Below are positions 1-64,000 of a stretch of DNA of 64,000 nucleotides, piece by piece (positions within the stretch are counted from its first letter, which is position 1; each line of letters starts with the position of its first letter). The notes under the pieces were generated by a model. That model searched no databases. It saw only the letters and a list, made by a program, of their open reading frames with translations, and was not told the origin of the DNA. The translations under genes were made by a program, and so were the position numbers. This stretch comes from a virus (taxonomy: Duplodnaviria > Heunggongvirae > Uroviricota > Caudoviricetes). The DNA lies in the IMG/VR virus record IMGVR_UViG_3300038393_000804, positions 19,598 to 83,597 of that record; one strand, written 5' to 3'.

Positions 1-3000
1 TTCTGCTTCGATGTGAGCAGCTGTTAAAGCTCCAATTTGTGCCGCGTCGATTGTAGCTGTCGTAATGTCAGCATTGATAGCCGCGATTGCATTGGTAGTC
101 ATTCTTGCTGCGGCGATGTCACCTGTTGTAATCTTAGTTGCATCAAGGACGCCAATCTTACCTTGGTCAATAACCGCAGTTGTTGCATTCAAGTTGATAG
201 CTTCAACGACAGCGCCTTTGATATGGTCTGCTGTTAGTGTTCCAATCTTTGCGTTATTAATAACCGCATTTGTACCATTGATGGTTTCGATGGAAGCATT
301 AATTGCAGAGATTACTTTCGCCTGCATGTGGTCAGCACTTAGCGTACCGATAACAGCAGAGTTAATCTGTGCAGAACCAGCTGTCATATTCTGAGTGTAA
401 GTATTGATAGCAGATACAACATTCGCTGTCATACGAGCTGCGTCAATATCTCCAGCCACAATCTTGCTTGCATTCAAATCTTGAATCTTAGCAGAATTGA
501 TTTGAGCTGTTTGCACATCAGCGTTAATCGCTGATACAACATTCGCTGTTAATAATCCAGCCGCGATACTTCCTGTTGTAATCTTAGAAGCGTCTAGATT
601 TCCGATAACAGCTTGGCTGATTTTCGCACTCTCTAATGTACCGTTGATAGCAGAGATGACGTTTGCTTTCATATTGTCTACGGATAGAGCGCCAATCTTA
701 GCCGCACCAATCGTAGCATTTTCCACGCTGGCATTAATCGCTTTGATTACTTCTGCCTCAATGTTCTCTGCTTTTAGTGAACCAATTTTAGCGGCACCGA
801 TAGTTGCAGTTGTTAAATCAGCGTTAATCGCTTGGATAACATTCGTTGTCATTAGGTTAGCAGCGATACTACCAGTCGTAATCTTTGATGCATCCAAGTT
901 CGGGATGATGGCCTTATCAATCTGTGCTAGCCCAATGTTTGCGTTCACAGCCGCAATGACATTCGTTGACATCTTATCGGCGCTCAATGTTCCAATCATA
1001 GCAGAGTTGATGGTCGCATTCTCTACAGAAGCGTTAACCGCTTGGATTACTGCCGCCTTCAGGTTATCTACCTCAAGAGCACCAATCTTAGCTGCGTTGA
1101 TAGTAGCTGTTCCCACGTAAGCATTTACAGCGTCGATAGCTGCTGCTTTCATGTTTCCAACTGTCAATGAGCCAATCTTCGCCGCATCAATCGTAGCACT
1201 TGTTAAGTTGGCATTGATGGCTGCAATCGCATTTGCTTTTAATCTATCAGAAGTGATGTCCCCAGTTACAATCTTAGCCGCATCCAAGTCAGCAATCTTC
1301 GCAGAACCAATAACTGCCGTTTGGGTTGTTGTGTTAATCGCATCAATGACAGTCGCCTTAATATGGGTTGCATCTAATTGCGGGATAACCGCTTTATCAA
1401 TCGTTGCTAAACCAATGTTGGCATTGATAGCAGTGATGATGTTCGTTGCCATATTATCAGCATCAAGTGTGCCAATCTTACCACTGTTAATCGTGATGTT
1501 CTCAACAGAAGCATTGATAGCATTGATGACGCTTGCCTTAATGTGGTCTGAATCCAACTCAGGGATAATTGCCTGGTCGATATGAGCCGTACCGATATTT
1601 GCATTAATCGCCGCGATTACAGAAGCTGAAATCTTATCAGCCGTTAATGCACCGATTTGAGCTGAGTCAATGGTTGCACTTGTTAGGTCAGCGTTGATAG
1701 CTGCGATAGCATTGGTTGTCATTCTAGCCGCCGCAATATCACCAGTGGTAATCTTTGTAGCGTCCAAGTTTCCAATCTTAGCCTGACCGATAACAGCTGT
1801 TTGCGTTGTTGTATTGATAGCGTCAATAACAACCGCTTTGATGTGGTCTGCATCAAGAGCCGCAATCTTCGCTGCATTGATGGTTGCCGTTTCAAGAGAA
1901 GCATTCACTGCTTTGATGATATTGGCACTCATGTTTGCTACATCTAGTGTTCCGACTTTTGCCGCATTGATAGTAGCAGTACCAGTGTATAGGTTGACAG
2001 CATCTACTACAGCTGCTTTCAAGTTGTCAGTTGTCAAAGAACCGATTTGTGCGGCATCAATTGTTGCTGATGTGATATCCGCGTTTATAGCTGCAATCGC
2101 ATTGGCAGTCATACGCTGAGCTGCAATGTCCCCAGAAGTAATCTTCGTCGCACTCAAGTTGCCGATGTTGGCTTCATTAATAACAGCCCGTCCAGTAACT
2201 TGGGTATTGATAGCGTCAATAACGCTAGCGGAAATATGTCCTGCATCCAACTGAGGGATAACCGCTTGGTTGATGTACGCTGTACCAATATTTGCATTGA
2301 TTGCATCAATAACACTTGATTGAATATGAGCCGCATCCAGGTTTGGAATAACTGCACTATCAATCGTTGCTGTTGTAATCTTTGCGTTGATTGCCTCAAT
2401 CACACTAGCTTTAATATGGTCTGCATCCAGTTGAGGGATAACAGCCTTATCAATGTAAGCTGTTCCGATGTTGGCATTAATTGCTTCAATTACAGAAGAC
2501 TTAATATGGTCAGCATCTAGTACACCGATTCTTGCATTATTGATAACCGCACCTTCGATAGATGCATTCACGGCGTTGATGACAGATGAAGTTAAGACAG
2601 CCGCGTCAATAGAGCCGCCGACAATCTTGTCTGCATTCAAGGTATTGATAACACCTTCATCAATATGCGCCACGCCTACATTTGCATTGATGGCTTCGAT
2701 TACATTTGTGCTAATCTTATCAGCAGCCAAGACACCAATCTTTGCAGAGTCGATAGTCGCATTCTCGATACTTGCATTAATTGCTTGGACAACAGCCGCT
2801 TTTAAGTTATCTACACTTAGCGTACCAATTTTAGCCGAATTAATCGTAGCTGTCTCGATACTAGCATTGATTGCTTTTACAACTTCCGCTTGAATGTTTT
2901 CAGCTTTCAAGGAACCAATCTTTGCAGAACCGATAGTAGCAGTTGAAAGGTCAGCATTGATAGCCGCTACAACATTTGTCTTAATACGGTCAGCAGCAAT

Positions 3001-5460
3001 ATCGCCAGCTGTAATCTTATTCGCATCCAAATTGCCAATGCGAGCTTGGTCAATCTGAGCAACAGTAGCTTTTAAGTTAATCGCTTCTACTACGCTGGAA
3101 GCAATGTGGTCAGCATCCAGATGAGGAATAACCGCCTGGTCGATTGTTGCAGTTGAAATCTTTGCATTGATTGCCTGAATGATATTAGCTGACATAACAT
3201 CAGCATTCAGCGTTCCAATCTTGGCAGAATCAATTTTCGCTTCTCCGATACTAGCATTGATAGCAGAGATAACGGATGCCGTGATGTGGTCTGAACTTAA
3301 TTCAGGGATAACGGCTTGGTCAATTTTTGCTGTTCCAATGTTTGCATTAATCGCAGAGATAACAGAAGCTTGAATCTTGTCTGCTGTCAAAGCGCCAATC
3401 TGAGCTGAGTCAATGGTTGCACTAGAGATGTCGGCGTTAATAGCAGCAATGGCATTTGTTGTCATGCGTTCAGCCGCAATGTCGCCAGCATTAATCTTAC
3501 CTGCATTCAATGAATGGATTAGCGCTTCATCCAACGTTCCTGTTTGGGCATGGAAGTTAACAGCATCCAATACATTGGCTTTCATATTATCAACAGATAA
3601 TGTACCAATTTTAGCAGAGCCGATTGTTGCATTCTCAAGACTTGCATTGATGGCTTGAATAACAGAAGTTGTTAGGTTGTCTACGCCTAATTGCCCAATC
3701 TGAGCTGCATCAATTGTAGCTGTTTCAATGGAAGCATTGATGGCTTTAATTACTTCAGATTGAATATGTGCCGCATCCAAATTAGGAATAACAGCCTTGT
3801 CGATTGTCGCTGTGCCAATGTTGGCATTAACAGCATCTATGACGGAACCAGAGATTCTGTCTGCGCTAATTGTACCAGTAGTAATCTTGTCAGCAGAAAG
3901 GTTTCCAATTTTACCTTCACCGATTACGGCTACACCCGTGTAAGAGTTGATGGCTTCAACAACCGTAGCTTTCATGTTGTCTACACCTAGCTGTCCAACA
4001 ATCGCATTGTCGATAGTTGCTGAGCCAATGTTAGCATTGATTGCTTCGATAACTGCCGCACTAATATGGTCAGCATCTAAGGCAGAGATATGAGCATTGT
4101 CAATCTTCGCAGTACCAGCATATAGATTAATAGCATCTACGATATTTGCCTTCATATTGTCAACGCTTAGAGTACCAATCTTTGCAGCATTAATGGTCGC
4201 ATTTTCGATAGAAGCGTTCACTGCAGCGATAACCGAGGCTTGCATATTGCCTACTTCTAAAGAACCAATCTTGGCAGCGCCAATTGTAGCTGTATCCAGT
4301 GAAGCATTGATGGCGGAGATAACACCAGCTTTGATTCGGTCTGCATTCAAGTCGCCAGTAGTAATCTTAGTTGCATCTAAATTACCAATCTTCGCTTGGT
4401 CAATAGAAGCTGTTTCAAGTGAAGCATTTACTGCCGCAATAACAGACGCCTTCATATTATCTACGCTTAGCGTTCCAATCTTAGCATTGCCAATTGTGGC
4501 ATTCTCAGAAGACAAGTTAATGGCTTCGATTACTGCGCCCTTGATGTGTTGAGCATCTAAGTCTCCGATAGAAGCAATATCAATCTTTGCACTATCAGCT
4601 ACCATGTTCTGAGCATAAGCATTAATGGCATTAACGATATTGGCTTGTAATCTATCGGTAGAGATGTCGCCTGCCGTAATCTTATCAGCGCTTAGGTCAC
4701 CAATCTTTGCTTGGTCAATTGTAGCGGTTTGAGTTGTAAGGTTGATTGCATCAATGATACTTGCTTTTAGGCGGTCTGCGTCAATGGTTCCAGCAGTAAT
4801 TTTCGTTGCATCTAGGTTGCCGATTTGAGCCTGGTCAATAACAGCATTTTCGATAGAAGCGTTAATCGCAGAGATAACACTTGCTTTGATGTTATCTACA
4901 TCTAGAGAGCCAATCTTAGCAGCCTTGATGGTTGCCGTATCAGCATTCATGTTGATGGCATCAATAACAGCCGCTTCGATATGTCCTGCAGACAATGCAC
5001 CAATCGTAGCCGTATTAATCGTAGCGTCGCCTACTTGCATGTTCTGTGCATACAAGTTAATCGCGTTAATAACGTCCGCCTTGATGCGGTCAGCCTTGAT
5101 GTTACCAGCTGTGATGTTATCCGCATTTAAGTTTTGAATGTAACCCTGTTTAGCAGACAAGTTAATCGCGTCGATTACTCCAGCAGTAATACGTTCAGCA
5201 TCAATATCTCCTGCCGTGATTTTGTCAGCAGACAGGTCACCGATAACTGCTTGGTCAATAACTGCAGAGCCAATCGTTGCATTCTGAGCATATAGGTTTA
5301 ATGCATCTACAACAGAAGCAGTGATGCGCTCGGCATCAATCGTTCCAGCTGTAATCTTGCTTGCATGTAAATCCCCAATATATGCTTCGTCGATTCTAGC
5401 TGTTCCGATATAAGCATTAATGGCCTCAATAACATTTGCCTTTAATACATCTGTTGGGAT
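1..5460 (-). repeat. Protein-level tandem repeat array: modules of 30/35/40/45 aa built on a 5-residue period, consensus roughly AxVIxAINAxIxxAxIxxAxIGxLxAxxI
   Basis: The first translated modules measure 40, 45, 35, 35, 30, 40, 40, 35 and 30 aa. Nucleotide copies are diverged, with no perfect long DNA repeat seen. Confidence 0.9.
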
Positions 5461-6777
5461 ATTACCATTTATATCTCCATAGTCGAATGTAGATATTCTA
5501 CTAATGTCGATGGTGTCACCTGTGCTAGTATTGATAGAATCAATTAGGCGTTGCCCGTCATAATTCTTAATCTTCTTATCTTCTACCGTACCATCCTGTA
5601 GTAAAGTACCAGCAATCGTATTCTCAATGATTTGCAGTAAATCAAATGGAATATACATGCCCTCATACTTATAGGTATGGTCGGAGTTATTCATAATGAT
5701 TTTACCGAAAGCTGTTTCACGACTAAAAGTATTTGTTGCAGTATCTATATCTATGATTGGTCTATTCATATACCAGTTGCCAGCGATAGGCATCCAGTTA
5801 TAGAAACGAACTTCATTGTTTAACTTTGCGTAGCCTTCTGTTACTGGATAGAAAGCATCTACAGATGTTAATAAGGCTCCAGTATGTGCCCAGTTATAAT
5901 ATGTTTGTGCAAGTTCTGGGTCTGTATTAGAAGCAATATAAGGAGTGGCAAATATGCGAACGCCTAAATCCCAACGATGATGGTAGATAGGAAGTATCTT
6001 CTGTGCAATCCCATAGGCATCTGTGTAAACTTCAGGAGTAGTTGTATCAATCGCAAATTGCTGATAGTGGTAAACGTCACCAGGCTCGATATGCGGAGCC
6101 ACCCAGTTAGGGTTCATGGTTTCATCATAAGCATCTGTAAGAAGCTTTTCTGCATCTCCAGACTGCATGATAGCGACCATTCCATATTGGTGAATAGAAT
6201 CTAGGATTTGGTTTTGACGGTCACGACTTACGCCGCTCTCATAACCAAAGTTATCAAGGTAGATACCGTCTGCGCCCATGTCTTTCCAAGATTGAATCTT
6301 TACTTGGATTTCAGCTACAGATAGATTAGTAGTGTTAACACCAGAATCAATGTAACCATAGACATGAATCTCGCGGTTCTTCTTGATGATGCCAATTATA
6401 TTTTCTGTAATCGCATGGCTTTCGCTTGTTGTTTCTTCAGCATTGTTACCAAATACGATATGGTCAAACTTAACAAAGTGACCAGTTGCTTGGTCAACAG
6501 TTGTAGCTCCATTAATCTTATCGACTTCACCCAAGTAAATAAGAAAAGATGGAACGCGCATTGCTGATGAGCCTTCAAGAAGACTAATACGTTCTCCCAC
6601 ACTTGTCTTGCTTCCTTGCGGATTTAATCCTAAGGTTTCCTGAATTGCACTGATAGAATCCTGTAAGGAGTTTATGTCGTCGGCCATTACGTCGTCGCCG
6701 TTAGGGTCTCCATCAAATGCTGCATCTTTCTTTACTTGAAACAAATCTAGTTTTTCAGGATACTTTGATAAGCTCAT
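1..6777 (-). CDS. Giant tail fibre or adhesin, at least 2259 aa, 3'-truncated by the window edge and absent from the ORF track: N-terminal anchor, glycoside-hydrolase-like domain, long repeat shaft
   Basis: ATG at 6777 preceded by AGGAGGTGGGAAAA. Manual translation gives MSLSKYPEKLDLFQVKK...GADGIYLDNFGY...ANVIEAINAYIGTARIDEAYIGDLHASKITAGTIDAERIT... The same frame still reads repeat-like (ALTAAHIEAE) at positions 1-30, and the plus-strand shadow ORFs keep one constant frame across 65-5137. The middle was spot-checked, not fully translated. Confidence 0.9.
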   Translation of the reverse strand, partial: MSLSKYPEKLDLFQVKKDAAFDGDPNGDDVMADDINSLQDSISAIQETLGLNPQGSKTSVGERISLLEGSSAMRVPSFLIYLGEVDKINGATTVDQATGHFVKFDHIVFGNNAEETTSESHAITENIIGIIKKNREIHVYGYIDSGVNTTNLSVAEIQVKIQSWKDMGADGIYLDNFGYESGVSRDRQNQILDSIHQYGMVAIMQSGDAEKLLTDAYDETMNPNWVAPHIEPGDVYHYQQFAIDTTTPEVYTDAYGIAQKILPIYHHRWDLGVRIFATPYIASNTDPELAQTYYNWAHTGALLTSVDAFYPVTEGYAKLNNEVRFYNWMPIAGNWYMNRPIIDIDTATNTFSRETAFGKIIMNNSDHTYKYEGMYIPFDLLQIIENTIAGTLLQDGTVEDKKIKNYDGQRLIDSINTSTGDTIDISRISTFDYGDINGNIPTDVLKANVIEAINAYIGTARIDEAYIGDLHASKITAGTIDAERITASVVDALNLYAQNATIGSAVIDQAVIGDLSADKITAGDIDAERITAGVIDAINLSAKQGYIQNLNADNITAGNIKADRIKADVINAINLYAQNMQVGDATINTATIGALSAGHIEAAVIDAINMNADTATIKAAKIGSLDVDNIKASVISAINASIENAVIDQAQIGNLDATKITAGTIDADRLKASIIDAINLTTQTATIDQAKIGDLSADKITAGDISTDRLQANIVNAINAYAQNMVADSAKIDIASIGDLDAQHIKGAVIEAINLSSENATIGNAKIGTLSVDNMKASVIAAVNASLETASIDQAKIGNLDATKITTGDLNADRIKAGVISAINASLDTATIGAAKIGSLEVGNMQASVIAAVNASIENATINAAKIGTLSVDNMKANIVDAINLYAGTAKIDNAHISALDADHISAAVIEAINANIGSATIDNAIVGQLGVDNMKATVVEAINSYTGVAVIGEGKIGNLSADKITTGTISADRISGSVIDAVNANIGTATIDKAVIPNLDAAHIQSEVIKAINASIETATIDAAQIGQLGVDNLTTSVIQAINASLENATIGSAKIGTLSVDNMKANVLDAVNFHAQTGTLDEALIHSLNAGKINAGDIAAERMTTNAIAAINADISSATIDSAQIGALTADKIQASVISAINANIGTAKIDQAVIPELSSDHITASVISAINASIGEAKIDSAKIGTLNADVMSANIIQAINAKISTATIDQAVIPHLDADHIASSVVEAINLKATVAQIDQARIGNLDANKITAGDIAADRIKTNVVAAINADLSTATIGSAKIGSLKAENIQAEVVKAINASIETATINSAKIGTLSVDNLKAAVVQAINASIENATIDSAKIGVLAADKISTNVIEAINANVGVAHIDEGVINTLNADKIVGGSIDAAVLTSSVINAVNASIEGAVINNARIGVLDADHIKSSVIEAINANIGTAYIDKAVIPQLDADHIKASVIEAINAKITTATIDSAVIPNLDAAHIQSSVIDAINANIGTAYINQAVIPQLDAGHISASVIDAINTQVTGRAVINEANIGNLSATKITSGDIAAQRMTANAIAAINADITSATIDAAQIGSLTTDNLKAAVVDAVNLYTGTATINAAKVGTLDVANMSANIIKAVNASLETATINAAKIAALDADHIKAVVIDAINTTTQTAVIGQAKIGNLDATKITTGDIAAARMTTNAIAAINADLTSATIDSAQIGALTADKISASVIAAINANIGTAHIDQAIIPELDSDHIKASVINAINASVENITINSGKIGTLDADNMATNIITAINANIGLATIDKAVIPQLDATHIKATVIDAINTTTQTAVIGSAKIADLDAAKIVTGDITSDRLKANAIAAINANLTSATIDAAKIGSLTVGNMKAAAIDAVNAYVGTATINAAKIGALEVDNLKAAVIQAVNASVENATINSAMIGTLSADKMSTNVIAAVNANIGLAQIDKAIIPNLDASKITTGSIAANLMTTNVIQAINADLTTATIGAAKIGSLKAENIEAEVIKAINASVENATIGAAKIGALSVDNMKANVISAINGTLESAKISQAVIGNLDASKITTGSIAAGLLTANVVSAINADVQTAQINSAKIQDLNASKIVAGDIDAARMTANVVSAINTYTQNMTAGSAQINSAVIGTLSADHMQAKVISAINASIETINGTNAVINNAKIGTLTADHIKGAVVEAINLNATTAVIDQGKIGVLDATKITTGDIAAARMTTNAIAAINADITTATIDAAQIGALTAAHIEAE

Positions 6778-6792
6778 TTTCCCACCTCCTTA

Positions 6793-6978
6793 TTACTTCT
6801 GTTTCTTTACGATTCCATTTCTGCCATCGAACGGAACCCATTTTCTTTTCTCTTCATCGTAATACTGGATTTCAAAGTATTCGATATCCGCTGATTCTAA
6901 ATAAGACCAGGACAACTCCGTAGAGTTTGTCCCAGCGTTATAGACCTGCGTGATACCTAATGGAATGTTTTTATCCAT
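6793..6978 (-). CDS. Small protein (61 aa) resembling a partial fibronectin type III strand pattern; possible fibre or baseplate accessory
   Basis: SD TAAGGAG upstream; fills the gap between two large genes; LSWSY...YFEIQY resembles Fn3 strands. Confidence 0.6.
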   Translation of the reverse strand: MDKNIPLGITQVYNAGTNSTELSWSYLESADIEYFEIQYYDEEKRKWVPFDGRNGIVKKQK

Positions 6979-6991
6979 AGGTTACAGCTCC

Positions 6992-9900
6992 TTATACAAA
7001 ATCTACAATAAAGTAAATACCATACGCGATGTATTTCCCTACTATAGAAGTAACCTGTTTCTCAGTGAATTGTCCACCCTCTGATTGAAGAATCTTCTTA
7101 GGAAGTTCAATTATTAGGACGCCATTCTTGTAGTACGCCTGACCATCCCATGTACCCATATCCCAGTAGTTCTTGGACAGTGGCTGAACCTTCTTAATAG
7201 TAGATTCTTTAATGGATGTTTTTAATCCGCCGCCCCGTTGACGAGTATCCATTACAACTGCATCCTGAACTCTAGTGTGTTCGCGCAGATGAATAATACC
7301 AAGAAGCATAGCGGCTGGGTTTGTCTTCTGTACATTCTGCCAATCTTCTAGGCTGTAGCAGTGACGAACACAGTCTTCATTGTAGTTTCCAAAGCTGTCT
7401 TTGTGAGGAACGATATACACATAGACTTCTTTATTCATCAGCTTGGCTGTAGGAACAGACTCCCATGATGTGAACGTTTCACCAGTGTCGCCATCCGTTC
7501 TTACAACAGGCATTGTTGAGTAATGCCCTTCAGATGGATTTAGGTCAAGACCAATAAATGTTCCGATGGAATCATCAAAGTACCCACGGTATTCCAGATA
7601 GTTTTCTGCATAGTAATAGTTCACATAGATTTCGTGCTTGAAATCAATCTCATCCTCTAAGTAGATGAAGCCGTTACGAATATCGTAATCTCTTATCTTT
7701 AAGAGTTCATCAGTTGAGTACATGTATTGCACGATTACACGGTCTGAAACATCTTCCTTAAATGTAACCGAACCAGATGAATAGTCAATAGTGTATGAAG
7801 TGACAGGGGCAATTTTTTCTTCGCTGCCATCATACGGAACTATTTTAATAACTGGAGTAGGGAATGCCAACCAGTTCTGGTGAGCAGAAGCAAATGTCTT
7901 CTTGTCTGTTGATTTCATTTGTTCGCCTGTCACAAGAATGTTGTTGTAGGTACGCTTCCATACTTGCAGGTTGTTGTAGTCATAGTCCACGAACACTGTG
8001 CCGACTGGAGCTGATTCAAAGATAACGAGTCCGTTTGTATAGTCAACGTCAAAGCCTTCTAATCTTTCTACTAAGTTACCATCCATTTGCTCGTCCACAT
8101 AAACACGAGGAATGAATGACTTATCCCATTCTGACGTAACCGTTTGTGGCTTGTAGATAAGACCTGCTGTGCCGACCTTCGACATTGGCTCTTGTCTTGA
8201 GCTTCCTGTCATGACATACAATGGATGGTTTTGAACCTTAACCGTATTGTCATTGACGTATTCAGCCATCTCTTCTCTTACTCGCTTGTATCCCATTGCT
8301 GGCTTAAATACTTGACGATTGTATTCTGGCAATGAATAGTAGTGAGTACCGAATAAGCGCTGTTGGAATTCATAGTAATAGTTGTCGTAAGCAATCAATG
8401 CTTTGATGTCATCATAGTTCAATTCTTTTTTCACGAATGAACCATTTTGTACACGCAAAAACCATGAGTCACGATTGTCGATAGTAGATGGGTAAGCAAG
8501 GCTAATCTTATTCTCTGGCTGAACCAATACACCATAGCGACGCTTTGCAGCACGGATAGTGTAGTAGTTTGTACGGGCTTGAAGAAGGATGTTCTTGTTC
8601 TCGCCGCCATAGAATAAATCCATATATCGGATAACAACATTACCATTTCTATCAAAGTAATACTTACCAGCTTTTGTGTCATGGATTTCAAGGTTCACGA
8701 ATTGGCTATCAGGGTCAATTCCATCTGGGCCGCCAAGATATACTTCGTAGTAAATATCATTCGTGTCTGCCCATTCGATACCAGCATTTAATGCAGGGAG
8801 CATAGTAGATAAAGAACCAAGATTAACCACACCATCTGAGCGACGAATAGATACGGTTCTAACAGCGGTGTTTCCGTTTAGCTTCATATAAATACCAGCG
8901 TTATTGTCCCATGCATAAACATAAGAACGAATGGTGTATGTGACATTGATGATTGGGTCATAAGTTGTAACATCAGAATCAGAGTATCCTTCTGCTTGAA
9001 GATTGAATGAATCTCCACGCGGCGTTACAGCAAATGCATAGAGAGCACTTGAGCCATCATTAGCAGGAGTCATGTAGATACTTCCTACGCTAACAACGGT
9101 CAGCATGTCAACCGTTACAACGCCTTCTCCATTTCCATCAACAAAACCGACGCGAAGGTCAACTTGCTTAGCTGTTGAAAGAGAGAAGTTGCAGTCCACT
9201 CTCACCCAGTCACGAGTACCAATAACGGGAGCACTCTTCGCAATAACAGTACCGCTTGTATCGTAAGCTGCTACCATTGCACCCTGAGTTGTTTTTCCTG
9301 CTACGCTTTCTACCTTTATCCACGCTGTTGCCATATAAGAACCTGGCAATAATGTTCCTGTTCTGTTATTCCAGTAAGCCTGAGCACCAATGCCGCCAGT
9401 TGGAACATCCACTTGAACAGCTTTTGCTCCACGCTGAGAAGTGCTAGTTACATGTCTGAACGTAGGCGTCTGTCCTGCTAGGAACTTCGTATCCCACCCA
9501 GGGATAGCATTCGCTGTCGTAGCTGTCCAGCTTGTGATAGCTGACCTTGTATTTGGATTATAGCTACCAGCTTCCATGCTTCCGTTGTTAATTGGAACAT
9601 CGGTATTGGATTGAACTTCTACTTCATAAGCTCCACTAGCTGCAAAGAACTCTGCTGGGAGATAAGGAAGTAAAGCAGATTTTGTTGTTCCCTTTAGGAT
9701 TTTCTTTGCCACGATTTGTGTCTGGTCATAATCATTACGTTCATCAACATAAACGGTTGAGCCGCCAACACCAGAGTATTCTTGCTTAAACAAGTTATCA
9801 CGATGGTAAACATAATCCTGTTGCCATGGGCCGTAAATCCATCTGTTCTCTGCCATGTAAAGAATAAGGTTAATTGCAAACTGAACAGCCGTATCATCAT

Positions 9901-11560
9901 TATGGAATAGAGAACGAATAATACCAGAGTTTGATACAATCATTGTCCCCTTTTCAAAAGGAGTTCCTGCCCTTACATTGCTGACCATGACAGATGCATT
10001 CTTATTAGAATACTGAATGATGTTTGTCCAGTTAGTAGATGCTTCGCCAGAACCGAATGTAATCATTGGATTAACAGCAATGGTCTTGTATGTTCCGTCA
10101 CCTTGAAGCTCTTGTCTTGAATAGCCAAGGTCAATTTGCGTCTTGTTGCCCATTACGTAGTAACGGTTTAGGATGTCCTTCCCAAGTTGTGTTGTGATGT
10201 CTGGAGCTTTAAATCCAGTTGACTCTGTTGTACCAGAGAATCCAACTGTTGTTAAGAATGTTTCTGTACTACCAGATTTGAAGGTAAGGACTTTTCCTAC
10301 TTCACCCGCATTATCAATCCATATCTTGCCGCCATTGTTCATATAGTTACGAATGGCATCATTGTACGGAGACATATCAAAGTATCCATATCCAGTGATG
10401 ATGATTAAATCATAGTCATTCCATTCGTCTCTTGGCATTTCAATGTCTGCCACCCAGTAACGTGGATTGGATTTCAGATAGCTTCTTACTTCAGGATGTG
10501 GATTAGCAAACTCTAGGTAAGCTGGCTTTGCACTATCTTCGTATATCTTCTTCAGTGAGCCTGTCAAATCTTCTACGTTAATGATGCTATTGTTTAAGAA
10601 GATGATTCCGATATTTACATTGCCTGGATTAGTGCCAGAGAAACGAGTACTCATGTTGCTCTTCACACGATACTTGAATTGCTGTGCGGGCCGCACTGTA
10701 TTGTCTGCAATCAAGACTTGAGCTGGAGAGTAAACCTGATAGTTGTTGTCATCTGTTTCTACAACGCAATAAGCTCTAACATCTAGATTATTTGCTCCTT
10801 GTGTGAGGATATCAAAGTCTGCTTCACTGATTTCATCAAAGACAGGAGAGGGATTCAGAATCTCTGTGTAGTCGGATACGTGTGTGCCATCCGTATTATA
10901 CTTCTCATAGTGGAGAAGGAAAGATTCGCTATCGCTCTCATGGAAGTTTGAGTAGACATAAATATTGTAAGCATTCTCTGGGAGTCCCGTTCCCTGTGCC
11001 TGTATCAATTGAATCTTATATTTGTAAGCCGTATTGATAGGAGTACCATCTAGATTGGTTACCCTTATCTTTGTTCCAAGATAGAGGAGGTCATCAATTT
11101 CCTCTGGGTCTACTTGAGCATAGTCTACAACATTATCAGCAGGGTCTTCACTATATCCGCCAATGTATGGAGTTACCAATGCTCCCTTTGCATCAAAGTA
11201 GCCGCTTGCTTTTGCTTCATAATAGAGAGGAGCTGGCTCATCTTGCGAACTGACTGGGACGGAGAACTCATCCGTCACCAGCACTTTCTTACTAGGAAGC
11301 TTTGAATCACCAGACAGTTCACGCAGTAAATACTGGTCATCTGGGTACATTGTTTTTTCTGCTTGATAAGTCGATGGCAGACCATTTTCTTTTATGTTTG
11401 CAGACAGGTCATTGATGAGCAGGTTTCTCACTGGACTCATCTCTGGTGTAGAAACATAGGCGAGGTTCGCACTGTTTTGTGGAAGTGTTTTCCCAATCCG
11501 TATCGAGTAGCCCTTGTCAGCGCCATCTTTCATTATTCGGTCATTATGAGCTTTTGCCAC
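6992..11560 (-). CDS. Large baseplate or virion structural protein (1522 aa) with a GATase-like/DUF4159-like domain and a CBM4/9-like domain
   Basis: GTG start with SD AAGGGGTGA. YDLIIITGYG...IRNYMNNGGKIWIDN, and INNGSMEAG...GSYMATAWIKVE...DWVRVDCNF...VDMLTV, a galactose-binding-like sandwich pattern. Confidence 0.65.
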   Translation of the reverse strand: MAKAHNDRIMKDGADKGYSIRIGKTLPQNSANLAYVSTPEMSPVRNLLINDLSANIKENGLPSTYQAEKTMYPDDQYLLRELSGDSKLPSKKVLVTDEFSVPVSSQDEPAPLYYEAKASGYFDAKGALVTPYIGGYSEDPADNVVDYAQVDPEEIDDLLYLGTKIRVTNLDGTPINTAYKYKIQLIQAQGTGLPENAYNIYVYSNFHESDSESFLLHYEKYNTDGTHVSDYTEILNPSPVFDEISEADFDILTQGANNLDVRAYCVVETDDNNYQVYSPAQVLIADNTVRPAQQFKYRVKSNMSTRFSGTNPGNVNIGIIFLNNSIINVEDLTGSLKKIYEDSAKPAYLEFANPHPEVRSYLKSNPRYWVADIEMPRDEWNDYDLIIITGYGYFDMSPYNDAIRNYMNNGGKIWIDNAGEVGKVLTFKSGSTETFLTTVGFSGTTESTGFKAPDITTQLGKDILNRYYVMGNKTQIDLGYSRQELQGDGTYKTIAVNPMITFGSGEASTNWTNIIQYSNKNASVMVSNVRAGTPFEKGTMIVSNSGIIRSLFHNDDTAVQFAINLILYMAENRWIYGPWQQDYVYHRDNLFKQEYSGVGGSTVYVDERNDYDQTQIVAKKILKGTTKSALLPYLPAEFFAASGAYEVEVQSNTDVPINNGSMEAGSYNPNTRSAITSWTATTANAIPGWDTKFLAGQTPTFRHVTSTSQRGAKAVQVDVPTGGIGAQAYWNNRTGTLLPGSYMATAWIKVESVAGKTTQGAMVAAYDTSGTVIAKSAPVIGTRDWVRVDCNFSLSTAKQVDLRVGFVDGNGEGVVTVDMLTVVSVGSIYMTPANDGSSALYAFAVTPRGDSFNLQAEGYSDSDVTTYDPIINVTYTIRSYVYAWDNNAGIYMKLNGNTAVRTVSIRRSDGVVNLGSLSTMLPALNAGIEWADTNDIYYEVYLGGPDGIDPDSQFVNLEIHDTKAGKYYFDRNGNVVIRYMDLFYGGENKNILLQARTNYYTIRAAKRRYGVLVQPENKISLAYPSTIDNRDSWFLRVQNGSFVKKELNYDDIKALIAYDNYYYEFQQRLFGTHYYSLPEYNRQVFKPAMGYKRVREEMAEYVNDNTVKVQNHPLYVMTGSSRQEPMSKVGTAGLIYKPQTVTSEWDKSFIPRVYVDEQMDGNLVERLEGFDVDYTNGLVIFESAPVGTVFVDYDYNNLQVWKRTYNNILVTGEQMKSTDKKTFASAHQNWLAFPTPVIKIVPYDGSEEKIAPVTSYTIDYSSGSVTFKEDVSDRVIVQYMYSTDELLKIRDYDIRNGFIYLEDEIDFKHEIYVNYYYAENYLEYRGYFDDSIGTFIGLDLNPSEGHYSTMPVVRTDGDTGETFTSWESVPTAKLMNKEVYVYIVPHKDSFGNYNEDCVRHCYSLEDWQNVQKTNPAAMLLGIIHLREHTRVQDAVVMDTRQRGGGLKTSIKESTIKKVQPLSKNYWDMGTWDGQAYYKNGVLIIELPKKILQSEGGQFTEKQVTSIVGKYIAYGIYFIVDFV

Positions 11561-11573
11561 GATTCATCACCCC

Positions 11574-14381
11574 TTAGTTGTTCTTGTCCCAATTTAATAC
11601 ATCAGTGTATTTGTTGGTTAATGTCGTTGTCAGTCTGTTATTTGTCAGCCATGCTACTTCGTCCATATTAATGACTCCATCACCATTGAAATCAAGAAGG
11701 TCTCCTAGTCCACTTGGCAATGCAGTTTTCGGTTGCCCCATATAATCAATAATGAATTCTAATAAATAAGCAATCATCTTATCATAGTTGATTTCAATTG
11801 CTGACTTCTGAAGTTGGCTTGCTGAATAGCTGACTGGTATTTTAATCGTTACATTAGAACTTTCGCTAATGTATTTACGTGCATTTGCAATGAGTACGTC
11901 GCTTGATGATTTATCTACCGACTCCGTATTAGCACCATACTTTGCATTTACCTTTGCAATCATGTCATCCGTATAAGCAATATCTTGAATGGTTGCTCCA
12001 TACTTAGCAGCAATCTTCTCGATGGTGTCACCAGTCTGAAGAGTATAATCCATTGTTTCAAGTGTCTTTAGTGTAATTGGAATCTGTACACCAAGACCCG
12101 TTTCGCTATCCATAATGTTGATATGGTCTTCTACTTCCACGGCATTCACATCAGACATCTCGATGATTGGCGGACGATACTGATACAGGAATCTTCCTGC
12201 TCTTTCACGAATCTTAACGCTATCTTCATCATAGGTTGGAAGAATCGTTCCAAGCTCACATGAAACAGTCAGCTTACAATGGCTGATATAGTTTCCGTTG
12301 GAATCCAGCGGCTCTGCTACAATCAATGCTTGAGTTCCACCATTAGCTGGTAGATTGTCTGGTGTCGCACGAACTCTGAAAGAAGATACGCTTTCCACAT
12401 TCTGAGTGATGTATAGGAACCCTTCATGGTTTGGATTTAATAATGGATTCAATTCAATCATCGTTGCAAGCTTCTGGTTTGAAAAGCGATTGCCTTCATA
12501 CGTAACCGTCACTGGTTCTCCATCGTATTTTCCAAGAGTGACACGGAAAGAATCAGGAACACCAATATTGAAATCAACCGTATAAGATTCTTCTAGCTGG
12601 TAACTTACCGTCATGGTTTGCCCATCTAATACATCTTTTTGGTCATCCGTCAATGTCATGTGGACTTTCTTTCCATCAAGAGTTAACGGGTCGCCCCACA
12701 TAACTCCCTCTTCATCTGTTACGCTGATTGTAAATGTTTCCTTATCAATATCATCTGCATGGTAAGAGATAGGCAAATAATCATAAGCTTTGTCATACAT
12801 AACAGGCTCTTGGTTAAATGTTCTGTATTCTCCAGTAGTCCAGTCAAAGAAGGAAACCTTTCTCATGACGCTACCATTCTGTTTTGTAACGATAACAGGA
12901 GAACCATAGTTTGGAGCAAGCGTTGCCTCAATAATAGACTTATTGAAGTTGGCAATCGCATGGTTGAAACTTGCATGAAGAATAACAGAATCGTTATCTG
13001 CAATCGGGTCTGTTGTATCAGCCAGTGCTACTGCTTCATCGTCTGACAAAACTTCTGAATAGATAACCGTTTCATCAATAACACCATTGAACATACGGTA
13101 GCTTGCATTCTGGCTCCATCCGATACGGATAACATTGGAGCTGCCAAGCGTACTATAAACGCCTTGTGCCGATGTATAAGATGTGCCAATCCACAATTGG
13201 ATTTCATCTTCATCCCACGTAGCTACGGCATTGTACCAAGTGTCTTTCACTAGATTCATGGTAATTCCAATAGAGTTATAGCTTCCATATTTAAAACGCA
13301 TAGAACCACTTGGGCTATAGTAAAGCAGAAGCGGCTGGGTGTCACCATATTCAAATAGGATAGTGTTGTATGCAGTGTTTGCATCATAATCCAAATCAGG
13401 TTTGAACCACATAGCCAGTGAGCCTTTATATGGAAGAATATTATCCTTAGATGGATAAGTAATAATAGAACTGTCACGAACTGCTGGTACTGACAAGCTC
13501 ATGTTGTGGATATAATCTGTCGCAAATCCTTTGTCTTCAAGCTGGACGTTGTTGACCTTTACCGTCTCATTATTCGCCATGAAGCGAATTTCTACCGTTG
13601 CGCAGTCAGCACTTAATGTCTGCGTAAAAGATGCCTCTGTCCAATCCGATTGCAAGCCCATCTGCTGGCTATAGACTTGTGGAGATGCTCCGTCCCGTTC
13701 GAATATCGTAACCGTACAAGAACCAATATAATTGAAGGAAAGAGTATGGGCCTTACCTCCAACCACCGTTAATGTCTGCCCTGCATAAAGGTCAGTTGTT
13801 GTTGGGTTGTTCAAGTACAGATATTTATCTTCATTATCTAGCTCCTGAATATCTGCTATGCCGCCTGGAACAGTATCTATATTAGTAAACCATCCATCTG
13901 CGAAGTTGGAATCTACTGAAAGGTTCTTACAGCTATTGCCCGCTGTTGAATATATGCCAACGCTTCCCCTAATCATATTAGGATATTCAATATTAAAAAT
14001 GACAACATCATTTAAGTAGATACGATAGTTTGTTCCTTTGATAATAACCTTGAATGCATAATCCTGCCCCACATCCAATGGGTCAAGCTTCTTGCTATCA
14101 AGATGGAATGTTTCATATGTTTCTTGCACATTTAGATTTGCATATGCAACGATTTGTCCAGTGTCCATATCTTCTTCATTATAGATAGATAGGAACATAT
14201 AGAAGTTTGTTGCATAGACACGCGGAGCAATTCCAATGTTTCCGCCGTTAAAAGTCAATGTTGTATTAAACGTTATGTCTTGCCAATTACCGTCCCCAAC
14301 AACATAGTAGCCTTCTGAATCAAACACGAGGGCTTCATTCTGTGTGTCTACATGTGTTGATGCTACTATATAATCCGACAT
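11574..14381 (-). CDS. Multi-domain baseplate or adhesion protein: lectin-like (DUF1080-like), CBM-like, LamG/ConA-like, LysM and a C-terminal EF-hand loop
   Basis: The start is more likely the ATG at 14381 (AAGGAGG-N7-ATG) than the GTG at 14426 in the track. LamG pattern GSLAMWFKP...WYNAVATWD...FNGVIDETVIYSEVLS; LysM YTLQTGDTIEKIAAKYG; loop DFNGDGVINMDE. Confidence 0.75.
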   Translation of the reverse strand: MSDYIVASTHVDTQNEALVFDSEGYYVVGDGNWQDITFNTTLTFNGGNIGIAPRVYATNFYMFLSIYNEEDMDTGQIVAYANLNVQETYETFHLDSKKLDPLDVGQDYAFKVIIKGTNYRIYLNDVVIFNIEYPNMIRGSVGIYSTAGNSCKNLSVDSNFADGWFTNIDTVPGGIADIQELDNEDKYLYLNNPTTTDLYAGQTLTVVGGKAHTLSFNYIGSCTVTIFERDGASPQVYSQQMGLQSDWTEASFTQTLSADCATVEIRFMANNETVKVNNVQLEDKGFATDYIHNMSLSVPAVRDSSIITYPSKDNILPYKGSLAMWFKPDLDYDANTAYNTILFEYGDTQPLLLYYSPSGSMRFKYGSYNSIGITMNLVKDTWYNAVATWDEDEIQLWIGTSYTSAQGVYSTLGSSNVIRIGWSQNASYRMFNGVIDETVIYSEVLSDDEAVALADTTDPIADNDSVILHASFNHAIANFNKSIIEATLAPNYGSPVIVTKQNGSVMRKVSFFDWTTGEYRTFNQEPVMYDKAYDYLPISYHADDIDKETFTISVTDEEGVMWGDPLTLDGKKVHMTLTDDQKDVLDGQTMTVSYQLEESYTVDFNIGVPDSFRVTLGKYDGEPVTVTYEGNRFSNQKLATMIELNPLLNPNHEGFLYITQNVESVSSFRVRATPDNLPANGGTQALIVAEPLDSNGNYISHCKLTVSCELGTILPTYDEDSVKIRERAGRFLYQYRPPIIEMSDVNAVEVEDHINIMDSETGLGVQIPITLKTLETMDYTLQTGDTIEKIAAKYGATIQDIAYTDDMIAKVNAKYGANTESVDKSSSDVLIANARKYISESSNVTIKIPVSYSASQLQKSAIEINYDKMIAYLLEFIIDYMGQPKTALPSGLGDLLDFNGDGVINMDEVAWLTNNRLTTTLTNKYTDVLNWDKNN

Positions 14382-14413
14382 CTTCCATCCTCCTTTTTTG
14401 AGATGCTCTCCAT

Positions 14414-14427
14414 CATTTGTAACCACT
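14414..14427 (-). promoter_or_regulatory. Candidate phage promoter motif AGTGGTTACAAATG
   Basis: Lies between a terminator and the next SD; 12/14 identical to the motif at 16115-16128 in the same context. Confidence 0.4.
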
Positions 14428-14451
14428 ATCTCTCATAAAAGCAATACAATA

Positions 14452-14480
14452 GAAAAAGAAAAACCACCCCGAAGGGTGGC
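14452..14480 (-). terminator. Intrinsic terminator
   Basis: CCACCC-TTCG-GGGTGG followed by TTTTTCTTTTT on the minus strand. Confidence 0.9.
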
Positions 14481-14491
14481 TTCCATAACCA

Positions 14492-14686
14492 TTAAGGAGT
14501 GACTTCATTCAATGATAAGTCATAATACTTTCCTACTTCAATGCCAGACGCATCTTCAATTATAAAGGAAATGTTTCCGCCTGCTGCAATAGCAGGGTCA
14601 TTGCTTTGGAAAAGAAGATTCACATAGAAACCTGCATCTTCTTCTTGAGGAACGATTTCGATACATAGTAAGCTTAGCTTGTTCAT
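14492..14686 (-). CDS. Small acidic protein (64 aa), possible fibre assembly chaperone
   Basis: SD GAGGTGA; sits directly after a fibre-like gene and before a terminator. Confidence 0.55.
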   Translation of the reverse strand: MNKLSLLCIEIVPQEEDAGFYVNLLFQSNDPAIAAGGNISFIIEDASGIEVGKYYDLSLNEVTP

Positions 14687-14706
14687 CTCATCACCTCATC
14701 TAAGTA

Positions 14707-16086
14707 TTATGGAGCTTGATATCCTTGAACATTGATGTACACGTTTGCTCCAGTTGTTACAGCGTTCACGTTTAAAGCAGTAGCAGCTGTACCTCTTAGA
14801 GGCTGGTCAAACGTAATGTTAACTGGCATTGTCATATTAGCAGATGCATAACCTTTCCATAGCACAGTCACACCATCAAGAATCTGAATCTCAGTTGCAG
14901 TTGCATTAGTGTTCTGGAATTGGAAACCATTTACATAGTTACGAATACCAGCCGCACCAGCAGCCTTAGCAGCCGTAGCCGTAGTTGTCGTTTGAACACC
15001 AGCATAAGACCAAGATGCTTCTGGGATACAGTGCTCTCTTACTACTAATGCACCATGCATTGTTGAGTAAAGGTTTGTCACGTCACCAGTAGCAGAAACA
15101 GCTGTTGGCATTACGTTAATTGCACGTCCACCAATTGTTACTGGGTTGTTGGCTGTTGCAGCATCATGTGCTTGAGAGCCAGCAGCAATTGCTGTCATAG
15201 AACCACCAACACCGTATACTGCCATACCTTGACCAGCGGAGATGTTTCCACGACCTGCTGTAACTTCAGCTGTTAATTCTGCATAGTCATTTACGTTCAC
15301 AAATTGGAAGTTAACAGTTGTAGCAGAAGCAGGAGCAGTTGTTCCGTTCTTGATACGAAGACGAACTTTGTAAGTCGCATTCGGATTAGGAATGTTTTGG
15401 TGACGAACGTTAGAGTAAGAGCGTCCGTTAGCAGAGTCCATTACCTTTGTGTGGAACCATAACTCGTCAGTGTAAGGTTCGATTTCAAATAGAGCATAAA
15501 CGCCTGCACCTGTTTGAGCCGCACCTGTACTTACAGCAGATGAATTCAGCATTGGAATTCCCATTGCTTGAGTCTGATAAACAGCATACGTATTCGTTGT
15601 GCTGTCTGTACCAGATACTTTCCAAGCTGCTACGTTTGGTGTTACCGTATCAACTGCACCTGTAACTGGGTCAACCGATACTAGCTCCATGTAGATTTCG
15701 TTCTGAGCAATCTTTTGCGAAAGGTTTAAAGCAAACATTGCTTTCACAGGAATTGTAAATGTTTCCTTAGACATAAGGATTGTTTCAGCACTTACTGTTG
15801 TACCCATAGCAACAGATAGAATACCGCCTGCTACAGTAACAGTTTGGCCTGCACCTGTTTGAACAAGGTCCCACATGGTAGTGTTCAGAGATGTTCCAGA
15901 GAAATCAGCTTTCCATTTCTTCTGGTTTGTTTTCACTCTGTACATGTCATCAGCTTTATCGTAACCCACACCGCCTGTAGCATAGACAGGAGTTGTCCAT
16001 TCCACGTTAGCTGTCTGGTCTATCGGTAATGCAGTAGTCTTTTGACCAACCGAATCTTTTGGTAACTCTTTTACAAATTGAGTCAT
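14707..16086 (-). CDS. Fibre or receptor-binding-like protein (459 aa) with a lectin-like core and an Ala/Thr-rich C-terminal domain
   Basis: SD AAGGAGGAG; beta-rich sequence; C-terminal AAGAAGIRNYVNGFQFQN...NVYINVQGY pattern typical of phage appendage proteins. Confidence 0.55.
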   Translation of the reverse strand: MTQFVKELPKDSVGQKTTALPIDQTANVEWTTPVYATGGVGYDKADDMYRVKTNQKKWKADFSGTSLNTTMWDLVQTGAGQTVTVAGGILSVAMGTTVSAETILMSKETFTIPVKAMFALNLSQKIAQNEIYMELVSVDPVTGAVDTVTPNVAAWKVSGTDSTTNTYAVYQTQAMGIPMLNSSAVSTGAAQTGAGVYALFEIEPYTDELWFHTKVMDSANGRSYSNVRHQNIPNPNATYKVRLRIKNGTTAPASATTVNFQFVNVNDYAELTAEVTAGRGNISAGQGMAVYGVGGSMTAIAAGSQAHDAATANNPVTIGGRAINVMPTAVSATGDVTNLYSTMHGALVVREHCIPEASWSYAGVQTTTTATAAKAAGAAGIRNYVNGFQFQNTNATATEIQILDGVTVLWKGYASANMTMPVNITFDQPLRGTAATALNVNAVTTGANVYINVQGYQAP

Positions 16087-16114
16087 TGATTCTCCTCCTT
16101 AAAATGGTATGTAA

Positions 16115-16128
16115 CATATATAACCACT
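16115..16128 (-). promoter_or_regulatory. Candidate phage promoter motif AGTGGTTATATATG
   Basis: Between the terminator at 16148-16175 and the SD of the 16086 gene; paralogous to 14414-14427. Confidence 0.4.
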
Positions 16129-16147
16129 TGATGGTCATCTGTAAATA

Positions 16148-16175
16148 GGAAAAGCGCGACATTATACAGTCGCGC
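16148..16175 (-). terminator. Intrinsic terminator overlapping the stop codon of the upstream gene
   Basis: GCGCGAC-TGTATAAT-GTCGCGC followed by TTTTCC; the TAA stop lies in the loop. Confidence 0.75.
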
Positions 16176-19100
16176 CTAGTCCTGCAACAGTGCTCGTGAA
16201 GCTCATCTTGTACACCGTTGTTGTTGTATTCGCTATATCAAAACCAGAGTTGCGGATAAGGTTCTGTGACCCTTCCTGAAGTTGAGCAGCATTCTCAAAC
16301 TTACCTGGTACGAAGTTAACGTTCTTTGCTGTCGGAACTTCTTCTTCAGTCGGCTGAATGACAATCGGTTCGCTGAACAAGTAGTATTCATCCTGACCAA
16401 GATAATAGTATCCTGTTTGGACAGTTGGGAACCAGTTATCTTTTGGTACTCTATCTTGCAGTGAACCAACGATAACCCACTGGCCCTTACGTTGTTCTGC
16501 CCATGTCTTTACCCAAAGGTCATTATCTTCAATGACATACTTCAAGTCTTCTATACTATTATCAGGAAGTCCTTGCCACTCACTGAAGTCTGGTAGGTCA
16601 GCTACATAGTCAACGCCTGGGTAGCACATTCCTTTGAATTCCTTTACCTCAGGAGAACGCCAGATACGGTCTACGCCGCCCTCTTCATAATAAAGAGTAG
16701 ACATGTCAACAGTAATAGTCTTTGGTTGCTTATGCTGATAAACAACGTTATAGACTGTTCCAGCAGCTGGTTCTTGTCCGCCCGTTACATTCCAGTCAAT
16801 GTAATTCCCATTGAGTGTGAAGTCTCCAATATGCAAAGTACTGTCATACTCATTGTAAGTAGTCATTCCATCATCTGTTTCGATAGAAGTAATACCTGTT
16901 ACCATTGGACTTGGAATCAAATCTTTTCCGTTGGCAATATCGCCACGAACAATTTGAGCAGTAGATTCCACTACTTCATAGTCAACAACTAATGGAGCTG
17001 ATATAATGATGTCTTCTGGAAGAATCTTTCCATCCTTCTTCTTCACGCTATTGTAAACAATAGTCACATTGAACGGCTCATCAGAAACGATTGCCATAGG
17101 GTCAATCCAAGGGAGTGAGAATGGCGGTGGAACAAGGATGACTTGACCTGGAGTTGGTTGTGAATCTGCTCCTGCATCATTCAGCCAGCGAAGGTCATCT
17201 TCATCTACGCCCTGTACCGCTGCAATACTTTTATACGTATCATTCGCAACCGCTGTATATTTAAGGTTCGTGCTTGAATCATCAGACGAAGCTGGATGCA
17301 CGCGACCATAATGCTTAGGAACATCATTCAGGTTTAGAACACCATCAAAAATCTTTTCTTCTGATACCCAATCCACGTATCCATAAATGGAACTTTGCTT
17401 TACAGATGCAACAACAGAATCACTCTCAGTAGAGCTATTGCCATCAAGCAATGAGTTGGTAGAAGACTTGCTTGTAATATCGCTGTTCGTTGACTTAAAG
17501 ACTAAGATAACATTGTCATTCAAGCTATCATTTGGAATCTTCAACCTCTGGTTCTCAAGCAATGTGCCATCCGTATTGTAGCGAATCTTAGGATTGATTG
17601 TAGTGAAGTCCTGCTCAGTCTTGCCATAGATAGTGGCAATATCATTTAGCGTATCTCCACTTTGAGTCGTGTAATACTCTTGAGGCCATCCTGCATCCAA
17701 GTGATAACGGTAGTGCAATCCTTTTGTCAAGCTTGGAGTGAAGTTGTTCGCCATCTGAATTTCTTCTGTTAATGGATACTTAACCTGTCCGCCGCCATAC
17801 TGGTATTTCTTCATTAGACCTTTCTTAGTCTTTGAATCATACACTTTGGTTTCGGCCCATACCTTATTGGTCTTGCTTGTTGTGACATTCGTTCTACTAG
17901 CTAATGACTTTTCACTATCAAAGTAAAGGGTGACATCATTCGGGCGCTTTGTGCTATCAATCAACTTGTAGGTAGGATTGTTTGTTGCCGCTGGAACGAC
18001 CCATGTATTCTGAATAGTAGTCATATCAAGAATAATATCTTTTCCCGTGTTGTGATTATCAACAGCAGAGAAGTCTTTATCTTCTACCGTATAGTCCTGT
18101 TCATAGTGCATGGACGATGTTAATTTGATAAAGTCTACAACAGGGGTTTGCTTATTCGGAGAACGAGACAAATTGATTCGAATGACGTTATCAAAATTCT
18201 TTAAAGTTGGATTTCCCTTTAGGTTGTGATTAAATGCCTTTGTCTTATCAACCTTGTGATAAGGAGTCAACACGTTGTCTTTCGTTCTGTTTATGAATGT
18301 ATAAATGATACCAGCGCCATCTTTGTCTGGTGGGAAGAAAGATTGGTCTGTCCATGAAAGCCACTCTGTTGTTGAAACATATGGAATGTTTTCAGCAGGA
18401 GCATTGACTGGAGTATCAAGCCATCCACTGTTATGCCCATCTCTTAATCTAATACGGTTAACACCCTGTTTATATGGAACCGTTACATAGTCCTTAAATC
18501 CTTGTGGGGTCAAAGATTGAGAACGTACTGTCAGGGTTGTTGTAGCAGGAACATTCTCTGTCCATACCACTTCATCTACATAAGAGAAGGAAGCACCAGC
18601 TTGCGTAGCGATATTTAACATATTAAATGTTGCCGTCCACTGTCCATTATCTGTACGGTTACTAGAATCCCCAGCCACCACTTCAATGTATTCAACTTCT
18701 GGAGTTGTTTCATTATCAGAAGAAGCCAGATAAATTTTAAATTGAATATGGTCTTTTCCTGTGTAGCTAGGTGTTGTAGCAGAAACAAGATACTCACCTG
18801 TTATTGCATTAAGTGACGTAATCGTTGTGTTCAGCTTCGTATAAGCCGCATCAGGATATGGAGTAGGCCATGATTCAGACAGTAGCCTTGCTCTTGATTC
18901 AATGGTTAAGTTCGCTGTTCTTGCTGTAAATCCTTTGAAGTTAAAGTTAGCGCCAGCAGGACTATCAGATGCCATTGTAATTGTTATCTGTTGTTTACCA
19001 AATGGAAGTCCAGATATTTTAAAAGCCGCATTTGTTGAAACGACTGTTGATTGGGTATTCAATACGTAGTTGTTTGTAATGTCTGCCACACCAGGCTGGA

Positions 19101-19437
19101 CAGTTACAACTTGAATGTTTACCTTCGCCGCGATTGTACGCTGCTCATACTTGATTGTAATCTCATCTGCCGATGCTTGCATATAAAGCTGAGCATTTGT
19201 ACTGCTACTGTACAGTTTTCCAAGTGTCGCATCGTATGTCCAAGTGCCAGCCATCTGGTCTACAATCGGGTCGTTTGGAGCATATGTTGCTGTTGGAAGA
19301 ATTGCTTTTAAGTTTACCGTAACCGTGCTTTTCAAAGGCTGCTCTGTAAAAAGCTCTTTGGTTTGATACCATCCAGCAAAAGCATTGGTTGCACCGTAGT
19401 AGGATGTACCATACCAGTTATGTCCGTATTGAGCCAC
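16162..19437 (-). CDS. Baseplate or virion protein (1091 aa) with two LysM domains
   Basis: YTTQSGDTLNDIATIYG...LENQRLKIP and YTAVANDTYKSIAAVQGV...PGQVILVP; GTG start with SD GGGAGG. Confidence 0.75.
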   Translation of the reverse strand: MAQYGHNWYGTSYYGATNAFAGWYQTKELFTEQPLKSTVTVNLKAILPTATYAPNDPIVDQMAGTWTYDATLGKLYSSSTNAQLYMQASADEITIKYEQRTIAAKVNIQVVTVQPGVADITNNYVLNTQSTVVSTNAAFKISGLPFGKQQITITMASDSPAGANFNFKGFTARTANLTIESRARLLSESWPTPYPDAAYTKLNTTITSLNAITGEYLVSATTPSYTGKDHIQFKIYLASSDNETTPEVEYIEVVAGDSSNRTDNGQWTATFNMLNIATQAGASFSYVDEVVWTENVPATTTLTVRSQSLTPQGFKDYVTVPYKQGVNRIRLRDGHNSGWLDTPVNAPAENIPYVSTTEWLSWTDQSFFPPDKDGAGIIYTFINRTKDNVLTPYHKVDKTKAFNHNLKGNPTLKNFDNVIRINLSRSPNKQTPVVDFIKLTSSMHYEQDYTVEDKDFSAVDNHNTGKDIILDMTTIQNTWVVPAATNNPTYKLIDSTKRPNDVTLYFDSEKSLASRTNVTTSKTNKVWAETKVYDSKTKKGLMKKYQYGGGQVKYPLTEEIQMANNFTPSLTKGLHYRYHLDAGWPQEYYTTQSGDTLNDIATIYGKTEQDFTTINPKIRYNTDGTLLENQRLKIPNDSLNDNVILVFKSTNSDITSKSSTNSLLDGNSSTESDSVVASVKQSSIYGYVDWVSEEKIFDGVLNLNDVPKHYGRVHPASSDDSSTNLKYTAVANDTYKSIAAVQGVDEDDLRWLNDAGADSQPTPGQVILVPPPFSLPWIDPMAIVSDEPFNVTIVYNSVKKKDGKILPEDIIISAPLVVDYEVVESTAQIVRGDIANGKDLIPSPMVTGITSIETDDGMTTYNEYDSTLHIGDFTLNGNYIDWNVTGGQEPAAGTVYNVVYQHKQPKTITVDMSTLYYEEGGVDRIWRSPEVKEFKGMCYPGVDYVADLPDFSEWQGLPDNSIEDLKYVIEDNDLWVKTWAEQRKGQWVIVGSLQDRVPKDNWFPTVQTGYYYLGQDEYYLFSEPIVIQPTEEEVPTAKNVNFVPGKFENAAQLQEGSQNLIRNSGFDIANTTTTVYKMSFTSTVAGLGATV

Positions 19438-19459
19438 TTCATTTTACCTCCCTTTAGGA

Positions 19460-19483
19460 GGGGCCGAAGCCCCATTATTTTTT
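19460..19483. terminator. Stem-loop GGGGC-TTCG-GCCCC (minus strand); the U-tract is present only on the plus strand
   Basis: Plus strand reads GGGGC CGAA GCCCC ATTATTTTTT; the minus strand continues into TCCTAAAGGGAGG (the SD). Confidence 0.5.
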
Positions 19484-21595
19484 ATAAGTTACCTCTATCT
19501 GTGCCCATGTATCGAATTTCATGTATGGCTTTCCGTCTGGGTCATGCAACATGATTCCAGTTGCCTTTCCATCTCTTATCCATTCGATATAACTGTTTGG
19601 AAGGTCAACCCATTTCCGTTCACCCATAACGAACGATACGTTGCTGGTAGCTCCAGCTCCAAGTACAGGAGGAACGCCACCATGGTTCTTTGACCACATC
19701 TCCGTAGTACGGTCATGCAGGTAGAACTTTGGCTTATATGCTGTTGTGCTATATCCTCCACGGATACGTTCAATCGACATTCGGACATTAGTAATCTGAG
19801 CGCCCTTTAAATCATCACGCATATCTTCATAAGAGAAGTACCACTGGCCTCTGGTATTACCGCCGCCTTCCCACTCACCATGGTAAGCATAGGTGTGGTT
19901 TACGCCTTGGTTAGAGTACCAGCCAACACCGCTATCTGCCCATGTATGGCAGTGAACGCTATCGTAATACTTCACATGAGTTGGCTTATCTGTGTGTACG
20001 TTGACACAAGCCCAGTCACTGCTACCCGCTCTGTTATTTGCCCTTACAAAGAAATTGTAAATGGAATTAGATGCCAAGCTAGTATCATGCTTAACCGTTG
20101 ATGTCGTGTCTCCAAGATTCGTACCGTCATGTGCGCTATCACCATAATAGTTGTATCGGTATCTGTGGATAGTGTAATCTTCGGCTGTAGCAACAGCATC
20201 CCAGTCGATTGTTGCATCTGTAACTCCAACTTGAGTAACACGCAGGTTCTTTGGAACACCTGGAGGTTTCAGTGGGTCAAAGGTAACGCCGCCACTATAT
20301 TTCCAATCTGTTTTCAAACCTGTATCATCAACTGCTCTTACACGATAGAAGAACTTCCCTGATGCTCCACTTACCTTGTGGGTAGTTGCAAGTGTGGTTA
20401 CGGCTGTTGAGACATTTGACCATGTACCATTCGCATTGTAAGTTGTGCTTGTTAAGGCATTCTTTTGGTACTGAACTTCATAATGGTCAACACCCATAGG
20501 GATTTTAAAGTTGCTACCATATGTAACAGTCTTTGTCTTAGGAGTAGACTCATTACCCCTATGGTCGTAAGCTGTCACTTTTAGGACATGCTGTGCTTCA
20601 GAAAGATTGTCTGCATCATACAGTCCATCCCAGTCCATATCAAATGTTCTGTAATCTCCATTTGTCAGTTCGCTTTCTTTGAAGTAAAGCTCAGATGCGA
20701 ATGCTCCGCCTGGGCCATATGCAAAGTCAGCCAAGTAGTATCGAATATCTTTACTAGGAGACAGCTCTGTAAATACCAATCTCCCACTCTGATTTCCAAG
20801 AGAGCCATTCGTCCATGATATACTGATACTCGTATCTTCTTTTCCATCGCTTGTAGCCGTAACGGAATTCATCTGATACATATCTGGAGTGTCAGTCGTA
20901 ATGTCGATGCTCTGAACAGGCTTTGGTGCAATACCTAGTATTCCGTCGATATAGTTTCGAATCTTCTCCAAGTCTGATATACCAAGGGAATCGGAAACCA
21001 GTCCATATATATCAATATCACCAGATGCTTGTTCAAGTGTCTGCTCTAGATAGTTAACTACATTATTGAGTGTATTGAAGTCCCTTCTGCTTGGGACAAC
21101 CTCACCAACAAATAACATATTTACTCCTGCTGTTAATGTTAGTGGAACGTCTTCATAGTCTCCTAAAATATTTAAGAGATTGTTTTTGAATTCAGCAAAG
21201 TAGGTATCCTTTACGATAACTTCACCCTGCTTAGGAATATATGTCCACGTAACAGTAGGAGAGGCAGGACAATCGCTGTAATAGAATGCAGCTTTTACGG
21301 ACGGGTCACTTACTAGCCCATCCTTATTGTAAGTTGTAACCTGCCAATAGTACTTAATGTCCTTGGTGAATACATAATTGAGTTCGCTTAAATCAAAGAA
21401 CATTTCACGAGTAGTCTTTGTGTATGTTTTCAAAACTACACTATTAATATCGTAAAGAGTCACAGTGAATTTTGTTTGATAATCGCTGTTGCTTGTTCCC
21501 CTGAAAGTCCAGCCAAACTGCATAGAATCAGGAATGTCTGGACTCACCATACTATAGTAGCAAGGGGATAAGCCTTCAGGTCTTTTTAGTGCCAT
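19475..21595 (-). CDS. Fibronectin-III-containing tail or fibre protein (706 aa)
   Basis: Fn3 signatures KYYWQVTTYN, KFFYRVRAVDDTGLKTDW, PPGVPKNLRVTQVG...YNFFVRANNRAGSSDW. Confidence 0.75.
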   Translation of the reverse strand: MALKRPEGLSPCYYSMVSPDIPDSMQFGWTFRGTSNSDYQTKFTVTLYDINSVVLKTYTKTTREMFFDLSELNYVFTKDIKYYWQVTTYNKDGLVSDPSVKAAFYYSDCPASPTVTWTYIPKQGEVIVKDTYFAEFKNNLLNILGDYEDVPLTLTAGVNMLFVGEVVPSRRDFNTLNNVVNYLEQTLEQASGDIDIYGLVSDSLGISDLEKIRNYIDGILGIAPKPVQSIDITTDTPDMYQMNSVTATSDGKEDTSISISWTNGSLGNQSGRLVFTELSPSKDIRYYLADFAYGPGGAFASELYFKESELTNGDYRTFDMDWDGLYDADNLSEAQHVLKVTAYDHRGNESTPKTKTVTYGSNFKIPMGVDHYEVQYQKNALTSTTYNANGTWSNVSTAVTTLATTHKVSGASGKFFYRVRAVDDTGLKTDWKYSGGVTFDPLKPPGVPKNLRVTQVGVTDATIDWDAVATAEDYTIHRYRYNYYGDSAHDGTNLGDTTSTVKHDTSLASNSIYNFFVRANNRAGSSDWACVNVHTDKPTHVKYYDSVHCHTWADSGVGWYSNQGVNHTYAYHGEWEGGGNTRGQWYFSYEDMRDDLKGAQITNVRMSIERIRGGYSTTAYKPKFYLHDRTTEMWSKNHGGVPPVLGAGATSNVSFVMGERKWVDLPNSYIEWIRDGKATGIMLHDPDGKPYMKFDTWAQIEVTYKK

Positions 21596-21609
21596 CTGCT
21601 TCTACCACC

Positions 21610-22698
21610 TTACATATCGAATACGGCTGGGTGAACAGGAGTGATAAAGGCGCAATCAAAGTCAACGTTTACGCTGCCTGTTGTAGCGCTTCTTACAGCT
21701 GTTAGCCAGCCAGATTTTGTTGCATCTAAGTTCTCACGCTCAAACACCATATAGAATGTTTGGTATTCATTTGCCGCTGCAAAATCTGTTCCTTTTATGC
21801 TAACATAGCCTCTTGATTTGGATTGAGTATTGTCTGCTTGGTTTTTATCAGAGTAAGACAATCTTACGACTTCACTGGATGTAAGAGAGCTTACTTTTAA
21901 TCTAATAGCAAATACGTACTTACCACAAAGCATATTGGTAATTCCTGTGCTAATGATTGTTGCTTGTGCAGTTCCGCTATAACGACGGGATACACCATCT
22001 GTTGTATTTGCATCGTTGTTGCTCGAACCAGTTGTAAGGTCGCTTGCTGTCCACTCTTTGTGAGTGCGGCTAGTAAATCCGCCTTGTACTGTAAGGTCTC
22101 CCTGGATTGTTCCACCAGTTTTCATGGAAAGCTTATCTGCAATTGCATCTGCTATTTTAGTAGTATCCTTAACAGATAGGATAAGGTCGGAACCCGTAAT
22201 ACCGCTAGCTTGTGTTAAGTCAATGTGAGACTTTGCAAGTAATCCTGTTATCTCATCTACTAGGTTAATCTGAGGAGCCTCATGAAGGCCGCCGCCATGT
22301 GTATGTGTTAAGATGGTTTGTCCAAGAGCTGCTGTCCAGTTTTGTCCACCATAGCGAGCATCATAGTAAGCATCTTTGTCTTCAGCTGCTGCAATACGAG
22401 CAGCCACTGTCCCTTTGTCTGCGCCTTTATAATCAATGTAAGGCTCAATACCTAGAACACGTTGAATAGCCATTACCGCGTCACCAAGAGCATTGACGTG
22501 TTCAGCCATATTCCAATCTGGGTCTTGTCCTGGCGACATATGAGTATCTCCAGCACTCCAGAAGCCTCGCATGTTTGCGTTATATGTGTTAGCCGATGCA
22601 TCCCTTGAATCAATTGCTTTAGGGTAGCGAGTCATGTTCAGGTCGGTGAATTTTGTATTACCAACGGCACTTGTTTCAGAACGTCCGCCTGCTGCCAT
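21610..22698 (-). CDS. Short fibre protein (362 aa) with an N-terminal anchor shared with the giant fibre and a C-terminal beta-sandwich
   Basis: RYP...D...MAEHVNALGDAVMAIQRVLGIEP...TVAARI matches KYP...D...MADDINSLQDSISAIQETLGLNP...SVGERI of the 6777 gene. Confidence 0.65.
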   Translation of the reverse strand: MAAGGRSETSAVGNTKFTDLNMTRYPKAIDSRDASANTYNANMRGFWSAGDTHMSPGQDPDWNMAEHVNALGDAVMAIQRVLGIEPYIDYKGADKGTVAARIAAAEDKDAYYDARYGGQNWTAALGQTILTHTHGGGLHEAPQINLVDEITGLLAKSHIDLTQASGITGSDLILSVKDTTKIADAIADKLSMKTGGTIQGDLTVQGGFTSRTHKEWTASDLTTGSSNNDANTTDGVSRRYSGTAQATIISTGITNMLCGKYVFAIRLKVSSLTSSEVVRLSYSDKNQADNTQSKSRGYVSIKGTDFAAANEYQTFYMVFERENLDATKSGWLTAVRSATTGSVNVDFDCAFITPVHPAVFDM

Positions 22699-22713
22699 AT
22701 TTCATCATCCTTT

Positions 22714-24348
22714 CTATTTATCTGGTAAGTTCAGTCTGAGACTACCAGTGTTCACAATTTCAACTGTACCTGTACGAGTTCCTTCTACAAAAGAACCGTA
22801 AGTGTCAATCATGTCATAGTAATCGCCAAAGCCGAGTTCAATCTCCCCAGTTGTCGTAGCAAATGTGTCGAGGAACTCTGTATCAACATAGGTGTCGTTC
22901 TTTGTTAAGTCATTCTGGGTATCAAGCTTGTAGCTATGAGTAACACCAGCCGTGTCTTTCCACTTTACTGTAATATCTTTTAGCTGTGGTGTATCTGTAA
23001 CGGAATTGGTTGTCATATCTACAATGACTTTATACATGTTATAATCCGAAGCATTTGTTTTGCTTAGGTTCTTTGTTCCAGTAATAATTTCAATGGAAGG
23101 ATTCGAATCGTTATCATACTGGTAACCCAATGTCACAGGATTAAAGTCAATATTGGTTGTGTAGTTGTAATCCTTCAGTGCCTTAATCGTGTAATGCAAG
23201 TAAAGGATTTCAGAAGCAACAACCGTATACTTATAGACCTCTGGCTTGTACTCTTCATTCAGGATTGTTCCATTTGCAGTAATCTTGTATTTAAAACTAA
23301 TCTCAGGGTCTACACGTTCAAGACCGCTGTTCTTACCACGGACGCCCACATAATATTTGAAATTACGGATATTGTCCTGTTCTATTGGAGCTGTAACTAA
23401 AAGCTCATCTCCATCCCCAACACCGCTCTGGAAGTCTGTCGTAAGCCATCCATCTGTTGAGGCATCCCATATATGCGGCAAGTATTCAAGTCCGATGTTC
23501 TGCTCTTCGATAGAGTGCCAGTAAGCTTCACCCCAGCTCATGTTGTCCCATGTAAAGCCAAATACTTTATTTATTTTGCCTACATAACCTAATAGCTTTT
23601 GGGTAGGTGCTCCCGTCTTCTCATCTAGTAAGCTTCCTCTGAATGCCTTGTTCGCAAATTCATTAATGGTTACTTCTGATACATCAAGACCAAGGTCTCT
23701 TGATATCCCGTTCAACATACCCTGCTTAGTTGAGTTAGCTGGCTTACGGAAGACATCCAGTATACGCTCTTTAAATGTACCATTACGTTCTCCGAATAGG
23801 CGTTCAACGCCGAGCAATAAGCCAAATTCATCGAAAGCATTCCATATATGATGAAGGAAATATTCATAATGTCTTGTTCCATTAATATCAACTGTATCAA
23901 ATGGCTGAAAGATATTGTCTGGTGTAAGTGGATTTCCCAGCTCACTTAAACGAATATACACAAGACCGTCCACCGTATCCAAGATGGCTTTATGTTCAAA
24001 CATCTCTGTACTATCATCATCATAGAATTCCCTAAGCGAATTGCAGAGTTGGCAAGGTAAAGAATCCTCTCCTATGTTTACCACGACTCTATCCAATGTT
24101 ACCATGTCAAGAACAATAGGAAGGGCAAGCGGCACCTTATATGTGATGTCGATTTGCCCAAGTGAAGCTGAATTAATGTATTGATTTCCTATTGCGAAGT
24201 CGAGGTATTTTTCTACTTGCTCAAACTCAAGTCCGAATACGTCCAAGAATTGAGCACCTATAGAGTTAGGGTCTTTAGCCATCTTCATCCAACGAGGCAT
24301 CATTGACTGCATATTCTGGGTGAATTGACTTAGACTAACGTCTGCCAT
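22714..24348 (-). CDS. Baseplate wedge protein (544 aa)
   Basis: Follows the gpJ-like gene. MPRW...SIGAQFLDVFG and DEFGLLLGVERLFGE...FKERIL patterns resemble wedge (P2 gpI-like) proteins. Confidence 0.6.
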   Translation of the reverse strand: MADVSLSQFTQNMQSMMPRWMKMAKDPNSIGAQFLDVFGLEFEQVEKYLDFAIGNQYINSASLGQIDITYKVPLALPIVLDMVTLDRVVVNIGEDSLPCQLCNSLREFYDDDSTEMFEHKAILDTVDGLVYIRLSELGNPLTPDNIFQPFDTVDINGTRHYEYFLHHIWNAFDEFGLLLGVERLFGERNGTFKERILDVFRKPANSTKQGMLNGISRDLGLDVSEVTINEFANKAFRGSLLDEKTGAPTQKLLGYVGKINKVFGFTWDNMSWGEAYWHSIEEQNIGLEYLPHIWDASTDGWLTTDFQSGVGDGDELLVTAPIEQDNIRNFKYYVGVRGKNSGLERVDPEISFKYKITANGTILNEEYKPEVYKYTVVASEILYLHYTIKALKDYNYTTNIDFNPVTLGYQYDNDSNPSIEIITGTKNLSKTNASDYNMYKVIVDMTTNSVTDTPQLKDITVKWKDTAGVTHSYKLDTQNDLTKNDTYVDTEFLDTFATTTGEIELGFGDYYDMIDTYGSFVEGTRTGTVEIVNTGSLRLNLPDK

Positions 24349-24366
24349 AGATAAACCCCCTTATTA

Positions 24367-25167
24367 TCAAGTGATGTCAAGTGTGTCCAAAAGGAGTCTT
24401 TCGTTCCACTTGCAATCTAAATTGCCGATAAATTTTTGTACGTTGTTAACTGCCAATCCATAAATATCTAAATCTATTATTTTAGGACTGACATCCATCA
24501 TCTGCTGAATAGCTTCATTTAATATAAAGCTTTCTCCCATTGACAGGTTATTAGCATAATCAGTTAATGCTTTTGAAACATTCTGGCGAATAGTTCCCTT
24601 TTCAGCAGCAGTAGCATCACTACTAAATACAAGCCTAACCATTAGTTCTACAGGAATCAATACTGGGCTTAAAACTTCTGCATATACTCCATATGCTTTT
24701 GTATCGTCAACAACAGACTGTACTGCCTGAAGTGTGGCACGGTCAGCCTGTGGACTTTCTGAGATAACATAGCAGCTGAAAGAACCAGCACCATGAGTAT
24801 ATTGCTTGAATACTAAATCCTTTACTCCTTCAACAGCTAATGCTTTTAGGCGAATGGAAGTAAGGTTTGCCCCTGCTACTACATACACCTGATTGGTAAT
24901 GCGGGCACGGTAGTTGTCATCTGTTTCTCCAGCATTTCTTGTACAATCCAATAGCTGACCAATAAGATTTAGGTAAGTTCCAGTAGCTGTGCTTACGAAT
25001 CCCATCGTAACAGATAAGTCTAGTTCACTATAGAACTGATAGAATTCTTCTGACAATACATCAAGGAAGGTACGAGCTACGCTTCCTGGGTCAACATTTG
25101 TAATGTCTGTTTTGGAAGAAAGACGAGTCTGTAAGTCTGCCAATACTTCACTGGTTGTTTTTATCAT
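24367..25167 (-). CDS. Baseplate J-like wedge protein (266 aa)
   Basis: DPGSVARTFLD...TATGTYLNLIG...GETDDNYRARI...ALAVEGV...GAGSF...PVLIPV, the Baseplate_J pattern. Confidence 0.85.
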   Translation of the reverse strand: MIKTTSEVLADLQTRLSSKTDITNVDPGSVARTFLDVLSEEFYQFYSELDLSVTMGFVSTATGTYLNLIGQLLDCTRNAGETDDNYRARITNQVYVVAGANLTSIRLKALAVEGVKDLVFKQYTHGAGSFSCYVISESPQADRATLQAVQSVVDDTKAYGVYAEVLSPVLIPVELMVRLVFSSDATAAEKGTIRQNVSKALTDYANNLSMGESFILNEAIQQMMDVSPKIIDLDIYGLAVNNVQKFIGNLDCKWNERLLLDTLDIT

Positions 25168-25185
25168 TCATCTACACCCTTTTCA

Positions 25186-25683
25186 TTAAGTAGTCGGTAC
25201 ATATTCATCCATTAAACCTGTCTCTAAATTGAAGGTTAAAGGAAGTCTGAAAACTCCAGTTAATGTCTTACTGATTTCAATAAGGAACAGCAATTCATTT
25301 TGGCTGATTGGAACAGCGCGTACATTGACTTGGGTAGCGCTATACAGACCACCATAGGTAAGTGCCGCAGTGATAAGAGCTGCGCCTTTATTCCCTGTTT
25401 CTCTTGTATTCGGCTCTCCAATTAAATCAGTTAGGTTGCCGCCCATTGTTGGGTAGTGATACCAGTCTGGAGAATCTGTACGAAGCCTATTAAAGATAGT
25501 TTGCTTTTCTGCATCAAGGTCATAGGATACATCCAAGTCTCTTATTTCTTTTCCATCTTCGCCTTTCTCTGTATCAACTGAACCATCTTTATGCTTATAA
25601 AGGATTTTGCCATCCGTATCTGTCTGCGGCTCACCCAGCATAATATCTCCATCCTCAGTAAAAGACCAGTCTATCTTAGCCAT
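25186..25683 (-). CDS. gp25/gpW-like baseplate wedge or sheath initiator (165 aa)
   Basis: KQTIFNRLRT...WYHYPTMGGNLTDLIGEPN; position immediately before the gpJ-like gene. Confidence 0.75.
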   Translation of the reverse strand: MAKIDWSFTEDGDIMLGEPQTDTDGKILYKHKDGSVDTEKGEDGKEIRDLDVSYDLDAEKQTIFNRLRTDSPDWYHYPTMGGNLTDLIGEPNTRETGNKGAALITAALTYGGLYSATQVNVRAVPISQNELLFLIEISKTLTGVFRLPLTFNLETGLMDEYVPTT

Positions 25684-26123
25684 TAGCTGTCCTCCTTGCT
25701 TACTTGTTCAACAGGAAGGCCAAGCTCTTGCATAATCGTAACCATTCCTTCACTGTATCGTATAGGATTATTTAATGTTTTCATGATATTTTCATCCTGC
25801 TGAATAGCTGAATTGAATGCCTTTCCATTCCAAGTGAATCCATCTGGTCTTGTTTTCACATTAAAGTTCTGCGCTATCACATTTATATTATCTCCGAATA
25901 GATTAATAGATTTAGTGACAGGGTCAAACCGAACACCAAGCTGTTCATCTGCAAAAATATCTATAAAGCCATCATCTGTTAATTTCACAACAGCCCCTGT
26001 ATCATCATGTTTAAGAGCTATTTCTCTTTCTTTGATGAAGTAGTCCTGTGTATCTTCTGACTCATGCTTTCTCTTGCCATGGGTATAATGTAAATCCATT
26101 AATGAGCCTTGCCATTCAGCCAT
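25683..26123 (-). CDS. Baseplate spike-associated protein (146 aa)
   Basis: Beta-strand-rich (IALKHDDTGAVVKLTDDGFIDIFAD); overlaps both neighbours by one base (translational coupling). Confidence 0.5.
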   Translation of the reverse strand: MAEWQGSLMDLHYTHGKRKHESEDTQDYFIKEREIALKHDDTGAVVKLTDDGFIDIFADEQLGVRFDPVTKSINLFGDNINVIAQNFNVKTRPDGFTWNGKAFNSAIQQDENIMKTLNNPIRYSEGMVTIMQELGLPVEQVSKEDS

Positions 26124-26482
26124 TACAACATCCCCATTCCTTTCGGGATTCCTGCCCCGTTTTTCGATTGATAATCTGCTCCTCTGAATCTTTTGTGGAC
26201 AGCAGTAATATACGGACTTTCAATGCTTCCATGTTTGAAATCAAGGGTAACTTCATCGCCCTGTTCCAGTGCCTGCTTGAATACGCCGTCTCCATCAACT
26301 GGCAGAGGCACATTTGCGTTTTCCCTTTCTGCACCAGATTGAGGGTCTTTCCAATAGATACGAGCCGTATTCTTGTAGTAATCTATTGCTTGGATAGTAC
26401 CTGGAACACTATTTCTCTTGTTATCTACCATTGGTTTAACGACTTGACGAATCGCGGCATGGATAGGATTCTGACTATGCAT
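26123..26482 (-). CDS. Spike OB-fold (gpV/gp5 N-terminal-like) protein (119 aa)
   Basis: GTIQAIDYYKNTARI...VPLP...LEQGDEVTLDFKHGSIESPYI resembles the gpV OB fold. Confidence 0.65.
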   Translation of the reverse strand: MHSQNPIHAAIRQVVKPMVDNKRNSVPGTIQAIDYYKNTARIYWKDPQSGAERENANVPLPVDGDGVFKQALEQGDEVTLDFKHGSIESPYITAVHKRFRGADYQSKNGAGIPKGMGML

Positions 26483-27605
26483 TCCACTTCACTCTCCTAC
26501 CTTGAGCTTCAAGTCTTGGCTTGTAGTAGCTATTATTCATGTCGATATAGCTTACCTTACCAGTACCAGTATTACCATTATCTCCAATAGCTCTGTTGTT
26601 TCCTAGGTAAATACCAATGTGACCATAGCTCTTGTATGTATTCCAGAACACCATATCACCAGGTTGCAGGTCTGAACTCTTGATAGAAATCAAATCTTTG
26701 TTAGCTAAGATACTGTCTGTGTTTCCCCCAAATGCACAAATCTCATAACCGCATTGAGCAAATACATATCGCACCCATGAAGAACAGTCGAACTTACCAG
26801 CAGCAATATCAGCTTGAGTACGTCCGCCGCCAAACCAGTAAACGTTTGGTTTAGACAGCCAAGAAGTAGCTTCCTGTATGACTTTCTTTGCATCACCTTT
26901 AGCACCAGAAACATCACCGCTAGGAGGGTTCTTGCTCCACTTGTCATAATAAGCTTGAGCATACTTATAACGGTTTTCAAAGTTAGGCTTACCTGCACGT
27001 TCAAAGGCTTCTTCGAATATCCTACAAGCTTCCTTGTAATCTGTTAATTTCTTAAAACCTTCAAAGCCGCCACTACAGCCTTTGTTTGTCATACGCCTAC
27101 TAATATCAGCTGTGGTTAATTCTTTCCACATCCATTCAAGCTGAGTCTCAATTGCCCACTCATCTTTTCCTGCACCTTTAGCCCATTTCAATAGAGCATC
27201 CCAGCGTCCGCCATTAGGTGGATGTGTTTCCCACTGACAGATACCACGACCAGGTCCGCCACCATACTGTAACTTCTTAGGGTCAATACCTGACTCTTGC
27301 TTTAAGTTACCCATGACACCAGCGATTGCCGCTGCGGATAACCCTTGTCCTGCAAGAAAGTTCCATGTCTTCTCTTCTGGGCCATTGCCAGCTACTTGTC
27401 CTGCAGCACTTCCATCTCCACTAGCGCTAGTTCCACCGCTGCCCTCTTTTAGCTTCTCAATTTCCTTCTCCAAATCTTCCAAGGTCAACCCTGGTAATTT
27501 AAAGGTAGAGAGGAACGACGTGCGTTCCTCGTACCAGCCTTTTAGGAAGTCGAGCTTATTGGTGTATCTATCAGAAAAGCCTTTTTGCTTATCAGATTGA
27601 GTCAT
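26475..27605 (-). CDS. Tail-associated lysin: phage tail lysozyme domain plus NlpC/P60 peptidase
   Basis: AAIAGVMGNLKQESG...GRGICQW...QLEWMWKEL...FERAG (lysozyme); YWFGGG...FDCSSWVRYVF...LQPGDMVFW...GHIGIYLG (NlpC/P60 Cys-His). Confidence 0.92.
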   Translation of the reverse strand: MTQSDKQKGFSDRYTNKLDFLKGWYEERTSFLSTFKLPGLTLEDLEKEIEKLKEGSGGTSASGDGSAAGQVAGNGPEEKTWNFLAGQGLSAAAIAGVMGNLKQESGIDPKKLQYGGGPGRGICQWETHPPNGGRWDALLKWAKGAGKDEWAIETQLEWMWKELTTADISRRMTNKGCSGGFEGFKKLTDYKEACRIFEEAFERAGKPNFENRYKYAQAYYDKWSKNPPSGDVSGAKGDAKKVIQEATSWLSKPNVYWFGGGRTQADIAAGKFDCSSWVRYVFAQCGYEICAFGGNTDSILANKDLISIKSSDLQPGDMVFWNTYKSYGHIGIYLGNNRAIGDNGNTGTGKVSYIDMNNSYYKPRLEAQGRRVKWNA

Positions 27606-27618
27606 GCTTCACCACTCC

Positions 27619-30600
27619 CTATTTTTTATTAGTAGTTGCATCGTAGATTCCTTTTTCAAGGTCTTCTTCTGTAACACTGTAATCTATTCCATTTGCGCCA
27701 GTCAAGTCGTTCCATTTTTGCATTAACCATTCATGCCATGTGTCATCGTCCTTGGCATTTAAGCCCAAACCAGAATAGTAGCTGTCAAGCTTACCCATAG
27801 AATCTCCAATGACCATACCCTTATGTCCGTTGATACCAGCAGTGTACTGACGACCTTGATAATGAACTGGCATCATCATGACCGCTTGGATAAGAGCTTT
27901 CTTTCTCCGCCAGTTTTCAGCAACACCTTCAGCAGCAGTTGAGAAGATAGCCGTTGCAATACCTGTAAAGATATTGTCTTCCAGTAGGAATCCTCCAACT
28001 TTCATAAAGGAACCTAAGACTTTGCTTCCGCCGCCGACGCCCTTCAGTACGTTTTCGATAACACCAGCCGCGCTCTTAACGGCTTTGTATTCACTCTTAC
28101 TCATGACTTCTCCAGTATCTTTAAGAAGTGTTCCTTCTTTGAAGGAGCCTTTCACTTTCTTCGTGATTCCGTTGCTGACGTTTCTCATTTCCTTGAGGAC
28201 ATCGTCCTTATCTGCTCCGTCTGCCATATTCGAGTACTTCTCGTAAAGGTCTTTAAACTTCTTGATGTCCGCATCATTGTCTGGCAATTTTGCCACATGC
28301 TTCTTCAATGTCTTGACGGCAGTCTCCTTGGAAAGCTTTCCGCCACCTTTGATAAGCTTAGAAATAGCTTGGCTTGGAATTACCTTTCTTAACATACGTG
28401 CTCCAAACTTCTTCGCCATTAGGATAGCTGCAAACTCAGTTGCTAGTACCCATCCCCAGTGAGTCATTGCCATCATTGCTTTATCATCATTTACTACACA
28501 AGCATCAGGCTGAATAGATGAAACAAATCCAGTCTCATGTGAGAAGTGATGAGTGACAGCCTTACAAAGGATGTTTCCTTGCATGTCATTCATGTTGTCT
28601 GTCATGAAGATGATGTCGTGAGGCTTAATCGTTGGGTCACCAAGAATAAGGATTTCACCTTTATACATATCTTTCATGTAGTCACGAAGAGCACTTGCTC
28701 CGTAGTAGATAGCCTGTTGTTCTGTTGAGAAGAAGTCCAGACCTTGTCTCTTCTTATGAACAAGCTGAGCATCAATAACAGTTGTTGTTTGCTTGTCGAA
28801 ACGAATGTCCCAGTCAGCCATGATTAATGGAGTTTGCTTACCATCGTAGTTCACGATGACGTTTGTATAGATATCCTCTGCCGAAGCCTTCAGCTTATTA
28901 CTGATAATATCCATTGTTCCATCTATGATGTGAGCTTGCATGAATGGTTTGCGGTGTTCAACGTCACGATAGCGAGTCCATCCTTTTTTCTTTTCATCCC
29001 ACTCATATCGGCTATCATACTGATAAGCCATTTCCCAGTAAGGTTTACCAAAGAATAGAGTAGAACGAAGTTCAAATGGATGAACTGCCGCGATATAATC
29101 TGGAGAACAATACGCAATCGTCTGAGCAATATCCCAAGTCGTATTATTATAGAAAGGAACAATGATGTTTGCTTCGTCACCTTCAGTTCCCCACTTCCAG
29201 ATTGGACCATCTATGTTAAATGGAATTTCTGAACCATCCTGATAGTTGTATTCACTGAATGTATTTAATCCGTTACTTGAGTAGATATTCTGTGCCGCTT
29301 CACCATAGTCATGGTTGTACCACATAATGTTACCTGGAGGCGTTGCCCCTGGAGTTCCAAAGTGCATAATACCTAGTGGATTGTCACGGAAGAATTTATC
29401 TCCTGACTTCAAGTTGATAACGTCCTTCAACCAGTTACCCTTAGATGTCATAAGCTTACAAATAAGGTCACGAGGCTCTGTACAAACCAGAATATTTGCA
29501 TTCGTATCACTTGGGTCACCTGAAATAACATTTGTCAGTTCCAGTCCATCACCCTGAGCAACAATCTGCACGACCTCTTCTGTATTCATTTCAGTAATTG
29601 TACCGTTGAATACAACTGGAAGGTCTACTACACTTGAGCCATATCCCATCCGTAAATGGATTCTTGCACCAGTTTGTAGATACATAGAGTCTAAGAGTTC
29701 CTTACGGGCATCCAGAATTTCATCGTTCGGATTTCCCCAGACAAGGTTGTCCCAGAACTTGTAATCCCACTCACTGTAAGCTGTATCCATTGCACGGCTT
29801 GTCAAGTTACTGTAGATGTTTGTCATTTCAATAATGGCAGTATCAGCAGCAATCTTACGGCTCTTATGAATGTCGATAGACTGAATGGCATTGTATCCGT
29901 ACAGGTTATCCCATAGTTTGTAGTTCGTCATCCATCGTCCTTCATCAATGATAAACATTTGGAAGGTTGGGAATGCACGAAGCAAACGATACTTCTGGTC
30001 ATAGCGAATCATGTCTGTGAATAGTCTAGGGAAGATATCCTGCGGCGACGAATTAAATAGAAGGTTGTTGGCGTCCGTCATATACTTGTTGAATTGCTTG
30101 TACATCGTATAGTTCGTTGCCCAATCAGGGTTGCCGTAGTTTCCAGCTACCACTGAATCTATTAAATCATCTGTTCCGTCAGGCATTTTGATAAGACCAG
30201 CATAAGGGTTTACCTCATAGGTATCATCATTATTCTTGCCGCCATTCACATAGTTGCCATTGCTTATCTTCTTCTGCATGTACTCTTCATAGATTTTCTT
30301 CACATCATCAGAAGTCTGCGCCTTCAACCATTTCTTCGTGTCTGCTTTGTTCTTCTTATCTTTAAGGTATCCTGCAGCCAGTAAGTCTGTAATCATATCA
30401 TCCTTGTTGCCTTTGATAAGGTTTAACTGATGAACAGTGTAGCCATTCTTCCAGCTCATGATATCTACATCTACAGTTGTTCCTGGTGATGCATACAGAT
30501 ACTCGTACTTGTTGTAATAAGATTCAAAGATAGTATAAACATAATTGAAGAACGGGCTATTTGTGTCGCCTTTGTCAGCAGCACCTGTGTCTGAGCCAAG

Positions 30601-33600
30601 AGCAATATTGCCAGTTGCATAGGCATAAATCATCCAGTCCCACGGAGCAGCATTATACGTAATGTCCTTTTGCTTCACTGCTGCATCCCATGCCTCGGCT
30701 AGGAACTTGAATCCTACTTCCATGTTATAAGCCCAGTCCCATAGAAGACGTTTCGCATCTTCTACCTTTTCTGCTTCAGATGCAAGTGGAACACCCATGA
30801 TACCAGCCGCATTGCCAGTTCCATCTATCATCGGCATACCCGTATCGAAGAATTGCTTCCATTTACTTCTTACATGGATAATTGCTTTGACGAGGTTAGC
30901 CATACGCTCTCTTGGTAGCTTGCTGCCAGTCACTTTGTAATCAGATAGGCTTAAGCTTCCTTTCTTCGTATCTGAATCTTTCTTTGTCAGATACTTTGGA
31001 TGCTTGCTTGCTACATAATCATAGTTGACAGCATACATATCATCTTGCGTAGAATAGGTAACTTTCTGCCAAGCCTTATTCGTTACATCGACATTTGTAT
31101 CATCAAAGAGCTTGCCTTTGCCTGTGAAATACTTGTCTATCAATGAATATATCTTTGTGTAGACACCCACTGTAGATGGATTCTTTTGGTCAATAAATGA
31201 ATTGTAGTCTCTGTACTGGAGGTCTAATCCCCATTTGTTGAATTCCTCTTCTGTCGGAGGAGTCTTTATGTTCTCGCGGTTGCTAACAAAGTCTTGAACT
31301 TCTTTGCTCTTGAACTTAGCCGTAGGCTGTTCATTGGCTTTCTTTTCGTCCGTTACTGCTCCGTCCCAACTGAACTTAGGGTCAATCTTAGAACTCTTTC
31401 CATCAATCTCATTCAGCAATGCCCACTGCTCGTCCGTACCATCCAATAGATTAGGAGATTGGGAGCTAGTCACCATTTCAACACCATGCATATCTCTCAT
31501 GCTCATGCTGACTTCGGTCTTTGATTTCTCACGTATCAATTCACGAACGGTAACAGGTGTAGCCATGTAGAAGTCTGGGTCTACATAGATGCCGCCAGTA
31601 CGGTTCTCATAGATACTGAATCCAGTTGTAATGTATTGCAGGTCACTATTCAACTCATCGTAAGTTGGAAGCTCAAGGTCAGGATACACTTCGAGGCGCT
31701 TCATCTTCATCTCGATGATAGCTTCATCAACAGCTGGGTTGTAGCTGCTTGCTTCACGAGTTTCTCTGCCTGGAGTTCCATTAACAGGAGAGATGCCTTC
31801 AAGAGTTTCAGTGCGCTTCTGTGTCTTGTCAAACCCACATAGAGTCATGCTGACTTGGTAGCGCCCAGGGAATCCTGGCACAGTACGATACACAAGGTTT
31901 TCTATCATACAAGTTTGAATGCCGAATAACTGCATTAAATGGTTCTTTACGCCGAAGAATCCAGACGTGATACCAGTACGATACTCTCTTGCGTAACGCT
32001 CTGTTTCGTCCACTAGCCATTTCAGTTTATTAATCGCGCCATCGTCTGCTTCAAATTCAAGCTGAACATATGGGTCTTGACCACCAAGGAATTGGAATGT
32101 AGGCCTTCCTAGTTCTTGAAGCTGAACTGTACTAAATTGGTTTTCATACATCACTTGAACAGCTGTACAAATCAGACCAGGGATGTCATAATCAATCAGA
32201 TTGAAATACGCCTCTGTTTCATTTGCAACAGCCTGTAAGTTTTTGTATTTCTCAACCTCTTTAACATACTCTTTTTCTGCTTCCATACCAGTATCAATAA
32301 TGCCTTGTAATGTACCAATCTCTATTCCAGGGACAATAAGAACGGTGAACTCTCCATCCTTTGTAGCATTATCTCGGTATTGTTTAGGGAAACGTTTGAT
32401 GTTGCTATCTTCGTACAAACGAATCTTAATAACACCATTGTCTTCCTCTGTGATGTCTGGCTTATCTGTTGTTGCCATCCAGCTGTGTGGAACAGCATAG
32501 TGAGAAACGCTTTGGATATAAGCTTCGCCTTTGTCACCATAAATAGCTGACCATGCAGGATTCTTGGTATCCTGACCCATTCCAAAATGTTTTGCTAACC
32601 ACTCTGCATCTTCTTTGACAGTTCCATTTTCAATAGCTTTCAGATAGTTTGAATACATGGAAACAACGTGTTGGGCCGCCCATGCATCGGCATACAATCG
32701 TCCAAGCTTTGTGTTGTCAGGAGAATTGCTGTTCAATGGATTCTTTGTTCCATCCTCCATCGTGCTTCCTAGTGGATTCAATATCTTATCCGCTGTAGGC
32801 ATCTGGGCTGCAGGATTCTCAAACTTAGACTTCGCCGTTGTAGGGTCATCCATATATCGCATATCACGCATTGCCTGTTTTCTGTCGATTAAATCTTGCT
32901 CATCAACAATCTGGAACTTGAACTCATTTGTTAATCCAGAGTCAGGAATAGGCTCAAGATAAGTACGATACGGATTGCGGTCTGCCATTTCTATATCGTC
33001 ACGCATAGATTGCTGATAGTACCAGCGTAGTAACGGATAGTTAATAGCTTCACCAAGGAATCCTAATTGAGGCATATAGGCTTCATGTTCAAACTCTGCC
33101 AATACTAATGTAGCAGATATAGAATGTGGGAATCCTGGGACTGTCTGAATAGACAAGTTGACAAGAGCCACGCTCTGAATACCTAATGTTTCATTAATAT
33201 ATACGTTATCAATAGGAAGGAAAGGAGCCTTTTTAAATTGAGCAATTAATGGGCGTAATCCATCCATTGAGTAAAAGCGACCTGGAAGGTCTTTATGCAT
33301 TAGCTGTTTATGTCCATTGATAGAATCAATATCATGGAAGTAGAGCTGTAAGGTTAGCGTCGTCGTAGAAGACCCAGATTTAATCATCATGGACTGCTTA
33401 CTACGAAGCGTCTTTATCTTTTGAATAGAAGACGTACTATTTACCTCAATCGCAAGTGGTGGAATAACCAGCGACACATCTCCAATGCGGACTCTATGGT
33501 CAGTTCCGTATCCGTCTTCTTTACGGTCATCATCAGGAACGATGAAATCAATTTGATTATTGTAAGACTCTGTTAGTTTTACTTCAACCGTATAGCCGTC

Positions 33601-34878
33601 TGTGATTGGTGTTGTTGGTCCATCGTTATTTGCTTTCTTATCTTCTGCTTTAAGTTCTTTGATTCTATCTCCAAGACCATAATCATCATCTGACTTACGA
33701 ATACCAGCATCTATTAACCATTGTTGCGTATCAATCCTACCTGGGTCATCATCAATGAAATGGTAGTAAGGAATAACTAGAGGAGCAGATGGAACAATTT
33801 TTGATTTTGTTGCCATCAATGTTTTACAGATGTTCTCTGCATAAACAGGTGTACCAGTGAAGAACACGTTCGGGTCTTTTTCATCTGTCTTGTAAACAGC
33901 CGCCGTCACACGTCCATATTTGTCTCGGTTAAGAATGTCATGAGTATGTCCATCTGTATCATAAATAATAGATTTAGAGTCAGCTTCTAATACGATTAAT
34001 CCGCTATTATCTCCAGATGTACCAAGCTTGCCTTTCGAAAAGTCCCACGCTTCCTTACCAATCTGGAAAGCCTGAGATGAGCTTACATTATAAGCCGCAC
34101 AATATTCGTAGTTACGTGTAACCCCTTGAGTATATCCGTGCTCAATTGTTTCAGGAGCATTGATTCCTAGGAAACGGATATTAAGGTTATCACCCTTTTT
34201 AATAGGAGGGTCATACTGATAATCTGTTCCATCTACGGTGAACATAGGAACAGCTTGAGCTACTTTCTTACCTACCGCAAGTACATGGAATCCGTCAATT
34301 GTATCACCGTCAATAACAGCTCCTAAAGCTGCTTCGCCAGTTTGTGGGTCAACATAACCATCCTCTTTTGTAGCAAGTCTACCAACGATTAACCAGTCAG
34401 ATTTATCTAGCTCTTCTTCATTTCCTGCTGTAACTCCAGTGCTTGCCCCGTTGTCTCCAGCAGTAACCTGCATCTTGAATTCACTTGCTGTAATCTCTTC
34501 GCCTTGCTCTGTGGCAATTGGAATCATATCCATTAAGCCTGTGCCAGCATTATCACTTGCATCAACAGTAGCTAGTAAGCGAAGAAGGGTAACATTTACA
34601 TCTAAATGAATTAGCTCGTCCCCATTCATTCGAGCATCAAATAGATTTGTTGTATCGTTTAAGAAATCTCTCCATGCATATTGGAATGGATAGTTATCTA
34701 CTTTGCGCTCAATGGCAGAGAGGACCCCGTCTAAACGAGGCCCCACACTTGCTCCACCATCTGTTGCGTCAATAGAGGCTCTTAACATTCTGCCGCTTGG
34801 AGCGACATAAGAGACTATCCATGGTTCACTTGTAGAACGCTTGAAGAGGGCTTGCACCCTCAGTTGTCTTGTCTCCAT
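27619..34878 (-). CDS. Giant baseplate hub fusion (2419 aa): thermonuclease (SNase) domain, tube-like domains, degenerate SLT-like domain, gp27-like hub
   Basis: VIDGDT...IRFLGINAPET...DKYGR (SNase); KAIIHVRS...AAGIMGV...YNMEVGFKFL...AYATG (SLT-like); TGARIHLRMGYG...VFNGTITE...IVAQGDG (hub). Confidence 0.75.
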   Translation of the reverse strand: METRQLRVQALFKRSTSEPWIVSYVAPSGRMLRASIDATDGGASVGPRLDGVLSAIERKVDNYPFQYAWRDFLNDTTNLFDARMNGDELIHLDVNVTLLRLLATVDASDNAGTGLMDMIPIATEQGEEITASEFKMQVTAGDNGASTGVTAGNEEELDKSDWLIVGRLATKEDGYVDPQTGEAALGAVIDGDTIDGFHVLAVGKKVAQAVPMFTVDGTDYQYDPPIKKGDNLNIRFLGINAPETIEHGYTQGVTRNYEYCAAYNVSSSQAFQIGKEAWDFSKGKLGTSGDNSGLIVLEADSKSIIYDTDGHTHDILNRDKYGRVTAAVYKTDEKDPNVFFTGTPVYAENICKTLMATKSKIVPSAPLVIPYYHFIDDDPGRIDTQQWLIDAGIRKSDDDYGLGDRIKELKAEDKKANNDGPTTPITDGYTVEVKLTESYNNQIDFIVPDDDRKEDGYGTDHRVRIGDVSLVIPPLAIEVNSTSSIQKIKTLRSKQSMMIKSGSSTTTLTLQLYFHDIDSINGHKQLMHKDLPGRFYSMDGLRPLIAQFKKAPFLPIDNVYINETLGIQSVALVNLSIQTVPGFPHSISATLVLAEFEHEAYMPQLGFLGEAINYPLLRWYYQQSMRDDIEMADRNPYRTYLEPIPDSGLTNEFKFQIVDEQDLIDRKQAMRDMRYMDDPTTAKSKFENPAAQMPTADKILNPLGSTMEDGTKNPLNSNSPDNTKLGRLYADAWAAQHVVSMYSNYLKAIENGTVKEDAEWLAKHFGMGQDTKNPAWSAIYGDKGEAYIQSVSHYAVPHSWMATTDKPDITEEDNGVIKIRLYEDSNIKRFPKQYRDNATKDGEFTVLIVPGIEIGTLQGIIDTGMEAEKEYVKEVEKYKNLQAVANETEAYFNLIDYDIPGLICTAVQVMYENQFSTVQLQELGRPTFQFLGGQDPYVQLEFEADDGAINKLKWLVDETERYAREYRTGITSGFFGVKNHLMQLFGIQTCMIENLVYRTVPGFPGRYQVSMTLCGFDKTQKRTETLEGISPVNGTPGRETREASSYNPAVDEAIIEMKMKRLEVYPDLELPTYDELNSDLQYITTGFSIYENRTGGIYVDPDFYMATPVTVRELIREKSKTEVSMSMRDMHGVEMVTSSQSPNLLDGTDEQWALLNEIDGKSSKIDPKFSWDGAVTDEKKANEQPTAKFKSKEVQDFVSNRENIKTPPTEEEFNKWGLDLQYRDYNSFIDQKNPSTVGVYTKIYSLIDKYFTGKGKLFDDTNVDVTNKAWQKVTYSTQDDMYAVNYDYVASKHPKYLTKKDSDTKKGSLSLSDYKVTGSKLPRERMANLVKAIIHVRSKWKQFFDTGMPMIDGTGNAAGIMGVPLASEAEKVEDAKRLLWDWAYNMEVGFKFLAEAWDAAVKQKDITYNAAPWDWMIYAYATGNIALGSDTGAADKGDTNSPFFNYVYTIFESYYNKYEYLYASPGTTVDVDIMSWKNGYTVHQLNLIKGNKDDMITDLLAAGYLKDKKNKADTKKWLKAQTSDDVKKIYEEYMQKKISNGNYVNGGKNNDDTYEVNPYAGLIKMPDGTDDLIDSVVAGNYGNPDWATNYTMYKQFNKYMTDANNLLFNSSPQDIFPRLFTDMIRYDQKYRLLRAFPTFQMFIIDEGRWMTNYKLWDNLYGYNAIQSIDIHKSRKIAADTAIIEMTNIYSNLTSRAMDTAYSEWDYKFWDNLVWGNPNDEILDARKELLDSMYLQTGARIHLRMGYGSSVVDLPVVFNGTITEMNTEEVVQIVAQGDGLELTNVISGDPSDTNANILVCTEPRDLICKLMTSKGNWLKDVINLKSGDKFFRDNPLGIMHFGTPGATPPGNIMWYNHDYGEAAQNIYSSNGLNTFSEYNYQDGSEIPFNIDGPIWKWGTEGDEANIIVPFYNNTTWDIAQTIAYCSPDYIAAVHPFELRSTLFFGKPYWEMAYQYDSRYEWDEKKKGWTRYRDVEHRKPFMQAHIIDGTMDIISNKLKASAEDIYTNVIVNYDGKQTPLIMADWDIRFDKQTTTVIDAQLVHKKRQGLDFFSTEQQAIYYGASALRDYMKDMYKGEILILGDPTIKPHDIIFMTDNMNDMQGNILCKAVTHHFSHETGFVSSIQPDACVVNDDKAMMAMTHWGWVLATEFAAILMAKKFGARMLRKVIPSQAISKLIKGGGKLSKETAVKTLKKHVAKLPDNDADIKKFKDLYEKYSNMADGADKDDVLKEMRNVSNGITKKVKGSFKEGTLLKDTGEVMSKSEYKAVKSAAGVIENVLKGVGGGSKVLGSFMKVGGFLLEDNIFTGIATAIFSTAAEGVAENWRRKKALIQAVMMMPVHYQGRQYTAGINGHKGMVIGDSMGKLDSYYSGLGLNAKDDDTWHEWLMQKWNDLTGANGIDYSVTEEDLEKGIYDATTNKK

Positions 34879-34889
34879 CCTTTAACCTC

Positions 34890-37800
34890 CTAGAAAGCAT
34901 AGCCACCTCCGATGGCTTTTGCTACAACTCCCTGCAACCAGTTCGGGTCTATGTTTTGAGTGTTGTCATTGACATTGATGTTTGTATCTAGCTTTGTATT
35001 CGTCATTGCGCCAAGCTCTTGGTGAACAATAGATGCAATTTGCTGCTCAGACATGTTCTTCACATTCTTTGCATTTACCTTGATGTTTACATATTCACCA
35101 TTGTTTTGGGTAATACGCGCTGTTGGATTTGTGTCCATTGGCGGTGCGGCTGGTGCAGGATTCTGCGTCTGTGCCTGCAATCCTTCAGGAGTAGGACCGC
35201 TACGGATGAGCGCACTTGCCGCCCACATTGCACCGAATGCCAATGCTCCTTTGCCGAATCCTCCGCCACCATGCATTAGGTTAGGAGCAAACTTTCCAAT
35301 CATAGAGGAAAGCTTCTGACTGCCCTCTTCCGCAACAGTCGCTCCACTTAATTGATGGTCGGATGGGTCAAATCCTTTACCAAGAGATTCAATCAGTGAT
35401 TGGTCTCCGCCGCCTTCTATTCTGCCATGAGTAGTAAGTAATGACCTTACCCATCTATCCTGGCCTTCCTGCATTACCTGCTTAGTATCGTCATCAGCCA
35501 ATTCCATTAGGCTGCCAACAACTTGTGTCGGAGCAATATGGTTTTCCATGCCCAACATGACGCCAGCAACTCTCTTCTGCTCTTGTCCTAGTGACTGTCC
35601 TAGCTTAAGAGAGTTATTGAAGAATCCGCCAGTACGGTTGTTCCACACTGCTACCTTCTGAATCATATCGAGAGCATTTACCATCTTCTTTTCATCTTTG
35701 AAGACTTGAATCTCTTCGTTATGTTTAATGAATTTTTCTTTATTAGCATCCGTAGGATTCATTAAAGCTTCAATCATGTCTTGAAGTTTATTGTATCGAA
35801 CATCTACGGCTTCCATCGCACGCTGTCTTGCAGTAGCCATGTGGTCGTCATTATGGAAATCTAAGTCTTTATCAAGACTAAATTGACGCTCAATCTCAGC
35901 CTCAACGCTAAATTTCTTAGCAGAGATGGAATCCTGAGAGAAGGCCGCAGTGAATTCTTCAATAGCATTACGGAAGTCAGCACCAGCTGTTTTAAATCTA
36001 CTTGCCGTGTCAGCTTTGATTTTTCCATGAGCTTCTAATGTATCCAACGTTGCCGTAGAAAGGTTTACGATTCTATCACGGGCGTTATCAATCAAACCGA
36101 CGAATTCTTTACCGAGACGAGCTTCACGAGTTTCAAGAATGTCTTCAGGATTTAAATACTTACTCTTGATTCCTTCGTTGCCGAATCTCATGAGCAAGGA
36201 CTTCTGTTCCTTCGAAAGCTCTGCGCCTTCAACACCTTGAGCCATTTGCTGTTTAACTGCTTCAGCTTCATTTACCCTCTTGGATAATTCACTAACAGTG
36301 ATGTTCATATTCTTTGCTGCATTGAACATATCGTCCTGCAAGTCTGCTAGAATTCTAGAGCCTTCAATATGGGCTAGTTCAGATTCCCTTGCATTTAATG
36401 TTTTTAACTCACCATGGATAGCCATTGCACGTTTTTCATCTGTGCTATAGTGAGCCATAACAGAGGATAAGAAGTCACCATCATAGTCGGCTTTTAGTCG
36501 GGCCGCAGTACCAACTGTTAAACGAGCAGTACGGTCAGTCGGGTCAATCGAGTCATCTATTTGAATCCTCATTGCCTGAACAGTGGACTGCTTGATTGTT
36601 GGATAACGGTTCACAAATCCATATAAACCTTTCTCGTTAACATTAGCAAGTACTTTATTGACTAATTCTTCGCCATGCAAGCCTTCCTCGTAAATGCCCA
36701 TTGCTTTGGCAGCATTAATAGTTGTTTCATTAGCGTAGCCTTTACTGTCCGTAATCATCTCTTTAAAACGGTCACGGCTGACATACAATGAACCCTCTTG
36801 GTATTTAGCTGTTCTTGACTGCGCCATCATACCGTTTCCTACGTCTTCGTAGTTGGCAAATGGGTTAACCCCTTGAATACGGAATCGACCAGCGTTGCTC
36901 ATCTTAGCAGCACCAAAGGTTTTCTGTATCCCACCATCACGAGAGTTTGACAGCATACGAGCAGCTTTGTTTTCGTACTCATCAGCAAGGTCGTTGATGC
37001 GTCCTTCTAATCGTTCGCGCATCTCATTTGCTTCACCTTCGGACAGCTTGCCGTTCATATTCATCTTGTTATACTGCTGAATATTTCTCCACAATTGCTG
37101 TTGGATAGTCTGCAGTTCCCTTGTTACAGGAATGACAGCTGTGTCGCCTTTCGTAATATCACCGAAGTCAACAAGGCGAAGGTACTTACGGGTAATTGCC
37201 TCAGAGCTTGGAAGTTCAAGTAAAGCTGTTCCTCCATTGTTCTTGAAGGCTTGAGCAAATGATACGCCGTCTTCAAACTTACCTTGAGTACGTCCAAAGT
37301 CAATAATGGTTTGTGCATACATCTGTGCTGTTCTGACTGTGTCCTTAGCGGTTACGTCTGGAATATCCTGCAGAGCATGCATAGAGATTTCGCGCACGCC
37401 ATCAGCTCTTGTGCGTCCATGTTCTCTACCGTCCACGTCGTCATCATGCCAAGAACCTGTAGCCGTTGTACGAATGATAACATCGCCCTTGTCAGGAGTT
37501 ACTTCATCAGCATACACAACAGATTTAACCAATGCCTGACCAATTCTACGCACATCTTTGCTCTGTGCTTCAGCAGATGTTTTAATATGGTCTTGCAGCC
37601 ATCCAGTAACAGCACTTCCTCTTCCAAGGATGCTATTAGCACGGGCTGTAATCATATCAACTTCTTTACGTCCATAACGCACAAGACCAGCGGAGTTTTC
37701 GTCTACAAGACCGACGCCGTTTTCCCAGTCATATACGTTTTGTCTTCCGATACCAAGATTACCGTGATGAACGACTCCACTTGCGTTATCTAGCTTAACA

Positions 37801-40800
37801 CCAGAGAACATATCTGTTCCTAAGTATTCATTCATCTTGCTTGCAAACTTGTCCATGTTCTGAGCGGTATAAGCCATCTTCGCTTGTTCGCTTCCAAGGT
37901 GCTTGTTAAGAACAATTTGACCATCCTTAATGTAGCTTAGAGACGAACCAATACCGAAGCTTTCCTGCATGATTTGATTAATGGTTTGAAGCGCATCTTC
38001 TTTTGCAATCTTACCAGCTGTTACGATGCCGCCATTATCAATCTGCCTCTTTGCTTCATCGACAGCAAGAGCAACCATTCGGCTAACCTCTGTACCATGC
38101 ATGCCTTTGCTTGTTTCAAACTGAGGCATGATAGCTTGAGTAGAGGCACTTCCAGCTAAGTCTTTGATAACTTGTCCTGGTAATAATGTAGCAGTGGCAC
38201 GGTGACCAGCTTCTGTGATGTACTTCGTAGAGTTCATGGTGTGAACCTGTTCTTCAAGGATTAACTCGCGGTTCTCTGCGTCCCAACCTTTAATCCATAC
38301 ATTGTTCGCATACCATTTATCATAGACCTGACCTTGCTTAACAACTTCCTTCATGGTCTTTGGAGTTAAGCCATCATAGACAACATTGCCATCTGCATCA
38401 TGCTCTAGAATGTCGTCTCGCACAACTTGGCTAATGGTAATCTTGCCGCCATTATTCTTGAAGCCGTTTCTCGTGTCAACGGTGCTTCCAAGGTTGGTCA
38501 GAAGTTTTGGCTGACCCTTGATTCCATTCCAGTCATCAGGACCGAAGCTCATAGTATCAAAGTTAAGCAGCTTTTCCTTCTCACTCCACAGTGCAGGGTC
38601 AAGCTTAGACATCATAAGAGTTTTGATTTCTTGCGTTAACTCTTCGCCTGGTCCGAGCTTAATTCTCTTCTCACGAGTTGTATTGAATGCTTGAGCAGAT
38701 TCTTCAGACATTAAGAACATACCGTCATAGGTTGAAATTCTTTCCGTATTCTTCACTGACCGAGCATACTTCATATACATAGCACGTTCTTCAGAACCCA
38801 CTGGAGCTTGTCGAGCCTTACGCAAGTACTCTCCTCTTAGGTCTGCGGCCCGCTGTTGCAACTGCTCATCGTTCATATAAGCAGCACGCATATTTAAGTA
38901 AGACAATTTATCTGATGTTTGATACTCTTCCATAACGCCTAGAGCGCCTTCAGATACAACGCCGCGGGTTGTCATACGTTCAATCTCTGCATCTGAGTAG
39001 CCTTGTGCTTTCAAGCTAGCTTTAACTCTTCCTCTATCAAGAGAATCATAGTTTACGGTTTTCATGATGTTCTCACGACCCATTGGGTTATACATACCGA
39101 AAGCCAGTAATTCACGAGCATCAAGGTTAGCACGTAAGTAGTTGGATACGTGAACGTCTTTTACAGAGTGCATGCCGACATTCATGCCAGTCTTCTCATT
39201 CCAGAACTTATCGGATTGACGCTGGAATACACGACGGGCATTGACTCCCATAGAGTCAACGAACAGCTCGCCATTCTTAGCTGCAAGCTCGCGCACTTCT
39301 TCTGGAGTCTTCATTCTCCATAGGTCAATACGGTTAGGGTCTTTCATCTTTGTTTCATTATAGAAAGATGTGTACCAGTCTTCTGCTGTATCAGAGATAT
39401 CAACGAGACCACTACGAACCCAGTTAGCTGCCAATGATTTGGTTTCCCATGGATTGTCGTGCCCAGTCATCGCAGAATAGCGGTTATTCATAGAAAGATT
39501 TTGCATGGCTTTCTTTGCCCTACGGTTCAAATAATCATGGACTAAAAGCATTCCATTATCTTTGCCTTCTTTTTTCGCCATGTTCTTCGCATCATTTAAC
39601 ATAGTGCGAACAGTCTTCGCATTGTATTTTAATGTGTTAACAATTTCGTCGAATCCAGTTACAAGTTCATAGCCGCCGCTACCTTGTCTTCTCGCTTTGA
39701 AACGAGCCACACGGTTCTGGCTTCCAAGTGTTAAAGAACCATCTTTCATTAACCGAGGAAGGTCAATAACGGCCACCTGATTGCTCTTCATTAAATCATT
39801 CATACTTCCATTTAATAGAGCCTCAGATACACCTTTGTCTGCCAATACCATCTGCAGTCCCTTACGCTTTCCGTCATAACGGAACTGAACGTGCATATCT
39901 TGCGAGTGGAAAGCCTGAGCCAATTCAGCCAATGAAGATTTGGACGACTTCAAGTTACGAAGGTCAATGCCATGCGCCTTATCTAATCCATTACGCTGCA
40001 TCAACATCTTAATCGCATTATCGTGAGTATTAACAAGGTCAAGAGCACCATCGCCAAATAATTCAATCGGGCCATCATGCCATTTCTTGACGAATGGCTG
40101 CGCATCATTCATTGACTTGGTAAAGATGTTTTCGAAGTGGGCTTTGAAACCTGCCTCGCTCATTCCTGCAGCCCTAGTCTTGTTGAGTCCAGTAGGGTCT
40201 TCTACAGTAACTCCACTTAAAGCTCCTTGGAGAGTAGCATTCTCTTTTGCTCTCATAACAGCATTAGAAATGTCAGTCAACATGTTGTCGAGAGATACAT
40301 CGCTACGGACATTATCCAGCGACTTATACATGGCTTCGAATTTCTTTGCGTCAAGTGCGTTATACGATTTCAATTGAATTAATAATTGTTTATAACGTGT
40401 TCTCACAGTGGCAAGGTCTGGACGGTCAGAATGGTATTTATAAAGCTGTCCATATAATGCACCGCGAACCGCATCAGCATTTGTTAAATTAAGAAGGCGA
40501 GTATCACCTGCAACAGTAAGCTCAAGAGCCTGACCTCCGTTAAGACTTCTCTCTCTTGTATTAATGCCGAACTGGGAATCAAGGTTCTTTCCGAACTCAG
40601 AAAACACCATGCTTTGAGCACGATAGCCAGAGAAATCGTCTGGTTTTGTAACAGGCATTGCTTGCTGAATCCGATTCATGAATCCTCTAATCCATGTTTC
40701 CTCTCCCTCAAGACGACCTTTCATAGTTTCAAAATCACGAACGAATTCATCTGTATTAAACTCGCTGGCATTCATGATATTCTTCTTTATGGCATCTACG

Positions 40801-42461
40801 CTTAGTCCAGCTTTTTCGCCTTCCCTCCAGATATCCAATGCCCCGTACATACGGTTAGCAAGCTGAATGCCGCCGCCAGATTCCATCGAAAACATCTTAT
40901 TCCAACGACGCATAGCACGGTCTTGATTTTGTGCTTCATGTGCATTAGCCATAGAACCCCATTTAGCATCTGTGTATTGTAGGTGTTGGTGAATAGCATT
41001 CTGCAATTCTGCTTGAGTGCTACGGAAGACAGTGTGGTGCAGGTCATCATCTTCATTATAAAGGTGAATACCGAACATCTTCTTGCCATCAATATTAATT
41101 CCGTCAAAGAAGTTTTTAATGGTGTATGTTGTATTACGATAAATAGGGTTTGGCTTCATATCGTAAGCAGAGTGGAATTTTCCATCCTTCATACGGAAGA
41201 TGCCGTCAAACTCCCCAGCATTGCTGCTGTTCATACCAGCCACGCCAAATAAGTGGTCTCCTACTTTCAGAGTTTGATTATCAAAGTATCCGTAAGCACT
41301 TCCAGCTTTATTGCCAGTACGCAACACATGAGCTGTATGCGGGTCTTTAATTAATGAATTTAATTGAGCGATGGTTGTATTAACGTCAGACAAGGCATGG
41401 TGAGACTGACCATCCTGAATACCCAAAATATCCTTCATTCGCTCTAGAGTTGTTCTGTCACCAAATCTTTCATAAGGGTCACGATATAAAGTACGGACAG
41501 CATGTAAACCATCTATTTGATTAAGAGCCATTTGGTTCTTTAATGTCTGTAAAGCTTTTCCTGCTGGACTGTTCGGATTGTGCTTGCCAACTCCATTGTT
41601 TAGGTAGTCAAGCATCATTGGCTGGTCAAAGCTATATACGTTATATCCAGCAAACTTAGTATTCATCATCCCTTTCATGAACGAGTTCATTTCTAGGATG
41701 GCATCTTCTGGAGTTGTCCCCCATTGCATTAGGTTTTCCAAACCACGTCTCATATTCGCAATCGTGCTGGAGTCTGACAAAGCCACTCCATTCATTGGGC
41801 GAAGATGACGAGATTGCTCGTTTACGCTAACAATACGTCTACCATCCTTATATTCTTCCTTAAACATTCTACTAGTGTCGCCAGCGTAGAGTGTTAAGTC
41901 GGACAAAGTACGGCGCATATCTTCTGTCAGACCCGACCATTTCTTGCTAGCAAGGTCATTAATAGCAGCATCTAGTCTTTTATATACTTCTTCATTAGGA
42001 CGTAAAAGCATAGACAAACTTTTACTTTGTTTTTCTAGTTTTCCGTTAATCATTTTTACATGTTGGAATCCGATTTCTGTAGGGGTATAAAAGTCAGCGT
42101 GAGCAGCTGTCTTTCTATTAAATGGAGTTGTACCTAAAATCTCTGTATCGTAAACTACTAAGTCTGCTCCATCTTTCATGTTCATTAGTTCCTGCATACC
42201 TTGAATGGCCTGTTGACCATATGTATGGGAAGCGTAGCCAGGTGTTACCCCGCGCCACACTCCCATATCATTAGCCATAACAGTATTTCCTGCATTCATT
42301 CGGTTGAGGACAGCAGCAGCCTTACTAGCACCGACGGAATCTCCCACGTCTTGCTTAGGAGCCGACTTACCAGGATAGCGAGAATCAAAAGCCGTATAAG
42401 AACCATCTGCATCTGCGCCATATCCGCCGTACTTTCTTACGATATGTTTATTGTCTGCCAT
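34890..42461 (-). CDS. Single-chain two-barrel (beta+beta'-like) RNA polymerase fused to an N-terminal DEDDh exonuclease; probable virion protein (2523 aa)
   Basis: Ordered motifs LLAFGMYNPMGR, NMRAAYM, YDGMFLMSEE, KLGPGEELT, KYITEAGHRAT and GLVRYGRKEV (beta-like), then KMSNAGRFRI, NRYPTIKQSTVQA and LKADYDGD (beta'-like). Exonuclease motifs YDTE, GYNVYSFD and HHALSD. Confidence 0.85.
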   Translation of the reverse strand: MADNKHIVRKYGGYGADADGSYTAFDSRYPGKSAPKQDVGDSVGASKAAAVLNRMNAGNTVMANDMGVWRGVTPGYASHTYGQQAIQGMQELMNMKDGADLVVYDTEILGTTPFNRKTAAHADFYTPTEIGFQHVKMINGKLEKQSKSLSMLLRPNEEVYKRLDAAINDLASKKWSGLTEDMRRTLSDLTLYAGDTSRMFKEEYKDGRRIVSVNEQSRHLRPMNGVALSDSSTIANMRRGLENLMQWGTTPEDAILEMNSFMKGMMNTKFAGYNVYSFDQPMMLDYLNNGVGKHNPNSPAGKALQTLKNQMALNQIDGLHAVRTLYRDPYERFGDRTTLERMKDILGIQDGQSHHALSDVNTTIAQLNSLIKDPHTAHVLRTGNKAGSAYGYFDNQTLKVGDHLFGVAGMNSSNAGEFDGIFRMKDGKFHSAYDMKPNPIYRNTTYTIKNFFDGINIDGKKMFGIHLYNEDDDLHHTVFRSTQAELQNAIHQHLQYTDAKWGSMANAHEAQNQDRAMRRWNKMFSMESGGGIQLANRMYGALDIWREGEKAGLSVDAIKKNIMNASEFNTDEFVRDFETMKGRLEGEETWIRGFMNRIQQAMPVTKPDDFSGYRAQSMVFSEFGKNLDSQFGINTRERSLNGGQALELTVAGDTRLLNLTNADAVRGALYGQLYKYHSDRPDLATVRTRYKQLLIQLKSYNALDAKKFEAMYKSLDNVRSDVSLDNMLTDISNAVMRAKENATLQGALSGVTVEDPTGLNKTRAAGMSEAGFKAHFENIFTKSMNDAQPFVKKWHDGPIELFGDGALDLVNTHDNAIKMLMQRNGLDKAHGIDLRNLKSSKSSLAELAQAFHSQDMHVQFRYDGKRKGLQMVLADKGVSEALLNGSMNDLMKSNQVAVIDLPRLMKDGSLTLGSQNRVARFKARRQGSGGYELVTGFDEIVNTLKYNAKTVRTMLNDAKNMAKKEGKDNGMLLVHDYLNRRAKKAMQNLSMNNRYSAMTGHDNPWETKSLAANWVRSGLVDISDTAEDWYTSFYNETKMKDPNRIDLWRMKTPEEVRELAAKNGELFVDSMGVNARRVFQRQSDKFWNEKTGMNVGMHSVKDVHVSNYLRANLDARELLAFGMYNPMGRENIMKTVNYDSLDRGRVKASLKAQGYSDAEIERMTTRGVVSEGALGVMEEYQTSDKLSYLNMRAAYMNDEQLQQRAADLRGEYLRKARQAPVGSEERAMYMKYARSVKNTERISTYDGMFLMSEESAQAFNTTREKRIKLGPGEELTQEIKTLMMSKLDPALWSEKEKLLNFDTMSFGPDDWNGIKGQPKLLTNLGSTVDTRNGFKNNGGKITISQVVRDDILEHDADGNVVYDGLTPKTMKEVVKQGQVYDKWYANNVWIKGWDAENRELILEEQVHTMNSTKYITEAGHRATATLLPGQVIKDLAGSASTQAIMPQFETSKGMHGTEVSRMVALAVDEAKRQIDNGGIVTAGKIAKEDALQTINQIMQESFGIGSSLSYIKDGQIVLNKHLGSEQAKMAYTAQNMDKFASKMNEYLGTDMFSGVKLDNASGVVHHGNLGIGRQNVYDWENGVGLVDENSAGLVRYGRKEVDMITARANSILGRGSAVTGWLQDHIKTSAEAQSKDVRRIGQALVKSVVYADEVTPDKGDVIIRTTATGSWHDDDVDGREHGRTRADGVREISMHALQDIPDVTAKDTVRTAQMYAQTIIDFGRTQGKFEDGVSFAQAFKNNGGTALLELPSSEAITRKYLRLVDFGDITKGDTAVIPVTRELQTIQQQLWRNIQQYNKMNMNGKLSEGEANEMRERLEGRINDLADEYENKAARMLSNSRDGGIQKTFGAAKMSNAGRFRIQGVNPFANYEDVGNGMMAQSRTAKYQEGSLYVSRDRFKEMITDSKGYANETTINAAKAMGIYEEGLHGEELVNKVLANVNEKGLYGFVNRYPTIKQSTVQAMRIQIDDSIDPTDRTARLTVGTAARLKADYDGDFLSSVMAHYSTDEKRAMAIHGELKTLNARESELAHIEGSRILADLQDDMFNAAKNMNITVSELSKRVNEAEAVKQQMAQGVEGAELSKEQKSLLMRFGNEGIKSKYLNPEDILETREARLGKEFVGLIDNARDRIVNLSTATLDTLEAHGKIKADTASRFKTAGADFRNAIEEFTAAFSQDSISAKKFSVEAEIERQFSLDKDLDFHNDDHMATARQRAMEAVDVRYNKLQDMIEALMNPTDANKEKFIKHNEEIQVFKDEKKMVNALDMIQKVAVWNNRTGGFFNNSLKLGQSLGQEQKRVAGVMLGMENHIAPTQVVGSLMELADDDTKQVMQEGQDRWVRSLLTTHGRIEGGGDQSLIESLGKGFDPSDHQLSGATVAEEGSQKLSSMIGKFAPNLMHGGGGFGKGALAFGAMWAASALIRSGPTPEGLQAQTQNPAPAAPPMDTNPTARITQNNGEYVNIKVNAKNVKNMSEQQIASIVHQELGAMTNTKLDTNINVNDNTQNIDPNWLQGVVAKAIGGGYAF

Positions 42462-42485
42462 GTTACCACCCTCTCCCCTAGGGGA

Positions 42486-45400
42486 TTAACCATTGCTAGG
42501 GCGAGCACCGCCAGCAGAGATAAGTCCACCTAGGTTATTGTTAATTTCTTGTATGATGTCATTGCTTCTATCTTTAAGGATATCCATAGCCAATCCGATT
42601 CGGTTTTCCCCTTGACCGTGAGTAGTTTCCATTGTCACGCTTACGTCATGGAGTCCTGCTCCTGCAAGAACTCTCTCGATTCGTCCTACGTCGATGGCAG
42701 CACTAATGCTATTCATTGGAAGAACATTGGCATGCGATTGCTCAGCACGCTTCTCGTCATCTCCCCAGTCGCCAAACTCTGTAAGCTCAAGACCTTCGTT
42801 CTTAATCATTTTGACTTTGTAGTTCTCCAAACTTACGTCGGCTTGCCATCCAGACCAGCCAGCGCCAGGTAGGTAATGAGTCTTGAAGTAAGAGTCAACG
42901 CTCTCCTTCTTATCAACCTTGAGTCCCCACTTTGCTTGGAAGAATCGGCGCTCATTCTTAGGAACAAGTCGAAGGATTTCTTCACGCTCAGATGGAGAAG
43001 CCTTCATGAATTCTTGGAAGAACTCTCTATCTTTGTTTGGTAATGCACGGAATATCTTTGTCATATCCCCGTTTTCATCAGCACCATACAAAGTAGATTC
43101 ATATTCCGATTTATAACGCAGAGCAAGCATTGACATTGGGCCAAGCTTACGAAGAGGTCTGTCAGCATCAATCTTGTCAAGCTCTCCTTGAATGCTGTCC
43201 AGATGCTCATCTGCTGCTTCTCTATCACCATAACCTAATTTCTTGCTCAAGGAAAGCCATTTTTTCGTGGATTCTAGGACTTTTCTCTTGCCCTTATTCT
43301 TCTGTCCACGCTCTTTATTATCCTGCATCAAGTCTTCAACATCGACGCCTTCACGGACAATAGCTTCATGTCTTGCCTTCTCATATAGGCCATGATACTT
43401 CATGTAGCGAAGCATATCGAAATACTCGTTGATGTCGCGTTCCTTACGGCGGCGCTCAGGAATCCATGTTTCATCTGGGTCTGAAGATGTTAGCTTCTTG
43501 AAGTGCTCAGAGAACACACGAATCGTAGAAGCAGCTCCACCAATGATAGCACCCACATGAGTACCCCATACCCTTGCTCCAGCTTTCGTGAACAACCATC
43601 CAATACCAGCACCTTGAGCTGCCCCAATAATAGGATTATTTGAAGCCATCTGGTCAAGCATTGGTTGAATCCAGCCGCTCCATGGCGCTGTCCAAGGTCT
43701 CCATGCTTTGCCGTAAATCTCTTGACGCTTGTACATTTCAAGAGGAGAACGTACTTGCAAGAACTTGTCTGCAATGGTTCCGACAATTGGAAGGTTAGGA
43801 AGCAGGTCATGAGTTGTCCATTCCCACATCTTACCGACAGTTATCATATCGTTGCTGTATAAGGCATTGGTAGAAGTAGCAGTTCCATCATTATGAGTAG
43901 AGGCTACATAGCGTCCACCAAGACCCATAAATCCGCCTTCCTTACGGTTAGCCAGTTTAAAGTTTAAGTTTCCTTCTACTGGATTATAGACAACTGCACG
44001 AATGGTTTGGTACGTATCATCACGAACTTGATTTAGCGGGTCAGCATCCGTTGCGATACGAAGGGTCGCGCCCTCATGCACATATTGCTGTAACCATTCT
44101 TGTGATGCTTGGTCATCAGCCTTGATGTCCACGCCAGCCAGACGGATTGGATTGAATGGATGTTCCTTCGTCATGAAGGTAGTCGCATCTATCATCCGAG
44201 TAACGTGAACCGTCTGGTAATCTACATCTGCTTTGCCTTTTGTAAACTGTCTATCATAGAAACGGTACTTCGCTTTCTTCGCTGCCGTTTGCTCACGAAT
44301 CTCTGCGTATTCTTTTTTCTCTGCGTCATCAAGCATTCCAGCGCCATTCATCTTAGAGACGATAGCCTTATAGAACTTGAATTGCTGAGAGTATGGAGCT
44401 ACATCTGATAAGATACGGTAACGGTCAAATGCGCCGTATTCACCGAATGCATCTGGGTGTAACTTATATAATGTTTCATAAGCCGCACCAGGGAGTCTCA
44501 TTTCTCCGTGTGGAACCTTCACATATGGGTCACCATGTTGGAAGTCAACGAAGTAATCCGCCCCAGGCATCCAGTAAGGCATTCTATTTCGGATTGGATT
44601 CCAGTAGTTCTTGTTCGGGTCACGAGGCAAGTAACGACGGAAAATCTCCGATAGTCCTCCACCAAGACCGCCAAGCTCATTGTCCCACCAAGCTCTTTGG
44701 TAGCTGGTCATTCGGTTGGATGTATCAAGAACCATTCCTCGTCCAGATTCATCCCAGCCAATTGCACTCTTCGATAAGAAACCGTAGATACCACCAATCT
44801 CAGTAGCACTATATACAGAGTCACGGAAGTTGCCGCCTATGCTGTACATATCGCCAATGTCATGAAGGTTCTCGATAATGTCTGGGTCACGAAGGTCTTC
44901 AAGAGATGTAACGGAGCGAATATTCTTACCAGTAACACCAAGAGCTGGTCCACCGATATCGGCCATAGCAGCGTTGACAAGGGCTATCTGTTGTCTTGAA
45001 GCACCAGTGGCACCTCTGCTACCCCTTCCGCCTCCAATGCCGTATGATACACCTCCAGCGCCTCCTCCTGAGCCTGAGCCACCGCCTGCACCCATAGGGC
45101 TTCCATCAACGGCGTAATCTGCCTCAGTAACCTCACTATCCTGAAGAAGTCCTGTTCCACCAGCAGGCATACCTTGCAAGTATCCACCCATTGCCATTTG
45201 GTCATATTGGGCTGCAATATTCGCATTCAATTCTTCTAGGTATTCACGGTGAGCTTTCCGCAGCCTGTCATCTTTCAGACGAGGCTTGAGGATTCTTCCG
45301 ACTGTATTATCAACAGCAGAACCAATGAGTGGAATCTGTTGCAGTTCACTGAATCCGCCTGTCTCTGGATAAGGACGGTCTTCCCTATGCTTATTCTCCC

Positions 45401-48400
45401 AATGATATGGGTCTAATAGGAAATGATTAAGCGGCGCAAGTGGATGAGTTAAAGTTGGGAACCAAGCATTTGCATAGTACTCATCTTCACTTCCATATAG
45501 CGTGTCGGTGAACTTGTAATCTGACCGCATCTTGCGATACCAGTTTGGTTCGTATCGGTCAATACGTCCACCAGTGTAAGGAGTTCCAGAACCAATACTC
45601 CAGAAACGTCCTTTACGGACTGGGTCTTCACCATGCTCCCAGTAGTATTGCTCGTCTTCACCAGAACGATTGTCTCCGAAGACACCGAAAGTAGCCATGT
45701 TGAATGCTCTGAAGAATGGTGTTTCTGCAAGCTGGTCAGCTCCAGTGAATACGCGAGACCATTGACGGCCTATATCATTCAGTCCAGCAAACTCTTTCAA
45801 CCACTGGACATCTGTACGCATGTTAACGTATGTGCTAGCAGCTGTATCACTTGGTTGGTCGCCAAGCACACCATCAGCCCATTGAAGCTGTTGATAAGCT
45901 ACATAAGGCATTACAATGCGTCGTAAGAATTGATTTGCTAAGATGCTTTGGAAGGAGCCACGATTCTTCTGTGACAATCCTAGCCCTACATAAGAAACCG
46001 CATTATCTAGACGTTCAGCATAGTAGTAAGGGAATAAGGTAGCAGTAGTAACATCACCAATATTCTTACGTCCAGCAAAGAACTGTCCGAATACTCCTTT
46101 AGCAGAACTGAAGACAGCGTCTAGCGCATCTCCACCTTCTGATATGGTCTTATTATAGTTCTCAAGCGCCCAGCGATAACCCTTTGCCTTGTTCATAGAT
46201 AAGTTGTTTACAAATCCAAAGTACTGAGGCGGCTCTTGTCCTGGTCCCATTGCAAGGAGAGGGTTCATATCCTTCATCGCCGCTTGCGTTGTGTGGGACA
46301 GTGCATCGCCAGGGTCTAGTACACGGTCAGTAAAGTCAGCAAGCGCAGTTGCTTTGTCCTCTGGCCTTCCCTTGTAGACATCATCCCACCATTGACGCAT
46401 TGTACTTAGGGATTCAAGGTCACGAACTTCTTTCAGAGAATCCTTGTGAAGAACACCTTCATCAATACCCTTCTGAACAAGAGAGGCAACAGTTATCTTC
46501 TGACCGTCTCCTGTCGCATGTTCCAATTGACGAAGAGCATGCATGTGGATAAGACGCTTAACGTCATCCACTTTATCAATCATTTGAGTGTCCTGCATGT
46601 CGAGTGCAGACATCCACTCAGGAACATACATAGCATTATTCGGGCGGACACGTTTATTTCTCAAGAATGCCTGTCTATCATTTGCATACTTTAACCATGT
46701 ATCATTGATGAATTTATCTAGGCCTTCCATCGTGCCGTCTGCTTTAGTAGAAATCTTCGCAATGTCAGAGTTTCTTGTCAGCATAGCCTGATTGATTTTG
46801 CCTAGAGCGTCCATCGTCTCTTCAGGTGAATAAAGCTTTGTTATATCTACGCCAATATTGCCATAAGCATTTTTAACATACTGACCAATGTAGTTGACGG
46901 TATCATCAGACAATGCAGATGACTTTGCCTCAAGCTGAGAAAACATGAGCTTGTAAACATCTTCTGGATGAAGCTCAGAACCACCTGTTTGATACTTCCA
47001 GTTATACAAGCTACTGTGAAGATTGCGTCCCCACTCAGGATTGTCAAACTTCGTGAAGGCACTAATAATACGCTTATATGAAGGTTCTGTTTCCTGTTTG
47101 CCCACATCGAATAGCTTTTGAAGAGAGCCTAGGAATCCTTCTTTATAGGTATACTCCTGTGTATGTAAGTTTGCCATACCAGCAAGAGCACGCGGCACCA
47201 TACCGAATCGCCCAGAAGCCTGATAAACATCTTGTTTAACTAGGTCACCAGTTGTTAAATCATACAAATTACCATTGGATGTCTGCATGTAGTTACGTGC
47301 TAGAACACCTACGGCTGCATCCTGGTTATGGGCATGTGGATGGGCATACTCTTTAACAGCTCCATGCAACGCAGGGTCAATTGTACCCATGTTACGGAAA
47401 GCAATCTTCGGAGCTTCCCTCATGCCTTCCCATGTAGTGAAGTGCAATAAGTCTAATGGGTTAAAACGAAGGAATGGAATCTGAACGCTTCTTCTGAAGT
47501 TATCAGCGAAGTTAACAGCTCCATGAGCCATCCATCTGTTATCAAGGAATTCCCCACGGTTGTTTATCCAAACATGGCGGTCTACAGCCAAGTCGCGGAA
47601 GCGCGGGTCCATCTCCATCATCTTATTGACTTTACTTGAAAGACGCGTATCTATATGCGGCTGACCGAATCTCTTCGGCTTACTTCTTAAGCGGAAATCA
47701 AACAGGTTTCCATTCTTGTGCATTGCAATGTCTTCAACGGTAGCAAGGCGATATCCATTGTTCGCCATAACTTTTTCATTAAAGGCATTACGTTTCTTCC
47801 TGTTCTGCGCAATGAAGTCATTCCACATATTATGTTTGTTCTTGCTTAAGGCATCACGATAGGCTTTCTTCCTGCCGCCTTCGTTGAAACCAGCTGAATG
47901 TCTGGTCTTATATCTATCTAGTGTTTCATGGACACTATCGACAAAGTCTTCACGACTCATCTTATTGGCATGAAGTTTGTCCGCAAGAGCCTTGTTATTC
48001 TCAAGAACATGGTCAACGAATGTACTTACGCTTTGATGGGATAGGTTATTCCCATGCATCCATGATGAGCCATAACCTGTTAAGTGACTTCCAAAGTCCT
48101 TCTCAAAGTTAAGCCATGAATGTTTCTGTCCCAGCTCTTGTTCAACGTAATTGATACGTTGGTTTTCAAGCACCTTATTGTGAAGCTGTGCCATCCTTGT
48201 GCGGAGTTCTTCTACCTGCGTTTCAAACTCTAGGTCGTGTCCTCCGAACGGAACGCCAGCCATCCGTCCCCTAGCCTCAATAGAATGCTGAAGGGATTGC
48301 TGGAATCTATCTTCGAATCTACTAGGGTTTCCCATATGAGAGAAGATGCTTCGACCATCCATCGCGTGATTCAATGCTTTACCGAATGCACCTATATCTT

Positions 48401-48632
48401 CTATTGTATCCTTGAACTTAGCATTACGGGCTAAAGCACTAATCCCCATGCTGCCAATTGTTCCAGTGAATTCTCCAACAGAACGTAATCCTGACCCTAT
48501 TTGACTACGGTATCGCCAGCCAAGAGCACCTGCTCCAATAACACCAGCGACTCCAACAGCCATTCCAAGACCTGAGTGGTGCTGCGGGCCTTGTTGTTCA
48601 TCATATTGTCTTATTTGTCTTTCGTCAGCCAC
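42486..48632 (-). CDS. Tape-measure-like or ejected protein (2048 aa) with hydrophobic segments, a Gly-rich linker and a degenerate SNase-like domain
   Basis: First gene after the tail chaperones (canonical TMP slot). N-terminal GLGMAVGVAGVIGAGALGW, later IIGAAQGAGIGWLF...VGAIIGGAAS; VTRMIDATTF...IRLAGVD. Confidence 0.6.
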   Translation of the reverse strand: MADERQIRQYDEQQGPQHHSGLGMAVGVAGVIGAGALGWRYRSQIGSGLRSVGEFTGTIGSMGISALARNAKFKDTIEDIGAFGKALNHAMDGRSIFSHMGNPSRFEDRFQQSLQHSIEARGRMAGVPFGGHDLEFETQVEELRTRMAQLHNKVLENQRINYVEQELGQKHSWLNFEKDFGSHLTGYGSSWMHGNNLSHQSVSTFVDHVLENNKALADKLHANKMSREDFVDSVHETLDRYKTRHSAGFNEGGRKKAYRDALSKNKHNMWNDFIAQNRKKRNAFNEKVMANNGYRLATVEDIAMHKNGNLFDFRLRSKPKRFGQPHIDTRLSSKVNKMMEMDPRFRDLAVDRHVWINNRGEFLDNRWMAHGAVNFADNFRRSVQIPFLRFNPLDLLHFTTWEGMREAPKIAFRNMGTIDPALHGAVKEYAHPHAHNQDAAVGVLARNYMQTSNGNLYDLTTGDLVKQDVYQASGRFGMVPRALAGMANLHTQEYTYKEGFLGSLQKLFDVGKQETEPSYKRIISAFTKFDNPEWGRNLHSSLYNWKYQTGGSELHPEDVYKLMFSQLEAKSSALSDDTVNYIGQYVKNAYGNIGVDITKLYSPEETMDALGKINQAMLTRNSDIAKISTKADGTMEGLDKFINDTWLKYANDRQAFLRNKRVRPNNAMYVPEWMSALDMQDTQMIDKVDDVKRLIHMHALRQLEHATGDGQKITVASLVQKGIDEGVLHKDSLKEVRDLESLSTMRQWWDDVYKGRPEDKATALADFTDRVLDPGDALSHTTQAAMKDMNPLLAMGPGQEPPQYFGFVNNLSMNKAKGYRWALENYNKTISEGGDALDAVFSSAKGVFGQFFAGRKNIGDVTTATLFPYYYAERLDNAVSYVGLGLSQKNRGSFQSILANQFLRRIVMPYVAYQQLQWADGVLGDQPSDTAASTYVNMRTDVQWLKEFAGLNDIGRQWSRVFTGADQLAETPFFRAFNMATFGVFGDNRSGEDEQYYWEHGEDPVRKGRFWSIGSGTPYTGGRIDRYEPNWYRKMRSDYKFTDTLYGSEDEYYANAWFPTLTHPLAPLNHFLLDPYHWENKHREDRPYPETGGFSELQQIPLIGSAVDNTVGRILKPRLKDDRLRKAHREYLEELNANIAAQYDQMAMGGYLQGMPAGGTGLLQDSEVTEADYAVDGSPMGAGGGSGSGGGAGGVSYGIGGGRGSRGATGASRQQIALVNAAMADIGGPALGVTGKNIRSVTSLEDLRDPDIIENLHDIGDMYSIGGNFRDSVYSATEIGGIYGFLSKSAIGWDESGRGMVLDTSNRMTSYQRAWWDNELGGLGGGLSEIFRRYLPRDPNKNYWNPIRNRMPYWMPGADYFVDFQHGDPYVKVPHGEMRLPGAAYETLYKLHPDAFGEYGAFDRYRILSDVAPYSQQFKFYKAIVSKMNGAGMLDDAEKKEYAEIREQTAAKKAKYRFYDRQFTKGKADVDYQTVHVTRMIDATTFMTKEHPFNPIRLAGVDIKADDQASQEWLQQYVHEGATLRIATDADPLNQVRDDTYQTIRAVVYNPVEGNLNFKLANRKEGGFMGLGGRYVASTHNDGTATSTNALYSNDMITVGKMWEWTTHDLLPNLPIVGTIADKFLQVRSPLEMYKRQEIYGKAWRPWTAPWSGWIQPMLDQMASNNPIIGAAQGAGIGWLFTKAGARVWGTHVGAIIGGAASTIRVFSEHFKKLTSSDPDETWIPERRRKERDINEYFDMLRYMKYHGLYEKARHEAIVREGVDVEDLMQDNKERGQKNKGKRKVLESTKKWLSLSKKLGYGDREAADEHLDSIQGELDKIDADRPLRKLGPMSMLALRYKSEYESTLYGADENGDMTKIFRALPNKDREFFQEFMKASPSEREEILRLVPKNERRFFQAKWGLKVDKKESVDSYFKTHYLPGAGWSGWQADVSLENYKVKMIKNEGLELTEFGDWGDDEKRAEQSHANVLPMNSISAAIDVGRIERVLAGAGLHDVSVTMETTHGQGENRIGLAMDILKDRSNDIIQEINNNLGGLISAGGARPSNG

Positions 48633-48646
48633 GTACTACACCTCGC

Positions 48647-49195
48647 TTATCCCATTGGAGGAAACCCTGGAGCTTGGTTCTGTTGTTCCTCCCTTTGAAT
48701 AGTTACTCCTCTTAAGTTCTCTAATGTCCATTTGGCTCTTGAGTAATACCACAACATCTTCTCAAACTGCCAATTCTCTATCTCTTCAAGAGAGATGTCT
48801 GGGAATGCTTCCTTGATAATGCATGAAATCTGATTATCGAATGTCTGCATATCCATTTCTAGTTTTAGTATTTTTGCGTCAAGCTCTTTTATTGTGAGCG
48901 TGAATCCAGATTCTTTCAGAATATTCTCTGTCAATGTCTCTGGAATACCAGCGTACATTTCTTCGCCCCAGTCATCTATCTCTGGGAATAGAACGCAACA
49001 GCGGCAAACATATTCAGCACGGTCAAAGTCATCTTCATACCATTCCATTGCCTTCTTATATTCTGCCCTTGTCATTCCACGCCAGATGAATGCCATGTCC
49101 TCAATCTCCGTAGAGTAGACATTGCCATAGAACTCTTCTTTCCAATGCTCTATCATCAACTTAAACTGTTCATCCATTAAGACTTCTTCGTTCAT
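48647..49195 (-). CDS. Tail assembly chaperone paralog with a C-terminal extension (gpGT-like)
   Basis: FIWRGMTRAEYKKAM...VCRCCVLFP...GIPETLTENILKESGF aligns with the upstream gene; extra C-terminal FPDISLEEIENWQFEKMLWYY. Confidence 0.7.
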   Translation of the reverse strand: MNEEVLMDEQFKLMIEHWKEEFYGNVYSTEIEDMAFIWRGMTRAEYKKAMEWYEDDFDRAEYVCRCCVLFPEIDDWGEEMYAGIPETLTENILKESGFTLTIKELDAKILKLEMDMQTFDNQISCIIKEAFPDISLEEIENWQFEKMLWYYSRAKWTLENLRGVTIQREEQQNQAPGFPPMG

Positions 49196-49213
49196 ATCTT
49201 TCCCTCCTCAATG

Positions 49214-49243
49214 AAAAAAGGAGAGAGCAGTTCGCCCCCTCCC
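49214..49243 (-). terminator. Intrinsic terminator between the two chaperone genes
   Basis: GGAGGGGGC-(GAACT)-GCTCTCTCC stem with G:U pairs, followed by TTTTTT. Confidence 0.75.
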
Positions 49244-49258
49244 GTGTAGGTCTGGTTA

Positions 49259-49735
49259 TTAGAGTTTCATAGCTCCAGTCTTAGCTTGGAAGCCTGACTT
49301 CTCCATGATTAATTCAGCAAGTAGAGTTGGGATACCAGCTTTACCAGCAGTCATTGCCATGAAGTTATATCCTTGTGGATAAAGGATACATGCTTCGCAG
49401 ATACGCTCTTCTTTATAGAAAGAATCCGCATTTTGTACCTTCATTACTTGCTTGTATTCTTTACGAGTAATCGGTCTCCATAAGAAAACTTCTTCCTCGA
49501 ATTCTGTTAAATAAACTTCGTCTTTGAAACGAGATTTCCACTCTTCAACTTGCGCAAGAGCAGGGCCACCTGGGAATAAAAGCTCTTCTCCGTTTGGTCC
49601 AAGCAATTCCTGTGGAATAGAAGTTTCTGGAGCCTCTGGAGCAGCAGGTGCTTCTGGTGCTGGCACTGAGCTTTCTACTTCTTGTTCTTCCATTGCTTCT
49701 ACTACTTCTTCTTTAACAGTTTTCTTTGTAGCCAT
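49259..49735 (-). CDS. Tail assembly chaperone (gpG-like, 158 aa)
   Basis: Between the tube genes and the TMP-like gene; FLWRPITRKEYKQVM...ICEACILYP...GIPTLLAELIMEKSGF. Confidence 0.75.
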   Translation of the reverse strand: MATKKTVKEEVVEAMEEQEVESSVPAPEAPAAPEAPETSIPQELLGPNGEELLFPGGPALAQVEEWKSRFKDEVYLTEFEEEVFLWRPITRKEYKQVMKVQNADSFYKEERICEACILYPQGYNFMAMTAGKAGIPTLLAELIMEKSGFQAKTGAMKL

Positions 49736-49758
49736 TTTCTTTTCCCCCTATGATTCTA

Positions 49759-50532
49759 TTAATATTTTGCTGTTACATTGCCATCCATGTCTCTGGCAAT
49801 AAAGGTATATTGCTCTTGAACTGGGTTGCCGTCTCCCCCAATGATTTGACTGACTCCAGTTAATTGAACACCAACTAGTGAATGCGCTGATTCAGGAGCG
49901 TTCATGCCCCCGACCTCATTCATTGGGCCATAAGAGATAAGAATGTTAAATCCATGGTCCATTAATTGTTTTTGAGAATCTTTGCTGTATGTTGAAGCAC
50001 CAGATTCGTCTGTCCCTGTTTTAAACTCTGGATAGAAGTAACTGTTCTGTGGACGATTCTTTGTGTCACTCTTAATGTCGGCGTTCTTTGTGTCGCCCCA
50101 TAATGACTTTTCAAATTCGTCAGCAATGTCATCAAAGTTCTTATTGTCCACTTGCTTCATGAGGGCTTCGATATCAAGTCCTTTTTTCCAAGTCTCTTTC
50201 GAGAATCCTGATGAACTACCCGCCTTCATTTCTGAAGTTAAGCTATTCAGCACTTGTTGTAAATAGTAACTTTCTTTAAAGTTGATAGAAAATGAACCTT
50301 GAATGTAACGGTTCCCCCGTGCTACTTTATCCCATGTATAAGAAGCATATCCGAAGATAGGTGCCACCTGTTCCTGTAATGTAAACTGAAGACTAGTAAT
50401 CTCGTCTACCCATATGTCTCCAAAATAGATTCGGATATCCGCGCCGCTGAAATACTCCGAACTGAATCTGCGATACTCAGTTGAAGAGTTTGCGCCATAG
50501 CTATATCCAAATACGCGTCTTCCATCTGCCAT
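49759..50532 (-). CDS. Tail tube-like paralog 3 (257 aa), possible tube initiator
   Basis: FSGADIRIYF...EQVAPIFG...RGNRYIQGSFSINF...YTFIARDMD shared with the other two paralogs. Confidence 0.7.
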   Translation of the reverse strand: MADGRRVFGYSYGANSSTEYRRFSSEYFSGADIRIYFGDIWVDEITSLQFTLQEQVAPIFGYASYTWDKVARGNRYIQGSFSINFKESYYLQQVLNSLTSEMKAGSSSGFSKETWKKGLDIEALMKQVDNKNFDDIADEFEKSLWGDTKNADIKSDTKNRPQNSYFYPEFKTGTDESGASTYSKDSQKQLMDHGFNILISYGPMNEVGGMNAPESAHSLVGVQLTGVSQIIGGDGNPVQEQYTFIARDMDGNVTAKY

Positions 50533-50550
50533 AGCCTTTACCTCCTATCC

Positions 50551-51132
50551 TCACTTTCCAGTTAAACCATTGGGTGTCATTAAGTCAATATCCATTGCGA
50601 GATATTGCATAGTATTTTCTGTAATCATATCTTCGATTGACATGGTTTGTCCTTCAGTAAGAATGTGACAGCCATAGATATGAAGTACAGAGCTGTTACC
50701 GTATTCATTCATGAAGGTAACTGTGATGTCAAACGGCGGCATCTCATCTGTTTTCATGTCCTTGCTCATCTCAGTAATCTCATCAGCTGTAATACCAAAT
50801 GTATTGCTACCCTGATAACTCTTCATGACTTCTTTTAATACGTGTCTGTCGAATACCGTAAATATCAAGGAGCCAGCGATTGTACGTTGTCCTCTTACTA
50901 CTCCTTTAGGATTTATTCTACCTAGGGAGTATACAGGAGTGGTAGGTCGGTAAATACTATAAGAGATGGTTTGCAGTTCACCAAACACGATAGGCTTTCC
51001 GCCCATTGGCGTAATGCTTGTGACAATGTCTGCACCAGAGAATGAAGTAGAAACACTCTTGTAATTATTGAAGTAAGCAGAGGCTGGAATCGCCAATTGC
51101 TTGTCGCTTGGTGGATTATAGTTGATAGGCAT
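50551..51132 (-). CDS. Tail tube-like paralog 2 (193 aa)
   Basis: SFSGADIV...GELQTISYS...RGQRTIAGSLIFTVFDR...DEMPPFDITVTFMNEYG. Confidence 0.8.
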   Translation of the reverse strand: MPINYNPPSDKQLAIPASAYFNNYKSVSTSFSGADIVTSITPMGGKPIVFGELQTISYSIYRPTTPVYSLGRINPKGVVRGQRTIAGSLIFTVFDRHVLKEVMKSYQGSNTFGITADEITEMSKDMKTDEMPPFDITVTFMNEYGNSSVLHIYGCHILTEGQTMSIEDMITENTMQYLAMDIDLMTPNGLTGK

Positions 51133-51151
51133 ATTGTTTACCTCCTAATAG

Positions 51152-51177
51152 TAATAAAGGGCCGCCGAAGCGACCCC
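51152..51177 (-). terminator. Intrinsic terminator after the major tube gene
   Basis: GGGTCGC-TTCG-GCGGCCC followed by TTTATT. Confidence 0.75.
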
Positions 51178-51184
51178 TCAATAA

Positions 51185-51790
51185 TTATACGTTCCAAGGC
51201 TCAGCGTAAGCGTCAGAAGTCATGTCGTCAATACCACGAGCAATGAAAGTACAAGCCTTTTCAGTTGTGATATCGTCAACACTTAAACCCATTCCTTCGT
51301 TAAGGATTTCCACTCCGAATAGAGTCATCTTAGAAGACTGTCCGTATTCGTTAAGGAAATTGATTGTTACATCAAATGGAGGAATTTCGTCAGAGTACTT
51401 AGGAGCTTTCTTTTCAGCCCATTTTCCAGGTACGTCAGACTGGCTCATGTTGATATCGCCAACGTTAGTTAATTGACTACCATCAAAGTTACCAGATTGA
51501 GTAGAGTTTAATCCTTCACGGAAAACAGGGTTGTCAGTAGTTTTCATAGTATGTAACGCATCACGGTCAAATACTGTGAATACTAAAGAACCAGCGATAC
51601 CGCGCTTTCCACGGCTGAAAGACTTCGGATTTGGGTCGCCCATTACATAGATTGGAGCTTTCTCACGAGTAACAGAGTAAGTGATAGCTTGAAGCTCTCC
51701 TACTACTTTACCATTGAAAGTCGCAATAATGTCGGCACCAGAGAACGAAGTGTACGTTTTTGTGTAAACAGATTGAGTAGAACCTGCCAT
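51185..51790 (-). CDS. Major tail tube protein (201 aa)
   Basis: Directly after the sheath; SFSGADII...GELQAITYS...RGKRGIAGSLVFTVFDR...DEIPPFDVTINFLNEYG; followed by a terminator. Confidence 0.8.
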   Translation of the reverse strand: MAGSTQSVYTKTYTSFSGADIIATFNGKVVGELQAITYSVTREKAPIYVMGDPNPKSFSRGKRGIAGSLVFTVFDRDALHTMKTTDNPVFREGLNSTQSGNFDGSQLTNVGDINMSQSDVPGKWAEKKAPKYSDEIPPFDVTINFLNEYGQSSKMTLFGVEILNEGMGLSVDDITTEKACTFIARGIDDMTSDAYAEPWNV

Positions 51791-51817
51791 TTTGTTTCCT
51801 CCTCTAGATTAGGGATT

Positions 51818-51837
51818 GCCTGGTTAACCCACCAGGC
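51818..51837 (-). other. Intergenic stem-loop GCCTGGT-GGGTTA-ACCAGGC without a U-tract
   Basis: Perfect 7-bp inverted repeat between the sheath and tube genes. Confidence 0.6.
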
Positions 51838-51862
51838 GAGGGATATACAACCTACCTCTTAA

Positions 51863-53353
51863 TTAGTTAAGAGAGTAAGGAGGTTTTAAAGCAACGTTTA
51901 CAGTAATACGCTTAAGCTCGAAAGCAGGGATTAACTGTAAAGTAACAGTAGCTTCAGATAAAGTACCGCCAGTAGCAGTAACAGTGAAGCGGTAGTCCAT
52001 GATAGCTCCCTGATTCTTCATTGACTCAAGACCAGCTTTGATTGTTGCGTTAAAGCTGTTGTATTGAGGCATACGGTTTGGTTCACCGATGAATGGCTCA
52101 GTAAGGTCACGGATTAACTGTGTAGCAGCCTGAGTGATACGTAGAGTAGAAAGACGAGCAAAGTCAGAAGACTGCTTCAATCCACCAAGTACGTAATCAG
52201 GAGCAGTTGTGCAACCGTCAGTTACAACGATTTGGTTTCCTTTCAAGCGGAATGTCACGAACTTGTTACCAGTTAAAGAGTTTAATTGGCGAAGAGACAA
52301 GTTGTAACGGATACCAGCAACGCCGTATACACGCTTGTTAGTTGGAGCAGATTCTGCACGCAACGTAGATACAAGAGCAGCGTAAGTTACAACGCCGTTA
52401 GTGTAGTAAATGTCAGACTTGCCAGGTAGTAAGTAACCTAACTCAGGCATAGCCACAACAGATACATAACCGCTGTACTCGTTAGAGATACCAGTTAGCA
52501 AGTCAACTTGTGTCTTAACTTGTGCTAAAGTGTTTCCAGCAGGAGCAGAAGTTCCAACATAAGCGATAGTTGCGTTGTGGTTTAACGTTTGGCTTTCTGC
52601 AAATTGACCAGCAAGTAACGCATAGTTACCAGTAATCTTTTGTACAGCAGCACCAGCAGCTAAAGTACCAGCGTTAGTTCCAGTTGCAGTTGAGAAGGCA
52701 ACGTCTTGAGAAAGAACTAGCTTTCCGCCAACGATTTGAGCTGTCATGTCGATACCAGCAGCATCAATCTCAGCTTGAACTTCAGCAAGGTAAAGGTCTT
52801 GAGTTGCATAAGAACCAGCCTTTAAAGTCATAGTCTGAGTACCGATTTTGATAGTGTCGTTAGTGCCAAGAGTTACTGTGATTGGGAACGTTAAAACAGA
52901 CGCACCAGTAACAGAGTAAACTTGCTTAACACCTTCAGAAGTAGCAGGCATAGAAGCCAATGTAACTTCTTTGTCAGCATAAACGCCAACAAGAGCAACG
53001 TGGTCTACAGTGAAGTCAGCTAAGATACCGAACATTGCATCTTGAACATTCAAGAATTTTGTAGCATCGTCAGCACCTGTAAGAGCCATCAAGTAAATGC
53101 GGCGGCATCCACCTTCGAATGCAGCTTTCCAAGCAGCAGCAATTGGGTTAACTACGCCACCAATAACAAATGTTCCGAAGCCCATAGTATCTAGGTCAGA
53201 AGACTGACGTACTAAAACTGGCTCAGTAGGAGCATCTACTACTAAAGATGGAGCAATGATAAGCAATGACTGTGTGCTTGTGTCCTCAGGTAAGATTAAT
53301 CCACCGTCGGCGATTTGAACTTCAATTCCTGGTAGATTTGGATATTGTGCCAT
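51863..53353 (-). CDS. Major tail sheath protein (496 aa)
   Basis: N-terminal YPNLPGIEVQIADG; C-terminal TDGCTTAP...SDFARLSTLRI...PFIGEPN...LQLIPAFELKRITVNV; codon use typical of a highly expressed gene. Confidence 0.88.
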   Translation of the reverse strand: MAQYPNLPGIEVQIADGGLILPEDTSTQSLLIIAPSLVVDAPTEPVLVRQSSDLDTMGFGTFVIGGVVNPIAAAWKAAFEGGCRRIYLMALTGADDATKFLNVQDAMFGILADFTVDHVALVGVYADKEVTLASMPATSEGVKQVYSVTGASVLTFPITVTLGTNDTIKIGTQTMTLKAGSYATQDLYLAEVQAEIDAAGIDMTAQIVGGKLVLSQDVAFSTATGTNAGTLAAGAAVQKITGNYALLAGQFAESQTLNHNATIAYVGTSAPAGNTLAQVKTQVDLLTGISNEYSGYVSVVAMPELGYLLPGKSDIYYTNGVVTYAALVSTLRAESAPTNKRVYGVAGIRYNLSLRQLNSLTGNKFVTFRLKGNQIVVTDGCTTAPDYVLGGLKQSSDFARLSTLRITQAATQLIRDLTEPFIGEPNRMPQYNSFNATIKAGLESMKNQGAIMDYRFTVTATGGTLSEATVTLQLIPAFELKRITVNVALKPPYSLN

Positions 53354-53385
53354 CCAATTTTCCTCCTTTAAAATAGTTTAGAAGA

Positions 53386-54003
53386 TTAACCATTCGAAAA
53401 TGGGATGCTTCCATTTATAGAGCTATCTGACTGATTACCAATGGTAACCTCGCCAGTAACTTTCGTAATTACATCGCTGCGCACTTCATTGAGGTGTTCA
53501 AATCTTACAAAGTATTCAATCTGACGGGAGACAAGGTCATCCTTCCAAGCTGAGTTGGTATCGTTAGAGAATCTTTGGAAGATAACTTCTTTTACTCCCT
53601 GACTCTTAATAAAGCCAGTGTACATATCCAAGAAGTCCATGAATCTAGTAGCCACCTTGCTTGCCTTGGTGTTGTTCTCTTCCCAGATTTCAAAGACCAC
53701 ATTAGCATCAAGAATGCGTCCAAATATTTCAATGGCAGTGGATGGGTCATCCTCAGGGAAAATAGTTTCACGAAGACGTGGCTTAATTTCCTTTGTATCT
53801 CTGCCAATCTGACCTGGCCTCATTTCTACTAGCTTATATGTAATAATAGGAGTCTTTACATTTGCTGGGTCTGTCCCATTTGGGAAAGCCTCGCAAAATG
53901 TGCCCCAATCAGGTCCCCATGCGGCGCTTAACAATCGGAAGATGATGTCTGTGAATCCTTCAAAGTCACAGGACTTCTGAGCTTGCAATCTTGGATTCTC
54001 CAT
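53386..54003 (-). CDS. Tail terminator or completion protein (205 aa)
   Basis: Position between neck and sheath; PIITYKL...DANVVFEIW...RQIEYFVRFE pattern of tube-terminator folds. Confidence 0.6.
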   Translation of the reverse strand: MENPRLQAQKSCDFEGFTDIIFRLLSAAWGPDWGTFCEAFPNGTDPANVKTPIITYKLVEMRPGQIGRDTKEIKPRLRETIFPEDDPSTAIEIFGRILDANVVFEIWEENNTKASKVATRFMDFLDMYTGFIKSQGVKEVIFQRFSNDTNSAWKDDLVSRQIEYFVRFEHLNEVRSDVITKVTGEVTIGNQSDSSINGSIPFSNG

Positions 54004-55523
54004 TAGTACGTCACCTCACGCGGGAATGTTAATGTCGTAACAGAACTGATAGCTGTTATTTCAGAAATAGGAGTAAATGATACCTCTATAGTGAGCGATG
54101 TGTTGTTGTCAGTAAGACTATAGTCTATGCCATAATTCTTAATGACGTTTGCAGTTTGCAGGTCACTGAGAAGTGACTTGGCTCCATCTATCGCATTCTT
54201 CACAGACAATATGGTATACTCGCTACCAATCAATGAATCTACTTCATTTGCAATGGCAGAAGAGATATGCTGAGAGATGCGAACATTGTGAGGTCTGGAT
54301 GTTGCCGCCGTCGAATCCTTTGAATAAGAGTTCGAATAGAACGGAACAAAACCTCTACGAATAGATGGTACAATACATGTATAACCATTACCCGACAACA
54401 ATGCAACATCTTCTTTAGATAATGCAAAATTTAAGTTCCTTATTCCATAAATAGCCTTATTTGACATCATGGTATTGTACGGCAACATGGCTTGAATTGC
54501 ACCGAATGCATAAGCACACGATACGGATTCCCCATTGCTTTCAGGGTAAGTGGTGTGTCCAACAATCACCTGAACATACTTGTAAGCTTCAGTATCAGCC
54601 AATGATTCTGTTAGGGATACAAGGTCTAGTGCTCTTTGATGAACATCATCATCTGCATAGAGGTTTCTTGTACCAATAACACCGATACATCCTACTTCCA
54701 TTTCAAGTGTCTTATTCATACAGAATGAACCCAGCATCTCTGTAATCTCTGCGTCATCATCGTGGAACATATCTACAAGAACAATGATTCCGTATTGCAT
54801 AGAGGCTAAATCCCCGTATGGTAATCTACCTGCTACATTGTCTGGGTCTTCTCCAAACAAAGCATTTGCAAGCTTAGCCTTTAAGGAAATCATTAAGCTG
54901 CCGCCATCTGCATTTAAGTCTGTTGGATTTGCATAGCTTAAAGATGATGGGTCACGTTCAAACACAAAGTTTGCTTCATCGTCACCATCTGTAAAGACAA
55001 CGTTTGTCTCTGTGCTAACAGCATTCATCATAGGAGCATACTGGTTGATTAACTCTGCATTGAATTCAATAAGGCCATAATAAGCGTCTCTATTGAGTCC
55101 ATACACTAAATCATCTACAGTAGGGTACTTATCAAACCAGTAACTACGTGATGTAGCTCCGTCTGTATTCACTACAGTCAAATGGTCTGGATAAAGTACT
55201 ACATGAATGTCATCATAGTAATCTGCCGCGGACACTGTCTTTAAAGAGAATAGTTCATTCCCATTCTCATCCTTTACAGTAGCCACTGAATGGATTCCAT
55301 TAATGCGGTAGGCAACAACACGGCTAGCACCAGCTCTTCTGGCTGCAGAATAGGCATGGGCAAGAGGAGAGAATCCTAATGCCACATATGGGTCTACATT
55401 CTCATAGAGTTGGAAGGGGACGTTCGCTGGGCCGTCCAGAGCCGTGCCAACCAAAACAACAGTTGTTTCTGGAGCGATATTCACTTGGTTTACAATAGAG
55501 AAATGTTCTAATGTTGTACTCAT
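54003..55523 (-). CDS. Second, divergent tail-sheath-like protein (506 aa)
   Basis: VLVGTALDGP...AARRAGASRVVAYRING at the N-terminus and RPHNVRI...LIG...LTIEVSFTPISEITAI at the C-terminus mirror sheath motifs. Confidence 0.7.
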   Translation of the reverse strand: MSTTLEHFSIVNQVNIAPETTVVLVGTALDGPANVPFQLYENVDPYVALGFSPLAHAYSAARRAGASRVVAYRINGIHSVATVKDENGNELFSLKTVSAADYYDDIHVVLYPDHLTVVNTDGATSRSYWFDKYPTVDDLVYGLNRDAYYGLIEFNAELINQYAPMMNAVSTETNVVFTDGDDEANFVFERDPSSLSYANPTDLNADGGSLMISLKAKLANALFGEDPDNVAGRLPYGDLASMQYGIIVLVDMFHDDDAEITEMLGSFCMNKTLEMEVGCIGVIGTRNLYADDDVHQRALDLVSLTESLADTEAYKYVQVIVGHTTYPESNGESVSCAYAFGAIQAMLPYNTMMSNKAIYGIRNLNFALSKEDVALLSGNGYTCIVPSIRRGFVPFYSNSYSKDSTAATSRPHNVRISQHISSAIANEVDSLIGSEYTILSVKNAIDGAKSLLSDLQTANVIKNYGIDYSLTDNNTSLTIEVSFTPISEITAISSVTTLTFPREVTY

Positions 55524-56056
55524 CCAGCTAGTCCTCCTTCTGCCGCTATCTCATAGTTAATGATTCCATTTACATTGGCGATTCTAATTCCTCTTATTTG
55601 CTTCTGCACAGGTTGGTCTTTGCACAGTATTTTTTGGAAGGCAATCTCACCATGCTCAAACGCTTTCCTGTCCACGTTCTGCACTTCAAAGATTCCACCG
55701 CCATTGTAGATAGGCTTGCCTGTACTTGACCAGTCAACTTCTATAATCAAGCACTGTTCTTTTACTCGTGCATCATGCTTCATATAATACTGTCTTCCTG
55801 TTACGTTCATCTGTCCGATTTGTCCATCCTGCACAGCCATTGCTAATGAGTTAACAGGCCCAGTGTATTGATTCCGTGCTGTATGTTTTTCTACAGTTGG
55901 AACAAAGCCCATACCAAAGCAAATAGGGCATAGGCGGTCTGCTTCCTGCTTCTTTTCATTCCAGCAAGAGCAACGTAGCTTCGCATCTGTTCTAACCAGT
56001 AAGATATCACTACCGTACTGTGCAAGTATCTGTTCAAATTCATAGCGTAAATCCAT
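55520..56056 (-). CDS. Head closure or stopper protein (178 aa) with a CxC...CxxC motif
   Basis: Follows the adaptor; FEQILAQYGSDILLVR...RCSCW...LCPICFGMGF. Confidence 0.65.
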   Translation of the reverse strand: MDLRYEFEQILAQYGSDILLVRTDAKLRCSCWNEKKQEADRLCPICFGMGFVPTVEKHTARNQYTGPVNSLAMAVQDGQIGQMNVTGRQYYMKHDARVKEQCLIIEVDWSSTGKPIYNGGGIFEVQNVDRKAFEHGEIAFQKILCKDQPVQKQIRGIRIANVNGIINYEIAAEGGLAG

Positions 56057-56068
56057 GTGTTAGCCCCC

Positions 56069-57631
56069 TTATGATAACGCCTTGTAAGCGTCACGAGTCA
56101 TATAGCTAGGGTAGGCTTCGACATTTTCGCCTCTAATAGCTACTAATGGCTTCGCATATCCTCTGTTATGCTGTCCTTGCATTAAGTCCATGTAAAGCTT
56201 CATCTTGCTTTGCAATTCTGCTAGGATACCAGAAATACTTCCAGCTTGGTCTGCTGCTTTTGTTACCGTTAAATCACCGAGAGTAACAGCTTGTGTAGCA
56301 CCGCCGCCACCAGAACGCATCTGGGAATTCAACAATAAGTCATAGGCCGTTCTAAAACGTACATATTGGTGGACTTCATATGGAGCCGCACCATCCTTAT
56401 AGTTGTTCGCATCAAAGTTCTGTGCATTGGATACGATTTGATAAGCATATTTACTAGATTCATTCAGGTAAGCATACAGTAGCTTGTCAGAAGTAGAACC
56501 TGCAAAAGAACCAAGGTCTTGACGAACCAAGTCTGCATCTCCGTAAAGAGTAGAGTAAGTAGTAACAAATGACCAGTGATAAGCAATTCCAAGGCTTGCG
56601 CCAGTAGAACTCTTTACTGATTCCCTGACAATGACTGTATACTCTGCATCCTGTTCCAATGTAGCTGTTAGAACAACAACATTTGGAGTCACAATAGGAG
56701 CAATGGTCGCCGCTACTGCTTTTGCTGGAGCATAGTCCGTCATGAAGTCTACCAAACTAAGAGTTGCCTTGTCTTGTTTCTTTACAATATAGACTGTGCC
56801 ATTGTTAACAGTAGTTGGGTCAACATCACTAGAGAACACAATTAAGATTTGTTCTGGCATAATGTCGGCATCATCACGACGAGGGTATGTATCTGCCACA
56901 TCGAAGGAGAAGATATCTCCGCCACCAGCAGAACCACCAGGGCTAGGAGTAGGTGTAACGGCTGTCTGAACATTGAATTGACTAGATACCCAGTCACTTG
57001 TTTGGTCTCCATTAATAGCCCTTACGTAAGCGTAGTAATTGCCATCTGAGAACTTCTTCGGAACATTTAGCACTGTTGTACTAACTTTGTTAATGTCGCC
57101 CGCAGAAGGCCACACAGGGGCTACAAGAGGGTCATTGCTTGTGCTTACCATCACTTCATAGGTAAGAGCAGTAGAGATGTCATAGCTCTTTGGCTGTATC
57201 CATGATACGGTTGGATATCCATCATTCACGACAACGGTAATATCCTGCGGCACACTGATTCCAGACACATAAGCAGTTGTGAATTGGTACGTCCGAGAGA
57301 CGCCCATATAATCACCAGTAATGGTCTTAACTCCTGTGGTTCCGCCTACTACTGTTATTTCATATTCCTTTCCAGGGTTTAGGCTTTGTTCCGCCATGCC
57401 AAGCTGAGAAGAATAGTTTGGAATAAGAGTGGCAGTCATAGAAGTAGAATCATATTTAACAGAAGAGATGACAATATCTCCATTTACCTCTTTCAATACG
57501 ACATTGGATGATGTAATGGTGCTGGCATCCATATACTGAGAGAAGGTTACGACAACTTCCGTATTAACAGAAACGTTTGTCTCGTTATTGCTGGGGTTTA
57601 CTCCGATAACTAAATAATTGTTAATTGCCAA
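56069..57631 (-). CDS. Head-tail adaptor-like protein with two N-terminal Ig-like (Big_5-type) domains and one Fn3-like domain (520 aa)
   Basis: TTG start with SD AAGGGGTGA; VNPSNNETNVSVNTEVVVTFSQYMDAST and YPRRDDADIMPEQILIVFSSDVDPTT (Ig); C-terminal helical domain YSTLYGDADLVR...VTLGDLTV. Confidence 0.65.
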   Translation of the reverse strand: MAINNYLVIGVNPSNNETNVSVNTEVVVTFSQYMDASTITSSNVVLKEVNGDIVISSVKYDSTSMTATLIPNYSSQLGMAEQSLNPGKEYEITVVGGTTGVKTITGDYMGVSRTYQFTTAYVSGISVPQDITVVVNDGYPTVSWIQPKSYDISTALTYEVMVSTSNDPLVAPVWPSAGDINKVSTTVLNVPKKFSDGNYYAYVRAINGDQTSDWVSSQFNVQTAVTPTPSPGGSAGGGDIFSFDVADTYPRRDDADIMPEQILIVFSSDVDPTTVNNGTVYIVKKQDKATLSLVDFMTDYAPAKAVAATIAPIVTPNVVVLTATLEQDAEYTVIVRESVKSSTGASLGIAYHWSFVTTYSTLYGDADLVRQDLGSFAGSTSDKLLYAYLNESSKYAYQIVSNAQNFDANNYKDGAAPYEVHQYVRFRTAYDLLLNSQMRSGGGGATQAVTLGDLTVTKAADQAGSISGILAELQSKMKLYMDLMQGQHNRGYAKPLVAIRGENVEAYPSYMTRDAYKALS

Positions 57632-57649
57632 CTAATATCACCCCTTCAC

Positions 57650-57681
57650 AAAAATAGGCGGGAAAGTTCCCCCTCCCACCT
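57650..57681 (-). terminator. Intrinsic terminator
   Basis: AGGTGGGAG...CTTTCCCGCCT stem followed by ATTTTT. Confidence 0.7.
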
Positions 57682-58028
57682 TATTTCGCTTTCTTCTTAT
57701 TTGGTTTCTTTTTAGGTTCTTCAATCTCTTCAACTGCTACTTCTGCTGGCTGCTCATCAAGAACAACTTCTTCAACAGGAGCTTCCACAACTGGAGTCGG
57801 CTCAGGAACAACTACTTCTTCAACGTTATTGTTAAGTGAAGGGTCGCCCTCTACTAACATCAGATTGTTTAAGCGAAGAGACTTCTTAATACCTGTTAAA
57901 TCATATCCTTCTGGAATCTCATAGATAGCTAACCCATGAGTGCTCTTTTCGAATTTGATTCCTGTGTACTCATCTACCCATGACTTACCGCCAAAGAATG
58001 GAGACACAGCTACCTTAATACGTCCCAT
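57681..58028 (-). CDS. Small head-associated protein of unknown function (115 aa), acidic and Pro-rich tail
   Basis: SD AAGGAGG; located right after the capsid gene. Confidence 0.75.
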   Translation of the reverse strand: MGRIKVAVSPFFGGKSWVDEYTGIKFEKSTHGLAIYEIPEGYDLTGIKKSLRLNNLMLVEGDPSLNNNVEEVVVPEPTPVVEAPVEEVVLDEQPAEVAVEEIEEPKKKPNKKKAK

Positions 58029-58049
58029 TAAAATTCCTCCTTACTTAGT

Positions 58050-58088
58050 AAGAAACCCCCACTACATTAGTAGTAGTAGAGGTCTCTT
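58050..58088 (-). other. 16-bp stem-loop downstream of the major capsid gene
   Basis: AAGAGACCTCTACTAC-TACTAAT-GTAGTGGGGGTTTCTT pairs fully with G:U; no U-tract follows. Confidence 0.7.
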
Positions 58089-58099
58089 TAAAAGTTATA

Positions 58100-59206
58100 T
58101 TAGATTTGGTCACGGTCAACGTAGTTAGGGTTAGATGGGTCCATGTCAGATGGCAATGGAAGACCACCAGTGAAAGTACGTCCTGGAGCTGGGTAAGTCT
58201 TAGCAAACTTGATGTTGCGGGCAACGGCTAAGCCAAGTCCACCGTTCAAAATTCCTACGCCGTAACGCTCTTTTACTTTAAGAGAAAGAATGTCGCGTAA
58301 TGGGTCTTCGAACTGCTCAGTAGAGATATCGTCTTTAACAACGATAACACCGATGTTGTTACGGTCAACGATGTAGAAGTCAAAAGTCTTTGCTTCTTGG
58401 TTAAAAGGAATGAATGGTGAGAAGATTACATTCAATCCAAGTGCATTTGTAGTAGTGAACTCCATTGGGTTTTGAATAGAAGTTCCTTGACCAAATGCTG
58501 CTACGTTAGAAGCAGATTCTAACATTGCATTCTTGTGGAATAAAGACCAGCATAATGGGTGCATAATAATGTCTGTAGGCGTAAACCCAGCTGACATGAT
58601 TGAGATTGCCATATCTGTTAAGTCTTCTGCAGCTAATGTTCCGTTCAGTTCGCCGTCATAACCGCGTCCTGTAGGATAGCCTTCGTCGCCTTTGTTGAAT
58701 AATTCAGCATCGAATACTACGTGTCCGTGCTTGTTGAACTCTTCGAAGATTACTTCTTCTTTCTTACGAGCAAGTGCGCGGCCTGCAGCTTTCAGGTGTA
58801 ATCCGATTACATCCCACTGTGAGTCAGATACCATTTCATCTGTAATTTGCACTTTTAAGCCGTATTTCTTAACCTTAACATCAACAGTACCAGCGATACC
58901 TTGTTTTGTTAAGTTTAGAGTTTGGTTTGGATATTCCATACCTTCTCCGATTTCGAAAGCACGGATAGCTCCGAAATGGATGAATTCCATTGAACGTCCT
59001 TCGTTTAATTGTACTTTATGAAAGAATTGAGAAGCAAGTAACATTGGCTCTGCAGCCTCAACTACCACTTGGCTAATTACTTTCGGGATTAAAATATTTG
59101 CATCAGCTGTTGTTAAAGCTTCAGATACGTTAACACGAGTATCCTTAGATGGTTTGCCATCAAAAGACATCATTTTCGCATATTTTTCGACTAACTCTAA
59201 GTTCAT
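58100..59206 (-). CDS. Major capsid protein, HK97 fold (368 aa)
   Basis: VKVKKYGLKVQITDEMVSDSQWDVI...AAGRALARKKEEVIF...PTDIIMHP pattern; position after the protease and decoration genes. Confidence 0.92.
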   Translation of the reverse strand: MNLELVEKYAKMMSFDGKPSKDTRVNVSEALTTADANILIPKVISQVVVEAAEPMLLASQFFHKVQLNEGRSMEFIHFGAIRAFEIGEGMEYPNQTLNLTKQGIAGTVDVKVKKYGLKVQITDEMVSDSQWDVIGLHLKAAGRALARKKEEVIFEEFNKHGHVVFDAELFNKGDEGYPTGRGYDGELNGTLAAEDLTDMAISIMSAGFTPTDIIMHPLCWSLFHKNAMLESASNVAAFGQGTSIQNPMEFTTTNALGLNVIFSPFIPFNQEAKTFDFYIVDRNNIGVIVVKDDISTEQFEDPLRDILSLKVKERYGVGILNGGLGLAVARNIKFAKTYPAPGRTFTGGLPLPSDMDPSNPNYVDRDQI

Positions 59207-59248
59207 GCGAGTTATCCTCCTTCAATATCCTATGTTTATATTTTTATT

Positions 59249-59273
59249 GAGGAGGGACCGTAGCCCCTCTCCC
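59249..59273 (-). other. UNCG-tetraloop stem-loop (C-TACG-G) between the decoration and capsid genes
   Basis: GAGAGGGGC-TACG-GTCCCTCCTC followed by an A-rich, not U-rich, tract. Confidence 0.55.
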
Positions 59274-59296
59274 TTTGTTTCTAGCAATCTGTCAAA

Positions 59297-60583
59297 TTAC
59301 TTTTGTAGTAAAATACGAACAGCACCAACAGAACCTTGGTAATCCCACTCAGTTGGAATTCCAGCTTGAGGGTCAACTACTAATTTAGCATCAATAGTTA
59401 GGTTGTTGATTTTTTGACCAGGAGCTAAGTAAACAACGATAAGGTTGTTGTAAAGGTCAATAAGAAGGTCTTTAGCAGCAACTGCTACACCATCAGCTTT
59501 AACAACAACTGCATCAGCTTCAGCTTTGTCAATTGGGTTACGTAACTTGATGAATACTGCGTTGTTACGAGAATCAGCAGCAACTTGAACACCTTTATCA
59601 ACAGTTGTTCCGTTGTTAGCAGATACAGTGAAAGTACCAGATACATCATGTCCGAATTGAACGTTACCAGCGATACGAACGTTTTCGATTTGACCATCGT
59701 TGTTGTTAGTCTTATCGTAGATGTCGTCCATAGTGATTCCGTTTTTAACAGTTTTAGCTTTGAAGTAACCATCAGTTAAGAATGGAATACCTTTGTTGAT
59801 TGTTGGTAGCAATAGCTTTTGGAAGTCAGCCATCCAGCTCTTATTAGTGTAAGGAACACCGTAAGGGTAAGCAGCCGCAGAACCATCTGGGTTAGCACCT
59901 GGAGATGGAGCAGTACCAGCAGCTTTTAACCAAGCTTCAATTTCAGGAATGTCCATGCTTAGGTAGTATTGTAAGAAACCAGCAGGTGGTAATTCACGTT
60001 GAATGTCTAATACTTGACCTACTACTGAGAATGGAGATGCTCCAACAGCTTCAGTGTCAAGTCTTACGAAGTTACCATCTTTACCTACAGCAACATAGTC
60101 ACCAGCTTTTAATTGAGCAGCATCGTTAGTACCGTAAGCAGCACCGAAACGCATTGCTTTTGCAAAGCCTTGAGCAGTTGTTACATCAGCGTGTTCGAAT
60201 AAAGGAACTTCGATGTAAGAACGAGTGATAACAGTTGGGTTTGGTTGGTTGTTACCAGAGAAACGGTCACGACGAGTTTCGTAAACGTTGTGGTGTAGAA
60301 CACCGATAGCGTGCTTAGAGCCTTCAGCAGCTTGCTTGATTGCAGTGATGTTACGAGCAGTTGTGTAATCGTACTCAGGTACACCTAACTCTACAATTTT
60401 ACCTTTTGCTAAAACTACTGTTTGATTGCCTTCTGGACCGAATTCATATACGAACGGGTCAGCAGCATTGTCAGCCGCTACAATCCATTTTTCACTTGGA
60501 GCGTCGCCCTCAGAAACTACTAGGTTTGTATGGGACTTACCAGTGAAAGTATAAGTTGCATCAACACTTGGGAATAAAGCCAT
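59297..60583 (-). CDS. Capsid decoration or cement protein (428 aa)
   Basis: Immediately upstream of the MCP; VVLAKGKIVELG...AIGV...LKAGDYVAVGKDGNFV...VVGQVL beta-tulip-like pattern with a large insertion. Confidence 0.65.
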   Translation of the reverse strand: MALFPSVDATYTFTGKSHTNLVVSEGDAPSEKWIVAADNAADPFVYEFGPEGNQTVVLAKGKIVELGVPEYDYTTARNITAIKQAAEGSKHAIGVLHHNVYETRRDRFSGNNQPNPTVITRSYIEVPLFEHADVTTAQGFAKAMRFGAAYGTNDAAQLKAGDYVAVGKDGNFVRLDTEAVGASPFSVVGQVLDIQRELPPAGFLQYYLSMDIPEIEAWLKAAGTAPSPGANPDGSAAAYPYGVPYTNKSWMADFQKLLLPTINKGIPFLTDGYFKAKTVKNGITMDDIYDKTNNNDGQIENVRIAGNVQFGHDVSGTFTVSANNGTTVDKGVQVAADSRNNAVFIKLRNPIDKAEADAVVVKADGVAVAAKDLLIDLYNNLIVVYLAPGQKINNLTIDAKLVVDPQAGIPTEWDYQGSVGAVRILLQK

Positions 60584-60612
60584 GAATGTTGTCCTCCTTC
60601 AATTTCCTTGTA

Positions 60613-61245
60613 TTATTTTCTTAGACCAGGGCCACCGAATAATGCCATAAGAGCGTCTTCAGTAGTCATCTGTTTCTTAGATTCTTTAATTTCTTTTGTG
60701 TCAACAACGCTTGCAGGGTTTTCAATCTTCTCTACTGTACGAACAACAGGTTGTGCAGGAGCAGTAACTGCCTCTGTTAACAAGTCTGCTAGACTATCAT
60801 TTAGAGATTCGATAGAACGCTCTACAAATTTTGCAACAGCTTCTTCGCGGTTAGACTCTTTTCCAAGAGACAAACGAAGGTCTACTACGCGCTCAGCTAC
60901 CATTTTGTGCATTTCAGTTGCAAGGTTAGCATTTTCTTCAACTGCTTGAGTACGAGCTTGCTTTTCTTCTTCTAGAGAAGTTTCAAGTCCTTCCTTAGCA
61001 ATAGTCAATTCAGCCACCTCTGCTTCTTTAGCAGTTAATGTTTCTTGGGTAGTAGCTAACTCAGTTTCTTTCTCAGCAAGAGCTTGCTCCGCAGTTTCTT
61101 TAGCTTTAGTAGTTTCTTCTACATCTGTTTTAAGCTGTTCAACTTCAGCTGTCAACTGTTCTTTTTCAGAAACTAAAGTTTCGTTAGCTTCTTTAGTAGA
61201 AGCAAGTTCATCTTGCAACGCTTTGATTTCTTGTTCTGTAAGCAA
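60613..61245 (-). CDS. Probable nested scaffold protein (210 aa) from an internal in-frame TTG
   Basis: GGGAGAGGAG-AAAACACC-TTG in frame, exactly at the start of the coiled-coil region. Confidence 0.6.
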   Translation of the reverse strand: MLTEQEIKALQDELASTKEANETLVSEKEQLTAEVEQLKTDVEETTKAKETAEQALAEKETELATTQETLTAKEAEVAELTIAKEGLETSLEEEKQARTQAVEENANLATEMHKMVAERVVDLRLSLGKESNREEAVAKFVERSIESLNDSLADLLTEAVTAPAQPVVRTVEKIENPASVVDTKEIKESKKQMTTEDALMALFGGPGLRK

Positions 61246-61998
61246 GGTGTTTTCTCCTCTCCCTGGCTGTAACCCTTCTGCTAGAACAGATTGTGGGTCA
61301 ACCAACCATTCTGTAGTTTTCTTTCCTAGATTGATAATCTCCTTGCCGTTATAGGCAAAGGACTCTGCTTGATGTACGGTATTAGAACCGCCAACAATCA
61401 TCGCATCCTGGTCAGCAGGAACGTTTACCCATGATAATTCATCAAAGAATACGTTACCGACAATCCATTCTGCTACTTGACCATCATACTCTTGCCCCTT
61501 CATGTGTCCACAAAAACCTTCGTTAATTATGTCCGTTCCACAAATTGAGCAGTATGCTGCGTCAGTGGTTGCTCCAATACTGACAGTAAGGAGCCTGCCG
61601 CCAAGTATATCGTTGATAGCACTCTCTTGAGTGATTTTAGGAACAACGATAATCCCAGGCCGACCAGCTTGTGTTATCTCAGAGAATGAGGCTGCTTGAA
61701 TACGTCCAGATGCTTCAGTGTTAACATCGTGATTATAAATCACTGGCTTTGCAAATGGATGTAACCAAGAGTAAACACCAGACTTTAGTGTAGCATCACC
61801 CTTGAGCTTCTCTGCTGGATAGCGTGTGAAGTTACGTGTGGTTCCTGCATGAATAGCTTCGATACGTGGCATCAGGTAAGTTCTACCGTCGCCCGCTGCT
61901 TCCTTGAAGGCTTTGCCGCTCTCAGCTAGCACATTAGGTTTCACCGTAATGGATTCATCTAATTTCCTAGGATTTATGTCCAGTCCTCTGTACTTCAC
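60613..61998 (-). CDS. Prohead protease fused to a coiled-coil scaffold (461 aa)
   Basis: IEAIHAG...KPVIYNHD...GRI...VSIGA...CSICG...ELSWVNVPAD, then an acidic heptad-rich C-terminal half. Confidence 0.85.
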   Translation of the reverse strand: MKYRGLDINPRKLDESITVKPNVLAESGKAFKEAAGDGRTYLMPRIEAIHAGTTRNFTRYPAEKLKGDATLKSGVYSWLHPFAKPVIYNHDVNTEASGRIQAASFSEITQAGRPGIIVVPKITQESAINDILGGRLLTVSIGATTDAAYCSICGTDIINEGFCGHMKGQEYDGQVAEWIVGNVFFDELSWVNVPADQDAMIVGGSNTVHQAESFAYNGKEIINLGKKTTEWLVDPQSVLAEGLQPGRGENTLLTEQEIKALQDELASTKEANETLVSEKEQLTAEVEQLKTDVEETTKAKETAEQALAEKETELATTQETLTAKEAEVAELTIAKEGLETSLEEEKQARTQAVEENANLATEMHKMVAERVVDLRLSLGKESNREEAVAKFVERSIESLNDSLADLLTEAVTAPAQPVVRTVEKIENPASVVDTKEIKESKKQMTTEDALMALFGGPGLRK

Positions 61999-62003
61999 CT
62001 AGG

Positions 62004-64000
62004 CTACACCTCCTCCGCTGATATATTCAGTTGTACTAAGCAATCACAATTTGGATGATGTGGCGGAATCACGTCAATTAAATTGTGGTCTGTCAATACG
62101 ATAGACTGTTTGTTCTTCGTGTCACATTCCTTACAAGCTTTTTCAGTACCAGCGGTATGAACCTCTTTAACTCCAGCTTCCTTAGCTGCTATTGCTAAGC
62201 CGTAATTGTATGCACGTAAGATTTCAGTCTTAGCCATGAATGAAAGTCTATATTGATTGGAATTGAAAGCTCCACGAATATTCGCTAGTTGGTCCTCGAC
62301 TGCTTCTTTTTTCTGTGCCGCAGTTACGAGATGAATGACATCGTCAACAAGTCTATTAACATATTTCTCTGACTCTGCTATTACTTGATTCACAGCAAAG
62401 CTGACTGTTGTCGTTTTCTGACCTGGCTGCCTTAGTTCCTCTCTCCCATTTGCTAAACCTTTCATCATTGCCGTTGTAATGTACTGACGGTTCTTACTCT
62501 TTAAAGATTGTCTTGTGAGTTCGACTGCAAATGCTTTAATCTCATTTAGCGAATCGCCTCTCTTGACTCTGCTAACCACGTCATCGGCTAGAGTGCTCCA
62601 GTACTTTGACATGGACTCTTCATAGCTTTTTATTGGTAGCTCAGTTGTTAAAGTAACCACTTTTGCATCCTCAGTCAATACCTTTTCTTCAACTTTTTCT
62701 GAAACACTTGCTTTAGGCTTCCCTGGTGACATCTTAGTGCCATTTTGATTGGTTGGCTGGTTCTTATTCTGCCCTGCATTATTTGCCGCTTGTTGGCTTT
62801 GCTGAGCCTGTGCAAGGGCATTATCAGCTGCCTGCTGTGCAAGAGCACCTGTAACCATGTTGAAGTATAGTCTTGATTCGTCTGCTACTGGGTCTAATCC
62901 CATTAGTTGTCTTAACTCTTCATGAGTAATAGCATTCTGAGTAAACAATTGAACGAGATAATTGTCTCTCTTAATCTTTGCATCGAGTTCAATCTCTTCA
63001 AAGAAGAATGTTACTTCATCATCTGGTTTTAAAGTGGGGTCATATCCGCCCTCAAACAGTAGCTCATTGATAACTTGCTGTTGGAATTGAACAGCAAATG
63101 AATGCTGGTATTCCTTTACTCCATCAAATAGGTCGGCTGCTTGATTATCGGACGTAGAACGGTTTGATGTGCCACCGATACCCATTACAGTATCAGATAC
63201 ATTCAGACCAGTGAATACACGTTGACGATAGTAAGCTAAGTATGGAGAAGCATCGAGTGCTGAACCACCTGAACCTACGACAGAAATATTGTGACGCTCA
63301 GGAATAACGATACCGCCATCCATAGGCATATCACGAATTTGTTCTCTGATGTCTTCAATCTCTTCATCTGTTGCTTCGAATCCTGGCTTATCTAAACCTA
63401 CTTGATACGTATAAAGCGGGAATAGATTTCGATAGACTAAACGTGCCACGTTCTCCTCTAATTGACGAAGAAGCTTAACATCATCTAGTACGTTGGAAAC
63501 CATTGGTACGCCATAAGCTCTTCCTGTTGGTTGGCGATACTTAAGGTGAATAATATCTTCTGGCTTAAATGTAACAGTATTACCGCCGCCTGTATCCTGC
63601 TCATACCCAGTAATGTTCCCCAAGTCGTCACGGGCTACCTTTACAGTAGTAGGAGGCAAAATAAAATAACCAGCGACTGGTTGCTTACCCGTATATCCTG
63701 CAGCCTGCACGCCTTGTGCCATTGCTCCACCTTTTGCTCTTGCTTTAACAAGATAAGCGTTACTGAATAGGACGAAGTCAAATGCCAGTTGGTCTAGTAA
63801 TTCATCAATTGGTTTGCCAGTACCTTCAGCCATTAACTTAAGTCGTGTCCATACATACTCTGTTCCTTTTTCGTTCTTTCCGTTGAATCCCCATCCATTC
63901 TTGAACATTAATCCAACGTGCTTATCAATCGCTCTCCGAATATAAGAGTCTGTATGATAGGCAGCTTGAATTTCTGCTAAGTCGATTGGGCTGTCCTCGA
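62004..64000 (-). CDS. Portal protein (5'-truncated by the window) with a Gln/Asn-rich linker and a C-terminal MuF/SPP1-gp7-like domain
   Basis: The frame is open upstream of the ATG at 63908 to the edge (EDSPIDLAEIQAAYHTDSYIRRAIDKHVGL). Portal motifs FVLFSNAYL and YRQPTGRAYGVP; C-terminal AKTEILRAYN...CKEC...IPPHHPNCDC. Confidence 0.85.
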   Translation of the reverse strand, partial: EDSPIDLAEIQAAYHTDSYIRRAIDKHVGLMFKNGWGFNGKNEKGTEYVWTRLKLMAEGTGKPIDELLDQLAFDFVLFSNAYLVKARAKGGAMAQGVQAAGYTGKQPVAGYFILPPTTVKVARDDLGNITGYEQDTGGGNTVTFKPEDIIHLKYRQPTGRAYGVPMVSNVLDDVKLLRQLEENVARLVYRNLFPLYTYQVGLDKPGFEATDEEIEDIREQIRDMPMDGGIVIPERHNISVVGSGGSALDASPYLAYYRQRVFTGLNVSDTVMGIGGTSNRSTSDNQAADLFDGVKEYQHSFAVQFQQQVINELLFEGGYDPTLKPDDEVTFFFEEIELDAKIKRDNYLVQLFTQNAITHEELRQLMGLDPVADESRLYFNMVTGALAQQAADNALAQAQQSQQAANNAGQNKNQPTNQNGTKMSPGKPKASVSEKVEEKVLTEDAKVVTLTTELPIKSYEESMSKYWSTLADDVVSRVKRGDSLNEIKAFAVELTRQSLKSKNRQYITTAMMKGLANGREELRQPGQKTTTVSFAVNQVIAESEKYVNRLVDDVIHLVTAAQKKEAVEDQLANIRGAFNSNQYRLSFMAKTEILRAYNYGLAIAAKEAGVKEVHTAGTEKACKECDTKNKQSIVLTDHNLIDVIPPHHPNCDCLVQLNISAEEV

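Follow-up and report, generated by a model that had tools for sequence, protein, structure and literature searches.

The middle one of three giant tail genes in a jumbo, Bacillus-type virus, which is known from metagenomic sequence and related to Bacillus phage 0305phi8-36, encoded a 2523-aa protein (P0002) with a predicted exonuclease domain and a predicted single-chain RNA polymerase (RNAP), and this protein most likely travels in the tail and enters the cell along with the DNA. The window (the whole stretch of 64,000 nt that was analysed) contained the complete gene triad together with its flanking tail genes, and this locus forms the tail-lumen/baseplate-hub module in a jumbo myophage that resembles 0305phi8-36.

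Organization of the giant-gene locus

The locus was composed of the following genes:
49259..49735, minus strand: tail assembly chaperone paralogue 1 (158 aa), at the position of 0305phi8-36 gp143 and of the WH1 'tail chaperonin' genes
48647..49195, minus strand: tail assembly chaperone paralogue 2 (182 aa), at the position of 0305phi8-36 gp144 (PMC2147016)
42486..48632, minus strand: giant protein 1, P0001 (2048 aa, GTG start), gp145-like
34890..42461, minus strand: giant protein 2, P0002 (2523 aa), putative exonuclease plus single-chain beta/beta' RNAP plus C-terminal module
27619..34878, minus strand: giant protein 3, P0003 (2419 aa), baseplate hub
26475..27605, minus strand: tail lysozyme plus NlpC/P60 peptidase (376 aa; Pfam Phage_lysozyme2 1.8e-32, NLPC_P60 5.4e-18)
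26123..26482, minus strand: gpV-like spike OB protein (119 aa; weak Pfam match to Phage_base_V, 0.0065)

The three consecutive giant genes summed to 6990 aa, were separated by gaps of 24 nt (P0001–P0002) and 11 nt (P0002–P0003), and displayed the Shine-Dalgarno sites GGAGAGGGTGG and GGAGG ahead of the ATG starts within the triad; a terminator scan gave no convincing terminator between them, and all these points agreed with the first-pass annotation of this DNA. The sole strong terminator near the giant genes (49219-49243) was located between the two chaperone genes, after paralogue 1, for which there was no Pfam match. The triad was flanked by the two chaperones on one side and by the tail lysozyme/NlpC-P60 gene on the other; peptidoglycan hydrolases were not missing from the region, being encoded in this gene next to P0003. 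Downstream of the hub gene were gpV-like and Baseplate_J genes, and the 119-aa gpV-like protein had the same position as 0305phi8-36 gp148 ('P2 gpV-like').

In line with the earlier reading of the locus, the gene order of the triad was kept in all relatives examined: 0305phi8-36, WH1, KLEB27-3, a Cytobacillus 240-kb replicon, and a Moorella phage. In 0305phi8-36, gp145–gp146–gp147 (Thomas et al. 2007; Hardies et al. 2007, PMC2147016) constituted the same triad at the same place.

Domains and homologues of P0002

The regions and motifs of P0002 were as follows:
41304..42191, minus strand: DEDDh 3'-5' exonuclease domain with a DnaQ fold (residues 91-386)
39210..41303, minus strand: alpha/beta region (residues 387-1084), confidently folded (pLDDT mostly 75-95)
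37683..39209, minus strand: RNAP beta-like module (residues 1085-1593)
35682..37682, minus strand: RNAP beta'-like module (residues 1594-2260)
residues 1951-1955 of P0002: NRYPT motif, with R1952 and P1954 invariant in 27 sequences
36474-36488, minus strand: DYDGD motif (residues 1992-1996)
34893..35564, minus strand: conserved C-terminal module (residues 2300-2523)

The N-terminal domain was firmly predicted, by fold and motifs, to be a DnaQ-fold DEDDh exonuclease: (i) D105, E107, D279, H354, and D359 were all invariant among 25 aligned N-terminal sequences and filled the ExoI DxE, ExoII D, and ExoIII Hx4D motifs; (ii) the N-terminus gave a profile match (8e-4) to Exonuclease I 4rg8 with all three motifs aligned; and (iii) the AlphaFold model containing the domain (pLDDT 82) matched over residues 91-386 ExoI (Z 14.4) and Pol III epsilon (Z 13.7, 170/176 residues, rmsd 2.7), with ERI1, TREX1, and RNase T also found in the structure comparison. 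The structure searches were dominated by matches to the exonuclease domain and so barely probed the adjoining alpha/beta region (residues 387-1084).

Residues 1085-2260 were modelled by AlphaFold at pLDDT 76 and pTM 0.69, and the predicted fold together with the motifs firmly points to a fused beta/beta'-type two-barrel RNAP. The top 50 PDB matches from Foldseek were multisubunit RNAP beta' or beta chains in 50/50 cases, those for the beta' half being led by the AR9 and phiKZ nvRNAP beta' chains plus cellular beta'/Rpb1 chains; the BFVD matches were viral RNAPs, and the beta' module additionally had weak matches to Pfam PF00623 and phrog_2987. The beta-like module aligned with residues 513-1262 of E. 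coli beta (Z 17.1, rmsd 3.5, ~315 residues; VIA), and Foldseek also recovered Pol I A135 and archaeal B subunits for it. An Rpb2-type barrel supplies two basic residues plus an Asp (K979, K987, and D837; PMC2919709); in P0002, K1413, G1419, and R1421 were invariant among 27 sequences, and K1413 and R1421, eight residues apart within the segment structurally aligning to beta, are tentatively taken as candidate beta-side basic catalytic residues. On the beta' side, D1992, D1994, G1995, and D1996 were invariant in 27 sequences at identities down to 28%, the counterparts of DYDGD being DHDGD in WH1 and DFDGD in the Cytobacillus protein. The 'NRxPS/T' motif ahead of the Asp triad (R446/P448 in Rpb1) is an RNAP beta' signature (PMC2919709), and NRYPT and DYDGD of P0002 fit the NRxPT/DxDGD motif pair. 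The exonuclease-plus-RNAP assignment that the first-pass annotation had given to the middle protein was thus borne out by conserved motifs, a profile match, and two confident AlphaFold models.

Archaeal PolD is a two-barrel polymerase that works with an exonuclease. By analogy with it, the two-barrel module and the DEDDh exonuclease of P0002 might act on DNA as a primase-like or DNA-synthesising/repair enzyme, and a fusion of DnaQ-type exonuclease and polymerase is indeed the usual design of proofreading DNA polymerases, and the exonuclease resembles Pol III epsilon, TREX1, and ExoI in fold no less than it does RNases; this reading is nevertheless highly improbable, given that the top structural matches were all DNA-dependent RNA polymerases with no PolD among them and that the NRxPT and DxDGD pair marks RNAP beta' (PMC2919709).

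Neither another ORF of at least 400 aa with an RNAP-type Asp motif nor a PF05183 match was found in the 194-kb record, which is 86% complete, so that a second RNAP could fall outside it. The Cytobacillus relative encoded both RNAP types.

The C-terminal module was composed of a Gly/Ala hydrophobic helix, an invariant SGPTPEG, a Pro/Ala linker, and a small beta-alpha-beta domain, and it ranked among the most invariant parts of the P0002 family. In the Moorella phage, the middle protein has no RNAP, and its C-terminus was matched by the last ~60 residues of P0002 (E 7e-10); the similarity of the module to 0305phi8-36 gp146 was marginal (E 0.013). A word search yielded 26 full-length homologues of P0002, and an exhaustive HMM search yielded 98 clusters at 50% identity, nearly all of 2200-2600 aa; KLEB27-3 gp034 was 43% identical to P0002 and contained NRYPT and DYDGD. 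The RNAP-type slot proteins (window, WH1, KLEB27-3, and Cytobacillus replicon) had 2416-2523 aa, and the RNAP-less gp146 of 0305phi8-36, with 2537 aa, was near-equal in length to P0002. In this gp146, a DxDxD motif was absent and no similarity to the exonuclease and RNAP parts of P0002 was detected, and 0305phi8-36 encoded a separate YonO-like RNAP elsewhere; since the slot of 0305phi8-36 holds an unrelated RNAP-less protein, the tail architecture can do without the polymerase.

These lengths bear on whether P0002 is primarily the tail tape measure, with the enzyme domains as passengers, the chain extended in the lumen, and ruler and payload being one molecule, which is judged rather unlikely. 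Hardies et al. assigned 0305phi8-36 gp146 as the tape measure (PMC2147016), the unrelated slot proteins are almost equal in length (2416-2523 aa versus 2537 aa), length stays at ~2200-2600 aa across the 98 clusters, and the RNAP of phage P23-45 belongs to a 5002-aa tape measure (PMC10770324); however, a conserved domain architecture by itself would hold the length constant, it is P0001 rather than P0002 that directly follows the chaperones, i.e., the usual tape-measure place, and residues 1-2260 of P0002 had no predicted coiled-coil stretch.

P0001 and P0003, the neighbours of P0002

The features recognized in P0001 and P0003 were as follows:
48519..48575, minus strand: N-terminal hydrophobic segment of P0001 (residues 20-38; Kyte-Doolittle scan)
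43863..44225, minus strand: putative degenerate SNase-like (OB-fold) domain of P0001 (about residues 1470-1590)
43503..43655, minus strand: Gly/Ala-rich hydrophobic, glycine-zipper-like segment of P0001 (about residues 1660-1710)
33844..34326, minus strand: SNase/thermonuclease-like module of the P0003 N-terminus (about residues 185-345)
28429..30081, minus strand: Mu gp44/P2 gpD/T4 gp27-type hub domain of P0003 (residues 1600-2150)

P0001 was 36% identical to 0305phi8-36 gp145 over ~1260 aa and had homologues in at least 183 clusters, some with inteins. Its N-terminal hydrophobic segment had an equivalent in gp145 (Kyte-Doolittle), and its segment at ~1660-1710 gave weak Pfam glycine-zipper matches, the gp145 equivalents scoring as hydrophobic; P0001 is a candidate membrane-active tail-lumen protein, and this gp145-like protein probably serves as a partner, either membrane-active or structural. 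The SNase-like domain of P0001 had no direct Pfam, Atlas, or PDB match of its own, and the earlier assignment of a degenerate SNase-like domain held through the homologue P0142, which passed the Pfam SNase cut-off at the aligned position (8.6e-6, 26.6 bits, cut-off 21). The equivalents of SNase D21, E43, and R87 were replaced across the P0001 family (31-sequence alignment), and judging from these replacements the domain is predicted to be catalytically dead family-wide.

P0003 was 30% identical to the 0305phi8-36 hub gp147 (E 5e-55) and matched phrog_20474 at 1e-210. Residues 1600-2150, the block best conserved with gp147, hit gp44-like/GpP families at 0.97 in the Atlas feature search, and gp147 was aligned to T4 gp27 by Hardies et al. 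(PMC2147016). The N-terminal SNase-like module, found in only three other proteins, kept the motifs DGDT, IRF, GINAPE, and DKYGR in these 4 sequences. In SNase numbering, the equivalents of D21, R35, E43, and R87 were kept (4 sequences), while D40 was replaced with Asn and T41 with Ala. The Atlas search placed SNase at 95/100 of the nearest named clusters (score 0.91), and two relatives were labelled by JGI as 'endonuclease YncB (thermonuclease family)'; the Pfam SNase scores were E 0.069 (14 bits) for P0003 and 0.0078 for the best relative, both under the 21-bit cut-off. The near-intact hub SNase of the first-pass annotation therefore stood as to its motif set and fell short as to its Pfam score. 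With its narrow occurrence, the module is a variable add-on, and as judged from the alignment it appears to keep most catalytic residues. The hub of 0305phi8-36 had peptidoglycan hydrolase domains instead of it, with a transglycosylase where the hub of this sub-lineage had the SNase-like module.

The proposal that the three nucleic-acid-enzyme folds form one coordinated payload was not sustained, with the P0001 domain apparently dead family-wide, the hub SNase a variable add-on, and the peptidoglycan hydrolases present in the neighbouring gene. One delivered polymerase, not three enzymes, is the real story of this locus, and the triple payload was an over-reading.

Probable tail carriage of the polymerase and its precedents

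P0002 (~280 kDa) is probably a late-made exonuclease-RNAP that is built into the tail and ejected and that transcribes the first-entering genes. The proposed course would be as follows: (i) P0002 would be produced late, along with the tail genes; (ii) its C-terminal module would build it into the tail interior or baseplate; (iii) sheath contraction would expel it ahead of or together with the DNA; and (iv) it would transcribe the first-entering genes without the host polymerase, by analogy with the P23-45 RNAP. Residues 1-2260 were predicted to be compactly folded (two AlphaFold models), and a folded ~280-kDa protein is too big for a tail tube; therefore, storage and ejection of P0002 would need unfolding. 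Gene order, synteny, domain folds, and the conservation of catalytic residues are shown here. We infer that P0002 is located in the virion, is ejected, and refolds, and that it would carry out promoter-specific early transcription; the same applies to any role of the exonuclease.

The assumption that the giant proteins are virion components was supported in relatives: 0305phi8-36 gp145 and gp146 were marked as virion proteins by mass spectrometry in GenBank notes, and KLEB27-3 gp034 and WH1 gp095 were labelled 'structural protein' and 'virion structural protein', respectively, in record annotations not traced to a paper. For P0002 of this phage, virion status would be extrapolated from these relatives, and P0002 could instead be a non-virion polymerase that is made from the late tail operon, acts in the producing cell (e.g., in late transcription), and is never packaged or ejected; most of its chain was predicted to be globular, with no long coiled-coil of the tape-measure type, and as the sole RNAP candidate in the record P0002 might serve all phage-specific transcription. 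Such a cell-confined enzyme is improbable: P0002 was strictly located between chaperones and hub in every relative, part of its C-terminal module was common to the RNAP-less slot occupant of the Moorella phage, the RNAP-less slot protein of 0305phi8-36 (only marginally similar in this module) is a virion protein by mass spectrometry, the KLEB27-3 orthologue was annotated as structural, and a late-only enzyme would be unable to start an infection unless carried in.

Tail carriage may also take a stricter form, in which one molecule would be both ruler and cargo: unfolded or extended in the contractile tail lumen, it would help to set tail length by its chain length, be injected, and refold as the sole RNAP of the phage. 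This form is considered unlikely; under it, the middle slot of the triad would be an exchangeable cassette, because the occupant of this slot in 0305phi8-36 is unrelated and equally long, and that phage has its YonO-type polymerase elsewhere.

To our knowledge, tail carriage of a polymerase and its entry together with the DNA have so far been demonstrated in no phages other than a Thermus phage and crAss-like phages, and no publication describing a tail-operon exonuclease-RNAP protein was found. The closest precedent for P0002 is the tape-measure-fused virion RNAP of P23-45: gp96, a tail tape-measure protein, has a virion two-barrel RNAP at its N-terminus (Chaban et al. 2024, PMC10770324), and this polymerase was proposed to come in by way of the tail and to couple transcription to the entry of the DNA (PMC10770324). 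P0002 and gp96 shared a giant size, a tail-operon location, a single-chain two-barrel RNAP, DxDGD, and a hydrophobic/membrane segment, and in both cases some close relatives had no RNAP part; sequence similarity between the two proteins was not detected. They differed in three respects: (i) P23-45 is a siphophage that infects a thermophile of the Gram-negative type, while the present virus belongs to a contractile-tailed jumbo lineage of Firmicutes; (ii) the RNAP was N-terminal in the 5002-aa gp96, which had a metallopeptidase, while it lay in the C-terminal half of the 2523-aa P0002, behind the DEDDh exonuclease; and (iii) no second, non-virion RNAP, such as the P23-45 type calls for as a gene transcribed by the virion enzyme, was found in the 86%-complete record. 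With this parallel, the synteny, and the virion status of relatives, the takeover-payload reading of the first-pass annotation kept its delivered polymerase and lost its three-enzyme payload.

As cited in PMC10770324, the virion RNAP gp66 of crAss-like phage phi14:2 (Drobysheva et al. 2021) resembled P0002 in being a single-chain two-barrel RNAP in a protein of >2000 aa, in lying among tail/cargo genes, and in being delivered to the host; phi14:2 is a podophage with an RNAP nearer the QDE-1/YonO type, while P0002 aligned best to canonical beta/beta'. Pieces of uncultured crAss-like phage proteins were only weak BFVD matches to P0002. The jumbo phages phiKZ and AR9 likewise have cell-like, beta/beta'-derived RNAPs packaged for early transcription (PMC7598289), but these consist of four or five separate subunits, are head-packaged, and are accompanied by a second, non-virion set (PMC7598289), while P0002 is one fused chain in a tail operon. 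P0002 can be likened, by description only, to the ~2200-aa beta::beta' fusion NCgl1702 of Corynebacterium glutamicum (Iyer et al. 2003; PMC2919709), which was described as having fused beta-like and beta'-like cores, otherwise no recognisable similarity, and a suspected phage origin (PMC2919709).

Exonuclease and RNA polymerase parts of a giant tail-operon protein

The robust finding was one protein, the tail-operon exonuclease–RNA polymerase (RNAP) P0002, encoded by the middle gene of three back-to-back ORFs (6990 aa together) in an IMG/VR viral record of 194 kb with an estimated completeness of 86%:

42486-48632, minus strand: P0001, 2048 aa, GTG start
34890-42461, minus strand: P0002, 2523 aa
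27619-34878, minus strand: P0003 (baseplate hub), 2419 aa

The intergenic gaps were 24 and 11 nt, each containing a Shine-Dalgarno sequence; ORF coordinates and gap sequences showed that the first-pass annotation was accurate in describing three consecutive giant minus-strand ORFs.

Whole P0001, P0002, and P0003 gave nothing significant against Pfam, NCBIfam, and PDB, and the RNAP-region profile of P0002 had no match among PDB sequences. P0002 had 26 full-length homologues, and when 1.84 billion representatives were searched exhaustively, its family came to 98 clusters (50% identity), with almost all members being 2200-2600 aa in length and sharing an identical layout: (i) residues 91-386 were a DnaQ-fold DEDDh exonuclease with invariant D105, E107, D279, H354, and D359, the family profile aligned with all three motifs of Exonuclease I (E 8e-4), and the AlphaFold model (pLDDT 82) matched ExoI (Z 14.4) and Pol III epsilon (Z 13.7); (ii) residues 387-1084 had a confident fold in the model; (iii) residues 1085-2260 were a fused RNAP (pLDDT 76, pTM 0.69), of which the first ~500 residues matched bacterial beta (Z 17.1) and the remainder matched beta' chains of AR9, phiKZ, and cellular enzymes; and (iv) the very conserved C-terminal ~220 residues combined a hydrophobic Gly/Ala helix with SGPTPEG, a Pro/Ala linker, and a small domain of beta-alpha-beta type. 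The NRYPT and DYDGD signatures were invariant among P0002 homologues. Eight residues have been given as universal for two-barrel RNAPs (PMC2919709); the five beta'-side residues were found in P0002, and K1413 and R1421 were tentatively assigned as the beta-side pair. The invariant motifs, the profile match, and the models bore out the exonuclease plus RNAP initially proposed for the middle protein. A likeness of the N-terminal model to Hsp70/DnaK was rejected as spurious (Foldseek TM-score at most 0.2; absent from VIA re-alignment).

SNase-like modules of the hub and P0001

The N-terminus of the hub displayed DGDT, IRF, GINAPE, and DKYGR, which were kept in only three other proteins found with the same N-terminal region. 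JGI naming and an Atlas feature search (of protein clusters) gave leads towards thermonuclease, and its Pfam SNase support was sub-threshold; the near-intact SNase motif set of the first-pass annotation was thus seen in four sequences, but below the Pfam cut-off. The core of the gp147-type hub has been described as conserved and its terminal domains as exchangeable (PMC2147016), and an SNase-like module at the hub N-terminus fits this description.

P0001 residues ~1470-1590 were homologous to a segment passing Pfam SNase in one relative, but the catalytic SNase positions were replaced throughout the P0001 family (at least 183 clusters). The degenerate domain proposed for P0001 was supported through this relative; it is a remnant of an OB fold and no enzyme. 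Its profile matched no SNase in PDB and nothing in Atlas, and the two SNase-like domains, compared profile to profile, showed no significant similarity (E 0.31). P0001 also contained two further segments, one hydrophobic at the N-terminus and one glycine-zipper-like. No relation was detected between the C-terminal module of P0001 and that of P0002 (hhalign E 0.1, 10 columns), and complex prediction for the hub domain with the P0002 C-terminal module gave no verdict (score 0.00).

The viral-contig search for P0001 relatives yielded three loci only. Homologues of P0001 (gp145-like), e.g., P0076, P0102, P0104, P0107, P0130, and P0138, contained intein and LAGLIDADG domains (PF14528, PF14890, PF13403); several members of the family thus carry inteins, which target this giant tail gene recurrently.

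Slot proteins among relatives and known virion RNA polymerases

The locus was assigned to the Bacillus phage 0305phi8-36 lineage (tblastn and record annotation); P0001 shared 36% identity with gp145, and P0003 shared 30% with the gp147 hub. The synteny proposed as a check was found: the triad followed the chaperones in five relatives.

Giant tail-gene triads in relatives (first / middle / hub gene product)
Bacillus phage 0305phi8-36 gp145/146/147: 1930 / 2537 / 1903 aa; gp145 and gp146 noted in the record as virion proteins by MS
Bacillus phage WH1: 2025 / 2515 / 2320 aa
Bacillus phage KLEB27-3: three pieces for the first gene, followed by 2434 / 2326 aa
Cytobacillus oceanisediminis 240-kb replicon: 2144 / 2416 / 2418 aa
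Moorella phage: IS21-type element inside the middle gene

In Moorella phage OR602862.1 (L009:15865-23221), the IS21-type element (rve transposase plus IstB ATPase) was located inside the middle giant gene, leaving pieces of 1309 and 313 aa. The Cytobacillus replicon (CP065512.1, 240,207 bp) was a separate replicon of a sequenced isolate with an entire 0305phi8-36-like tail module plus a YonO-like RNAP, and it resembles a jumbo phage maintained as an episome.

The slot between the P0001-type gene and the hub gene was occupied by an enzyme-bearing or an enzyme-less protein of near-equal length (2416-2537 aa). gp146 of 0305phi8-36 and its 98.5% identical metagenomic copy had neither DxDxD nor similarity to the enzyme parts of P0002, and gp146 matched the P0002 C-terminus marginally (E 0.013). 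The Moorella middle protein had a gp146-like body, while its last 60 residues matched the RNAP-type C-terminal profile (E 7e-10). The extreme C-terminus is thereby common to the RNAP type and the RNAP-less Moorella protein, with the gp146 match being marginal only.

A tail-length ruler could be either P0001 or P0002: gene position favours P0001, while P0002 is favoured by the earlier assignment and by the fact that unrelated slot proteins are equally long. The P0001 orthologue of KLEB27-3 was annotated as three genes, gp031-gp033 (L001:7883-15036; 1340, 211, and 677 aa; two of the three labelled structural), and this split, if real, would mean that splitting is tolerated, which argues against a simple ruler role of P0001. 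P0002 was predicted to be globular, and its passage through the tube would therefore need unfolding; it sharpens the physical question of how a very large folded enzyme travels through the tail tube.

A separate gene for a YonO-like RNAP was present in 0305phi8-36, for which this enzyme was the sole one given in the jumbo-phage survey by Iyer et al. (PMC7824862), and was not found in the 194-kb record (86% complete), KLEB27-3, or WH1 (no PF05183 match). A rule that an RNAP-bearing slot protein excludes a YonO-like RNAP was rejected, since the Cytobacillus replicon carried both; the two RNAPs are thus not strictly exclusive. The protein-level search for YonO relatives was too low in sensitivity and was left out of this comparison.

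A genome-delivered polymerase lets the phage programme start without the host enzyme, and to our knowledge very few routes for such delivery exist: N4, phiKZ-like phages, crAss-like phages, and P23-45. With this locus, a contractile-tailed jumbo-phage lineage of Firmicutes with ~100 sequence clusters would join them. The closest known case is the virion RNAP that Thermus phage P23-45 carries as a tape-measure fusion, and which its authors propose to stay at the tape-measure pore and transcribe pre-early genes during DNA entry; they pointed out similar fusions in crAss-like and N4-like phages (PMC10770324). The present case differed from P23-45 in (i) its contractile-tailed jumbo-phage lineage of Firmicutes, (ii) a single chain of canonical beta/beta'-like type, which occupies the C-terminal half of P0002, (iii) an extra DEDDh exonuclease, and (iv) a natural RNAP-less sister, 0305phi8-36, which offers a with/without comparison for the slot RNAP. 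The architecture is new in that a beta/beta' single chain is fused to an exonuclease of the proofreading type. We infer virion presence of P0002 in this phage, its ejection, activity, and promoters, and the role of its exonuclease. The coupling of DNA entry to transcription suggested in the first-pass annotation agrees with the P23-45 model, itself a proposal (PMC10770324), but the injected three-enzyme payload suggested there shrank to one robust protein.

In BFVD, the entire RNAP model was matched by A0A8S5SD80_1, a 'minor tail protein' of an uncultured siphovirus (~1090 columns, E 2.4e-19, 12% identity). Matches also came from giant proteins encoded by Microcystis phages and by Acinetobacter phage ME3; these model-based matches hint that tail-associated RNAPs or such fusions may be more widespread, with further ones unrecognised. 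No description of the P0002 family and no paper on KLEB27-3, WH1, or Edson were found in the literature searches; with members in cultured Bacillus phages (KLEB27-3, WH1), the family is experimentally tractable.

Surroundings of the triad

The triad was preceded by genes for sheath, tube, and two chaperone paralogues and followed by genes for a tail lysozyme plus NlpC/P60 protein, a gpV-like spike, and Baseplate_J; peptidoglycan hydrolases were thus present as a separate gene, not as hub domains. The sole strong terminator near the triad lay between the two upstream chaperone genes:

49219-49243, minus strand: strong intrinsic-terminator-like hairpin, 11 pairs plus T run

The tail chaperone ratio is usually set by frameshift; here, the hairpin could set it instead.

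Beyond the baseplate (1-19437, minus strand), very large genes were found, namely one ORF with an open end (at least 2259 aa) followed by ORFs of 1522, 950, and 1091 aa; the full record contained further ORFs of 4497, 2970, and 2447 aa. All these presumably encode fibre proteins.

When k-mers were scanned for a phage-specific promoter motif, the sole outcome was the clustered palindrome CTATATAG, located outside the window on the opposite-strand arm of the whole record (G000:C1):

43576-44881: CTATATAG sites
58690-58774: CTATATAG sites

There were 12 copies in the record (chance expectation, ~5 per strand over the entire record), 10 of which fell in a mostly non-coding 1.3-kb stretch; these could represent an origin, iterons, or clustered promoters.

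Follow-up and report, generated by a model that had tools for sequence, protein, structure and literature searches.

A giant gene in the tail cluster

What would a 3'-5' exonuclease do on an RNA polymerase (RNAP) that is encoded among the tail genes of a phage? The question is raised by the gene at positions 34890-42461 of the window, the whole 64,000-nucleotide stretch of phage DNA analysed here. The gene lies on the minus strand, as do all the features described below, and encodes a protein of 2523 residues (P0001; ORF list and translation) with 83 full-length homologues of 2200-2600 residues. Its ATG start codon (42461-42459) stands 4 nt downstream of a Shine-Dalgarno sequence read directly from the DNA, GGGGAGAGGGTGG (42466-42478), which is placed 24 nt past the stop of the upstream gene. 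From the N-terminus, the protein comprises an exonuclease, a conserved region without an assigned fold, a beta-like and beta-prime-like RNAP core and a tape-measure-like C-terminus. We hold with high confidence that the gene fuses a DEDDh exonuclease to a single-chain beta/beta-prime two-barrel RNAP. An insertion of about 80 residues, the tape-measure position of the gene and the tape-measure-like C-terminus were absent from the initial annotation of this locus.

The exonuclease domain is intact

The initial annotation had located the ExoI, ExoII and ExoIII motifs of a DEDDh enzyme within positions 41370-42170. All three lie inside this interval, and the numbering given for the catalytic residues (D105, E107, D279, H354 and D359) was correct. 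In ExoI (LVVYDTEI, residues 101-108, 42138-42161), D105 and E107 form the D-x-E pair of this motif on a predicted strand (100-110). In ExoII (GYNVYSFDQPM, residues 272-282, 41616-41648), N274 and D279 (NVYSFD, N-x4-D) begin a predicted helix (275-290), and in ExoIII (SHHALSDV, residues 353-360, 41382-41405) H354 and D359 (HHALSD, H-x4-D) begin another (356-372). The H-x4-D arrangement of ExoIII assigns the domain to the DEDDh and not the DEDDy subclass, and the spacing of the motifs agrees with the DEDDh family consensus. None of the five catalytic residues varies among 19 close homologues or among 83/83 giant homologues (2200-2600 residues), down to very low identity; N274 is conserved in at least 90%.

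The fold predicted for the domain (residues ~85-390, 41292-42209) leads to the same family. The AlphaFold2 model, whose core has a pLDDT mostly of 80-94, matches DEDDh exonucleases only; the mean pLDDT of the two structure models was 66 and 67, a moderate overall confidence. Foldseek matched it to RNase T (probability 1.0, E 7e-5), and with probability 1.0 also to epsilon, Orn and PARN. With VIA-align, model residues 98-381 gave Z 14.3 for Exo I and Z 13.8 for Pol III epsilon (rmsd 2.8 Å, 172/176 residues), and the best 50 entries (Z 12.8-14.3) were all DEDDh enzymes. The structural neighbours found by the two programs include RNase T, Pol III epsilon, Exo I, TREX1/2, ERI1, Orn and the exonuclease domains of PolC and DinG, and further ones are REXO2 and Cap18.

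Profile searches gave matches that are weak, though specific. The phrog_192 profile ('DNA polymerase exonuclease subunit') matched with E 6.6e-7, and PF00929 (RNase_T) matched in 9/19 homologues, all under the curated cut-off (best E 0.0028). PF00929 gave no match at E<=1 on residues 1-450 of P0001, and in the genome itself it reached 12.4 bits, versus a gathering cut-off of 24 bits. One homologue, P0086, links both profiles (family profile E 3.4e-6; PF00929 33.3 bits). Since the PF00929 cut-off was missed, the domain is assigned to the DEDDh superfamily by its motifs and fold and not by the Pfam model. In the 194-kb record from which the window is taken, PF00929-like and PF00623-like matches occur only in the 2523-aa ORF. 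Motifs, conservation and predicted fold thus strongly support a DEDDh 3'-5' exonuclease domain, with intact catalytic residues, in the N-terminal ~390 residues, as had been proposed from the motifs.

A domain so diverged from the RNase_T model, with a large insertion and with flanks without an assigned function, might be catalytically silent: it would keep the fold but not cut, and would serve structure or assembly, for example as a plug or as an aid to packaging or folding. However, the four acidic residues and the general-base His are invariant in 83/83 homologues with identity down to the detection limit, and such invariance despite divergence is expected only under selection for catalysis. 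We therefore regard a silent module as extremely unlikely.

The same chain carries a two-barrel RNA polymerase

The exonuclease is followed by a conserved region (residues ~400-1080, 39222-41264; conservation profile) in which G401, D514 and R518 are conserved in at least 90% of the family, and for which Pfam, PDB and Atlas gave no match. The RNAP spans residues ~1136-2230. Its beta-like half (residues 1136-1578, 37728-39056) was aligned by VIA-align to residues 687-1239 of E. coli beta (Z 12.6, rmsd 4.0 Å, 266 residues aligned), and the best 50 entries for this segment were all second-largest RNAP subunits. Conserved candidates for the beta-type catalytic Lys/Arg pair are K1413/R1421 or R1598/K1599. 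The beta-prime-like double-psi beta-barrel (residues ~1860-2005, 36447-36884) carries NRYPTI (1951-1956) and the catalytic-type DYDGD (1992-1996, nt 36474-36488); D.DGD is present in 79/83 homologues and the Asp triad at the same motif in 83/83. PF00623 matches 16/19 homologues (best E 5.9e-6), phrog_2987 matches the beta-prime-like region (E 1.8e-6), and the Foldseek matches of this part were AR9, Pol I/III and bacterial beta-prime. PF05183 (YonO/RdRP-type) gave no match in the genome, nor did it in the control genomes, and no PDB chain was matched in sequence, by single sequence or by profile. These data strongly support a single-chain beta plus beta-prime two-barrel RNA polymerase on the polypeptide that holds the exonuclease, and the fusion to a two-barrel RNAP put forward in the initial annotation stands.

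Could the two-barrel enzyme instead serve as a primase, a replicative initiator or a PolD-like DNA polymerase, with the exonuclease proofreading its product or trimming RNA primers? In archaea, the two-barrel polymerase PolD does work with a proofreading exonuclease (PMC7281927). However, beta and beta-prime chains of RNA polymerases supply all the best structural matches of the 2523-aa protein, both the NRxPT...DxDGD motif and the matches to PF00623 are of the RNAP beta-prime type, and the gene is in the tail module, not in the replication module. This explanation appears very unlikely to us.

The exonuclease is predicted to dock on the polymerase

Between ExoI and ExoII the domain is interrupted by the insertion of ~80 residues (residues ~172-250, 41712-41948), recognised from the model, conservation and the predicted interface. 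The insertion includes RRTLSDLTLYAG, and at least 90% of family members retain R184, L189 and Y192. In VIA-align, ~100 residues of the exonuclease model have no counterpart in the alignment to canonical DEDDh domains. Complex prediction between residues 85-400 and residues 1380-2060, two pieces of one chain for which our own alignments were used, gave a score of 0.65, compared with 0.00 for the best of three controls. The docking mark is reached by 58/80 solved complexes and 2/110 mismatched pairs, the counts being rough, as our own alignments were used. Contact agreement between docking runs was at least 81%, with a partner pLDDT of at least 75. In the predicted interface, insertion residues 174-183 and 218-233 lie against conserved residues of the inter-barrel connector (residues 1665-1815, 37017-37469), whose invariant residues are T1665, S1693, M1694, P1751 and Y1797. 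The model thus supports binding of the exonuclease to the connector, and by spacing the docking site may correspond to the beta-prime clamp helices.

The predicted clamping on the polymerase implies that the exonuclease probably acts in cis, on a 3' end that the polymerase is handling, and we consider action on a polymerase-bound 3' end, whether of RNA or DNA, to be somewhat probable. In cellular RNAPs, the 3' end of backtracked RNA exits via the secondary channel. The predicted dock is on the connector and not on this channel, so the geometry does not obviously favour RNA editing.

The domain is also bound to the polymerase in its distribution. A profile search of 1.84 billion representatives returned 76 clusters, nearly all of 2200-2600 residues with the exonuclease at the N-terminus, and essentially no free-standing copies of the domain; the short matches that were inspected are one contig-end fragment and one probable frameshift. 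These observations bear on a further explanation, in which the polymerase is a delivery vehicle and the exonuclease acts in trans, as an injected nuclease. Its targets would be the RNA or DNA of the host, or nucleic acids of defence systems (retron RNAs, CRISPR RNAs, linear signalling oligonucleotides). Ejected phage proteins often bear host-takeover or anti-defence activities, and oligoribonucleases (Orn, REXO2) and Cap18 are among the structural neighbours. In addition, the hub of the 0305phi8-36 lineage has a staphylococcal-nuclease-type domain (Hardies et al. 2007, PMC2147016), and such a domain in the neighbouring hub, also remarked upon in the initial annotation, suggests a nuclease-cargo theme. 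Against this explanation, the domain is essentially never separate from the polymerase, its family-specific insertion is predicted to dock there, the few molecules per virion would be a small dose for bulk degradation, and cyclic signals cannot be opened by DEDDh enzymes, which require a free 3' end. Action in trans is in our judgement quite unlikely.

The gene occupies the tape-measure slot

The source is a large Bacillus-type phage, and the 2523-aa gene is within its tail-gene cluster, in the order tail sheath, tubes, two chaperones, a 2048-aa giant, the 2523-aa gene and the hub. The order is identical in a distant family member, P0080. The C-terminal module (residues ~2380-2523, 34893-35324) consists of a Gly/Ala-rich, moderately hydrophobic segment (2405-2419) and a terminal domain, and is common to gp146 of 0305phi8-36: the family C-terminal HMM matched gp146 residues 2380-2533 with E 1e-8, and blastp gave E 0.013 and 0.001. 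The homologues in WH1 and KLEB27-3 have been deposited as 'virion structural protein' or 'structural protein'. It is strongly supported, then, that the 2523-aa gene fills the tape-measure slot of a jumbo phage with a contractile tail, of the same kind as 0305phi8-36, KLEB27-3 and WH1.

An N-terminal exonuclease combined with a tape-measure-like C-terminal module raises the possibility that the substrate is DNA. If the protein lies in the tail as a tape measure does, which is assumed here, with its C-terminus at the hub, the exonuclease would be nearest to the leading genome end. There, or at a nick, it could chew the DNA 3' end and so produce a single-stranded template or promoter, or expose terminal repeats for annealing. 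The DNA exonucleases Exo I, Pol III epsilon and TREX1/2 are among the closest structural neighbours, 0305phi8-36 has terminal repeats of 6.5 kb, and the virion RNAP gp66 of phi14:2 transcribes DNA well when it is single-stranded or denatured and poorly when it is double-stranded (bioRxiv 10.1101/2020.03.07.982082). However, in the linear genomes of 0305phi8-36 and KLEB27-3, as deposited, the genes at both ends point inward. With inward transcription the 3' end of the template is at the terminus, so that a 3'-5' exonuclease starting there would remove the template and not expose it. One version of a role suggested earlier, the processing of the incoming genome end, is thus argued against by the gene orientation in these relatives, and we consider DNA-end or nick processing unlikely.

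A possible function in transcription by the ejected polymerase

The reading that we prefer is trimming of nascent RNA, which in our estimation falls a little short of probable. The protein would be carried with the tail or virion and ejected along with the DNA, and the ejected enzyme would need no host polymerase to transcribe the first phage genes, a role also ascribed to P23-45 gp96. The ~80-residue insertion would clamp the exonuclease onto the connector between the polymerase barrels, from where it could trim the 3' end of the nascent RNA and remove misincorporated or backtracked nucleotides. Such trimming could substitute for Gre/TFIIS-type factors and rescue arrested complexes; arrest would be fatal here, as few injected polymerases would have to start the infection and perhaps help to pull the genome in. 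Editing of the nascent 3' end is the task of other DEDD exonucleases that are linked to polymerases, namely Pol III epsilon, PolC, those of DNA polymerases of families A and B, and coronavirus nsp14. On the other hand, fidelity should matter little for an enzyme that transcribes few early genes, and RNA as the substrate is in itself slightly doubtful. A more specific proposal must be seen as decidedly tentative. In it, the nuclease is built into the polymerase to edit transcripts and counter arrest, taking the place of Gre/TFIIS-type factors; a DNA phage would then have its own equivalent of the pairing of nsp14 with the coronavirus polymerase, sent through the contractile tail as part of a protein from the tape-measure slot. 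Taken as a whole, the combination of this architecture, delivery with the virion and a nuclease acting in cis on nascent RNA is the best explanation that we can offer, with the case for it evenly poised.

To our knowledge, two-barrel RNAPs are thought to correct or rescue themselves only through their own active site, aided by Gre/TFIIS-type factors. In this family an exonuclease is always fused to such a polymerase, at least 83 diverged lineages have kept it intact, and its docking on the polymerase is predicted. If this is true, the 2523-aa protein would be the first DNA-dependent, cellular-type two-barrel RNAP with a dedicated, physically docked DEDDh exonuclease. Editing of RNA would be a new route to transcriptional proofreading, and processing of DNA would be a new step in template access by injected polymerases. 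Full-text searching of the literature found no description of a DEDDh exonuclease fused to a two-barrel RNAP, and these phages are absent from the survey table of two-barrel RNAPs in Chaban et al. 2024 (PMC10770324), in agreement with the earlier impression that the fusion is undescribed. In KLEB27-3, WH1, Edson and many metagenomic relatives the gene is annotated merely as structural or hypothetical; it thus represents a third family, independent of the others, of two-barrel RNAPs delivered by the tail or virion, and the 'tape measure' slot needs rereading across this lineage of Bacillus-type jumbo phages. As KLEB27-3 and WH1 can be cultivated on Bacillus laboratory strains, the question is directly testable.

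Comparison with known systems

The exonuclease shares its three motifs, with H-x4-D, and its predicted fold (Z 13-14) with Pol III epsilon (2GUI, 1J53), Exo I (4JS4), RNase T (3NH0), TREX1/2, ERI1/3'hExo and the PolC exonuclease. It differs from the known DEDDh enzymes in its low identity to them (11-19%), in the ~80-residue insertion with its own invariant motif, and in having as its partner an RNA polymerase rather than a DNA polymerase. The coronavirus nsp14 ExoN is a DEDDh exonuclease dedicated to an RNA-synthesising polymerase, nsp12. It is the functional analogy behind the RNA-editing reading, with no kinship implied other than the shared DEDDh fold. Unlike the domain described here, nsp14 is not fused to its polymerase, and its partner is a right-hand RdRp that copies RNA.

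In gene position, a counterpart is gp146 of 0305phi8-36 (2537 aa; EF583821; Hardies et al. 2007, PMC2147016), which has nearly the same length and fills the same slot (chaperones, giant gp145, gp146, hub gp147). It is annotated as a 'hypothetical tape measure protein', and mass spectrometry found it in virions. The C-terminal ~150 residues of the two proteins are homologous, whereas gp146 has no DEDDh motifs, no DxDGD and no family-profile match outside the C-terminus, and 0305phi8-36 encodes a separate YonO-like RNAP, gp99.

Two virion RNAPs can also be compared with the 2523-aa protein. One, phi14:2 gp66 (crAss-like; PDB 6VR4; bioRxiv 10.1101/2020.03.07.982082), is a single giant chain (~2200 aa) in which a two-barrel RNAP has large flanks without an assigned function, and it is delivered by the virion, as the 2523-aa protein would be. 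However, gp66 belongs to the RdRP/QDE-1 type, its podovirus packages it in the head, and the gp66 preprint makes no mention of an exonuclease, whereas the 2523-aa protein best matches the beta and beta-prime subunits of multisubunit RNAPs. The Thermus phage protein P23-45 gp96 (Chaban et al. 2024, PMC10770324) is likewise a giant single-chain two-barrel RNAP with DxDGD, in the tape-measure position of a long-tailed phage, and its proposed role is to enter the cell with the DNA and transcribe pre-early genes. In gp96, the RNAP is N-terminal and clamp-less, a metallopeptidase domain is present and the phage is a siphovirus; the 2523-aa protein, from a myovirus, consists of the exonuclease, the conserved unknown region, the RNAP and a short tape-measure-like end. 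The gp96 paper does not mention an exonuclease. The different domain order, together with the lack of a PDB sequence match, points to a protein that works like gp96 and is not a member of its family. The RNAP core itself resembles the multisubunit RNAPs of the jumbo phages AR9 and PhiKZ (7S00, 7S01, 8QUE), which gave the best Foldseek match of the beta-prime-like part (E 5.8e-5) and Z 12.1 for the beta-like part. Those enzymes are built from four or five polypeptides and carry no fused exonuclease, whereas the 2523-aa protein holds both barrels in one chain.

A DEDDh exonuclease heads a giant polymerase protein

P0001, a protein of 2523 aa, is the product of a minus-strand ORF of 7572 nt (34890-42461). 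Since a strong Shine-Dalgarno sequence stands before the ATG, which follows the stop codon of the 2048-aa gene upstream by 24 nt, we regard the ORF as a separate gene. The initial annotation had placed an intact DEDDh exonuclease at its N-terminus (41370-42170), and reading the P0001 translation confirmed every residue number of the three motifs and their place within that interval: ExoI (LVVYDTEI, residues 101-108) provides D105 and E107, ExoII (GYNVYSFDQPM, residues 272-282) provides D279, and ExoIII (SHHALSDV, residues 353-360) provides H354 and D359.

Sequence profiles gave weak signals for this domain. Pfam returned nothing relevant for residues 1-450, PDB sequence searches with the whole of P0001, the exonuclease profile or the RNAP-core profile found nothing meaningful, and PF00929 (RNase_T) matched 9 of 19 homologues, every time under the cut-off. 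Among the PHROGs, phrog_192, labelled 'DNA polymerase exonuclease subunit', matched P0001 (E 6.6e-7). The predicted fold gave a clear answer. An AlphaFold2 model of the domain, made with the 19 homologues, has a pLDDT mostly of 80-94 at residues 85-330 and somewhat lower values up to 390. The secondary structure of the model follows the DnaQ order, with three strands, a helix, the insertion, a strand, the ExoII helix and, further on, the ExoIII helix. Foldseek matched the model with probability 1.0 to RNase T, Pol III epsilon, oligoribonuclease, PARN/PNLDC1 and the exonuclease domain of DinG. The top 50 VIA-align entries, with Z scores of 12.8-14.3, were DEDDh enzymes without exception, including Exo I (Z 14.3) and epsilon (Z 13.8, rmsd 2.8 Å, 172 of the 176 epsilon residues). 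Between ExoI and ExoII, about 100 residues of the model did not align to canonical DEDDh domains; the insertion located there (~80 aa, residues about 172-250) contains the motif RRTLSDLTLYAG. Motifs, invariance and predicted fold thus agree on the DEDDh identity proposed initially. A further connection comes from P0086, a metagenomic protein of 875 aa whose C-terminal domain matches both the family exonuclease profile and PF00929, here above the cut-off. Judged by sequence, P0086 is a transitive link from the family domain to canonical RNase T-like enzymes, and it could be a link to a cellular or phage source of the exonuclease domain.

The catalytic residues are invariant across the family

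A word-indexed search recovered 18 full-length homologues, 39-82% identical to P0001 in the N-terminal part, in which D105, E107, D279, H354 and D359 are invariant throughout. Extending the search by profile to 1.84 billion representative proteins yielded 76 clusters, nearly all of 2200-2600 aa with the exonuclease domain N-terminal. Retention of the domain among orthologs, which the initial annotation had proposed to survey, proved to be complete: the five catalytic residues are kept in 83/83 giant proteins while the flanking residues vary freely. That the domain is catalytically dead seems to us scarcely credible. An RNAP-type Asp triad lies ~1900 residues downstream in all 83, in the form D.DGD in 79.

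Family-wide conservation was scored with hmmalign against the 19-sequence profile, under which about a quarter of the sequences are under-aligned in the C-terminal half. At least 90% of the family retains D105, E107, G110, R184, L189, Y192, G240, N274, D279, H354, D359, G401, D514 and R518, so that the exonuclease, with its insertion, ranks with the protein's most constrained parts.

Two short profile matches were considered as split-gene variants and rejected: P0058 is a fragment from the end of a contig, and P0032 stops 142 nt short of a contig end at a probable frameshift. No convincing free-standing exonuclease was present among the short matches examined. In phage records megablast found no match to the gene, and tblastn found homologues in KLEB27-3, WH1 and Edson only. 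Sequence patterns run against 185,579 prokaryote genomes detected no relative, the patterns being so narrow that absence is not implied.

The polymerase core and the remaining regions

Several signals identify the core. PF00623 (Rpb1 domain 2) matches weakly at residues 1944-1998 of P0001 and matches 16 of the 19 homologues; phrog_2987, 'RNA polymerase beta subunit', matches P0001 (E 1.8e-6); and P0001 contains NRYPTI...Q...DYDGD, a beta-prime pattern. The model of residues 1080-2230 (mean pLDDT 67) matched RNAP chains only. Foldseek hits comprised the beta-prime of the AR9 non-virion RNAP (E 5.8e-5), the largest subunits of Pol I and Pol III, bacterial beta-prime, archaeal Rpo2 and vaccinia Rpo132. 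VIA-align superposed residues 1136-1578 on residues 687-1239 of E. coli beta (Z 12.6), the top 50 entries all being second-largest subunits. On these signals and model matches, the core is best described as a fusion of beta and beta-prime. A primase or DNA polymerase role is very unlikely. The virion RNAPs gp96 of Thermus phage P23-45 and gp66 of phi14:2, a crAss-like phage, as well as QDE-1 and PolD, were not among the 50 Foldseek or VIA-align matches listed for this model, which is no evidence of differing folds. In the window's own genome, PF00929-like and PF00623-like matches occur in the P0001 ORF only; the PF05183 (YonO/RdRP) profile had no match there, and the control genomes were silent too.

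Between exonuclease and core lies a conserved region of ~680 aa (39222-41264, residues about 400-1080), in which G401, D514 and R518 are the residues retained in at least 90% of the 83 proteins. It has no detectable relative in Pfam or the PDB, and an ESM Atlas search with residues 385-1080 gave no usable match. The last ~150 residues of P0001 consist of a moderately hydrophobic segment rich in Gly and Ala, together with a terminal domain.

The exonuclease is predicted to dock on the polymerase

We predicted a complex of residues 85-400 with residues 1380-2060, using alignments of our own making. The score was 0.65, compared with 0.00 for the best of three controls; among solved complexes 58 of 80 reach this value, and among mismatched pairs 2 of 110, counts that apply approximately here since the alignments were ours. 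Contact agreement between runs was at least 81% and partner pLDDT at least 75. The prediction supports, but does not show, binding of the exonuclease to the RNAP core, and we know of no similar solved complex.

On the exonuclease side the predicted interface involves residues 118-120 and, in the insertion, 174-183 and 218-233; on the side of the connector between the two barrels, residues 1665-1678, 1693-1695, 1751-1753 and 1797-1815. Invariant residues are abundant on both sides. Judging from the spacing to DYDGD and a predicted helix hairpin, residues 1778-1837 may be the counterpart of the beta-prime clamp helices, which in cellular enzymes are the binding place of sigma and NusG/Spt5. That the exonuclease is injected to act in trans appears improbable.

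P0001 occupies the tape-measure slot

The window derives from a viral record of 194 kb with a completeness of about 86%. Its genes follow one another as tail sheath, three paralogous tube genes, two paralogous chaperone genes, the 2048-aa giant, the P0001 gene and a 2419-aa hub. KLEB27-3 and WH1, two Bacillus phages whose homologues were deposited as structural proteins, share this order, as does a very distant metagenomic member. The tube, chaperone, giant, P0001 and hub genes of the window lie on the minus strand. The three paralogous ORFs (257, 193 and 201 aa; 49759-51790) match phrog_9206, whose label 'major head protein' looks misleading, as position and the annotation of KLEB27-3 and 0305phi8-36 make them tail tube genes. 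The paired small paralogues (48647-49195 and 49259-49735) both match phrog_29362 and phrog_29368 and fit the two-gene, non-frameshifting tail chaperone arrangement of 0305phi8-36 gp143/gp144. The 2048-aa giant directly upstream of P0001 (42486-48632) fills the slot of 0305phi8-36 gp145 and has no PHROG match at all; WH1 and the distant member have a giant of comparable size ahead of their exonuclease-RNAP gene, and in KLEB27-3 the place is taken by smaller structural genes (1340 and 677 aa). The hub (27619-34878) matches phrog_20474 ('endolysin') over residues 888-2367 (E 1.4e-210). Since a staphylococcal-nuclease-type N-terminal domain has been reported for its BtI1 homologue (Hardies et al. 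2007, PMC2147016), a hub with such a domain would, by analogy, be a second nuclease in the tail-tip region.

The same slot in 0305phi8-36 holds gp146 (L004:12623-20236), a 'hypothetical tape measure protein' (Hardies et al. 2007, PMC2147016) of 2537 aa, compared with 2523 aa for P0001, that was detected in virions by mass spectrometry. We rejected gp146 as a full-length homologue: it has neither DEDDh nor DxDGD motifs, and its match to the family is confined to the C-terminal ~150 aa, where the C-terminal module of P0001 matches its C-terminus (HMM E 1e-8). On this sequence comparison, two different giants with a common C-terminal module alternate in the slot. Whereas the RNAP of 0305phi8-36 is a separate protein, the YonO-like gp99, that of P0001 is inside the slot protein.

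A proposed role for the exonuclease

In this family the DEDDh centre is intact, its fusion to a two-barrel RNAP is obligate, and the gene has a slot in the tail module. By analogy with P23-45 gp96 (PMC10770324), P0001 would be delivered with the virion and would then carry out early transcription. The exonuclease probably acts in cis, its substrate being a 3' end that the polymerase holds.

Which end this might be is a separate matter. Processing of the incoming genome end, one of the roles first suggested, would have the exonuclease act on a DNA 3' end; its N-terminal place and the single-strand preference of gp66 (bioRxiv 10.1101/2020.03.07.982082) fit such a role. However, the deposited complete genomes of 0305phi8-36 and KLEB27-3 are transcribed inward from both ends, with structural genes read from the left end and many small genes, presumably early ones, from the right. 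The arrangement matters for the strand that an injected polymerase must read first: with inward genes at the termini, terminal resection would remove the template strand, which speaks against the simplest form, in which the leading terminus is resected to expose the template. We consider action on DNA ends unlikely overall.

Our tentative preference is for nascent RNA as the 3' end acted on, although we hold it with less than even confidence. It is favoured because every other polymerase-attached DEDD domain known to us edits a growing 3' end, because the domain is essentially never seen on its own and a docked position on the polymerase is predicted for it, and because the arrest of one among few injected polymerases would abort infection.

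Comparison with known systems

Full-text searches of the literature, and the survey table that Chaban et al. (2024, PMC10770324) provide, turned up no account of a two-barrel RNAP with a fused exonuclease, in keeping with the initial impression that the fusion is undescribed, nor of an RNAP in the tape-measure slot of these phages; with incomplete coverage of the literature, this is no proof. P0001 was rejected as a member of the gp96 family, its domain order being different, homology undetectable and gp96 devoid of an exonuclease. In delivery strategy P0001 comes closest to P23-45 gp96 and crAss-like gp66; in nuclease fold, to epsilon, RNase T and Exo I. We rate a virion or tail-delivered RNAP as known and the added exonuclease module as unprecedented.
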